Part shown: in pieces, positions 1-64,000 of the stretch
How the letters are laid out: each line of letters starts with the position of its first letter
Numbering within the stretch: the stretch's first letter is position 1
Origin: Tubulanus polymorphus
Taxonomy: Eukaryota; Animalia; Nemertea
Direction: 5' to 3'
NCBI RefSeq assembly: GCF_964204645.1
Contig: NC_134036.1
Location: 9,899,859 to 9,963,858, forward strand
Length of the DNA stretch: 64,000 nt
Translations under genes and position numbers: made by a program
The notes under the pieces: model-generated
What the model was told of the DNA's origin: nothing
Database searches by the model: none
The model's input: only the letters and a program-made list of their open reading frames with translations

Positions 1-575
1 CTCAAAGAATATCCATTACGGTGCAGATTCTAATAAAAAATGCAAAACCACTAGGAAGCTGCTGTCTCAGCATTCAGAGCAAAATTGACCTTTTTGGGCA
101 AATGACCACCACCACACATCCACTCGACTCAATTTGCCTTATGCTGATGGGCCTTGGGGGGATACAATTATCGCTGAAAGATTAAGACAAACGATGAATC
201 GATTTCAACATTTGCCTTGAAAACATCAAAAATGTTTAAAAAGTGCTGATTTCAGTGAACAAAATGGCCACCAGTTGGCCATCTTGTTTCTGACCGTGCC
301 AATTTTTTCGACTGAAGATGTACTTACGGTAGGCCTAGATGCATGTTGAATTTCAATTCCTAAACGATCAATTGAAACTTCTTCCAATTCTTAAATAGCT
401 GGAGTCCAACTATTGACCCGCATAGGCCTAAGCACAAACGAAAACTTTAAGTGAACGCAATAAACTCAAGTCCAAGTGGTCTAAAAACTACTGAAAAGTG
501 CGGATTTCGGCAAACAACAATGGCTGCCAGTCGCCCATCTTGAATATGATCGGGCCAGTTTTTAGGCTGCAGATG
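1..575 (-). mobile_element. Partial copy of the HINE/DINE-like dispersed repeat
   Basis: Shares blocks such as aagtgctgattt...caacaatggctgccagtcg.ccatcttgaat with the copies at 9590-9690, 58860-58950 and 59980-60060. Confidence 0.7.
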
Positions 576-659
576 GTGTCGGTTCAACTCCGGATTAGGT
601 CAATATAGTTATGTCATGGTGGGTTTTCTTTTATGAAGTGAGTGGTTCGGTTCCTGATT

Positions 660-1230
660 TTCGAACGATTCTGCTCCTCGACAATGTCTTCAATCTAATT
701 GTCGACCGATTCTACCTGTCGACCAATTCTACTGTCGACAATGTCTACAATCTGATTGTCGACCAATTCTAGCCTATCCGTCGACAGTGTCTACAATCTG
801 ACTGTCGTCCGATTCTACTCATCGACAATGTCAACAATCCTGATTGACTGTTAATCAAATGATTGCAGACAGTGTTGACGAGTAGAATTGGTCGACAAAT
901 TTTGGCTGATTCTACTCATCGACATTGTCTACAATCCTGATTCTTACCAATTCTTCTCGTCGACACTGTCTGCAATCCTGACTGTAAATCAATTTCTGTG
1001 TGTAAGGCTGTGTGTGTGTGTGTGTGTGGATTAACCTTATAGGGTCTATAAAGTGGCTGGGATCGAGGGTCACCTACCTCCATCAGTTGATTTTCACAAT
1101 CAGGGTTGTAAACATTGTCGACGAGTAGAATTGGTCGTCAATCAGGATTGTAGACATTTTCGTCGAGTACAATCAGTCACCAATCAGATTAATGAATAGA
1201 CAAGAACGATCAGCCGACAAACAGGATTTT
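660..1230. repeat. Degenerate ~43-bp GTCGAC-rich repeats in direct and inverted orientation around a (GT)n tract (foldback/MITE-like)
   Basis: gtcgacaatgtctacaatctgattgtcgaccaattctac recurs at 675-980; reverse-complement copies at ~875-900 and 1100-1190; (GT)n at ~1009-1028. Confidence 0.7.
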
Positions 1231-2136
1231 AGAACTAGGCCTAGGGCTAGGCCTATTTAAGATAGACTTGACTTCGACTGTAGGCCTATTTCGATGCTTA
1301 TGCCTACCCAGAAAATTAAGTGATAGGCCTATAGGTATCCCAAAAAGATCACTGCCAATCGAAAACAAATAGACTTTAGGTTACAATAATGGGATCCGAT
1401 ACGGCAAGCAACATTGCGGCTTACTTGATAGCCGGTACCCACTCTCTCACTCTCTTCTCTACTTTACTAGATAGAATTAGATTGAGGATAATCTCTTCTT
1501 CTTACCAAAAAAGGCCTCGGCGAATTCGGCCCTAAATGGGGAATAATTGCTTTCTCAAGGTACCACGGACCACCGGTTCGGATGAAAGACGTTTTTACAT
1601 TACATGAATAAGAAGAGACACTTCTAACCTACCTGCGATTAGGCCTACCAACGAAATTTAGCAAAATTCAGGGAGAACAGCTGCCGCCATTATCAACGGT
1701 TTGGTGATCAATTCAATTCAATTCACCGGCTCTGATTCGAGTTATCCGACTTCGTTCTTAGGTGCTACATTTTCTTCACACCGCTTTGTTGGAAAACGTA
1801 GATCGTTGTAGGGTAATTTAGACGCTGAAAACTTTTTAGAACTGCGTGAGTGACAGCTTAATTTTAGAACTATTTTCATAGCGCATGACGACCTACTAGA
1901 GTAGTGCGCCGCCAAGTTCGAGATTCGGCCGCTAGAGGCACCACCGCACGATGCGATGTATATATTTTCGGTATGAAACTCGATTACGCGAACTACCCTA
2001 AAACGAATCTGCCATCTATCTTAAGATGATTTAAGTCAAAATCTGGTGCGCGTTCTTTTGGCTGACGCGCTATAAAAATCTGGCGCACAACAAAGGTTTT
2101 AAATTGAAAAATAGCGCGTATCTCGGAAATATGAAA

Positions 2137-2458
<322 letters not shown>

Positions 2459-4398
2459 TGAAAACTATGCTTTTACGGGGTGATTCCCTTTGCACCTACT
2501 TAAGTGGTTCATTTTTGAAACCTACCAATGGGGCGTATATTGGTATATATATTACCATATTATACACACCCCACCAAACAAATTTGCATATATTTGCATA
2601 TTGCATATATACACCCCGCTAAGTCCATTCAATACCATTCATACACCGCAAGGAGGGCAGTTCACTCGTACATGTATTGGCATGTATTATACCCCACTGA
2701 ACTAATACACAACCCACGAGAAAAATAAGCTTTATATATACATTTTGTTATGTTTAATTGGCTGGGTGGCTGATATTTTCAAAAAATTGTTCATAAACAT
2801 GGGATCATATGTATATTTGATCGCGTTATCTTCACATTAATTTCCGATTACGATGTTCTTTAACAGATGCTTGTAGACAGGAAGCCTAGAGATATATAAA
2901 TGAGATTAGTTTCGAACGTCATCAATAACGCCTACAATTGACCTGAACGAAACCTTCTGGGTGCTACTTAAAACTTAATGAATTCTAAAGGTCAACCACG
3001 AGTCATTATAATTTCAAATTTGATGTCCAGACGTGCTTGGGCCCTACGGGAAGCAGAGAACAGTCATCGTTGACCTGTCAAACTTTCTAGGTACCGGTAC
3101 CTTCTAAGTCGAAGAAATATCATAGTCCATTCAAAAGTGCATTTCGAGAGGTTGACACCTGCCATCGCCGACACCAGAAGCCTCCTAATTGAGACATCCC
3201 TTTACAGGGTCACAATTTCTTCAAATGTCTCTCAATCTTAGCCTCATCAAAATTGAGTCAGTGTTCCATACAATGATTGGCTATTTCAGTTATCAATGAT
3301 TCAGTACCTGCTGGTTTTTTTGGAGCTGATGATTTAAGGTTTACCTTATAAATGTTTGGGAGGTTTATCTGTGGCCGATATAGGACGTGGAACCCGAGAC
3401 TTGATAGATAAATACGTATATTCACTTGTGGGGTGTATACAACTGATAATTTTAACATTTAACTATATCCTATGGGGTGAATTATTTATAGGCACAGGCC
3501 TTTGTACACAAGCATCCAGTCACTTAAGGGTGTTTAAAACGGTCATTGCATTTAGTTGTATCACTCTGACCTATATATACATGTTTGGGAGATTTATCTG
3601 TGGCCGAGATAGGACATGGAACCCGAGACTTGATAGATAGGTACGCATAGTCACTTGTGGGGTGTATACAACTGATAATTTTAACATTTAACTATATCGT
3701 ATGGGGTGAATTATCTATAGGCACAGGCCTTTGTACACAAGCATCCAGTCACTTAAGGGTGTTTAAAACGGTCATTGCATTTAGTTTTATCACTCTGACC
3801 TCTATATAGACGCTTCCACTCCTACATACCTTGAGGTTTGACCCCAGAACTATTCCAAATTGATTTTGTCAGCTGCATCGAAATTGATGGGTAGTTTACT
3901 GATTTTAACCCTCCAATAGTGTAAAGTGGATACAAAACGATGGTTTATTTGAACTGTAAGTTTCACTGGTCATATAAAGACCAAATAGATGTAAATATTC
4001 AAAATATTAAGAGAAATATACCATAGAAAATTGATGCCAGGTGAGAATTACTAGACTCGAGTAATTTGAAAATGTGTATGGTATGAGCTCAATTCTAGTA
4101 CACATCCTCCATGGAGTTTGGTCCTAGTGTATATTCTCTGTGAGTTCAACCCTAGAGCATACCTGGGGAGTTCGATCCTGTTGCACACTGGAGGTTCAAT
4201 CCTAATATGTATCCGTAAGTTCCTATTGGTTGATAAAAATGTTGGAGGGAATAGACACAGGTGGAGAGAGTGGACACAAATGGAGAGAATAGAAATGCTG
4301 AGATATACATGAAAATGAAATATATTTGTTAACAAACTTATTTCCATTCAGCCTACATCGCTTCTTTCAAAAAATCTTACAAATCGAATATCAGAGTC

Positions 4399-4592
4399 CT
4401 ACATCTTTTGCTTCCCGGATATGTAATTATGCACTCTCGAACGAATCTGCGCCAATGTACGTTGATTTTTAAGCTCCAAAACCAGTTTTTGGAGTTCGCT
4501 GCTTGGGGGCATTTTCTTTTCATCCACATAATGCCTTAACCTGGTGAAGAAAAGACGATTTTCTTCTTCTGACCACCTTCTCCTGACCACGC
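4399..4592 (-). CDS. Terminal exon of the element-1 YR gene, Myb/SANT-like domain
   Basis: tttag acceptor; RRRWSEEENRLF...KKMPPSSELQK...RTLAQIRSRVHN then stop; homologous to the exon at 54960-55174. Confidence 0.8.
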
Positions 4593-4687
4593 CTAAAATA
4601 TAGATTTGTGGAATGATAAAAAGTGTTCATACACATTTTTTTTCATATCGTTTATTGACTTAGTAAGAGTGTGGAGTGTGGTCGTAC

Positions 4688-7145
4688 CAATTTTAGATGA
4701 CAGCTTCTCTTTAGGTGGACCACTCGCTTTTGCTGGAGAAACGCTTGAATCTGAAAATGTGCAAAGAAACGTTTTATTACATACTATACGGGAACAACCG
4801 ATCCGATAGAGAGTTTTACAATTTGATAACCACAAGTATTTGAAGATATTAATTTCAATTTTAACATACCAGCTTCCACTAAGTTGGGTTCGTCAAATTC
4901 TGGCATAGCAGTTTTTGAACCTGAAAATGAATAAAATTTATACAACAATCAGTTAACTCAATAATAACCGTCGTCATCATGGATCTAATACAATGCAAAA
5001 AGCAGCTCAGCGGTTTGCAGTGTATTACACAAGTTGCGATGGCACAAGCGTTTTGGCCCAAGCTAAATTTCAGCACGGAACAGATAATTGCAACTTGTTC
5101 CGGAAACAACTCACTTCGCTTTATTTGAGCATTGTGTAGTATCGATCAAGTGGTTTGCGTGTGAGTGTGCTATCTAATTATGCACAGGACAAATATGACT
5201 AGGGGCGGATCCGTGACAATTTGGCCCAGGTCAAGTCGCCTCCCTGTAATAGCGGCTTTAGCCATAATTTCTGTATATTCAAAAAACTCTTCCGCGGGGT
5301 ATTCCGGAAGTATTATATGAGTTGGTAAATCTAGTCATTATTTTGCAACGGTTGTTTTAAACATATTTCCTATACCGAAATTAGGGGTTTAAAGGACTGA
5401 ATACAATATACAATTGTTTACAACAGTTAATGTCCAAGATCTTTAAGTGGCTTATTGATAAACTAGGGGTCCAGGGACACTATGCCCACTTGGGGGGTGG
5501 TTTCAAATGCTTAACAATCTAACAATTTCAATATTCAACACCCCCTGGTATCCATCGAACAAACGAACGAATGGATGGATGGACGAAAAGTGAATGCAAT
5601 AGCCCGCTGGGACTTAAGTCCCAAGTGGGCTAAAAAATCATATCTATAGGATCTACTAATGCTTGCGGGAGAATTATCACTAAATGGCCATAATACAGGT
5701 ATGTCATTTTAAAATACTGCAACAAAATTGCCAGCTTTTCATTAGAACTTTCTTCGGCCTGATATTTTCTACCTCCCTGATGAATGATAATATACATGGC
5801 ATATTTTATAGCCTTACTTTTTACTAATGGGGTCAATCATATTTAAGTGACATATACCGATTGACCAAATATCCTAGTAAATTACCAACTGTTAACAACT
5901 GATGATATCTAAGATTTATCCACACTTGTGGGGTGACTATTTATAGGTGGCTTAAATATATAAGAATAGTCACTTGTAGGTCTCATAGCATTCACAGGAT
6001 TAACCTACATGTGGGAAAGAAATATCTATTATGGCCTTTATAGCCAGACTCGATATCGGCCACAATTGTAAGTTATTAACAACTACTATTGTTTAGTATT
6101 TGGAGAGAGCATACCAATTTCAGACGACTGTTTTGAACGCTTGAATCGCTGAATGCTTGAATCTGAAAATGTACAAAGAAATGTTTTAAAACGTACTGGG
6201 AAACATATAATCAATCCGCTACACAGTCGTACAATTTGTTTGTCCACAAGTTTTTTTAACATACCAGCTTCCACGAAGTTTGGCTCTACCAATTCGGAAG
6301 TAGCAGCGTTTGAACCTGAAAATAATTATGTAAATTGACACATCAATCAGAGTTAAATTATAATTGTCAATTGATGAAAATAACAATAGTAATAATGACA
6401 ATGGTGGTTTGCAGCTAGTGCTTAGCATGGTGCACAATTTCTGCATATTCTGGGAAATCCCTAAGGGAAGTAATACTTAGGCAACTGAACCTAGTCATTT
6501 TAGGCTAGGGTTTTTTAACATATTTTCTATGCCAAGATAAGGGATTTAAAGTAAGAATGTATACAATGACCTATAAGTGACATGCACATTGTTTACAACA
6601 GCTAATGTCCAAGATTTACTTTCACTTTGCGGTGTGAACTATCTAAAGGTGGTTTAATGATTTTTAAAAACTCATATTTAGGGCCTATAGGGTTAACTTA
6701 TACTTGTGGAATGAATTTTTCATAAATAACTTTTACTTGGTAATTGATAATATTTGAGATTTACCTAGACTTGCGGGGTGAATTAATCATAATTGGTCTA
6801 TGTTGATAGGTCAATTATCTTCGAGATTTATGGGTTGTTTAAACTGATAATGCTAATTTATCTATAGTTGTAGGGTCAATTATCTGGCAATGAAGGTATT
6901 GCCCAAGAAAATTATGAGCAACATTGGGCATTGAACCATTCTAATCGAAGAAAACACTTGCAACCTTCCTCCTAGAACATAAGTCTCCATTATAAACAAT
7001 TATATCATAGAAAAATAAATCATGTACTCACAACCTGGAAGTGGATTGCTGTGCATGGTTTTTGCCAATTTGGCAGAAGGTTCACCATCCGACGAGTCAT
7101 CTGGTGCCGACCAACGATCACTGTATTGCAGAGGCATGGGAAGAG
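4688..7145 (-). CDS. Five small phase-1 linker exons of the YR gene (7145-7032, 6315-6265, 6162-6115, 4920-4870, 4750-4688)
   Basis: Each has AG/GT borders, a length divisible by 3 and an open frame; the last four form a duplicated two-exon module. Confidence 0.6.
5460..5637 (-). mobile_element. Internally deleted HINE/DINE-like element (both ends only)
   Basis: aactaggggtccagggacactatgcccacttggg at one end; (GGAT/GGAC)n plus cccgctgggacttaagtcccaagtgggctaaaaa at the other. Confidence 0.8.
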
Positions 7146-7237
7146 CTAAAAAGTCGCAAAAGTAAAAATGTATAGTATGTATGGTATGATCCATATTATG
7201 GTTAACATTCTTTAACAGTTTCGACATTGCCACTTAC

Positions 7238-10200
7238 AATCGATTTGGATCTCATCTAACGTTTTCCCTCTGAAGGACTTCAGTTGCCCATTTTCAATCG
7301 CGATCAGCAGACGGGCAACTTTGGACTTCTCTATAATCGAGCTCTGTAGCCTGTAATGGTTGATGTGAATATTGGCATCATGACCCATGTGGTCACAAAG
7401 CATCTTAAGCTCTTCGGATTTCATGTCGAGAATCTGAAAAAATTAGTTATCTGAATGTAAATATTAGTTTCATTCATGAAATATAAAGTTGTCAATGAAA
7501 GTCGTACTTGCGAAGTAGTTGCCAAATAACGCCTCAGAGCTGAACTTCTGATGGAGGTAGCATTTTGCAAGTTTGGACACAAACTTGTGATGACTCGAAA
7601 CGCTTCACATCCGTCCAACGGGGTTCTACTAAGTGGGCTCTGTCTGAAATATACAAAATTGATAGTCAGATAGTTTTTCAGTTGCAGAAATTTTGGAAAA
7701 TTGCCATTTTTGCAAATCCATTGTAGCATTTAAAAATCTTCCCAAAATAACTTGATTCTATCTAAAACGGACGCTGGAACCTAAGGCGAAAGCTGATAAG
7801 TGAGCTGAAAGTGATGTCTAAACAGAATTGAGCATAAGATTGATACACAGATGAGACATTTCATGAAAAATTTACCGCGCGAATAAATATGGATTCAACT
7901 TATTCTGATTAGTTTGAGTCAGGTACGTTATGGCATCGATCATATCATTCGTCATCAGAATGAACACCTTCCTCAGGCCTCTCGTGCTCTTCCCTCTAAC
8001 CTCGAAAAGCGACATCCTGAAAAATAATGAATATCAAAATTACTTGGTTTTCTCATTATATGTAGTGGACTTTTTTTTAACCAAATTCCAAGAATGAAAC
8101 TGAATTTGAAAAACTTCTGTTAAGTATGTAAACCTTGTTAACAAGAGGACCGTAAGGTCCATATGGTCGAAGACAGTGTTTAAAATTGACTAAATAGTAG
8201 TGATTGGATGCATGAGAAGATGTCATCAGTGACAACAAATTCATGTTTCCAGGGTTTTTCTATGAGGCTGTTTTTTTTACCGCTTAACATTTTCCCCCAG
8301 GCAAAAGTGGTCCTATTTTCCCCAAATCCTGAAAAATTCATAGAGGAATTGTGAAAATAAATTATTTGCTTTTATAATTATAGTGTTTTTATATTAGTTT
8401 ATTTGAATGTAATGATCTGTTTGAATAACAAAATGCGTGGCTGACGATGTAGTGTCATAGTAATAGCGCAGAGGCCATATCTACCTCCCCTACTAAGTAT
8501 AATCCCCCAGACAATCTTTCCTACCCTATATTCCATAATCACTAATTTTACTAGCGACGATCCCTATATGGTCTTCGACTATAAACTAGGGGTCCAGGGA
8601 CACCATGCCCGCTTGGGACGTGGTTCCAATTGCTCGACAATCTAATAATTTCAATATTCAACGCCCCCTGGTGACCATATACAAAAACCAATGAACTTGA
8701 AACTCACCACAATCATAGAAGATGTCAGCAGCTACGATTTTGTAATTCATTGTGATAACAAAATATGCCTCGTTACCAATTTAATATGGAAATACTAAGT
8801 TATTCTACTATTTAACGCCCCCTGGTGACTATATTCAAAACCCAATGACCTCAAAACTTACCACAATCATAGAACATGTCATGAACTACAACTTTGCAAT
8901 CGATCATGGTAACAAAATATGCATAGGTACCAATATAATAAGGAAATATTAAGTTATTCTACTATTCAACGCCCCCTGGTGACCATATAGAATAACTTTT
9001 GTCCTTAAAACTCGAAACAATCATAGATGATGTCATGAGCTACAACTTTCCAATTGACTGTGGTTACAAAATATGCATAGGTACTAATATAATATAGAAA
9101 TGCTAAGATATTGCATTATTCAACGCCCCATGGTGGCCATATACAAAATCCAATTACCTTGAAACTCACCACAATCATAGAACATTTTATGAGCTACAAC
9201 TTTCTAAATGATTGTGGTAACAAAATACGCTTAGGTATCAATTTAATGTGGAAAAACTTTTTCCCACTTACGAATGAGTACTGGTGACACCAAGATGGCC
9301 ACCAATTGCGTCATAATTGGCTGATGAAAAATACCTGTCTCAGGTATAAAACATCCCTTTCTAAACAATACCCATCACAAATTGCAATGAGAAATGGTAA
9401 ACCAGTAGGAACTCAGAATTCGGGCCAACATTAACATTTTTGGGTACTAAAAAGGTCATAGGACGGCCATCTTGAGTCCAATTGACCCAATTGTTGTTAT
9501 GCTGATGAACCCTGGGGAGATTCACATATATCCGAAAGATCAAGGTAATTGATCAAAGCGTCTTCGAAATTTCCCTCAAAAGTTCAAAAATGTGTAAAAA
9601 GTGCTGATTTTGGCGAACAACAATGGCTGCCAGTCGGCCATCTTGAATCTGACAGGGCCAGTTTTTGGGCTGAAGATGTGTCTAGGGTAGATACATGTGT
9701 AACCCAAATATCAAGACATTACCTTGAAGCGTCTGCAAAACTTCCCAAATTAACTGGATTCCGTGTACGGACGGACGACGGACGAAAAGTGAACGCAATA
9801 GCCCGCAGGGACTAAAGTCTCAAGTGGGCTAAAAAGAGGACTATCGCATACCTTTTAACGAGTGTTTGTTCAATGACATCCAAAGAGTTAGTGATTTCAG
9901 TATTTTCAGTCTGTTGGCATTCAACGAACTCGTGACATTTGATTTCGGCAACTTCAGAAACGCGTCTTTTATTAAACATCACGATTCTCACCAAGATCAG
10001 CTGAGCCATGAAAGTCCACTCTTTTCTGTCTGGATTAGGATTTTTCTGTCCTTCTTGTATTTCATCAACGCTCCAATTCTTTAAGGTCACAAGGTCATCC
10101 GTAAGTGGCGTGATAGATTTCGTGTTGATCTTTCGAAGACGTTTCCTCCTATTAGCAACACACGACACCATATTGTTCCAATGGGCACGGTATAAATATT

Positions 10201-10855
10201 CAAAGTCTTTTCCTTCATTTTGAATGTCAACGGAGTTAATCTTGATGCCGTAGCTAATTTTAAGAATTATGGAATGCTTAATGTAGCTTCCTAATTGGAC
10301 AGCCAGTTGTGGGGAGTCACTTTCTTCTGAAAGCGATTTAACACCTTTGACCACAGCATCGAACTCCTTTCCTGTTATATAATAGTTTAAATCATTTTTT
10401 GTTCCGGCTTGTTCATTCAATTTGATCAATAAACGGCCAATCAGACGAACTTTTGATCTGACGTTTGCGAAATCTTTTAATCTTTGCTCTTCGGAAGTTC
10501 CCAGTCTGCCTAACATGGAGAGTGCGAATTCCCGTATCAAGATATCATTCCTGACAGCTTTTGCGATGCCAGGGTTGGCAGCAGTTTCCTTCAAATTAAA
10601 GACATCGTTTACTGCAGCGATCTGCTCGTCATCCTCACTCAGGAACGGCATAACCATAAGGCGGCCGCATCTCACATAGTCCGCAGATGGCTCCTTTGAC
10701 GAAGGTTTGAGAAGACATGCCTTCATATGTTTCCATAGTGAGTTTTTTAGAAAGAGACCTTTGCCGTACTCACAAAAGATGAAGTTAGAAGGGCTCTCTA
10801 CGGACGTTGGTCTCCGATTCACTACAAGCTCACCACCATCACCACTACTTATCAC
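7238..10855 (-). CDS. Tyrosine recombinase core exons of element 1 (10855-9852, 8016-7876, 7643-7508, 7433-7238)
   Basis: The exons splice in phase and give MFNKRRVSEV (Arg I), VRGKSTR (Lys), SSALRRYLATTSQ (HxxR-equivalent) and HMGHDANIHINHYRL (His and catalytic Tyr). Confidence 0.88.
8583..9836 (-). mobile_element. Full-length Helentron-associated non-autonomous element (HINE/DINE-1-like) in a YR intron
   Basis: Minus strand: TTTTAGCCC start with hairpin, (GTCC)n microsatellite, central ~152-bp tandem repeats, subterminal inverted repeat cccacttggg/cccaagcggg, short 3' stem-loop, CTAG-TTT end. Confidence 0.8.
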
Positions 10856-11865
10856 CTGTAAGGGTGGTACAAAAAATTTACTACAATATTTGATTTGAAT
10901 GCGGAATAAAATTGAATGGGGTACGGGGACTCACTAGATGGCGCCAAGATCCACTCGATCGTTAGTTATGAAAATCAGTTCATGTTTAATGAAATTTGAA
11001 TTTTATTTTGGGCATCCAAATCCGAAAATTATCAAACAAGTATAAGGAAATAGATTTCACTAATAATTGATTTACTCAGGGAGAAAAGTTGAAGGGAATT
11101 TAATTGCAATGCATAAGAAATTGAAGCGCAGTAACCCAGTGCTACTTAACAAACTGACAGAATTCTCACTTGCCACAGTCGAGTTGCCGGTACCACATTT
11201 GATTTGATGTTTACTTGCATAACAAAATTTGATTGAATTTGGCATACAATCACATTGCTAACTAGCATATCAACGTCATCCATCCCTAGCAGTGAATTAA
11301 GAAAGATATTTTCCCGACCATTGCACAATTACCATGGACAAATTTTGCGCAGTACAAATTTACATGGTGCAAAACAAATTTGCTCCCAAAAATCAAATCA
11401 ATTTCCTAAAAATCAAATTTGAAATAAAATTCTTGGTTGTAAAATGAAAGCTGGAAGTAAAACAGTAGACGATACTGCGATACCGCGCGTTCGCGTGAAC
11501 ACCTCATATTTTCAAGAAAAAACCCTGTACGTTTTGACGGGTTCGTTTGCAAAATTTGGCCTCCTAGGATTTGGAAAGTGGATAATGCAGTAAAACATGA
11601 CTAATGAACCATCGTATTTAATTTGCTCCATTAGTATAGCAGTATGTAAAAACCTATGGCTACCCCAAAAATTACAAAAATAATAGATTTTGTGGAAGTT
11701 ATTTTGAATTAGACTATTCTGATTTGCGCTGGGTATGCCTGTATACATTTAACATTTATCAAAGAGATCTAATTAGCAAATCACATTTTTGGTAAGGGTG
11801 GTTGGGAATATATGCAAGGTGCAGAACTAGTTTTGATTTACAAACTGTCAAAGTCATTAGTATAC

Positions 11866-12096
11866 CTTAATATTATGATGGAAATTGCCCAGATTCTCGA
11901 GTTCGTACAGGCGTTTTTTTCTTCTCTGCTGATCCATTAGGTAATGACATGATTTCTTTCACTTTCTCTTCATTGTAATGGATATTACAATAATGGGGTG
12001 CAATTTTAGAAGTGAACGTATTTTTGCAATAATAGCAATGATTAACCTTTCTGTAATCCCTTTTTCCATCATTTTTTTTATAGACCGGAATGGTAA
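11866..12096 (-). CDS. Zinc-finger exon of the element-1 gene, with a 1-nt frameshift
   Basis: HCYYCKNTFTSKIAPHYCNIH aligns with YCVFCKKGIKSKISRHLLAAH of the element-2 protein. After an A7 run the +1 frame reads RLYELENLGNFHHNIK up to a GT donor. Confidence 0.8.
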
Positions 12097-12320
12097 CTGA
12101 AAATATTTCATGAGTAGAATGGACATAATATGAATTTGAAATGTACAACGAAGTGGAATATTTAGTGCCAGAGCAAGTGATTATTACAAATGTGAAATAA
12201 AAGCATTGTTAACACGTTGTCATCTGGTTATTTGGTAGCAAAGGCTTTAATGATGTAGGCTGTACTTAAGGCTCAAAGCCTGTTTAATTTATTGTATTCA
12301 ATTTATCAAAACATGCCTAC

Positions 12321-12710
<390 letters not shown>

Positions 12711-13469
12711 CTGAAAGATCAAATATTTCTAAAGGTTCTCGATCATGGTTGATGTACATAGGTCAAAAATAATAGAGCTCATCCTCCTTTCATCCACTAT
12801 CTACAAGAACGTAAGTCCATAACTAAAGACTGAAGAAAAAGGTACAGAATATCAATTTCAAGCACAAATATGGCTGTGGCCGCCACCTTGGATTAACTAG
12901 ATCATTCAAAAGTAGACATAAGCCGCGAACACACAAGTGTTCTTGGCCTGTGCCAAATTTGACCCAGAACAATTGTTCACATAAGTGCCAATTGGGCCTG
13001 TGCCTGTTTTGCACGAGCAAAAACGTCGGACCAGACTCGAGCCAAATCATTGCATAGAAATCACTACAAGTTCCGGAAGTAACTCATTTCACTTTCTTTA
13101 AGCATAGTTTAGTGAGGAGTGAGTGGTTTACGTTTGATCGCACTCCCTAATAAGGCATGGGCCTGTTCCGTACCAATTTAGCCCAGGCCAAATCATGTCG
13201 GAATGATCAAGGTCCACTCTTATTCCCACAAACATGGCTATTACACCATCTTAGATTACCGACATACTTCAAAAACGATACTATACATCCTCCTCCCATC
13301 CATAATCCACCTACCAAGTAATGAGAAAATTGAACAAAATCTGTACAGCCGGAATAAACTCTTACTCGGGGCCCTCTAGCCAAGGGTGAAAAGTTGATGG
13401 TATTCAAATTTACACTTCAAGTTAAACTTATATTTTAATGGACAAGGTTGCACGATGGGAAATACATAC

Positions 13470-13532
13470 CAGATTGTTCATGTCCTTTAAGAAACCTCTT
13501 AAATGAAGGAAGATGATACGGGTGACAAGACT
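13470..13532 (-). CDS. Possible small phase-1 exon (SCHPYHLPSFKRFLKGHEQS)
   Basis: tttttcag acceptor, gtatg donor, 63 nt, open frame; no homology support. Confidence 0.4.
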
Positions 13533-15099
13533 CTGAAAAAGAAAATTAAATGATAGTGAAAGCTTCACAAAAATGATATAAAATCCTACACTTTAACGAA
13601 AAAGAGTCCTTGAGCTTATTCGTATAAGACTTAAGTAATATGACTGAAGTTAAATATAGGATGCATGAATCATCTATAAGTGACTTCTAGATATCAAGTG
13701 ATTAGCGGGCTGTGTACATGCAACTGATTATGCTTTACCTATTTACTTCACCTATACCAAGTGCGGTGAATAAAGCTGTTATACCACATGATACACCACA
13801 TTTCATTACAAATCAACGTTTGTAATTTTTCCATTTTGTTTGAAATTACTATAATCTGTTATCGGCAGAGAGTTATGTATTTGCGTAGAATCACCACCAG
13901 TGAATAATATTTTCACCCCCAGTGAATAATATTCTCACACGCAGTGAAAAATATTTGTGGGGTGAATCATCTCAGCAGCTTATGGTTAAAATAAATATTG
14001 TCATTAGGATTTGCCTTTACTTGTGGGGTGAATTATCTATCCATGGCCTATACAGATCAAGCATGTACAGGTGGTCAGGTCATCAGTCAACCTGAGTTAG
14101 ACTTAATGAACATATATTGGTTTACTTAATTTCAGGTGCAGGCCATAAAGATGTAATTCGTCACTTGTAGTATGTGTAAAGCTGACAGAACTGTTGTAGG
14201 GCCTAACCAGTACATTAATAGTCATGAAGTGCAAAACAAGCTAAACCACCACAAGTTATTCCAACCCAACAAGCCAAAAACGTTCGAAGCCAAGAAATGG
14301 TCCATATATGACAAAGAAACTATGTGTCATCTTTTTCGAAATGGTTGGGTTTACTGCCCCTCCCAAAATGCATTGTCTATTGACCTTATGCATGAAATAT
14401 GTATTGCATATTGTTATAAAAGTTATTATTACACAGAAATTTACTAGAAGATCAATCGTCTCATTTTTCCCTTCTGATTTGATTTACCTGTCTCATTTAG
14501 AATCACAAACATAGACATGTACGCTTTGATGCACTGTAACATACATTTATTTTGGAAAACAAAACTGGTTTCAGTGAAACCACCAGGACTAAGCTTATAA
14601 ACTAATAGGCCTCCTATTTGTAAGGTGAATTATCTTATAGTCCTAGTTAACTTTTAGTAACATTTAATACTGTTTATAGGGTGCACCGATACTTGTGGGG
14701 TGAATTATCTATAAGTGACTTAGATCAAGCATATGAGTCACTTGTTGGTTGTGTACAACTGATAATTTAACATTTACCAATACCTTGTGGGGTGAATTAC
14801 TTATAGGCACAGGCACATAAATCTCTAGTCTTTCGTGGGGTGTTTAAAACAGGCAATGCTTTGGCATGATATTCCTATTGTTCCAGAGCTCACTAGGGTG
14901 ATTCCACTCCACCAAACTGAGAAATTGACCCCCACAATCTATCCATATATCTCACTGACTATGAATTTATTTAACATCTTGCATTGAAATTGATAGGTGC
15001 TTTTAGTTCGTTCCCGCCTGTTTTTTTCCAACCCGCTTTCGTTTCTCGGACCATTAAATGTTTCTTGCAGTTCTTAGTACAGCCAGTATTACGGCATAG

Positions 15100-18000
15100 G
15101 TTCCTTGCAGGTTTGAGTACAACCAGATAATTATGGGACCCTCCTGTTTTTCAAAGGGACCTGACTTGGCAATTTCTTATTGAAAAGACTGAAAACCTGT
15201 CTAATATTTTCAAGATCCCTTCCCTAAATATACCATGACAACAACATAGGAAGTAACACTCGAAATTGAGGCCAAAAATGACTATTTTGGGCACAAACAA
15301 TGTCACAGGATGGCAATCTTGTGTCCAATATATCCAGTTTTACTCATGGGCAAACAGTTTGATGCACTGTACCGTATATCTGCTTTTCACAAATTTCAAG
15401 ACTGGTTGCAGTGGAATCACCAGGACTAAGTTTTTCGACTAGGCCTAATAGGCCGATCTGTGAGGTGAATTATCTTTTAGTCCTGGCAAACTTATACAGT
15501 AGAACTGGTGTAAGTCTGACTATTCAAAGTTGCATCCCGAATTTTTCCAGATTATTTTCCTATTAAAATCTTTTATCAAAATTGGATTCTAGAAGTCAGA
15601 AATATCAGTTCAGAAAGTTTCAAAGGGACTAGCTAATTTCAGTTCTTTTTAGAAAAGATTGTCACCGGCGTGCAGTGTCTATTATGTACCGGCAGAATGA
15701 TTTTTCTGATGACGGACAAACATGATAAGCACAATAGAAGTCCGCTATAGAAAATAGCATTGACCCTGTGTCATTAGGGTTAGGGTCTTAATCTGTAGCT
15801 TACGCATATTACTCTAAGAAAACCTCCAAAATGCGACTCATTCGTAAATAAGAATTTTTCTAATTCTGACATTTTCCGTTGTCCCTATGTGTCCCAATTG
15901 AGTCAGTTCTCTAAAACTGTTTTTAAGGTACACCTATACTTGTGGGATGAATTATATATAAGGGATATAGATCAAGCATGCAAGTGACTTGTTGGTTGTG
16001 TACAACTGATAATTTAACATTTACCAATACCTTGCGGGGTGAATTATTTATAGCCCCAGGCCTCTGTACATAAATCTCTAGTCTTTCGTGGGGTGTTTAA
16101 AACAGGCAATGCTTTGGCATGATATACCTATTGTGCCAAGAGCTCACTAGGGTGATTCCACTCTACCAAACTGAGAAGTTGACTCCATAATTTACCCATA
16201 TATCTCACTGACTTGCCGGGCTTGAAATTGAGGGAAAAAATTACTACATATGGCACAAACAATGTCACATGATAGCAATCTCGTGTCCAATACATCCAGT
16301 TTTACTCAGTTTGATGCACTGTACCATACATCTGCTTTGACAAATTTCAAGATAGGTTGCAGTGGATTCACCAGGGTCTAAGCTTTTCGACTAGGCCTAG
16401 AAGGCCAATCTGTGAGGTGAATTTTCTTTTAGTCCTAGTAAACTTAGGCCCTATACAGTAGAACTGGCGTAAGTCACACTGCTCAAAGTTGCGTCCTGAT
16501 TTTTTTTTTCAGTTCCTGATTTTTTTTAGTTCATTTTCCTATCAAAATCGGATTCTAGAAGTCAGAAATTCAACTAAGTCAGCTAAAACATCAGTTCAGA
16601 AAGTTTCAAAACAATGAATTTTTTTATCTCTAAGTCAGTTAGCTAATTTCAGTTCTTTTTACAAAAACATTGCCTCTGGTGTGTAGTGTCTATTATGTAC
16701 AGGCGGATCGATTTTTCCGTTGACGGACAAACATGTTAAGCACAATAGAAGTCCGCTATAGAAAATAGTATTGACCCCGTGCCATAAGGGTTAGGGTCTT
16801 AAATCTGTAGCTAACTCAGATTTCTCCAAGAAAACCTCTAAATGAGACTCAATCTTGAATCGAAATTTTTCTTATTCTGACATTTTCTCGTCCTTACGTG
16901 TCCGTCCGACTTACACCAGATCTCTAAAACTGTTTTAAGGTACACCTATACTTGTGGGATGAATTATTTATAAGTGAGTTAGATCAAGCATATCAGTGAC
17001 TTGTGGGCTGTGTACAACTGATAACTTAAGATTTACCAATACCTTGCGGGGTGAATTATTTATAGCCCCAGGCCTCTGTACATAAATCTCTAGTCTTTCG
17101 TAGGGTGTTTAAAACAGGCAATATTTTGGCACGATAAATACCTATTGTCCTAAGAGCACACTAGGGCGATTCCTCTCGACCAAACTGAGAAATCATCTAA
17201 TATCTAATGATGAAATTGATGGGTGCTTTTAGTTCGTTCCCTCTAACACATTCTCTGTTGAACTATGTGTGGAATATGTTCTGGGACTTAGCTCTTATTG
17301 AAAACACTGCAAATGACTGATCAGATGATCAGTGTTTTCACTAAGAGTCAAGTCCCAGACCCATTCCTAGCAGGTTTTAGTACAACCAGAAAATTATGGG
17401 ACCCTCCTGGTTTTCAAAGGGACCTGACTTGGCAATATCTTATTGAAAAGACTGAAAACCTGTCTAATATTTTCAAGATCCCTTCCCTAAATATACCATG
17501 ACAACAACATAGGAAGTAACACTCGAAATTGAGGCCAAAAATGACTATTTCGGGCACAAACAATGTCACAGGATGGCCATCTTGTGTCCAAAATATCCAG
17601 TTTTACTCATGGGCAAACAGTTTGATGCACTGTACCGTGTATCTGCTTTTCACAAATTTCAAGACTGGTTGCAGTGGAATCACCAGGACTAAGTTTTTCG
17701 ACTAGGCCTAATAGGCCGATCTGTGAGGTGAATTATCTTTTAGTCCTGGCAAACTTATACAGTAGAACTGGTGTAAGTCTGACTATTCAAAGTTGCATCC
17801 CGAATTTTTCCAGATTATTTTCCTATTAAAATCTTTTATCAAAATTGGATTCTAGAAGTCAGAAATATCAGTTCAGAAAGTTTCAAAGGGACTAGCTAAT
17901 TTCAGTTCTTTTTAGAAAAGATTGTCACCGGCGTGCAGTGTCTATTATGTACCGGCAGAATGATTTTTCTGATGACGGACAAACATGATAAGCACAATAG

Positions 18001-21000
18001 AAGTCCGCTATAGAAAATAGCATTGACCCTGTGTCATTAGGGTTAGGGTCTTAATCTGTAGCTTACGCATATTACTCTAAGAAAACCTCCAAAATGCGAC
18101 TCATTCGTAAATAAGAATTTTTCTAATTCTGACATTTTCCGTTGTCCCTATGTGTCCCAATTGAGTCAGTTCTCTAAAACTGTTTTTAAGGTACACCTAT
18201 ACTTGTGGGATGAATTATATATAAGGGATATAGATCAAGCATGCAAGTGACTTGTTGGTTGTGTACAACTGATAATTTAACATTTACCAATACCTTGCGG
18301 GGTGAATTATTTATAGCCCCAGGCCTCTGTACATAAATCTCTAGTCTTTCGTGGGGTGTTTAAAACAGGCAATGCTTTGGCATGATATACCTATTGTGCC
18401 AAGAGCTCACTAGGGTGATTCCACTCTACCAAACTGAGAAGTTGACTCCATAATTTACCCATATATCTCACTGACTTGCCGGGCTTGAAATTGAGGGAAA
18501 AAATTACTACATATGGCACAAACAATGTCACATGATAGCAATCTTGTGTCCAATACATCCAGTTTTACTCAGTTTGATGCACTGTACCATACATCTGCTT
18601 TGACAAATTTCAAGATAGGTTGCAGTGGATTCACCAGGGTCTAAGCTTTTCGACTAGGCCTAGAAGGCCAATCTGTGAGGTGAATTTTCTTTTAGTCCTA
18701 GTAAACTTAGGCCCTATACAGTAGAACTGGCGTAAGTCACACTGCTCAAAGTTGCGTCCTGATTTTTTTTTTCAGTTCCTGATTTTTTTTAGTTCATTTT
18801 CCTATCAAAATCGGATTCTAGAAGTCAGAAATTCAACTAAGTCAGCTAAAACATCAGTTCAGAAAGTTTCAAAACAATGAATTTTTTAATCTCTAAGTCA
18901 GTTAGCTAATTTCAGTTCTTTTTACAAAAACATTGCCTCTGGTGTGTAGTGTCTATTATGTACAGGCGGATCGATTTTTCCGTTGACGGACAAACATGTT
19001 AAGCACAATAGAAGTCCGCTATAGAAAATAGTATTGACCCCGTGCCATAAGGGTTAGGGTCTTAAATCTGTAGCTAACTCAGATTTCTCCAAGAAAACCT
19101 CTAAATGAGACTCAATCTTGAATCGAAATTTTTCTTATTCTGACATTTTCTCGTCCTTACGTGTCCGTCCGACTTACACCAGATCTCTAAAACTGTTTTA
19201 AGGTACACCTATACTTGTGGGATGAATTATTTATAAGTGAGTTAGATCAAGCATATCAGTGACTTGTGGGCTGTGTACAACTGATAACTTAAGATTTACC
19301 AATACCTTGCGGGGTGAATTATTTATAGCCCCAGGCCTCTGTACATAAATCTCTAGTCTTTCGTAGGGTGTTTAAAACAGGCAATATTTTGGCACGATAA
19401 ATACCTATTGTCCTAAGAGCACACTAGGGCGATTCCTCTCGACCAAACTGAGAAATCATCTAATATCTAATGATGAAATTGATGGGTGCTTTTAGTTCGT
19501 TCCCTCTAACACATTCTCTGTTGAACTATGTGTGGAATATGTTCTGGGACTTAGCTCTTATTGAAAACACTGCAAATGACTGATCAGATGATCAGTGTTT
19601 TCACTAAGAGTCAAGTCCCAGACCCATTCCTAGCAGGTTTTAGTACAACCAGAAAATTATGGGACCCTCCTGGTTTTCAAAGGGACCTGACTTGGCAATA
19701 TCTTATTGAAAAGACTGAAAACCTGTCTAATATTTTCAAGATCCCTTCCCTAAATATACCATGACAACAACATAGGAAGTAACACTCGAAATTGAGGCCA
19801 AAAATGACTATTTCGGGCACAAACAATGTCACAGGATGGCCATCTTGTGTCCAAAATATCCAGTTTTACTCATGGGCAAACAGTTTGATGCACTGTACCG
19901 TGTATCTGCTTTTCACAAATTTCAAGACTGGTTGCAGTGGAATCACCAGGACTAAGTTTTTCGACTAGGCCTAATAGGCCGATCTGTGAGGTGAATTATC
20001 TTTTAGTCCTGGCAAACTTATACAGTAGAACTGGTGTAAGTCTGACTATTCAAAGTTGCATCCCGAATTTTTCCAGATTATTTTCCTATTAAAATCTTTT
20101 ATCAAAATTGGATTCTAGAAGTCAGAAATATCAGTTCAGAAAGTTTCAAAGGGACTAGCTAATTTCAGTTCTTTTTAGAAAAGATTGTCACCGGCGTGCA
20201 GTGTCTATTATGTACCAGCAGAATGATTTTTCTGATGACGGACAAACATGATAAGCACAATAGAAGTCCGCTATAGAAAATAGCATTGACCCTGTGTCAT
20301 TAGGGTTAGGGTCTTAATCTGTAGCTTACGCATATTACTCTAAGAAAACCTCCAAAATGCGACTCATTCGTAAATAAGAATTTTTCTAATTCTGACATTT
20401 TCCGTTGTCCCTATGTGTCCCAATTGAGTCAGTTCTCTAAAACTGTTTTTAAGGTACACCTATACTTGTGGGATGAATTATATATAAGGGATATAGATCA
20501 AGCATGCAAGTGACTTGTTGGTTGTGTACAACTGATAATTTAACATTTACCAATACCTTGCGGGGTGAATTATTTATAGCCCCAGGCCTCTGTACATAAA
20601 TCTCTAGTCTTTCGTGGGGTGTTTAAAACAGGCAATGCTTTGGCATGATATACCTATTGTGCCAAGAGCTCACTAGGGTGATTCCACTCTACCAAACTGA
20701 GAAGTTGACTCCATAATTTACCCATATATCTCACTGACTTGCCGGGCTTGAAATTGAGGGAAAAAATTACTACATATGGCACAAACAATGTCACATGATA
20801 GCAATCTTGTGTCCAATACATCCAGTTTTACTCAGTTTGATGCACTGTACCATACATCTGCTTTGACAAATTTCAAGATAGGTTGCAGTGGATTCACCAG
20901 GGTCTAAGCTTTTCGACTAGGCCTAGAAGGCCAATCTGTGAGGTGAATTTTCTTTTAGTCCTAGTAAACTTAGGCCCTATACAGTAGAACTGGCGTAAGT

Positions 21001-24000
21001 CACACTGCTCAAAGTTGCGTCCTGATTTTTTTTTTCAGTTCCTGATTTTTTTTAGTTCATTTTCCTATCAAAATCGGATTCTAGAAGTCAGAAATTCAAC
21101 TAAGTCAGCTAAAACATCAGTTCAGAAAGTTTCAAAACAATGAATTTTTTAATCTCTAAGTCAGTTAGCTAATTTCAGTTCTTTTTACAAAAACATTGCC
21201 TCTGGTGTGTAGTGTCTATTATGTACAGGCGGATCGATTTTTCCGTTGACGGACAAACATGTTAAGCACAATAGAAGTCCGCTATAGAAAATAGTATTGA
21301 CCCCGTGCCATAAGGGTTAGGGTCTTAAATCTGTAGCTAACTCAGATTTCTCCAAGAAAACCTCTAAATGAGACTCAATCTTGAATCGAAATTTTTCTTA
21401 TTCTGACATTTTCTCGTCCTTACGTGTCCGTCCGACTTACACCAGATCTCTAAAACTGTTTTAAGGTACACCTATACTTGTGGGATGAATTATTTATAAG
21501 TGAGTTAGATCAAGCATATCAGTGACTTGTGGGCTGTGTACAACTGATAACTTAAGATTTACCAATACCTTGCGGGGTGAATTATTTATAGCCCCAGGCC
21601 TCTGTACATAAATCTCTAGTCTTTCGTAGGGTGTTTAAAACAGGCAATATTTTGGCACGATAAATACCTATTGTCCTAAGAGCACACTAGGGCGATTCCT
21701 CTCGACCAAACTGAGAAATCATCTAATATCTAATGATGAAATTGATGGGTGCTTTTAGTTCGTTCCCTCTAACACATTCTCTGTTGAACTATGTGTGGAA
21801 TATGTTCTGGGACTTAGCTCTTATTGAAAACACTGCAAATGACTGATCAGATGATCAGTGTTTTCACTAAGAGTCAAGTCCCAGACCCATTCCTAGCAGG
21901 TTTTAGTACAACCAGAAAATTATGGGACCCTCCTGGTTTTCAAAGGGACCTGACTTGGCAATATCTTATTGAAAAGACTGAAAACCTGTCTAATATTTTC
22001 AAGATCCCTTCCCTAAATATACCATGACAACAACATAGGAAGTAACACTCGAAATTGAGGCCAAAAATGACTATTTCGGGCACAAACAATGTCACAGGAT
22101 GGCCATCTTGTGTCCAAAATATCCAGTTTTACTCATGGGCAAACAGTTTGATGCACTGTACCGTGTATCTGCTTTTCACAAATTTCAAGACTGGTTGCAG
22201 TGGAATCACCAGGACTAAGTTTTTCGACTAGGCCTAATAGGCCGATCTGTGAGGTGAATTATCTTTTAGTCCTGGCAAACTTATACAGTAGAACTGGTGT
22301 AAGTCTGACTATTCAAAGTTGCATCCCGAATTTTTCCAGATTATTTTCCTATTAAAATCTTTTATCAAAATTGGATTCTAGAAGTCAGAAATATCAGTTC
22401 AGAAAGTTTCAAAGGGACTAGCTAATTTCAGTTCTTTTTAGAAAAGATTGTCACCGGCGTGCAGTGTCTATTATGTACCGGCAGAATGATTTTTCTGATG
22501 ACGGACAAACATGATAAGCACAATAGAAGTCCGCTATAGAAAATAGCATTGACCCTGTGTCATTAGGGTTAGGGTCTTAATCTGCAGCTTACGCATATTA
22601 CTCTAAGAAAACCTCCAAAATGCGACTCATTCGTAAATAAGAATTTTTCTAATTCTGACATTTTCCGTTGTCCCTATGTGTCCCAATTGAGTCAGTTCTC
22701 TAAAACTGTTTTTAAGGTACACCTATACTTGTGGGATGAATTATATATAAGGGATATAGATCAAGCATGCAAGTGACTTGTTGGTTGTGTACAACTGATA
22801 ATTTAACATTTACCAATACCTTGCGGGGTGAATTATTTATAGCCCCAGGCCTCTGTACATAAATCTCTAGTCTTTCGTGGGGTGTTTAAAACAGGCAATG
22901 CTTTGGCATGATATACCTATTGTGCCAAGAGCTCACTAGGGTGATTCCACTCTACCAAACTGAGAAGTTGACTCCATAATTTACCCATATATCTCACTGA
23001 CTTGCCGGGCTTGAAATTGAGGGAAAAAATTACTACATATGGCACAAACAATGTCACATGATAGCAATCTTGTGTCCAATACATCCAGTTTTACTCAGTT
23101 TGATGCACTGTACCATACATCTGCTTTGACAAATTTCAAGATAGGTTGCAGTGGATTCACCAGGGTCTAAGCTTTTCGACTAGGCCTAGAAGGCCAATCT
23201 GTGAGGTGAATTTTCTTTTAGTCCTAGTAAACTTAGGCCCTATACAGTAGAACTGGCGTAAGTCACACTGCTCAAAGTTGCGTCCTGATTTTTTTTTTTC
23301 AGTTCCTGATTTTTTTTAGTTCATTTTCCTATCAAAATCTGTTAGCAAAATTTGTCTCAAAATCGGATTCTAGAAGTCAGAAATTCAACTAAGTCAGCTA
23401 AAACATCAGTTCAGAAAGTTTCAAAACAATGAATTTTTTAATCTCTAAGTCAGTTAGCTAATTTCAGTTCTTTTTACAAAAAGATTGCCACTGGTGTGTA
23501 GTGTCTATTATGTACAGGCGGATCGATTTTTCCGTTGACGGACAAACATGTTAAGCACAATAGAAGTCCGCTATAGAAAATAGTATTGACCCCGTGCCAT
23601 TAGGGTTAGGGTCTTAAATCTGTAGCTAACTCAGATTTCTCCAAAAAACCTCTAAATGAGACTCAATCTTGAATCGAAATTTTTCTTATTCTGACATTTT
23701 CTCGTCCTTACGTGTCCGTCCGACTTACACCAGATCTCTAAAACTGTTTTAAGGTACACCTATACTTGTGGGATGAATTATTTATAAGTGAGTTAGATCA
23801 AGCATATGAGTGACTTGTGGGCTGTGTACAACTGATAACTTAAGATTTACCAATACCTTGCTGGGTGAATTATTTATAGCCCCAGGCCTCTGTACATAAA
23901 TCTCTAGTCTTTCGTAGGGTGTTTAAAACAGGCAATATTTTGGCACGATAAATACCTATTGTCCTAAGAGCACACTAGGGCGATTCCTCTCGACCAAACT

Positions 24001-27000
24001 GAGAAATCATCTAATATCTAATGATGAAATTGATGGGTGCTTTTAGTTCGTTCCCTCTAACACATTCTCTGTTGAACTATGTGTGGAATATGTTCTGGGA
24101 CTTAGCTCTTATTGAAAACACTGCAAATGACTGATCAGATGATCAGTGTTTTCACTAAGAGTCAAGTCCCAGACCCATTCCTAGCAGGTTTTAGTACAAC
24201 CAGAAAATTATGGGACCCTCCTGGTTTTCAAAGGGACCTGACTTGGCAATATCTTATTGAAAAGACTGAAAACCTGTCTAATATTTTCAAGATCCCTTCC
24301 CTAAATATACCATGACAACAACATAGGAAGTAACACTCGAAATTGAGGCCAAAAATGACTATTTCGGGCACAAACAATGTCACAGGATGGCCATCTTGTG
24401 TCCAATATATCCAGTTTTACTCATGGGCAAACAGTTTGATGCACTGTACCGTGTATCTGCTTTTCACAAATTTCAAGACTGGTTGCAGTGGAATCACCAG
24501 GACTAAGTTTTTCGACTAGGCCTAATAGGCCGATCTGTGAGGTGAATTATCTTTTAGTCCTGGCAAACTTATACAGTAGAACTGGTGTAAGTCTGACTAT
24601 TCAAAGTTGCATCCCGAATTTTTCCAGATTATTTTCCTATTAAAATCTTTTATCAAAATTGGATTCTAGAAGTCAGAAATATCAGTTCAGAAAGTTTCAA
24701 AGGGACTAGCTAATTTCAGTTCTTTTTAGAAAAGATTGTCACCGGCGTGCAGTGTCTATTATGTACCGGCAGAATGATTTTTCTGATGACGGACAAACAT
24801 GATAAGCACAATAGAAGTCCGCTATAGAAAATAGCATTGACCCTGTGTCATTAGGGTTAGGGTCTTAATCTGTAGCTTACGCATATTACTCTAAGAAAAC
24901 CTCCAAAATGCGACTCATTCGTAAATAAGAATTTTTCTAATTCTGACATTTTCCGTTGTCCCTATGTGTCCCAATTGAGTCAGTTCTCTAAAACTGTTTT
25001 TAAGGTACACCTATACTTGTGGGATGAATTATATATAAGGGATATAGATCAAGCATGCAAGTGACTTGTTGGTTGTGTACAACTGATAATTTAACATTTA
25101 CCAATACCTTGCGGGGTGAATTATTTATAGCCCCAGGCCTCTGTACATAAATCTCTAGTCTTTCGTGGGGTGTTTAAAACAGGCAATGCTTTGGCATGAT
25201 ATACCTATTGTGCCAAGAGCTCACTAGGGTGATTCCACTCTACCAAACTGAGAAGTTGACTCCATAATTTACCCATATATCTCACTGACTTGCCGGGCTT
25301 GAAATTGAGGGAAAAAATTACTACATATGGCACAAACAATGTCACATGATAGCAATCTTGTGTCAAATACATCCAGTTTTACTCAGTTTGATGCACTGTA
25401 CCATACATCTGCTTTGACAAATTTCAAGATAGGTTGCAGTGGATTCACCAGGGTCTAAGCTTTTCGACTAGGCCTAGAAGGCCAATCTGTGAGGTGAATT
25501 TTCTTTTAGTCCTAGTAAACTTAGGCCCTATACAGTAGAACTGGCGTAAGTCACACTGCTCAAAGTTGCGTCCTGATTTTTTTTTTCAGTTCCTGATTTT
25601 TTTTAGTTCATTTTCCTATCAAAATCTGTTAGCAAAATTTGTCTCAAAATCGGATTCTAGAAGTCAGAAATTCAACTAAGTCAGCTAAAACATCAGTTCA
25701 GAAAGTTTCAAAACAATGAATTTTTTAATCTCTAAGTCAGTTAGCTAATTTCAGTTCTTTTTACAAAAACATTGCCTCTGGTGTGTAGTGTCTATTATGT
25801 ACAGGCGGATCGATTTTTCCGTTGACGGACAAACATGTTAAGCACAATAGAAGTCCGCTATAGAAAATAGTATTGACCCCGTGCCATTAGGGTTAGGGTC
25901 TTAAATCTGAAGCTAACTCAGATTTCTCCAAGAAAACCTCTAAATGAGACTCAATCTTGAATCGAAATTTTTCTTATTCTGACATTTTCTCGTCCTTACG
26001 TGTCCGTCCGACTTACACCAGATCTCTAAAACTGTTTTAAGGTACACCTATACTTGTGGGATGAATTATTTATAAGTGAGTTAGATCAAGCATATCAGTG
26101 ACTTGTGGGCTGTGTACAACTGATAACTTAAGATTTACCAATACCTTGCGGGGTGAATTATTTATAGCCCCAGGCCTCTGTACATAAATCTCTAGTCTTT
26201 CGTGGGGTGTTTAAAACAGGCAATACTTTGGCACGATAAATACCTATTGTCCTAAGAGCACACTAGGGCGATTCCTCTCCACCAAACTGAGAAATCATCT
26301 AATATCTAATGATGAAATTGATGGGTGCTTTTAGTTCGTTCCCTCTAACACATTCTCTGTTGAACTATGTGTGGAATATGTTCTGGGACTTAGCTCTTAT
26401 TGAAAACACTGCAAATGACTGATCAGAAGATCAGTGTTTTCAATAAGAGTCAAGTCCCAGACCCATTCCTAGCAGGTTTTAGTACAACCAGAAAATTATG
26501 GGACCCTCCTGGTTTTCAAAGGGACCTGACTTGGCAATATCTTATTGAAAAGACTGAAAACCTGTCTAATATTTTCAAGATCCCTTCCCTAAATATACCA
26601 TGACAACAACATAGGAAGTAACACTCGAAATTGAGGCCAAAAATGACTATTTTGGGCACAAACAATGTCACAGGATGGCCATCTTGTGTCCAATATATCC
26701 AGTTTTACTCATGGGCAAACAGTTTGATGCACTGTACCGTATATCTGCTTTTCACAAATTTTAAGACTGGTTGCAGTGGAATCACCAGGACTAAGTTTTT
26801 CGACTAGGCCTAATAAGCCGATCTGTGAGGTGAATTATCTTTTAGTCCTGGCAAACTTATACAGTAGAACTGGTGTAAGTCTGACTATTCAAAGTTGCAT
26901 CCCGAATTTTTCCAGATTATTTTCCTATTAAAATCTTTTATCAAAATTGGATTCTAGAAGTCAGAAATATCAGTTCAGAAAGTTTCAAAGGGACTAGCTA

Positions 27001-28808
27001 ATTTCAGTTCTTTTTAGAAAAGATTGTCACCGGCGTGCAGTGTCTATTATGTACCGGCAGAATGATTTTTCTGATGACGGACAAACATGATAAGCACAAT
27101 AGAAGTCCGCTATAGAAAATAGCATTGACCCTGTGTCATTAGGGTTAGGGTCTTAATCTGTAGCTTACGCATATTACTCTAAGAAAACCTCCAAAATGCG
27201 ACTCATTCGTAAATAAGAATTTTTCTAATTCTGACATTTTCCGTTGTCCCTATGTGTCCCAATTGAGTCAGTTCTCTAAAACTGTTTTTAAGGTACACCT
27301 ATACTTGTGGGATGAATTATATATAAGGGATATAGATCAAGCATGCAAGTGACTTGTTGGTTGTGTACAACTGATAATTTAACATTTACCAATACCTTGC
27401 GGGGTGAATTATTTATAGCCCCAGGCCTCTGTACATAAATCTCTAGTCTTTCGTGGGGTGTTTAAAACAGGCAATGCTTTGGCATGATATACCTATTGTG
27501 CCAAGAGCTCACTAGGGTGATTCCACTCTACCAAACTGAGAAGTTGACTCCATAATTTACCCATATATCTCACTGACTTGCCGGGCTTGAAATTGAGGGA
27601 AAAAATTACTACATATGGCACAAACAATGTCACATGATAGCAATCTTGTGTCCAATACATCCAGTTTTACTCAGTTTGATGCACTGTACCATACATCTGC
27701 TTTGACAAATTTCAAGATAGGTTGCAGTGGATTCACCAGGGTCTAAGCTTTTCGACTAGGCCTAGAAGGCCAATCTGTGAGGTGAATTTTCTTTTAGTCC
27801 TAGTAAACTTAGGCCCTATACAGTAGAACTGGCGTAAGTCACACTGCTCAAAGTTGCGTCCTGATTTTTTTTTTCAGTTCCTGATTTTTTTTAGTTCATT
27901 TTCCTATCAAAATCTGTTAGCAAAATTTGTCTCAAAATCGGATTCTAGAAGTCAGAAATTCAACTAAGTCAGCTAAAACATCAGTTCAGAAAGTTTCAAA
28001 ACAATGAATTTTTTAATCTCTAAGTCAGTTAGCTAATTTCAGTTCTTTTTACAAAAACATTGCCTCTGGTGTGTAGTGTCTATTATGTACAGGCGGATCG
28101 ATTCTTCCGTTGACGGACAAACTTGTTAAGCACAATAGAAGTCCCCTATAGAAAATAGTATTGACCCCGTGCCATTAGGGTTAGGGTCTTAAATCTGTAG
28201 CTAACTCAGATTTCTCCAAGAAAACCTCTAAATGAGACTCAATCTTGAATCGAAATTTTTCTTATTCTGACATTTTCTCGTCCTTACGTGTCCGTCCGAC
28301 TTACACCAGATCTCTAAAACTGTTTTAAGGTACACCTATACTTGTGGGATGAATTATTTATAAGTGAGTTAGGTCAAGCATATGAGTGACTTGTGGGCTG
28401 TGTACAACTGATAACTTAAGATTTACCAATACCTTGCGGGGTGAATTATTTATAGCCCCAGGCCTCTGTACATAAATCTCTAGTCTTTCGTGGGGTGTTT
28501 AAAACAGGCAATACTTTGGCACGATAAATACCTATTGTCCTAAGAGCACACTAGGGCGATTCCACTCGACCAAACTGAGAAATCATCTAATATCTTATGA
28601 TGAAATTGATCGGGCTTTTAGGTTGTTCCCTCTAACACATTCTTCGTTGAACCATGAGTGAAATATGTTCTGGGACGTGAATCTTATCGAAAACACTGCA
28701 AGTGACTGATCAAAAAACCTGTCTAATATGTTCAAGATCCCATCCCTAAATAAACCATGACAATACCATTAGGAAGAAACACTCGCAATTGAGGCCAAAA
28801 ATGACTAT
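15100..28808. repeat. Tandem array of six near-identical 2263/2288-bp units, each a dimer of two diverged subunits
   Basis: An identical 67-aa marker ORF recurs at 17298, 19561, 21824, 24112 and 26400 (spacing 2263, 2263, 2288, 2288). Subunits start with gaaattgagg at ~15262, 16224 and 17525. Confidence 0.97.
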
Positions 28809-28857
28809 TATATATTCCGATGACAACAGTGCAAGATTATAAAAACATTAGACCTAC

Positions 28858-31800
28858 CTTCAATAAAAGGAGCTAAAATTGTGGATGATTCATCTGAAAT
28901 ACCGATGACGGGGGATGATTTACCCGTACCACAAGCTCCAACTGGTGACAATTCATCAGCAATGCAAACGACAGAAGACAATTCATCCGTACCGCGAGCT
29001 CCGATTGGTGACGATTTATCAGTAACGCAAACGACAGACGACATATCATCTGCACTGCGAGCTCCGATCGGTGACGATTTATCACTTTCGCAAACGACAG
29101 ACGACATTTGAACGACGGACGACATTTCATCGGTTCCACGAGCTCCGATTGGTGACAATTTATCAGTAACACCAATGACAGACGATGTTTCATCCGAACC
29201 GCGAGCTCTGATCGGTGACGATTTTTCAGTTTCTCGAACGACAGACGACATTTCATCCGCACTACGAGCTCCAATTGGTGACGATTTATCAGCAACATAA
29301 ACGAAAAATGACATTTCATCCGTACCGCGAGCTCCGATTGGTGACGATTTATCAGCAATATAAACGACTAACGACTTTTCATCCGTACTGTGAACTCCGA
29401 TTAATGGCGATTTATCAGTAACACCAATGACAGACGACTTTTCATCCGGACTGTGAACTCCGATTAATGGCGATTTATCAGTAACACCAATGACAGACGA
29501 TGTTTCACCCGTACCGTAAGCTCCGATTGGTGATGATTTATCAGTAACGCAAACGACAGACGACATTTGAACGACGGACGACATTTCATCGGTTCCACGA
29601 GCTCCGATTGGTGACAATTTATCAGTAACACAAATGACAGACAATGTTTCATCCGAACTGCGAGCTCCGATCGGTGACGATTTATCAGTTTCTCGAACGA
29701 CAGATGACATTTCATCGGTTCCACGAGCTCCGACTGGTGACGATTTATCAGTAACGCAAACGACAGACGACATTTCATCTGCACCGCGAGCTCCGATCGG
29801 TGACGATTTATCACTTTTGCAAACGACAGACGGCATTCGAACGACGGACGACATTTCATCCGTACCGCAAGCTCCGACTGATGACGATTCATCAGTAACA
29901 CAAACGACAGACGACATTTCATCCGTACCACAAGCTCCGATTGATGACGATTTATCAGTTTCGCAAACGACAGACGACATTCGAACGACGGATGACATTT
30001 CATCCGTACCGCGAGCTCCAGTTGGTGACGATTTATCAGTTTCACAAACGACAGACGACATTTCATCCGTACCGCAAGCTCCGATTGATGACGATTTATC
30101 AGTTTCGCAAACAACAGACGACATTCGAACGACGGACGACATTTCATCCGTACCGCGAGCTCCGATTGGTGACGATTTATCAGTTTCGCAAATGACAGAC
30201 AACATTTCATCGGTTCCACGATCTCTGACTGGTGACGATTTATCACTTTCACAAACGACAGACGACATTCGAACGACGGACGACATTTCATCCTTGCCGC
30301 GAGCTCCGGTCGGTGACGATTCATCAGTAACACAAACGACAGATGACATTTCATCCGCACTGCGAGCTCCGATTGGTGACGATTTATCAGTTTCGCAAAC
30401 GACAGACAACATTTCATCCGTACCGCAAGCTCCGACTGATGACGATTTATCAGTAACGCAAACGACAAACGATATTTCATCCGCACTGCGAGCTCCAATT
30501 GGTGACGATTTATCACTTTCGCAAACGACAGACGACATTCGAACGACGGACGACATTTCATCCAAACTGCGAGCTCCGATCGGTGATGATTCATCAGTAA
30601 CACAAACGACAGACGACATTTCATCCGCACTGCGAGCTCCAATTGGTGACGATTTATCAGTTTCGCAAACGACAGACGACATTTCATCCGTACCGCAAGC
30701 TCCGATTGATGACGATTTATCAGTTTCGCAAACGACAGACGACATTCGAACGACGGACAACATTTCATCCGTACCGCGAGCTTCAGTTGGTGACGATTTA
30801 TCAGTTTCACAAACGACAGACGACATTTCATCCGTACCGCAAGCTCCGATTGATGACGATTTATCAGTTTCGCAAACGACAGACGACATTCGAACGACGG
30901 ACGACATTTCATCCGTACCGCGAGCTCCGATTGGTGACGATTTATCAGTTTCGCAAATGACAGACAACATTTCATCGGTTCCACGATCTCCAACTGGTGA
31001 CGATTTATCACTTTCGCAAACGACAGACGACATTCGAACGACGGACGACATTTCATCCGTACCGCGAGCTCCGATTGGTGACGATTTATCAGTTTCGCAA
31101 ATGACAGACAACATTTCATCGGTTCCACGATCTCCGACTGGTGACAATTTATCAGTTTCGCAAACGACAGACAACATTTCATCGGTTCCACGATCTCCGA
31201 ATGGTGACGATTTATCACTTTCGCAAACGACAGACGACATTCGAACGACGGACGACATTTCATCCATACTGCAAGCTCCGATCGGTGACGATTTTTCAGT
31301 TTCGCAAACGACAGACGACATTTCATCCGCACTTCGAGCTCCAATTGGTGACGATTTATCAGCAACATAAACGACAAACGACATTTCATCCGTACCGCGA
31401 GCTCCAATTGGTGACGATTTATCAGCAATATAAACCACTAACGACTTTTCATCCGTACTGTGAACTCCGATTAATGGCGATTTATCAGTAACACCAATGA
31501 CAGAAGACAATTCATCCATACCGCGAGCCCCGATCGGTGACGATTTATCAGTAACGGAAACGACAGACGACATTTCACCCGTACCGCGAGCTCTGATTGG
31601 TGAGGATTCATCAGTAACGCAAACGACAGATGACATTTGAACGACGGACGACATTTCATCCGTACCGCGAGCTCCGATCGGTGACGATTTATCAGTAACA
31701 CAGACGACAGATGACATTTCATCCGTACCGCGAGCTCCGATCGGTGACGATTTATCAGTAACACAAACGACAGACGACATTTCATCCGTACTGCGAGCTC

Positions 31801-32136
31801 CAATTGGTGACGATTTATCAGTAACACAAACGACAGATGACATATCATCGGTTCCACGAGCTCCGATTGGTGACGATTCATCAGTAACACAAATGACAGA
31901 TGACATTCGAACGACGGACGACATTTCATCCGTACCGCGAGCTCCGATTGGTGACGACTCATCAGTAACACAAATGACAGATGACATTCGAACGACGGAC
32001 GACATTTCATCCGTACCGCGAGCTCCGATTGGTGATGATTTATCAGTAACGCAAACGACAGACGACATTTCATCCGTACTGCAAGCTCCAATTGGTGACG
32101 ATTTATCAGCAATATAAACGACAGATGATGATTTAT
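28858..32136 (-). CDS. Giant 3279-nt exon of 63/81-bp tandem repeats (DKSSPIGARGTDEMSSVV[RMSSVV]CVT)
   Basis: ttgcag acceptor and gtagg donor, phase 1-1; open throughout despite divergence between units; same strand as the flanking SET and YR exons. Confidence 0.72.
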
Positions 32137-32983
32137 CTGCAATGGAAATGAATTGTCAGCAGTGAATATTTGACTAATTTTTGTTGAGGTGAATCATGTC
32201 TTTTGTACCTAACAGTTACAATTACTAATAATGTTGAAAAGATGCAACCCTGAAATTTATGGCGTGTCTGGATGGATGGGTGCTTGTATAATATATGTAT
32301 TTCACATTATTACAAAAGTATATTACGCCATATTTCATATGAACATTCAATAGTCTTACTTCCCATCCAATTTAAAATGACACCTTTTAGCATTTATGCC
32401 CTTATCTATACACGTAGCCTATATAAGAGTAACAAATAATATGAGTGAAAACTTCAAATTTAAATAGGACCTGGTGGGATACAAAGCTCATATGGAGATA
32501 TTTTTCTAGCATAAGATATCAGCTTGAGGGAGAAATTATGCTCTTTTGGTCAGAACTTTCAGACTAATATTTGAGTGGTGAACTAATAGCAGCATATAGT
32601 CAAACAAATAATACATTTAAGATTTGCCTACTTGCGGGGTAAATCAATATCAATTAAGTAGCCTACATAGATCAAGCATACGTAAGTTACTTGTGAGTTT
32701 TTTTACAACTGCAAGTGTATAAGATTTACTTATACCTTGCGGGGTGAATTATTCATAAGTGGCCTATAATCCTATGGCCAAGTCAAAAAGTGACTTGTGG
32801 GTTGTTAACAACATAATTACACCTGATTAATAACATAAAGTTAATCAGATTTAACTATACCCATGGACTGAATCATTTATGAATTGATAGTGTTTAAGCA
32901 AGTATACCCCACTCTTTCAGAAGGATGTATTCTCGTTGAAGTTTATGTTTAAACATTCTGAATCTAAAACATATATGATTTAC

Positions 32984-33052
32984 CTTCTATACCAAGATTC
33001 TTGGGCATGGATGATCCTTCATTGATGCAAGCTTCAACCACGGATGAATTAT
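32984..33052 (-). CDS. Possible small exon (NSSVVEACINEGSSMPKNLGIE) resembling one repeat unit
   Basis: ttatag acceptor, gtaaa donor, 69 nt, phase 1-1. Confidence 0.45.
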
Positions 33053-33975
33053 CTATAACAGAAACAATTCAATGGACAAAGGATAAAAAATATTTCATAC
33101 ACATTCCACAATCATAGAAATATGTGTTTGTAGGCTACTCCACTGTTTTACTCTTTTCAAATGCTTTTGAACAACTTAAAGTACGAACCCCCAAGGATGA
33201 ACTCCATAACACGCTTTAAGGGACATACACTATAAATTTCATATTGAAATACACTCTAATAATTAATAATGAAAAGATTGAGGTTCAAACTAGTGTATTG
33301 AATGAAACTTCAATCCATCTGTAGGTATCACTGGAGTGAGCATCTATCATCCATGCAGTCTGAATGAAATGTGCTGTTACAACATGTAGCTTATTTACAG
33401 TTACAGATAGAGTATGTCCCCTTTTTGCAAAACAATAAGCAAACTAAACTTACAACAAATTACAGACCTCTCTCGGGTCATATCATCAATCAGATCATCA
33501 TAGAAATATAATTCTCTAGCAAACCATATCATTGCTGAGCTCACTGAGGCCATATCATAAATATAGTAAGAGACTACCAGTAGTTAATTAAGAGCCCCTT
33601 TTTAAGTCTGCTGAAGTCTGATTTAACCTAAAACACAATGAAACAATTTTGGCCTAGTGATAGGCCTACAAATGTAGCCTAATATGCATCGTTATTTATT
33701 TTCAAATTATAACTGGTGAAAATTGATCAGGATTGGATGGATAATTTTTTAAAATCAGACATATAGTTGACATAAAAAATTATACATTTGTATCAAAATT
33801 TGAGATACGCTGATCGGACTTAAGCAGGCTCTATCTTGGGTTCAAATGCAATACGTTATTCATTACGTTAATTACCTAGCTGTATATTCATTTCCTGAGA
33901 AAGAAAATTTATCTGATTATATGATGGAATCAGTACTCAATAGAAAACATGTGTTAAAATCCATGACCAACTTAC

Positions 33976-35294
33976 ATTCTTTTCCCAAGGATAACTATCC
34001 AAGCCATAATCATACAACAATTCTTGATGTTTTTTCAAATCCTTCGTAGCAAATAAAGCAAGAAAAGGTTTGCCATCATCAGTCTCCAATACCTTCATCT
34101 TCGAATTGATTTGTTTCTTATCACCATGATTAATGAGCCTCCCAAGAATAGGCCCATCAACTGGCTCATCGGAAGCGTCAATGCTATTTAAGTATAAAGA
34201 ATAGCAGTTTCGAAAATGATGAAAAACTGAATGCCTAAGTCTGCTCTCAGAGTTTGATGAAATTGAAATAGATTTACAGCTTTAAAAGAAGTTCTTCAAA
34301 AAAGTCTGCCCCAAAATGAAGTTATTGATAAACTTTGACATGCCCATCATACGGCAAGTTACCAGTGCAAAGGCAATAATCCTATTTACAATTGTCAGCA
34401 TTAATCAATACACCTATGAGCATTATAGATAAGGCCTACACATTTTTAAGGATTTTTCACATAGGCCTAAAGGTAAAATATGTTTCTTACCAAAACTTTT
34501 TTCCCTTCCATTGAAAAAAAAATCGGAAGCCAGATGACAATAGGTCTTCTCTGATGGAGCCCACATTCTCAGACACAAGATCCCCGACATAATTTAGAAG
34601 GAAATCACCACATTTTCGCTCTTGAACTGTAACAACTCCCCTTCCTGAAATAAGTGAATATCACATTGTAGCATCAGTTATAATTTTTGATATGACACTA
34701 CTTTTAATTAGAGAAGGGACATAGGACATACATCTTCAATTGGTGAAATATATGAAGAACATCAGATAATATAAGTATTATTCAGAAACAAATCGGCATG
34801 GTTGCGAGAACAACAAGGGGCCTAGGGACACCATGCCCACTTGATGAAATGTCACATTCAATATTCAACACCCTGGTGAATTAATCATGGTTCACTAGGC
34901 AGCCATCTGATACCCGATCGACCCAAATTTCTCATGATGATGGGCCACATGGGTACACCAAACCATCTTCAAAATTTCCTGTCGCAAGACGGACGTACGG
35001 TATGCCCTTCCAGGTGTAGATCGCAATACCTGGCTTACAAATACAATGGGTATCCACCTACCTTTTCCTTCAAATTGCTCAATACAGAATCCAGGTGGAT
35101 CACAGTTCTCAAAGAAATATTTCACTGCCATCTTCTGGGGATTCACTCGCTGTGAAAAAAATGAAATCATCTGCAATGCTGCTATAGAGCAGGCCTCACT
35201 TTTGTGTTAAGTAAAGGCTAAAGCCAACCAAAAAGCACTGATCTCTTAGCCTACTTAGTAGAGGCTAACATACCTTATTTTTCCTTACATCCAT
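33976..35294 (-). CDS. SET-domain (KMT5A/PR-Set7-like) exons: 35294-35274, 35149-35062, 34644-34491, 34183-33976
   Basis: Spliced translation MDVRKNK-RVNPQK...EGKGRGVVT...GDFLLNYVGDL...FRFFFQWKGKKFCIDAS...LGRLINHG...ELLYDYG..YPW contains the canonical SET motifs; all phases are compatible. Confidence 0.9.
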
Positions 35295-35615
35295 TATTCT
35301 CGCCTAAAAATGGAAAAGGCTTGATGTATTAGTTGGTTTAGATACTTGGGCCATGAATTCCAAATACTTCCTGAATTTCCAAAATAGGGAAAGTCATTTA
35401 TTAGGCTTATGGATGGGCGGAACGATGGTTGTTTTTAAATGCACCAGTCTGGCTCTATGGAACAGTATAAATGTCACTATTTACTGCTTGTTCTCATATC
35501 TCTACCTGGGGAATATACGCTACCCCCTTTCCCTCCGGTGGAGCATTACCTCACTGAATATTTACTGCTATAACTCCAACTCAACTTTTAACCGTAGACA
35601 GTTTGATCAGCCCTG

Positions 35616-36045
35616 GTCCCAGTTTCACAATAAGGACTGAGGCCTCAATCGATTGAAGATATGCCTAAACTGAATTAACAAACAAATCAATTCGATGTAG
35701 AGAGAATCCCACAATTATAACGACAAAGTCCGAAAATGAAACTTCGAAATAGTAGTTTATTTCAACGTTTCGACTATATCCTAATAGTCATCTTCAGGAA
35801 TAATGAAGATGACTATTCCTGAAGATGACTATTAGGATATAGTCGAAACGTTGAAATAAACTACTATCTCAAAGTTTCATTTTTGGACTTTTTCGTTATA
35901 GGCCTATTTGTGGGATTCTCTCTACATCGCGTCAACACGGATATAGTGTTCTATCAATCGAAATCAATTCGATTTATGAATATTTCACAAACTGTGAAAA
36001 GCCTCTGTGATGAGTTAAAAATTAAACATTTTTGTGAAACTGGGC
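35616..36045. mobile_element. PIF/Harbinger-like MITE
   Basis: TIRs gtcccagtttcacaa / ttgtgaaactgggc flanked by CTG on both sides. Confidence 0.55.
35693..35930. repeat. ~240-bp palindrome made of two inverted Penelope-like termini
   Basis: The arms are reverse complements; each contains cctgaagatgactattaggatatagtcgaaacgttg. Confidence 0.75.
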
Positions 36046-36542
36046 CTGGTTTGATTCATCGACTTAAGTAACCCTGGGCTTAGGCCTAATGCTGTGATTC
36101 ACTGCAAGTAACATAAATCAATAAAAACGGAGTGTAAAAGTGCAGATCCGCACCTCTCCGCGTAAACGGTTCAATCAATTACATGAAATATCATTGTTTC
36201 AGATTCAAAATGTCATCAGCAATTCAGTACATTGATTGCCATTGGCTAATTTTAAGATATCTTTACTTAGAGTAGAAAGATTTTAGCCTGGATTCTGTCA
36301 TTCAGCAGATTGCGTCGATCACGAGAGGTGAGGATCTGCACCTTCACCAACGGAGATTTTGGCAACAAATCTGCATTCTTTCAGCGAATCTTACCGTTTA
36401 GTTTATGTTTGTTTAAAGGAAGTGGATATTTTGCCAATGCGGCATTATTTTAGTAAACGCTATTTTGCCAATGGCTCGTTCTGATTGGCTGAAATATATT
36501 GTGACGTCATACGGGATTTTCCGACACTAATTCCAACTAAAA

Positions 36543-39500
36543 ATGGCGCGTTCTTCAACTTCGTCGGGGATTTTCAAAGTTGGAGACAAATTTTCGTCTT
36601 TTGACGATGTTTTGGCTGCTATAAAGTTGTTCGAAGATGAGCAACTTATGTCGTATTGGCGACGTCACACTCGTTTACTGGATGGCGCACCAAAGAGTAC
36701 ACCAAAGACAAATGAGAACGCTATAAAATACTATCAAGTATATTATCACTGTTTGAAAGGGGGAAAGAAACACAAGACATGCAGCAAGGGCTTGAGACCA
36801 AACCAGAAGTATGTATATATCACTAAGGTCTATCACTAAATTGATTTTGTGGTTACTACTTAGAATCTCATGTACAGTGGGATCGGACTTAGAACCAGGA
36901 TTGGACTTTGAGTAGGCCTACTGAAAATTCTTCATTATTCCTTCTCTCATTATTTTCCATTTTTACGTTCTAATTATATCCACATAATAAACACATAATG
37001 CTAAAAAAAAGTTGGCAAAATCAATATCTAAGATGTAGATTGCCATTAGAAGTTTAGATGGCAATATTTATGTCTTGATATTTAGGGATTATTATTGGAA
37101 TGCGACTGTCTTGTTGTGCAAAGATATTTTGACAGCTGAGCAACCACTAGCGCCATCTATCGAACATAAATTGAAGCTTTTGTCAGCTTATAGAGCCACC
37201 AATATATAAGGACCAATATATAATGATATATAATAGAACATTAAGCTTTTCGGCGTTGGTGACTTAATATAATGAAGGAATAATGGATATGAATAATGAA
37301 AAAAAACCTCATCAACTTTTGACATTTGAGGTGACAGTAAACTGATACCTTAATTCTATAGGCTTTATAGCTGCAGTAAGACCATCACAACATTAATATG
37401 TTCGCAACATTATTTCTAGGTATCGTTCTTTCTAAAACAGCTTTAAACTCTCGTTCTCTGTTTTTTATGGGCCTTTTTAATCATGTTTTCCTTTCCCTGT
37501 ATTTACAGGACATTCCGTCAAGATTGTGAATCATGTGTTCACTTCCGCGCTTCAAAGGATGGACAACATCTTGTGGTGACATATCTGAATACTACACATA
37601 ACCATGAATGCACAGAGGGGGCATATGCTTTTATCCCTAAGTGTCGGAAATTAGATGAAAAAGAGACAATCGAAGTTAACAATATTCTAAAGACCAGACC
37701 GAACAAAAAAATCTTACAAGATCACATCAGGAGCATTTCTGGCAAGAAGTTAACTTTGCGTGATATTCAAAACCTACAGAAAAGATTAAAGGGGACGCCA
37801 GGTGACTTAGAAGAGATTTTAAACAGTCTCATTTCTGAAAGAGGTAATTATGATTCATTTCAGATTCATTTCAGTGATTTATATAGCGGCTTTGTTTACC
37901 TATCATAATTTTTTCCATTCTATCGGACTGTAAACACCATTTTTTCACTTTGAATCTGGCTCATCTTTTTTGGAAAGGATTTTAGTTAGTTATACTGTGA
38001 AATCTCCTCTTTCGTTGGCTCCGTCAAGAAAGGGGGATCGGAATAATCGTTGCCACAGAACCTCTAAAATAACCTAAGATCACGCCGAGATTTACCTAAC
38101 GTCTTGCTTGCTTTATTCAACACGCCAAAGAGAACACAAGAATCACTACACAATATGGTGTCACTAAAACGCAGATTTGGACTCGGTAAAAGCCGGATAC
38201 CGGACTTTACCGGTCCATCACAATACTACGGACCCTATGAACCAAAGGCCTATAGGCCTACAATATACAGATAGGCGATATTGATAACTAACTTGCCAAC
38301 TTTTATTTCCAGACGCTACGGTAGAAGTCGTCAGTGATGATACCGATATGCTTCGCGCGATATATTATCAGGATAATATCATGAAAAAGAAATTCAACAA
38401 GTATCCAGAACTATTGATAGCAGATGCTACTTACAAGCTTAATAATCTACGAATGCCAGTTTTTCTACAAATAGTGGTTGACGGAAATGGAGAAAGTGAG
38501 ATAGTGTCAGTTTTTTTGATCGTCAGCGAAGATCAGGGAACGTTAGAGATGTTGCTTGAGATATTTAAGAAACATAACCCTGCCTGGACAAGAACAAAAA
38601 CTGTTCTTACCGATAAGGACATGACAGAGCGTGCCGTGTTTAAAAATCTGATGCCTGATGTTAGGTTACAGCTGTGTTTGTTTCATGTCCTCAAATCAAT
38701 GCGAAGAGAAATACATTGTGAGAAAATGGGCATCCGCATCGGAGAGAAAAATGCTTGTCTAGAAATAATTCAAAAAATTGCGTATTCAAAAAATGAAGAA
38801 GAATATACGAGCAACGTAGACAAACTCAATAATACTCGAATACAGCCCGTTATCGACTATTACAGACATTCTTGGCATGATATCAGATCTGAATGGGTGT
38901 TAGGTCTGAAGCAATCCTGTCATTATGGCAATAATACATCTAACAGAATTGAAAGCATAAACCAAAAACTGAAGCAGGTTGTGGCGCGATTTTCGAATTT
39001 AGAGAATTTCTTTCATGATCTCAAGCTTGTAATTGCTTGTCTGAGACAGGAACGCGACAGTCGTATTGCAAATGTAATCACCAAGCGTTTGGTTCATTCA
39101 CATCCCGCCGGTTCACCAGCAGCCATGTACATGGACCTTCTGACACCTGTTGCGTATCAGCTTGTGATTGATCAAATCAGCTTGGCATCAAAAGTCAGAT
39201 TCCAAGATGTTGCAGATAATCCCGTATTTGTCGAAATGCGCACATCACATGGAGTTGCAATGGTATCCTGTGAAACATGTACATGCAAGTATGTGGAATT
39301 CAATTCATTACCATGTCGACATATTTTCGCACTTCGCCGGAAGAGAAATCATCATCTATATACCGATACCAGTGTTGCCGAGCGTTGGAAGATAAGATGT
39401 TATATAGATCACAGTCTACAGCAGTATAATTGTACGACGGAAAATGTCAATGATGCTGAGATACCTATTACACAACTTGGTCAACAACGTCGTAAGACGG

Positions 39501-41747
39501 CTTTGTCCCAACCACAGAAATATAAAGCTGCATTTGGTGTTGCTCAACGTCTCGCTACACTCGCAAGTGAAGGTTCGATGACCAAATATAAACAACGCAT
39601 AAAGGTGCTACGTGATCTTGTTGCACTGTGGGAACAAGATAGTCAAGCTGTAGCCATTGAAATTGATCGTGAAGAGGTAATTAATAAGCCAGTTAATAAG
39701 TGAAACTAACGATGATTTGCTAGCTAGTTGCAAAAATAACCCATGTTGCTTGTGAATTGTTTCGCTTTTTTAGGACTGTTAAAATTGAGTTTTTATGTAC
39801 ATATAGACAGGGGTCATAATCAAGGACCTTGAATATGCGGAAACTCATATCTGCAAAAGAAAGATACTTGCCAATTGCATATTTTGTTCATAGCTTTTTT
39901 GATGATAATGAGGTAATTATAATGGACCAATTATAATGGTTCATTCAAGCTAAGTCTACACTTGCTTCTTCGACCTGGCTTGTGTATCTATAATACGCTA
40001 GAAACAATACAGAGTTTCTGGCAAACCTGAGTCTTAGAAACCAGGTGTGGATTCGTACTACCATAGTGAGTAAGTGTAGACGTTACTCGCTGTGGACATA
40101 GGTTTTCATCAAACCTGTGTTTACCATTGCAGGTTCAATGAGCTAGTGTAGACACAGCTATATGCTAATTTAAGTTAAATTCCCATTTTTGTTAGTTGAA
40201 CAATGATTGTTTGTTGCATGAAGTTAATCAACTCCTGTTAAGTTGCATGTTGTTTCATTTTTTTCACTCCCATAGATGTATGATTGTTATACATTTGTAC
40301 TTGATAGATGAATCATTTCAAGTAAGTACTTAACATCCTTCATTTGACCTTCTAAAGAAGAATTGGGATAATATTACACAATTTTGTATACAATTACAGT
40401 ACTTTGATCCACTTAATGTTGGTAAAAATAAGGAAATCAAAAATAATAAACGTAGACAATAATTGTGAGATAGGCCCCTACTTGGTGTATGAATGTTGTA
40501 TATGTTCATCTTTTACAGGAAAGCAGCAACGTTCGTTCTACAGAAAGATCAGTCGTTTCTGCGTCGTCCGGTAGTAGTTGTAGTATTCAACGACAACAGC
40601 CGTCAGTCGTTTCTGCGTCGTCCGGTAGTAGTTGTAGTATTCAACGACAACAGCCGTCAGTCGTTTCTGCGTCGTCCGGTAGTAGTAGCTGTAGTATTCA
40701 ACGACAACAGCCGTCAGTCGTTTCTGTGTCGTCCGGTAGTAGTTGTAGTATTCAACGACAACAGCCGTCAGTCGTTTCTGCGTCGTCCGGTAGTAGTTGT
40801 AGTATTCAACGACAACAGCCGTCAGTCGTTTCTGCGTCGTCCGGTATGATAGCTGTAGTATTCAACGACAGATACCACCGTTGATACAGTCGGCGCCATC
40901 GTCATCAGAAGTTTTCACTTCCACAATCAGTTCACCTCATTGTCAGGTAATATATATTACTTCTCTTTTTGATAACCCTAAATTTACTTTACTTTAGTTG
41001 AAATGATGATTAAACCTGCCCCAATTTGTCCTAAATTACAGTAATTCTTTCTAGGACAGATGCAGAGGATCATTCTCCTCAAGTTTGCAAGATTAATGAT
41101 ATGGATTGATGTCATTTCATTTGTATATTCCCATCTATCAACTTTTTCAGGTATCAAAGCTCAAATTACCGCCAGTTAGGAAAGTAAGGGGCAGACCCAA
41201 GGGTGCCGAACTAACTGCGGTAGGTATACCAAAAAAGCGATTCAAACCTGCTTCAAAATCGATGAAACCAATCCCATATCACAAGAAGTTGCCACAGGAG
41301 AAAGACAGATGTAAGTATTTACCACTCTATTATTTGTTGGGTTCAAGAAATTAGGCCATTGTATAATTATGCAGGTCATTTCTATTTTAAGGTATGTTAA
41401 AATGGTTTGTGAGTGAGTTTGCAGCTGATGCTGCCCTAGAAGGAAAACTTTTGCTGAAAACCGATATAAAGAATATTCAACATATTTCTCATGCCTGCAA
41501 GGATGATTCAATTTCAATATCCAGGATACGACATTACTTTTGTGAAGAATCGTGGCTGATGTTAAAGGCACGAATAACTGAACTGCAAAAGATGGGATGG
41601 TTATGTGGATCATGCCATGATGATCTCCATGGAAATCAATTAGCTTGTGATGGCTGCCTAGAGTGGCATCACCTGAATTGTACCGGCCTTAAAAAGGCTC
41701 CTAAAACCAAAAAATGGTTTTGTAGCACATGTTATACTAATGCATAG
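36543..41747 (+). CDS. Spliced MULE transposase with SWIM and C-terminal PHD finger (36543-36808, 37509-37843, 38313-39676, 40519-40946, 41151-41310, 41392-41747)
   Basis: LIADATYK, VLTDKD, LCLFH and NRIESIN (DDE plus CxxH); CTC...LPCRH SWIM motif; C4HC3 PHD CGSC...CDGCLEWHHLNC...WFCSTC; apparent frameshift near 40847. Confidence 0.88.
40550..40870 (+). repeat. 54-bp coding minisatellite, ~6 copies (SVVSASSGSSCSIQRQQP)
   Basis: Read directly from the sequence. Confidence 0.95.
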
Positions 41748-41884
41748 AAAGTTGTGAATACACCCACAATGTAGATTAAAGAAACAATAGCTATTGTTTT
41801 TATTCTGACATTTCAATTTGAAATAAATCTCTGAAGATGGGTGGAAGTATTCCACTCGAATAGCTATTGTTTTTTTAATCTACA

Positions 41885-42018
41885 TATGTTCGTTATAACC
41901 GATAGTTCGTTATATCAAGTATGAAATTAGTCAACTTGTCTTACTTGGGACGAAATTCTTTATTTGTTATATCCGATGAATCGTTGTATCCAAGTTCGTT
42001 ATAACGAGGTTCCACTGT
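41885..42018. mobile_element. Tc1/pogo-type MITE fragment nested in the MULE
   Basis: Ends with gttataacgaggttccactg-TA (TIR CAGTGGAACCTCGTTATAAC); internal ttcgttata repeats. Confidence 0.55.
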
Positions 42019-42394
42019 ATGTATGTAAAACAAACTTTCAGTTATGACTTAAATAGATTCTGTTGCCTGAAGTTTGAGATTCCAATGTACAGATAATACA
42101 AAACAACCCAACTATAGTCAGTTAAGAGTTTGTTATTGATCATTTATTATTTCATAATCATTCATGATATTGTAAGATTGAATGAGAGATCGTTATTAAG
42201 AAGGTCCTATTAAGAAAGGAAACCTACGTCTTATTAATTCTAAAAGTATTTATACAGAATATACAACAGTTTTTACGATCCTTACAAATGACTATATATA
42301 AACAGAATAACAAAAGTTCTGGTTTCGGCCTTGAGTCAAGTGTATTGTTGATGACCATCGCTGATTGATACGTACAATCTTACTTATCAATTGT

Positions 42395-42575
42395 ACAGCG
42401 AACCCCACTTAACTCTGATCATTAGGGACCAATGAGATTAATCTGCTTCATGAGGTATCTGGATTAAATATAGGCTTAAATATATTTTTCTAAGCATTTT
42501 ATGAAGTTACTTTGAAAATGATATTCAGATAAACCATAACAACCAAGCTCATCAGATCAAGTGGAGTGTACTGTT
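42395..42575. mobile_element. Second pogo-type MITE
   Basis: TA-cagcgaaccccactt ... aagtggagtgtactg imperfect TIRs. Confidence 0.4.
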
Positions 42576-43709
42576 ACATAGTCATGTGTTGCATTCTTTT
42601 TGATTACTTGGTACTTTATATTTCATTTCTATCTGCTGGTCTGAAATAAATGTATTCAGTATGTATCAGAGAAACAGGATATGAGAAATAAATTTTAAAA
42701 AATTTTGCGATGCATATATGACATTGTTTTATGTTCTTCCTTTCTCAAGACTTTATTGAGCTTCTACTCTATGGTGCCAGTATTGTCCATATACAATGAT
42801 CAACAGTCCAAGCTCGTTGCTTACAGTCTCCCAGGTTTACCTTGGGATGAAAAGTTGCCCCCAAAGTCTCCCAGAATCGAATGCAGTGATTTATTTTATG
42901 AATCTATACTAGATAATGGATCTTTGGCCAGGGTTTTATCCCGAAAAGTTTGACGATCGCTGAAACGATAGGGTAACCAGCGCATACAATTTATCAAAAT
43001 TTTTGTCTCAACTGTCACTGGGGTTATTGATGCTAGACAAATTGTCTGATATCATTGTTGAAATTGACAGTAAATTTTCCTTCCTCAAATTGAGTGGGTC
43101 ATGAAACATTGTTTCAGCAACTATTTTAAACCTTCACTTTAGATTTTTGCCCATGCAATATGGCATCTGGTTCATAAATCGTGACGATTCCGAGACAAAA
43201 ACAATGCAAAAAACTCTACTTTCTTGTGAAGATAAAAAAAATAATCCAATGTACTGAATTCCTAATGACACTCTGAGTCTGAAACAGTGATTTTTAGTGT
43301 GATTGATTGAACCATTTACGAGAGGTGCGGATCTGCACTTTTACCCAGTTAATGACATTTAGATCAATCGAAACTAACGAGGCCCTACACTTTCAAAAGT
43401 TTTCAGACCGCGAGCCCTTCGGCAATCATCACGTCGGGGTAGGCCTACCCTTCTCGACTACGTGTACCCTGATCGTAGCTGTGAAACGGCCATTCACCAC
43501 GCGTCACTTCTTCCGCTTGAACTTGAAGAATGAAGATGAACTTGGGAGCGTACTGGTTGGTCAGCCAGGCCGATTATCTCAAGAACAGAATTTGCACACG
43601 GTGGCCTAAGCTCTAGACTTTTTACCGAAATGTCTTTAGAAGTACTATCTTTAAAAAATACCTACGTATATTGATCGAGAGTGATCAATTAGACTGCAAT
43701 TAATCCACT

Positions 43710-43845
43710 ACAGAATGGCGGCCATTTCAAAATCATGCGCGGTATCATGGGATTGCATACACTAGCGCCACGAACGCAGTGAGAATGACGTCATGATCTA
43801 AGCCCCGCCCACTTCGTCCTAAGCTCCGCCCACTTCGTCGACAAT
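43710..43845. promoter_or_regulatory. Candidate promoter of the element-1 gene
   Basis: CpG-rich; ATGGCGGCCAT (YY1-like), TGACGTCA at 43786-43793, and two 21-bp direct repeats with CCGCCC GC boxes at 43798-43839. Confidence 0.5.
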
Positions 43846-44053
43846 GCCATCTATCGACGGCAAAACACATTAGTTATATACAGTGGCCTATGAAACCGAC
43901 TTACGCGAGAATGATTGTGTACATCAAAATCGATGAAAGAACGATACTGAGGGGTGTCAGACTCGCGGGGTGGCATACTCATCCCACAAGTTTTTCTCAC
44001 CCCGCAGGTAAGGTCTCAATAAGATTGCCACCCCATATCTAGCACATATAAGA

Positions 44054-44301
<248 letters not shown>

Positions 44302-44370
44302 CCATATAATGATAATTATATATTTATATTTATATTTGTTTTTATACTTTTATTCCTAGAACCATGTAGA

Positions 44371-46730
44371 CACTAGGGAAAACGTGTAAGTGGGTCACGG
44401 GGAATTCCTCATATAACAAGTGGACTGCCAAAAACTAACTACGCCAAAAACGGCGGAATACGCCAGAAATGGCAAATGTTTTTATGTGTACCCATGGCAA
44501 CGTTTACTTGAAAACTTTATAATTGTTTTTAAAACTAGTTCCCACATTTATTTTTAACAAAAATCATGATACATAAACTTGTTTCATGCTGTAGTAGTTT
44601 TGAGAGTTTTCCCGGAGTTTTTGGGCTTCATATCACGTAATCATTGAGAAAAACGTTAATTTAACCACTTTACCTAGCTCAAAAATTTCCATCCTAGCGT
44701 CATATGAAAGCTTATCGTCTGCTCGAGATTATGACGTCATCGGCGACATGCGCAAATTAAACCGGAAGTGCGCAAAAAACTTTAAAGCAAAACTCGAAAC
44801 TTAGTCAGCTGAAACTGGCTGATTAAGCCATAAACGACTGTGAAAGTTTCAAAACTGAGTGATCCAAAAACGGCTTATTCTGCCGTTATTGGCGAAAATT
44901 ATTGGCGGAAAACGCCGAAATTGGCAGAATAAGCCGTTTTTGGAAAGTGTTCCTGACTGAGTGTTCCAAAATGGAAGACAAATAACACAAATATGCGCTT
45001 TTTAGTGGAAAATTACCCGTAAATATCGATATACACCAACCGAATTCGTCTTTTGCAAGCATGGAGTTTAAAAAAAAGAAATTGCAAGTAAAAAGGCCAG
45101 TTAAAATACGCGAGTAGGCCTACATGTTAAACATTTGAAGGTAAGATCATTTTAAATAATGTAAGCTGAAGCAAATCAAATTGACTTTATTGGTCCTTAT
45201 CAATATCAATAAACATGTATATTATTGGTTTGACAGTTCAATAAAGTTGACAGGACAAACAAGAGACATGGAGAATTATGCAATTGCATAGGTCAATTGT
45301 TTAGTTTAATGTTAATGTTGTTAGTTGATCTTTTAATCCAGGTCCGATCTGGTACTGTTCATCGCAACAATAGGCTACAAAATCGCTAGCTGGAAATCAA
45401 CCTACGTCGTATAGGCCTACTGTAGCCTTAAGTTCTATATGGGTTCTATTTGGGAATAATTTAATCTCAAATTACTTTTTGTTTTGTAGATGGTAATATG
45501 TAGCTAAATGATGGACATTTCGATTTTTCAAGAAGTGGATTTTGAGAATCTGGAAGATTTAAGAATTGAAAATGGCCACAATCCACCAATAATGCAGACA
45601 ATGGTTATGACAACGTAAGTTAGAAATACAGTGCCTTATGACTAAAAATGCAATCTTAATTGCCAATCTACTCATCCGATATGAACTTGACCAATCACAA
45701 AAATGTTTAATCTGTTTTGCAGCCACAGCTCATTGATGGAAATAGATGATCCTCTCCACACAAATGCTGAGGTGAACCATCGTGGGGCTGTTACTACTAT
45801 TATGGCGTTCTCCCTCAAAGCTGGATCTACATCAACTGTTTTGACTGGATTGTTGGATCAGTTGAATTTACTGTTACTGAGAAGCGGTTCTACGCAGTTC
45901 TAATTAGCCTATTTTCAAAAGATTTTCTCTATGTCCGGAGGTGAACAAATATTACTGCCCTGTATATAAGACATTATTCAAAAAACTGCAGGTATGATAC
46001 AAATGTTCATTATGTGATATACAGTATGATAAGGCAACATTAGAGGAAAAAGGACATTTTTTTGTGTACATGCCCATTAATGAACAACTGAAAAGACTCC
46101 TCGGCTAAGAAGAGCTAGCTGGCAACATAAATGAATGGGCCTACAAGGAAAGCAGAACACTTCGAGCTGGTGACAGCAATATATTCAACATTTTTCATAA
46201 ATAACATTGTAATTCGGGGCTTGGGCAGTCCCCTAAGCCTCTAGTTATCTTGATAATAAATGAAAAATATCCAAAATTTTTTGTTCAGATCATGATTTTT
46301 GTGAAACAGTTTTTGGATTTATTCAAGGGGCAACAAAGACATGTGCTTCATTCATACAGGATCCAATCTAGTCAATACAGGACAAACAACATGACTTTTT
46401 TGACACGGCATCCTGGAAAAAACTACTAAATGAGGATCAAACAATTAAAAAGACAGGAGATTCCTTCAAATCCTCGAACATTACATGCACAATCTTACTT
46501 TTTATAAAATCATGTGAAGCTAAATGTTGTAATTACAAATTTTATTGCAGTTTACAAAAGTGACCAATTATGAGAAACAAGGTACATGTATAATTTTTTA
46601 GCCTAGTACATGCATCCAGATTGCACGTGTATTTCAGAAGCCACATATGAATTTACACGTGTTTTTAAAATACACGTCCTAAGTTACACGTGTATTTCAA
46701 AATACACGTCAAAAGTACACGTATAACAAA
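44371..46730 (+). mobile_element. Degraded CACTA/EnSpm-like element
   Basis: Starts with CACTAGGGAAAACGTGTAA; TACACGT repeats at 46620-46722; broken frames such as AVTTIMAFSLK...LTGLLDQLNLLL and FFVYMPINEQLK resemble animal EnSpm transposase N-termini. Confidence 0.45.
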
Positions 46731-46802
46731 TATATACTCCACACTAATCTGATACAGTATTAGTGGGTCATGTTTTTATACGAAACTGATCCATAGGACC
46801 AT

Positions 46803-46858
46803 TACACACGCACGCGCGCGCGCGCGCACGCACGCACGCACACACACACACACACACA
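46803..46858. repeat. (CA)/(CG)/(CACG) compound microsatellite
   Basis: Read directly from the sequence. Confidence 0.95.
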
Positions 46859-49849
46859 GTCCCTCGAATATTGGGTTTTCAATGTGCTATAGCCCATTGC
46901 ATGCCATTCCACATGATAGATAGAACGACCATTTGAGACTTGGGACTCAAGCACCAGCAGAGAATTCGGGGCACGACAGTCCTTATTGGGTCTTGTATAA
47001 AACTTAAATAGCATACCGGTATATCGGGTACCCGGTATATGATTTCGAGACCAACAGAACGGTGTGTTTCCTTTGTAATAGTCATCTCCATACACCCCCG
47101 ATACACAACCAGCCTCGTACCCTCCGATACACCACGGGCCTCGCAAACAGCCGACGCTTTTCAAAAATACCGAACGCGAACGCCTAGCTACTCGATCAGG
47201 GACGTGCCACCTGCGACCGTAAAGCGACATGCCGCACCAATAATTGAATAACCCAAGACGCCATAATAAATGTTATTCTGCATTTAAGGGGGGGGGGGGA
47301 GTATCAAATTAGTCCGAATTGCAAACAGCAGCATTTTGTTCTGAGGCACAAATACGGTGATATTAAAGCAGTTGGGATTTTCGGTGTACGGGCCACATGC
47401 AACAAGAACAAGTTTGAGTTTGGTCATATATGAGCTGTCCAATTTAAGTTGTTGTAAGCATAGCCCTTTGACAGTGAAATGCCACAATAATAACCACTGA
47501 GATAGTCTTAGCTAAAGGATTGCTTAATAGTTGTCGAATAAACACTATAATCCGTGTATACTGTAGATAAATGAAGAAATCCCACACTTCAAATTTAAAA
47601 TTATACGATCAAATTTATTACTATGAAACCACAGCCATCATCAGGTGGAATGACCAGAAAAACAAGTGTTTACGGTAGGCGGCCGCACTGAACCAGGAAG
47701 GTTTTTTTCATGAAAGTTGCCCAGTAAACGGATTCAAACAAATCTAAATCTTCGATCCAATTGAACCATTTGTTTTCGATTTTGATGAAGTTTTGACTCA
47801 ATAGTATCAATCGTATACCCGGTACCTAAGATGACATTTTCATAACCAGGCGGATCTAGGAAATTTGGAAGAAAAGAAAATGTATTTTTTTAAAAATTAG
47901 CTCTTATGGCCTCTAGAAAATTGGTCAAAGTGGTCAAAATTAGCTCTTATGGCCTCTAGAATTCATCTAAGATGTGAATATTTAATCACCAATCCCCGAT
48001 GTCGGCTGTGTATCCTGATATTACTGTACGGTACATAATTTTATATATATTCATATGGTAGACTTTACTTACCTATTGGGACCTATATGGTTTCATACTA
48101 AAAATTATATATTCCATAGATTTTACAGACTTATTGGGTGCCTCAAACTGCGGAAACATTATGTACAGGTCTATTGGGTCATCACCTTATGAGTCCCAAG
48201 TTTGAACTGCTTATTCAAATTAGTAAATTAAACATTATTTCGAGTCAAAGTTTAATTGTAGTGACGACCCAGAAGTGGTTCTAATCTCTTAAGAATTACA
48301 GTGATGGAGCTGTCGTCATAATGACGATCACCTAATCGGATTTTACAATCTTAAAATTTCGTCTTGTACGTTTTCTGTAGCGCAGGTGATCAAGTATTAG
48401 GATCAACTTCATTGTAACAAATGATTTCAAATATCAGGAGCCCAATGTGTTTAATGATTCAATTAAATGGTATCGTGCTGATTGGATGAAAGTGGGGTAA
48501 ATCATTTTATTGTGATTTTATTCTTTTTGAATTGGTCATTGGTGGTCAATGGTCAATTTATGAATCTTCAATAGCGAATCTTTTCTAGTTTCACACCAAA
48601 CGCGGTATATCGTTCTCATGTTCGTGAAATTGTAATTCGTCAGTAGTGGTCAGTGTTGGTCAGCTTATGAATTTGCAATGATGAATCCTTGGTAGTTTGT
48701 AAACAAACATGGCTTGAGAAATTTCCGATATTCGAAGTCTGAATCGTTCAGACTCGGGGATCATATCTCAATTGGTCAGTTTCTGACCATCTCGGTGTCA
48801 GCATTGTGGTCGATAGCTTATATGAAATATTTGTAGATAACCAACGAAGGGGCCCAAAAGCACAAGCCAATTTCCAGTGATGTGATCCAAAAAATGCCCT
48901 ACTGAAAAAAGCAGTCTCTCAATTGGACGAAACCAAATCGCACAGGAATATTAATTTAGAAATTGTCGACTAGTAGCCACAGCGGTGGTTTTTTCTACGT
49001 AGTCTCTCATTTCATATCATAAGATTTCCCCCGTTTCAAACTGTTGGGTTTATGAGTCAATATTAAACAGACATATTGGGGCCCTCAGTAATAACTAATA
49101 TATTTCTTTTGATATTTGTACCTATCTGTTGGGTCCATCAAACAGTTAGTTTTCTGTAGTAACTAATATATATCACATGATACATGATTGTACCGATCTA
49201 TTGGGTCAAATATGGTCTTATATCAAACTTATACATTCCGAATGTACCCATATGGAAGACTTTAATAGACCATTCAAAGTGGTTTCCTGTGAAATAATTG
49301 TTATATTTTCTGTTTTCACGGTACTGCATTGGCATAATCCAAGAGAATGGAAGGGATGTATGGATTCATGTAATATGGCATATTCAAGTGCCGCTGCATA
49401 TCCACATGGAAACGATTGGCAATGTGAGGATGTTCCTGCACTGTTCCTTCCTTTGAATTCACCAAATTACTAAATCAACTCAGCATAGTCATCAATATAC
49501 ATGTAGTTTATCCCTCAAAATCGAGCAGTGCTTGCGCATACACGTAGGCTAAGCTAGGCTAATTCCACTATGTCTTGTATTATCGAAACCTATATCAACC
49601 CCATCTGACAAAGTTTAAATCAAACTTTGTCAGAAGGGGTTGAGAATTGAATAGGTTTCAATTGTTTACATTGGCTAATCTGGATCAGTTCAATTTTGAT
49701 CTCATGTTTGTCTGTACATCAATGTATGTTAGGAAATTATCCAAGTTTAGCGCAGTCTTATGTGTATACGGTTCCTAGAAAAATCAAATCGATATTTGGG
49801 TAAAGCCTGTGAATCTAACACAAACACTTGGATTATACATCATTATAAG

Positions 49850-50039
49850 TTTATTTGGAATCTTTCTCTTTTTAATAATGTTATTCACTCGTTCTAATCT
49901 GAAGTAGAGTTCTCTTTGTCAGCATTTTAGTGGCTTCGTCCAAAAGTTCACGATAAGCCATTCTGTTGGAACGAATGCAAGATCGTATGGAATATTTTTT
50001 CTTCTTCCGATGACCAGCGCCTTCGTGTTTTCATTCTGC
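49850..50039 (-). pseudogene. Frameshifted duplicate of the element-2 Myb/SANT terminal exon
   Basis: RRRWSSEEEKIF / CIRSNRMAYRELLDEATKMLTKRTLLQIRT / VNNIIKKRKI read in three frame segments; aligns with 54960-55174. Confidence 0.8.
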
Positions 50040-50769
50040 CTATTAAAAGAAAGAAAATTCATTTATTTCTATATTTGGTTTAGGCTAAAAAAGTGATACT
50101 TTGTTTCTCTGCAGCTGCCGGGAAATTGTGTAAATTCCAATAAAATTTATAATCAGTTCATTTCTATAGCTGCTGGGTCTGTAATTGTATGGCTGGTAGT
50201 GATAAAAAAAATAATGTACAGGGTAGATAGGCTGCAGGGTAAATTAACTTTAAGCTAGGCAGAGTGGGGAAACAATGTATCATTTTTTCCCTTAATTGAC
50301 CAATTTGAATACATGACCTGTCAAACCATGTAAAACATACATGTACAGTCAGAGTGGCACTACTTGTACAGGTACTTGAGCTATTTAAATTAACCTTTTT
50401 GAAAGTAAGCTACCTTGGTAGGGATATCAAAATTGTGACATTGAAACTCGGGAAGTGCACTATTTTTATATTGAACATCACCTCAGCCTGGCAGCATATC
50501 AAAAAAGGTATGACCTTTAAATGTTATATATTCTTTATGATATACTAGTAACACTAAACTGCTTTCAAAAGTTATTACAGTTAATTTCAACCATTGATAT
50601 TTAGCACTGCTTGGTGGCCATGATGAATAATGCATCCCTGTAAAACTTGATGTACATGTTCATTGGGACATAATCTGCAACTTTGCACTACATCATAATA
50701 TTGAATTTCGACCAGAGAATAATCTGAAGAATATGCATTGGTTATGTTTTAAATTACAATTGCTCATAT

Positions 50770-51925
50770 GTGACCTTGAAACTCAGGACGGCCATCTTGC
50801 ATCTGATTGACCCAAAATTTCTCTCATGCTGATGCACCCTTCTGGTATACAATCTGATAGATCAAAATTTCCCTTGAAAACTTCAAAAATAAGCAAACAA
50901 GGGGTCCAGGGACACCATGCCCTCTTGGGAAGTAGTTTCAAATGCTCAACAACAACCCTGAATCTAACATGACCCTGAAACTCTCTGCAATCAATTAGAA
51001 TATGTCAACAGCTACGATTTTGTAATTGATTGTGATAACAAAATATGCCTCGTTACCAATTTAATATGGAAATACTAAGTTATTCAATGCCCCTGGCAAC
51101 CACATGCAAAACCCAATGACCTTGAAACTCACCACAATCATAGAACATGTCACGAACTACAACTTTGCAATTGATCATGGTAACAAAATATGCCTAGATA
51201 CCAATCTAATAAGGAAATACTATGTAATTCTACTATTCAACGCCCCCTGGTGACCATATAGAATAACTCATGTCCTTAAAACTCACCACATACATAGATG
51301 ATGTCATGAGCTACAACTTCACAATTGATTGTGGTTACAAAATATGCATAGGTACAAACATAATATAGAAATGCTAAGTTATTGTATTATTTAACGCCCC
51401 CTGGTGGCCATATACAAAATTCGATGACCTTGAAGCTTACCAAAATCATAGAACACGTTATGAGCTACAACTTTCCAATAGATTGTGGGAAAACAATATG
51501 TTTAGGTATCAATATAGTGTCGAAATTTGAAAATGTTGATAATTAATGGATAGGAGCACCCTTAATACGACCAGTCAAACTGCGCAGTTTTAATTAACCA
51601 TCGTTTTTATATCCATTTTACACTGTATTGAAGGATTGCCAAAAAGTTTTCATTTTCGCATGTTAACATGAGAAAAAATAAGCCATTTTTGAAATTCTAA
51701 CAATATACGTCCTGAGTTTCCATGCCTACGAACCATTGATTTGTGATGATTTGATTATAATTTCAAATGGTAGGCACGGAAACATATTGTTAAAATTGAT
51801 TTACAGTCAACCCCCTATATACAACATCTGGTAATATGAAGATCAAATTCAGGTATGTGTTCAAAAGTTTTAAAGAAATATCCCAAAAAATCGACTTTCG
51901 GTCTTAAGTCCCTAGTGGGCTAAAA
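50770..51925 (-). mobile_element. Rearranged HINE/DINE-like copy
   Basis: ggggtccagggacaccatgccc at ~50900, central tandem repeats to ~51520, and end motif cttaagtccctagtgggctaaaaa at ~51903. Confidence 0.7.
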
Positions 51926-53777
51926 AGGTATGAAATAACTAAACAGATTTACCGTCGGTTGCGCAAAGTTGACTCATATCTACCATAAGACTCTCTCTAT
52001 GTGATTCAACTGCGGATTGATTGGAATCTTTCACACGACTCGTATCGAACTCGGTGGTCCATCTTCCTATGAAAATTGAAAATATCGACATGCATTAGCA
52101 ATTGAGTAGTTGTTGAAATTGAGACCAAAATTGACATTTTTGGGTACGAAAAAAGGTAACAGGACAGCCATCTTGCATCCGATTGACCCAAAATTTCCCT
52201 CATGCTGATGCACCCTTCTGGTAATCTGATAGATCAAGGTAATTGAATCTTCAAAATTCCCTTGAAAACTTCTAAAATGACTAGGAAAGTGCTGATTTCA
52301 GAGAAGAAAAATGGCCACCAGTCAACCATGTTGATTCTGACCAAGCTCAGTTTTTGGGAAGAAGATGTATCTAGGGTAGATACATGTATATAAATATATT
52401 AAATCAATTACATTAATATATTTCTATAAATGATAATGGGCCTATTACATTTTATAGATTGTACCTATCTATTGGGTCCATCAAACAGCTGGTTTCCTGT
52501 GTAATAACTAATACATTCCACATGATAGATTGTACCGACCTATTGGGTCCTTTGTCTTATCGTACATAATAATCCATATGACAGATTTACCAGACCAATC
52601 TAACTGTGGGTTTCCTGTGTTATAACAATACATTCTATCATAGATTTCCCTCAATTCGGGGATTCCTATGTAATGAATAATATACATTCAGTATGATAGA
52701 CTTTATCAAACATAATGGGTCCTTCAAGGTGATTAGTTAGTACTTGGTGAAATACTGAACAATCTGGAAATGTCAAGAATCACCATAACCATAGGGCTTT
52801 TCATGCACTGGCACAACATGCAATTGTTTGTGGTAACAACGTCATATGTCTAGGTACTAATATACTGTAGTACCATATTCTTCGGCTAATTTGCGCCACC
52901 GGTGAACATAAACAATACCTAGAAACTCACCACAATCTTAGGGCAATTAATGTTAGAGCAAGTCATGAGGCCAAAATATTTACTGCGAATGAGAGAAATT
53001 GAGATAAATGATCGAAGCATTCTCAATATTTCCCATGAAAACTAGAAAAACAATGTCTAAAAGTGCTGATTTCAAATTGTATCAGAATAACTGGATTCTG
53101 TCAAGCTTGGGACAAGTGACACAAAGCGGATGCGATAACCCACTTAAGTCCATTCTTTTATGTGACATAGATATTTTTGGATATTTCGCTTAATGTTTTG
53201 AACACATACGTCTAATTGGTTTTAATACGACCAGTGAAACTGTGCAGTTTTAATAAACCATCGTTTTTATATCCATTTTACACTGTATTGAAGGATTGCC
53301 AAAAAGTTTTCATTTTCGCATGTTGAAATGAGAAAAAATAAGCCATTTTTGAAATTCTAACAATATGCATCCTTAGTTTCCATGCCTACGAACTATTGAT
53401 TTTTGATGATTTGATTATAATTTCAAATGGTAGGCACGGAAACATATTGTTAAAATTGATTTACAGTCAACCCCCAATATACCAGTTTCACTGGCAGTAT
53501 AGAGATCAAATTCAGGTACAAAAGATTTAGAGAAATATCCCAAATAATCGACTTTCCGTCTAAAGTCCCTAGTGGGCTAAAAAGGTATGAAATAACTTAA
53601 CTGATTTACCGTCGGTTGCGGAAAGTTGACTCATATCTACCATAAGACTCTCTCTATGTGATTCAACTGCGGATTGATTGGAATCTTTCACACCAATTGT
53701 ATCGAACTCGGTGGCCCATCTTCCTGTGAAAATTAGAAATATGAACATGCATAAGCAATTGAGTAGTGGTTGAAATC
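51563..53777. repeat. ~550-bp direct duplication (51563-52117 and 53223-53777)
   Basis: Near-identical text from taatacgaccagt to ttgaaat in both copies. Confidence 0.9.
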
Positions 53778-54959
53778 ATATGGTCAGAGGCTTTGCCATA
53801 TGTCATGTGTTAAATAAACGTCCATGGGTTTTCATAGTTAATATCTCCTAATACGAATCAGTTAAAATCGGATATCATGCTTGTCTAAGCTTACCGTACG
53901 TGAATTTTTGTTAGACAGGTTGAGGCTATTTAAAAAAATGAAACAGTCTTTCTCATCACCATGCGCGTCAAAAAAAAAATCAGCGACGGAAATCGGATGA
54001 CAGTCCATCAATGAGTATTAACTTACATATTTCATATGAAAGACAGTACCGACCTTTTGGGTCCACCAAACTGTGTTTCCTGAGTAGTAACCAATCGGGT
54101 CCAATATGGTTACGTATAAAAGTCATATATTCCATGATGCCGACGTTCGGTATAAAATGGCAATCATCTGTCAGACATGGCAGTATCTCTGAACCCATGG
54201 TGCAGTCAAGAGCTCCAGCAGTTGAAAATGGTATTTCCCTATTATCAAGGTCAGTTTTAACCGATTCAAACTCTACTTTTTTTCGAGGATATGCGTGGAC
54301 ATGCAATATATTCATTCCTATAGTTTAAATTTCGAGCATAACTTAGCGATTTACTTCAAAATTCTCCATTCTGCATTCTTCAAAATTTCAAATCTTTGAA
54401 TAACAAGGTTGCAGGAGTTATCCAGAAAAACCGTGCATCATACACAGCACAGTTACAGGATACCTAGTCATTAACCTATAAAAACAAAACAGTTGCTGCT
54501 CTCTAGTGCATAATTTTTGGGGGAAGAAAACTTTTTTCCTATCAATTGCAATGAACTGAAAAATTCATAATCAGTAATATTATCTAAATTTCATCAAAAT
54601 CGAACATAAATTCGCTAAATTAATACAACAGATTTTTTGGTAAAATCTTTATAACTCTAGCAATTTTCATTGAATACAAAAACACCTACAGAATCAGCAT
54701 AATGTGATTGAGAAAGGTACTATGTTGAAAATGGTGTTAAAGAAATATGAAAAAAGTTTTCTCAACTTTGATACCGTCTGAAACTAGTGTCAGCCAGATG
54801 TGTTCCTGTACATATTATAAACAAACGACGACAAGCTGAGTCGCTGGTGGGATGTGACCCACTGAAAATCTCACCACCGGATTTCAGATGCCTCTGAACG
54901 TCAGGTTTAAAGCCAATGAATCTTACACAAATACTTGGATCATCCATCATCGTACACAT

Positions 54960-57900
54960 TTATTTTGAAATCTTTCTTTTTTTAATCATGTTACTGACGC
55001 GTGTTCTGATCTGTAAGAGAGTTCGTGTTTTCAGAACCTGCGTTGCTTTATCTAGAAGTTCGCGGTTCGGCATTTTATTGCAACGGATGCAACTATGAAA
55101 AATCTGTTGAAATGTGTCATCTTCTTCTGCCGACCATCGCCTTTTAGTACCGGTACCCTTAGATTTCGTTTTGCCTGTTAAAAGAAATAAAATTCATCCA
55201 TTTTAATATTTTTTTTTGTATTTTAACCATCTTCGAATTCAATTATTAGTCCACATAAACATAAATGAACATATGTTTAATTTCTGAAATCAAACAAATA
55301 CCTAATTGTGATGGAATTTTTTAAGTTGTTTTTTTTTTCATGGAATTTAAAATATTAAGCTATATCAATACTAAGATATTAAGCTACTCATGCAGCTGTG
55401 CACTCGGGCTAGTGTGTCAGGGTTTTGATAACGCGGCAATGTCGATGTCATCAAGTTTGAATCCCTGCCAAGGAGGATGAGTATGTGGTTCTAGCTAAAT
55501 TTCATGTAAAAGGGCATATGATAATTTCAATAATACAACTATTCAATGGTATTTGGTGGACATTCTAAGACAGTAACTAGGGGAATGTAGCTGGTGAATT
55601 ATTCATTTAATCACGTCACACTCGACAACATTGATAGAACATGTCACAGGCATAATTTTTTGCAATTTATGGTGTTATGATTTAAATTACGATTGCTCAT
55701 ATTTCAATATTCAGTGCTGGCTGAGAAACAAACGAAGAAATAGTAATTGTGGGTTTAAACGGGATCAATTTATATATTGATTTATTATCATTATTACTAT
55801 TATCATTATTATTAATCTACCTTTTATCATTTATTCATGCGGTCTAACCAGGGATTGATTAACCGAAGTTAACTGAATATACAAATATGTATGTAACTTA
55901 CCAATATCCACACGTGTTAAACTTTTTGAAATGCATGGTTCATCTTCAACTGAAAATAAATAAAATGAATCGTAGGGAGGCTAAAACCACATCAATTTAT
56001 TTACTAATTTATCCATTTTCTATAAATTCATTCATACGGTTTAAGTTAACTGAACATACATATAAGTAACTCACCAGTATCCACACAGATTTCCAGACTT
56101 GAACTGCATGGTTCATCTTCAATTGAAAATAAATGAAAGAAACTGTAGTATGAACCCCAAACGCTCAATTCAAGACGAAAATAGACAAGAGGCCCATGGG
56201 CCTTGAAGCATTGGTAGATTATACTGTGGTATTAAGTGGTTATAATGTTTTACATCTGCCGGCAAATCTTCTATGACGATGTTGATTGGGAGGACCACAG
56301 ACTTAAAGGTCTATTTGTCTAGTACGATTTTATCCCTGAAAATGAATCTATTTTCTGCCGATCAATTTAGCCGGTAGGACTCGAACCCACTTGTAACTCA
56401 GCATTGATAGTGGATTCAATAGCATCACGCCTTATCTCACTGAGCTACCGAGGCCGCTCGATTCAATTCCAAAAAAACTACAGCAGCGGCAAATAACCAT
56501 CGCTATATTGCAATTTACGACAAACAACGCGTAAATTCAATCACTGTTGTTTAACGCATGGAAAAGATGATAAAAGGTATTTTTTCCCGGCGCGCATTAC
56601 AAAGCGAATCTCTACCGAGTGCGTAAGAAAGTGCTACCGCCTTATGAGTGTGCAGCAGGCGGATAGGGCGCCCTAAAAAGAAAACTTATATTAGAATATA
56701 GCCGAATACCGTTAGATGTTTCGTGTCATCATGAAATGGTTTTAACTTTAGTAAAGGCGTTCCCGCACGATCACATACGGGTTTCAGTCTCGAGTAGGCT
56801 GCCGTTCCACTGCTCTAGAAATACGTATTCTGACGCTGAGAATTAATCCCAAATAATCCCATGGATACTGATAGTTGGAATAACAGTGATATCCAAACAC
56901 TGTGATATCTATAAACCGGAGGTACATAATTTTATGTTTTTACTATTCAGAAGAGGCTGTTCCCCATTCTTTACTGCCAATGTCAATACGGACATATCGC
57001 TACGTGATTGTTTACCCGCTCTCAGCAACCAGATAATGAACAAGAAAAATGCGATCGAATAATTTTTTGGACCATTAAATCAGAAATCTGGCGACGCTAT
57101 GTTGTGGGGAATAATTGAAACATTTTTTTAGTCATTTTCAGCTGTTTCTAATGTTTTACGTGAATGGAGTAACAATTTGAAGTTACTATGAAAATGAGAA
57201 GAGTCGGCGCTATTTTTTCGTACTACTTTTTTCAATCCATTTTACTAGCATTGGCATGACGTCATAGACGTCAACCAATGCTAAAAAACTACACACCTGC
57301 GCTGCAGAAATTTTTGGAAGTAGCCAATGCAGAGATATCTTCACCGCTGTTGTCGGCACTGCTGTCGGCACTGCTGTCGTCATCGAAAGAAGGAAGATCT
57401 GAAAAATTACTGTGAATGATATGCCTGGTCTAATCTATTCAGTATGGCATGAAGAATACAGGAACATCTGCTCACTATTTCAAGAAATTTGTGCATGACA
57501 TGGGCAACAGTTTTGCAATTCATTGAGGTAACAAAATATGTCTAGGTTCCAATACAAACTGAAATACCATATTATTTAGCTTATCCATGCCCCTGGAGGA
57601 GGCCTTAGAATTGACCATGTACTGATCAATGTTGCCAAGCACCACTTCGTTGTTACACATCGTTCAGATAAGCATGTTACAGCATTTAACAGGCATATCA
57701 TAACAATCTGACAAGCCAAAGTTAGTGAGACCAATAAGCAATGCCGCAAAGTGGAAGGCTCCGCGAGAAAACTGTAAAAATAAAAAGCTATGGAGATGTG
57801 ATTTCCTATAAGTTCTGAGACATTCTGGGAGCATGAATTTGGTGAAGTTAAAGTCTGTTTGTCTGTAATGTGCAACCTAACATAAAATTAATGAACAATA

Positions 57901-60900
57901 GTGAATGGGACTCGGCTTAATGATCATAATCACTGTTACAACTGAAATTACTCAGCAACAGGTAGAACTAGGGGTCCAGGGACACTATGCCCACTTGGGA
58001 AGTGGTTTCAAATGTCCAACAATCTAACAATTTCAATATTCAACGCCCCCTGGTGACCATATAGAAAACCAATGACCTTGAAACTAACCACAATCATAGA
58101 ACATGTCAGCAGCTACGATTTTGTAATTTATTGTGATAACAAAATATAACAAAATATGCCTCGTTACCAATTCAATATGGAAATACTAAGTTATTCTACT
58201 ATTCAACGCCCCCTGGTGACCATATTCAAAACCTAATGTTCTTGAAAGTCACCACAATCATTGAACATGTCATGAGCTTCAACTTTGCAATTGGTCATGG
58301 TAACAAAATATGCCTCGGTAAGAATATAATAAGGATATACTAAGTTATTCTATAAGTCAACGCCCCCTAGTGGCCATATAGAATAACTTATGTCCTTGAA
58401 ACTCACCACAATCATAGATGATGTCATTAGCTACAACTTTGCAATTGATTGTGCTAACAAAATATGCATTGGTACAAATATAATATAGAAATACTAAGAT
58501 ATTGTATTATTCAATGCCCCCTGGTGGCAATATACAAAAACCAATGACCTCGAAACTCACCACAATCATAGAACACGTTATAAGCTACAACTTTCTAATT
58601 CATCGTTGTAAAATATGCCTAGATATCAATAAATTTGTCGAAAAACTTTTTCCCACTTACGAATGAGTACTGATGACACCAAGATGGCCGCCAATTGCGT
58701 CATTGGGCACTAAAAAAGAATACGACAGCCATCTTGAGTCAGATCGACCCAATTATTCTTATGCTGATGGGCCCTTGGTAGAATCAGATATAAACTAAAG
58801 ATCAAGGTAATTGATCAAAGCATCTTCAAAATTTCCCTCGAAAACTTCGAAAATGTGTAAAAAGTGCTGATTTTGGCGAACAACAAGGGCTGCCAGTCGA
58901 CCATCTTGAATCTGACAGGGCCAGTTTTTGGGCTAAAGATGTGTCTAGGACAACACCAGTTAAACCAGCTCCACCTGGTGGTGAATCACTGATAATATCA
59001 TTACAATTGAAACCCACCACTATCAGAGAACAAGTCAGCAGCTACGATTTTGTAATTGATTGTGATAAAAAAATATGCCTCGTGACCAATTTAATATGGA
59101 AATACAAAGTTATTCTACAATTCAACGCCCCTGATGACCATATTCAAAACCCAATGACCTCGAAACTCACCACAATCATAGAACATGTCATGATTTACAA
59201 CTTTGCAATTGATCATGGTAACAAAATATGCCTAGGTAACAATAATTTTTGGAAGTAGCCAATGCCAGGGGGCATTGAATAGAAGAATAACTTAGTAATT
59301 CCTTATTAATAAGGAAATACTAAGTTATTCTACTATTCAATGCCCCCTGGTGACCATATAGAATAACAAATGTCCTTAAAACTCGCATCAATCATAGATG
59401 ATGTCCTGAGCTACAACTTTCCAATTGATTGTGGTTACAAAATATGCATAGGTACGTTTAATAAAGAAATGCTAAGATTTTGTATTATTCAACGCCTTCT
59501 GGTGGCCATATACAAAATCCAATGACCTTGAAACTCACCACAATCATAGAACACGTTATGAGCTACAACTTTCTAATCGATTGTGATACCATAATATGCT
59601 TAGGTATCAGTATAATGTGGAAAAACTTTTTCCCACTTACGAATTAATACTGATGACACCAAGATGGCCGCCAATTGCGTCATAATTGGCTGATGGAAAA
59701 TACCTGTCTCAGGAATAAAACATCCCTTTCCAAAGAATACCCATCACAAATTGCAATGAGAAATGGCAAACCAGTAGGAAGCTACAGGATTCAGAATTAG
59801 GGCCAAAATTAACATTTTTGGGCACTAAAAAGGTCATAGGACGGCCATCTTAATTCCGATCAACCTAATTTTTGTTATGCTGATGAACCCCGGAGAGATT
59901 CACATATAACAGAAAGATCAAAGTAATTGAGCAAAGCCTCTTCAAAATTTCCCCCAAAAAGTTCAAAAATGTGTAAAAAGTGCTGATTTTGGCGAACAAC
60001 AATGGCTGCCAGTCGGCCTTGATTCTGACAGGGCCAGTTTTTGGGCTGAAGGTGTGTCTAGGGTAGATACATGTGTAACCCAAATATCAAGACATTACCT
60101 TGAAGCGTCTTCAAAGCTTCCCAAAATAACTGGATTCCGTCTACAGACGGACGACGGATGAAAAGTGAACGCGATAGCCCGCTGGGACTTGAGTCCCAAG
60201 TGGGCTAAAAACCACCTGATCGTCAACAGAGATGGTAAAATTCATGCAGGCTCCATGATGTCATGTCAATATCAGAATTCATGAAGAAGCAACTTCCAAA
60301 TGTTCATCATATGTAGAGTTACATATCATCAGCTTGTTGGATTTTGCAAGGGCTCAAAATAACATATTACCTGGTGAACATATACAATGACTAATATCTA
60401 TATGAGCTACAAATTTTAACTGAAAATAGGAAACATTGATATAATTGATCAAAGTGTCTACAAAATTTTCATTGGCAATTTTAACAAGGGTCTTAGGTCT
60501 AAACTGGGCTAAAAAGATATCTGTACATGTAAATAACTAAATTGATTTACCTTCAGTTGATATTTCTGAGAGTTGTTTTCCTTCCCATCTATTTACATGC
60601 CCAGCATCAACAGCAATCAATAGTTGAGAGACCTTCAAGAACAGGAGATAAGTGAAATGAATGCAAAATATACACTGAAGAATATACTCACTGGCCCTAT
60701 CTGGCTCTAAATTATTATGGTGTGAAGTAATGAAGACATCGAAAGTTGTTTCACCTTGGAAAGTTCTACTGTTGCACTAGAAAGCCTATAGTATTCTATA
60801 TGCGTTTTGACATCGTGACCCAAGTGCCTTGCCAAATATTCTACCTCCTTTGGAGCCATGTCTAGAATCTGTTAAAAGAAGCAACATAGTTTAAAATATC

Positions 60901-63900
60901 ATGTATTGTGTATATGCCATTTACTTACAAGGATTTTTTTGTGTGTGATGTAACATATAGCTTGGAGTGGATTATTGAGAACATATTTAACAAATAATAA
61001 GTATGTAATCAACTAATTAAATTCACTATTGAAAGTCCTGGCATCTCAAATGAATATTGAATGAGTTATCAAATTATTAGCTTCAATAAACTCTATTTTC
61101 GGGTACAGAAAACATGAGTTTGCCTCATGTATGCTTGTCATCATATCAAAAATTTATTATTGCTAAGGTACAGCCAAGATAGAACATTCCAATTGCAACT
61201 AAAGTGCAATCATTTCAATGGCGCACAAGGTTTTGTTAGGCATTTCTCCCGGAGTAATTAAACGCATAATGTGCCTTTGACATCGCATGTTAATCGACGG
61301 TGAGACTCAGATTGAGTGCACCCTAGATACCACTGACTTGCGCAAGACGTGCCTCCAAATGTCGAAACTTATATCTTGGCTGCACCATAGTTAACAAACT
61401 AAAATTGGTCAATAAACAAAATTTTCAGTTTTGTGAAGCGACTAATCGCATCAATACCTGTGAAACAGTAGCAATGTATTTTCGGAGAGAGGTTGAACAT
61501 ATCCTTTCTGGATAACTTATATTTGGACACGAAGTCACGATTTCTTTCAGTTCTGTATTTCCAGTGAAGGGAGTGATCGCATTTGGCCGCGCAAACACAT
61601 ATGCGTTAGCTTTCAGGGTCCCGACAGTATCTCTCTTAGCATTCAAAATATCTATAGCAGACTTCGCCTCTGGTGGCAATAAAATGAAACTTTCAACATT
61701 TTTCCTTGATTTACCAGCGCATACCACCATATCCATTCTAGTGAGCAAAAAAACAATTATATGAAGTAAAGGTCATGATATTGGCTAAACATATAATCAA
61801 CCTAAATAGCTCATACCTTTTGGCTAGTAAAATGTCCATTGGTTTTAAAGACGACTTCATTTCATCATTCATTATTTGATGCCATTTTGGACGATTCAGA
61901 TATTCACACAGTTTTAAATCTTTCACTTCCGCTCTTCGCCTTTCATTAAATAATATCAGTCGAGACATAGTGACCTTTGCCAGATCCACCCAGGTTTTCT
62001 TATCCAGAGTGCTTAGTAAGAGTTTGGACTTCTCCCTCATTTTTTCAATCATGAAATCTCTTAGTAGCTTCAGATCATTTGTAACCGGAATCAACGGTAC
62101 TTTTTTCATCTTTTCTTTGACGATTTTCTTGGTTCCGACAGAATTCACACGGAAGTTCCACTCTGATTCAAAAAGAAGCTTAAATGCTTTGGCTTTTTCA
62201 CATTGGGTATTTCCATCTTCTAATCTCAAATACATGCCAATTTTAATCAAAATTACATGGCTCAAAATATTTCCGATATAGCTACACAGCGAAAATGCTT
62301 GTTTTTCTTTCGAAAATGCCAATGACTTAGTGGTTTTAACAACTAGGTCAAATTTTGCCGGATCAATCAGTTCATTTAACGTAATGTTGGCTTCATGTTT
62401 ACATGCTTCTTGGACTAACCGAGCCAATGTGCGTGCACAAGCACTTACCCGATGCATGTCGTTTAATTTCCTATCATCTCTATCACCGAGCGATTCGACT
62501 CGTAGACTGGAATATCTCCTAATAAGTTCGTCATTCATTACAATCTCCTTTATGCCATCGTCTCTCATACGCTCCAGCATTTGCGCTAGAAATTGGTCAC
62601 TTTCATTATTATTTCCAAAGACTGCACTTAAGAGTAGTGACCTGCCTCTTCTTACGGCATTCGCTGATCTAGCTTCTTCAGTGCCATTATCTATATCTCT
62701 TTGAATAGATAAGTGTCTTAAGGCTGCTTCACATCGCTTAACATGCAACCACAGTGTTGATTTATGTATAAACTTTTTACAGTATTCGCAAGGCAGGTAT
62801 TCATGTGGTGGTCCTTGACCTTTATCACGAGACGATCGACGGGCGATAACAAGGTAACCATTTCCTGTTTCGAGCACTTCACAATTGTGGTTAAAATTAC
62901 CCTCATTTGCAAGCATATTTAGCTGAAAAATCCGTTCTTTCGACTGCTTCGGCATTAATAGGATGCTGTATACTCTTGGTTGATCTTTGTGAGCAGCGAG
63001 TAAGTGGCGCGATATCTTACTCTTTATTCCTTTTTTACAGAATACACAATAGCTAACTTTATCATATACCTGTTTCTTCCCAGGTTTTACTTTGTTTTTT
63101 TCAGAGATTGATACTTTAGCAGGGGAAGTAGGCTTGACCTTAGCGCAAATACTATGCGACAGGTGATCCATTGATGGTTCTAGTGGGAATTTAGATACAT
63201 CAAGAAAAGGAATAACATCAGATTCAGCATCTGAAATCGAACTGTCTTCCATATCTTCACTGTCATTGGAAAAGTCATCTACGTTAAAATCTGAGTCATT
63301 CTCATCTGAAGGCGAGGAATCCAAGTCGTTGTTATTAAAATCAATCTCATCAGTATCAATGGAGGGTTCTTCTGCAGGGAGTTGAATGGGTTCCACCACA
63401 AGACTTGCTTTGCAGGTGTCAACTGGGAAAGGAAGACATGATTCTTTCGTACAACTGTTTTCACAGGCGTCAACTAAGGAAACTGGACAGGATTCTACCA
63501 AATGACTGTCATCGCAGGGCTCAACTGCAGGAAGGTGACAGGATTCTAGCTTAAGCCGCTTTTTGGAGGGCTCAACTGTGGAAAGTTCACAGGATTCAAC
63601 CAGACGACTGTGTTTGCAGGCCATAGCTGCAGCAAGTTGACAAGAATCTACCATATGACCTTCTCCACAGGCGTCAACGGATCGAACTTGACAATATTCT
63701 ACCATACGACTGTCTTTGCAGGCCGTATCTGCAGGCGATTGACATGATTCTTCCATAGGACTGTCGTTGTAGTCTGCTACTGCGGGAAGGTGACAATAAT
63801 CTACCATACGACTGTCTTTGCAGGCTGTAACTGCAGGCGATGGACACAATTCTACCATACGACTGTTTTTGCAGTCTGCTACTGCTGGAAGCTGATAATA

Positions 63901-64000
63901 ATCTACCATACGACTCTCGTTGGAGGTGCAGTCAGCTACTGCTGGAAGCTGACAAAATTCTACCATAGGACTGTCTTTGCAGAGTGTAACTGCAGGCAAT
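54960..64000 (-). CDS. Second YR-Myb gene, 5'-truncated by the window (>64000-61817, 61737-61458, 60868-60755, 60632-60551, 57398-57297, 55174-54960)
   Basis: In-phase splicing gives Cys-rich repeats, an acidic tract, a zinc finger, LFNERRRAEV, AGKSRK, STSLRKYIATVSQ, HLGHDVKTHIEYYRL and KRRWSAEEDDTF...RTLLQIRTRVSN then stop. Confidence 0.88.
55865..56140. repeat. Diverged direct repeat with ~177-bp spacing
   Basis: aagttaactgaa...ccacac...gcatggttcatcttcaa.tgaaaataaat occurs twice. Confidence 0.7.
56235..56456 (-). mobile_element. tRNA-derived SINE
   Basis: Minus strand ggcctcggTAGCTCAGTGAG (A box) ... GGTTCGAGTCC (B box) followed by a non-tRNA body; no clean cloverleaf. Confidence 0.65.
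57966..60210 (-). mobile_element. Two adjacent HINE/DINE-like copies in an intron of gene 2
   Basis: actaggggtccagggacac end at 57968; two runs of central tandem repeats; gacggacg...gggacttgagtcccaagtgggctaaaaa end at ~60210. Confidence 0.8.
63390..64000 (-). repeat. ~48-bp coding repeat (DSRMVEYCQLPAVADCK-like) in gene 2
   Basis: Visible in the 753-aa ORF and in the DNA (ctaccatacgactgtc recurring). Confidence 0.85.

Follow-up and report, generated by a model that had tools for sequence, protein, structure and literature searches.

The window analysed here is a stretch of 64,000 nucleotides of the nemertean Tubulanus polymorphus (contig NC_134036.1, positions 9,899,859 to 9,963,858). Its minus strand carries, in this order, SET, giant-repeat, acidic, zinc-finger, tyrosine-recombinase (YR) and weak Myb/SANT exons (Table 1), a set of parts that far exceeds chance expectation. 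They lie within a unit that we call element 1, whose 3' junction reads ...CCCCGTAAAAGCATAGTTTTCAG/(TA)n (here and below, slashes mark junctions). Searches with the gene model of the window were run exon by exon.

Table 1. Features of element 1 and its flanks, in window coordinates.
Feature	Position	Strand	Remarks
(TA)n(TACA)n(TA)n microsatellite	2138..2457		3' flank of element 1; TRF
Element 1	2458..44054	-	decayed copy, ~41.6 kb, of a (TA)n-inserting YR transposon of T. polymorphus
Myb/SANT-like last exon	4402..4590	-	RRRWSEEENRLF...IRSRVHNYISGKQKM, stop; aligns to P0160
YR catalytic exons (n = 4)	~8027-7875, ~7660-7490, 7439-7239, 7146-7075	-	RGKSTR, LRRYLAT, GHDANIHINHY; from exon-by-exon alignment to P0160
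Large YR N-part exon	~9845..10855	-	second zinc finger, helical domain, first catalytic Arg in FNKRRVSEV
Zinc-finger exon	11866..12096	-	C-x2-C-x10-H-x4-H, then ..NLGNFHHNIK
Acidic (poly-Asp) exon	12321..12710	-	phase 1-1
Macrosatellite	15101..28712		about six units of 2.26-2.29 kb, >98% alike; intron between repeat and acidic exons
Giant repeat exon	28858..32136	-	3279 nt, 1093 codons, phase 1-1; consensus acceptor and donor
60-nt mini-exon	32993..33052	-	DNSSVVEACINEGSSMPKNL; phase 1-1
SET exon E3	33976..34183	-	IDAS..GRLINHG..ELLYDYG..PWEKN; donor AAT/GTAAGT, phase 0; Pfam SET
SET exon E2	34491..34644	-	RGVVTVQERKCGDFLLNYVGDL...; acceptor TTATTTCAG/; phase 2 donor
SET exon E1	35062..35170	-	in-frame ATG at 35170 or 35131; ends ..FEGKG; donor AAAG/GTAGGT, phase 1
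Nested MULE	36417..42867	+	FAR1/ZSWIM N-terminal domain, MULE DDE, SWIM, PHD; in 5' part of element 1
(TA)n(TACA)n(TA)n microsatellite	44055..44335		5' flank of element 1; TRF

The mobility of such units is best seen in a sister family of five copies, which are more than 99% identical over 24 kb, lie on contigs C1, C2, C6, C7 and C12 and have unrelated outer flanks. All five read (TA)n/CTAAGATAATG...GTTTTCAG/(TA)n, i.e., (TA)n/CT...TTTTCAG/(TA)n, and the termini of element 1 are alike (5' (TA)n/CT..., 3' ...CCCCGT..TTTTCAG/(TA)n). The five-copy family is thus of Crypton type in being mobile and multi-copy, with defined termini and YR as its only transposition enzyme. Neither a reverse transcriptase (RT) gene nor long terminal repeats appeared in the ORF and repeat listings of the elements, and there was no RT ORF among the listed ORFs of the 24-kb sister element; the sole RT/RNaseH-like trace is a weak fragment inside a SET intron of the window copy.

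SET and YR travel together in these elements. SET lies about 9.7 kb (9.5-10.3 kb) upstream of YR, on the same strand, in every sister copy, and it is likewise upstream and on the same strand in element 1, in the element at C2:9.61 Mb and in the second element of the window, where it was found at 75829-77809 (window-continued coordinates). A further, diverged SET copy (L015, at C12:8.47 Mb) is a fragment and is uninformative because exon and flank are similarly conserved (9.3% and 5.7% differences, respectively). The acidic stretch occurs in all families, and an OTU protease domain in one of them.

Read across their junctions, the SET exons of the window give GKG/RGVV, ..KKF(C)IDAS.., GRLINHG and ELLYDYG..PWEKN. 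The motifs for which the preliminary description had proposed a SET domain upstream of YR on the same strand (GKGRGV, RLINH and ELLYDYG) are therefore all present in the spliced exons; of the four exons it had drawn, three are retained (E1-E3), and the fourth, up to 35294, is not needed. E3 alone matches Pfam SET (E 5.6e-7), and its best solved match is KMT5A/SET8 (E 4.2e-7; PDB 5teg, 1zkk), which bears out the proposed resemblance to KMT5A/PR-Set7. The SET of a frog transposon matches KMT5A at E 4.6e-25, and E2 can be aligned to the SET of frog, newt and carp proteins. A homologous-protein search with E3 alone, too short a query to be informative, gave no candidates. The window SET matches the SET profile with KMT5A as its nearest relative.

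KMT5A (PR-Set7, SET8) is the H4K20 monomethyltransferase. Of its motifs, the window SET retains GxG, the Tyr of ..NYVGDL.., NH and ELLYDYG, whereas most SETs of the transposon family read ..VND.. in place of NH, which makes the methyltransferase activity of transposon SETs uncertain. Unlike KMT5A, the SET of the window family is multi-copy and located within a transposon. As the preliminary description proposed, such a SET could mark target sites or help the recombinase to evade silencing.

Downstream of SET, the 60-nt mini-exon is built like the 66-nt ones found in the sister family. The giant repeat of the window is coding: its 1093 codons are open between phase 1 consensus splice sites (stop-free across 3264 nt), its units of 63 and 81 bp (TRF) correspond to 21 and 27 residues, and mismatches between units are distributed over the three codon positions as 138/97/178, with the third position the most variable (p 6e-6). 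The same codon-position test gave a mixed outcome for the repeat of the window's second element. The motif of the zinc-finger exon is nearly invariant across the family.

The recombinase belongs to a family with 1692 homologs. Pfam Phage_integrase (PF00589) scores 29 bits, above the cut-off of 27.1, on the sister-family NCBI models P0160 and P0001, and 20.5 bits, under that cut-off, on P0173 of Dreissena. The YR exons of the window, which are singly too short for Pfam, are 34-57% identical to the Phage_integrase region of P0160, and the large N-part exon is 47% identical to this protein. The giant repeat, zinc finger and recombinase are found in the order given by the preliminary description. 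Candidate catalytic residues, taken from alignments only, are in FNKRR(V)SEV, RGKSTR, S..LRR and GHD...H..HY; the His of the usual H-x-x-R of tyrosine recombinases is apparently replaced in this family, again by alignment. A homologous-protein search with P0160 returned no model of the window gene. The last exon, which had been called Myb, recurs in conserved form in proteins of nemerteans, molluscs, frogs and fishes. Its assignment to Myb/SANT is weak: Pfam Myb gives E 0.0025 (sister exon) and 0.011, both under the cut-offs, and the best matches of a profile of eight homologs of the exon are mostly Myb/SANT structures at weak E values (0.05-0.6). We speak of a Myb/SANT-like exon.

The preliminary description had placed all these parts in one predicted protein. 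The exons are indeed colinear and on the same strand, and the phases of the model agree all the way from exon 33052 to the Myb-like exon. The join to SET is not supported at this locus: E3 ends in a phase 0 donor, but every recognisable exon further downstream is phase 1-1, both in the window and in the sister family. The second element of the window has the reverse mismatch, its best donor being phase 1 and its best repeat-ORF acceptor phase 0. A 0-to-1 exon between 33976 and 33052 was already reported missing by the preliminary description, and neither blastp nor a splice-site scan has since provided a credible one in the window or the sister family: short-ORF blastp among the SET-to-repeat intervals of three families gave nothing above noise, and the only two candidates of the scan (c7 17358-17328 and window 33894-33876) were rejected as weak and mutually unrelated. 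A search for sequencing runs with window 32126-36500 gave three DNA runs and one possible RNA run (2015; its RNA label is a guess). The latter had no reads there or on the 6000 letters from SET to the repeat exons of the sister family (L033:2901-8900), which speaks neither for nor against a transcript. The SET-to-repeat splice in T. polymorphus is accordingly something we infer.

The fused architecture does exist in the models of other animals. In NCBI models from at least eight vertebrate species (among poison frogs, newts and fishes, with one newt and several fishes), SET stands at the N-terminus of a same-family YR protein; the preliminary description would have been refuted had no homolog shown such a fusion, and this refutation fails. 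SET is present in 7 of the 33 long homologs, and none of the three main clades in the YR tree lacks SET-linked sequences. A fused frog model of 950 aa is colinear with the window, and at two frog loci the introns of E1/E2/E3 match those of the window in position and phase, including KG/RG. Frog and window also share a phase 0 donor immediately behind PW(R)EK, which in the frog leads into YR exons. In two metagenome contigs of ENA (L039, L042), the C-part of SET, repeats, a zinc finger and the N-part of YR form one uninterrupted ORF. These are short-read contigs that cross a repeat, and in longer JGI contigs of a related copy (protein ~89% identical) 5.4 kb separate the two ORFs, so assembly collapse in L039 and L042 is possible. 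MYM-type fingers were found in one distant homolog. A literature search returned no paper that pairs SET with a tyrosine-recombinase element.

We consider that window 2458-44054 is a decayed giant Crypton-like transposon, probably with SET as an optional N-terminal module of the transposase transcription unit. The tyrosine recombinase moves the element, presumably by excising it as a circle, and the circle would recombine into (TA)n microsatellites to leave (TA)n/CT....TTTTCAG/(TA)n. The parts of these elements lie in one orientation, from 5' KMT5A-type SET exons through phase 1-1 peptide-repeat exons and an acidic stretch to two zinc fingers, the recombinase and a Myb/SANT-like tail, with OTU added in one family. 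Isoforms with and without SET would coexist, as they do in the frog models. SET would act at the element or at its target, either as a tether between the recombinase and H4-tail chromatin or by methylating the latter. The wider reading is more tentative, a real possibility that we would not call probable: an ancient, animal-wide superfamily of giant YR transposons would have a transposase natively fused to a KMT5A-type SET that serves as its own H4K20 writer or as an H4-tail tether for (TA)n sites, and its activity in T. polymorphus would be very recent and may even continue today.

The missing join leaves room for two products, SET being a separate small gene or cistron carried as cargo and of KMT5A size, and the repeat-zinc finger-YR-Myb transposase having its own downstream start. 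This is possible, if doubtful. It accounts for the mismatch of phase 0 and 1 without a linker exon in two families, and for the sister family, where a direct splice from E3 to the first mini-exon adds three codons (IMY) before a stop and would give a SET-only protein of the size of KMT5A. The NCBI models of the sister family in T. polymorphus start downstream of SET (P0001, P0160 and P0161 are all without it), the annotations of mollusc and Lineus relatives contain no SET, and frogs have a SET-less isoform of 793 aa next to the fused one. However, a terminal SET exon would not require the phase 0 donor that has been kept from nemertean to frog and that enters YR exons in the latter. The fused vertebrate models and the single-ORF contigs also speak against separate products, and the NCBI models seem to be cut short at their 5' ends in the repeat array, given that the model begins within a repeat-unit intron.

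That the locus now encodes an intact SET-repeat-zinc finger-YR-Myb protein is very unlikely, in spite of the colinear exons and the coherent phases downstream of 33052. Compared with a second copy of element 1 at C12:11.13 Mb, which is 99% identical but rearranged and has a common segment with it up to window 44076, the window copy has a one-base frameshift in the zinc-finger exon (A7 at 11914-11920 instead of the in-frame A6), leading to a stop at 11876, and Gly for an invariant zinc-ligand Cys (10763-10765). Because of these two lesions, it could not give the full protein as assembled, and in this respect the single protein of the preliminary description does not stand. One intron is swollen by a macrosatellite of 13.6 kb, of which the second copy has only part of one unit, and a MULE (Pfam: MULE 2.2e-18, ZSWIM1-3 5e-32, PHD 8e-7) that is missing from the second copy is nested in the element; the lack of a SET link and of reads in the possible RNA run weigh in the same direction. 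We give almost no credence to the idea that SET is a host KMT5A-like gene beside a recombinase element by chance, or that the unit as a whole has been domesticated by the host. In its favour, KMT5A is the closest relative of SET and the gene has many introns, but five near-identical mobile copies and several diverged families all have SET upstream of YR and in the same orientation, copies have inactivating lesions, and the pairing recurs in vertebrates. The locus is not a host gene but a (TA)n-bounded transposon of ~41.6 kb.

A recombinase family with a KMT5A-like SET module kept from nemerteans to frogs and fishes offers a direct test of whether mobile elements use H4 methylation or H4-tail binding, and such a test could show whether it serves target choice or the management of the element's own chromatin. 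A workable system for this is provided by the five nearly identical copies of 24 kb, whose ends are exactly (TA)n/CT...CAG/(TA)n; they would also exemplify, in an animal, both a very large tyrosine-recombinase transposon and the targeting of microsatellites. The tandem arrays of symmetric units, each an exon plus an intron, are an unusual route to a repeat protein.

Cryptons are usually a few kb long, whereas the elements described here are of 24-42 kb and are inserted in (TA)n arrays. They further differ from Cryptons by their KMT5A-like SET exons, symmetric mini-exon tandem arrays, two zinc fingers and Myb/SANT-like tail, and by matching Phage_integrase in Pfam and not DUF3504: neither DUF3504 nor GCR1_C was found at E values up to 0.1 in eight full-length proteins, which by Pfam domains sets them apart from the described Crypton groups (F, S, A, I; DUF3504 or GCR1_C). 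As described by Kojima and Jurka (2011, PMC3212892), Cryptons have terminal direct repeats of 5-6 bp and a YR with or without GCR1_C or C48, and a SET domain is not mentioned in their paper. Cryptons and our elements have in common that they are eukaryotic DNA transposons with a tyrosine recombinase as sole recombinase, no RT gene or long terminal repeats (for our elements, in the ORF and repeat listings), a C-terminal DNA-binding domain, sometimes an extra protease (C48 in Cryptons, OTU here), gene introns and direct repeats at the ends. Starships, of fungi, span tens to hundreds of kb and have a DUF3435 YR, the captain, at their 5' end (PMC10104507); they resemble our elements in being giant, moved by a tyrosine recombinase at one end and loaded with cargo, but ours have an animal host and another YR family at the 3' end. 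Also unlike Starships, the bulk of our elements consists of repeats and not of cargo genes. Fusions of transposases with chromatin modules are rare; examples are the chromodomains that chromoviruses carry and SETMAR of primates, a one-off in which a host gene with SET captured, a single time, a DDE transposase of the mariner type. SETMAR and the fusion proposed here would be alike in that the same protein contains both SET and a transposase. They differ in that our SET is part of the mobile element itself and works with a tyrosine recombinase, and in that this pairing is found in many animal lineages.

The SET domain is spelled by three minus-strand exons (E1 to E3) of element 1, the tyrosine-recombinase (YR) transposon copy of the window. 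E3 by itself matches Pfam SET (5.6e-7), and the nearest solved protein is KMT5A/SET8. The preliminary description had proposed both this likeness and the position of SET upstream of the recombinase exons on a common strand, and both were borne out. A weak RT/RNaseH-like match (E 0.016) lies at 34898-35060 (-), where the frame stays open beyond the E1 donor, and could come from a retrotransposon fragment within the intron. Searches with the window model used single exons as queries. The zinc-finger exon and those after it align to P0160, a sister element's NCBI model with Pfam Phage_integrase and OTU domains. All junctions checked between the mini-exon and the zinc-finger exon acceptor are in phase 1. 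The repeat exon behaves like coding sequence, because it is open for 1093 codons and its unit-to-unit differences are biased by codon position (138/97/178 at positions 1/2/3, p 6e-6).

Features of element 1 and related elements. Window coordinates (G000:C12:9899859-9963858; assembly of 268 Mb) unless indicated; ^ marks a junction.
Feature	Position	Strand	Remarks
SET exon E1	to 35062	-	terminal peptide ..FEGKG; phase 1 donor; consensus splice sites
SET exon E2	34644-34491	-	RGVVTVQ..NYVGDL..; consensus splice sites
SET exon E3	34183-33976	-	IDAS..GRLINHG..ELLYDYG..PWEKN; donor AAT^GTAAGT, phase 0
Mini-exon	33052-32993	-	60 nt; downstream of E3
Repeat exon	32136-28858	-	3279 nt; 63- and 81-bp units
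Acidic exon	12710-12321	-	downstream of repeat exon
Zinc-finger exon	12096-11866	-	aligns to P0160
Five recombinase exons	downstream of zinc-finger exon	-	align to P0160
Myb/SANT-like last exon	end at 4402	-	aligns to P0160
(TA)n(TACA)n(TA)n arrays	44055-44335; 2138-2457		flank element 1 on both sides
Nested MULE transposon	36417-42867	+	inserted in element 1
Macrosatellite	15101-28712		about six units of 2263-2288 bp (~2.27 kb), >98% identical
Dispersed element	8655-9258; 50968-51516; 58147-58594; 59306-59606; L033/L024 (c7 18700-20680)		152-154-bp internal tandem repeats
Second element recombinase	61741-64446		window-continued coordinates
Second element SET exons	77809-77636; 76029-75829		window-continued coordinates
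Exon-plus-intron cassette array	L033:3592-5658 = C7:12,053,592-12,055,658	-	five-copy family; ~13 x 162 bp

The recombinase exon of element 1 has 29 matches in the genome. Its sister family (49% protein identity) comprises five copies, one on each of five chromosomes, that are >99% alike across 24 kb. All five end in (TA)n^CTAAGATAATGTACG....GTTTTCAG^(TA)n, and the DNA outside is unrelated. The 5' end of element 1 reads (TA)n^CTCTTATATG...GGGGTGG and its 3' end CCCCGTAAAAGCATAGTTTTCAG^(TA)n, both related to these; together with the arrays on both sides, they place the element at 2458-44054. A multi-copy recombinase, near-identical copies, defined ends and unrelated flanks mark element 1 as a transposon. 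The reading as a host gene was rejected on the recombinase matches and the near-identical mobile copies with (TA)n ends. Both flanking arrays have one and the same composite make-up in identical order, and look like either a duplicated target or an array transported by the element.

The great length of element 1 results from the nested MULE, the macrosatellite and short repeat-element insertions in its introns. The MULE encodes an N-terminal FAR1/ZSWIM3 domain, a DDE of the MULE type with SWIM and a PHD finger, and includes a 54-bp tandem repeat at 40549-40870. It is young, and is missing in the second copy, a 99% identical relative of element 1 at C12:11.13 Mb, which has part of only one macrosatellite unit. 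A common dispersed element has also entered introns of the two transposon families. Relative to the second copy, element 1 has an extra A at 11914-11920, which frameshifts the zinc-finger exon ahead of the conserved NLGNFHHN motif, and a Gly in place of an invariant zinc-ligand Cys (10763-10765). With these two lesions, the window copy as assembled is dead. The second copy is rearranged and carries a separate stop codon.

Linkage of SET to the recombinase extends beyond element 1. Each of the five sister-family copies has a SET exon on the strand of its recombinase, 9.5-10.3 kb upstream, and an upstream same-strand SET is also found in the second element, at the window end, and at C2:9.61 Mb. 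SET-linked rows occur in all three main clades of a tree built on the recombinase N-part, and the association therefore looks old. The second element contains ~10 kb of 51-bp Cys-rich units (MVESCQLPAVTACKDSR), reaching about 73591 (L036, the stretch continuing past the window end). This array has one peptide reading, open in five pieces of differing frame, the last of which directly adjoins the zinc finger and recombinase in frame; the codon-position test gave a mixed result on this repeat.

Are these parts joined in one protein in T. polymorphus? The window and the five-copy family (CAG^GTAAAT) both have a phase 0 E3 donor, as does C2:9.61 Mb on a reading of the ORF translation; the exons downstream of SET are all phase 1-1 in the window and the five-copy family. 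The missing phase 0-to-1 linker exon had been raised as a caveat, rightly: a short-ORF comparison of the SET-to-repeat intervals of three families and a splice-site scan gave no credible candidate. Direct splicing of E3 to the mini-exon in the five-copy family would meet a stop after three codons. The repeat of this family consists of 66-nt phase 1-1 exons with perfect splice signals, each followed by a 96-nt intron within a 162-bp tandem unit, in ~13 consecutive units; diverged units (exons of 72, 60 and 63 nt) keep splice sites and frame. NCBI models of the family are without SET, start inside the repeat array and are apparently 5'-truncated; the one at the C7 array uses only four units and starts within an intron part. 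In this family, a 744-aa exon (L005:1513-3744, -) combines zinc fingers and the recombinase N-part with a cysteine-protease domain of OTU type (GDGNCLF; Pfam 6.9e-6), a domain that element 1 lacks. In the one run that may be RNA, neither the window SET region nor the five-copy-family SET-to-repeat stretch was found. The hypothesis of one SET-YR protein from intact family members could go either way, and for the window copy it is very improbable. The single protein from SET to Myb proposed earlier has fused counterparts in frog, newt and fish models, but at the window locus it lacks the linker and the copy is frameshifted.

The fused form is found outside this genome. The preliminary description would have been undermined if no homologue carried SET fused to this recombinase family, but 7 of the 33 long homologues do. 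On each of two ENA metagenome contigs (L039 and L042, taken from two assemblies), a single uninterrupted ORF spans SET-C, peptide repeats, zinc finger and recombinase; this ORF may be a short-read collapse across shared repeats. In a related copy (about 89% identical protein) on JGI metagenome contigs, a SET-C and repeat ORF with a zf-DBF-like tail at its end (L040:3353-4837) and a repeat, zinc-finger and recombinase ORF (L040:9869-12628) lie 5.4 kb apart, with LINE-like sequence in between; this insert is absent from the ENA contigs. No SET-bearing tyrosine-recombinase element is described in the literature open to search. The seven SET-bearing homologues are NCBI models from poison frogs, a newt, gibel carp, Onychostoma, syngnathids and Eleginops that place SET at the N-terminus; these models and the contigs show that the fused architecture is real at the family level. 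Two frog loci were compared. The 950-aa frog model (a 793-aa isoform lacks SET) continues after SET with a 4-kb intron, a 117-nt exon, a 1.9-kb zinc-finger and recombinase exon and Myb exons, and the breaks between its SET exons match those of the window exactly (KG^RG, phase 1; W/C^IDAS, phase 2; PWREK^, phase 0).
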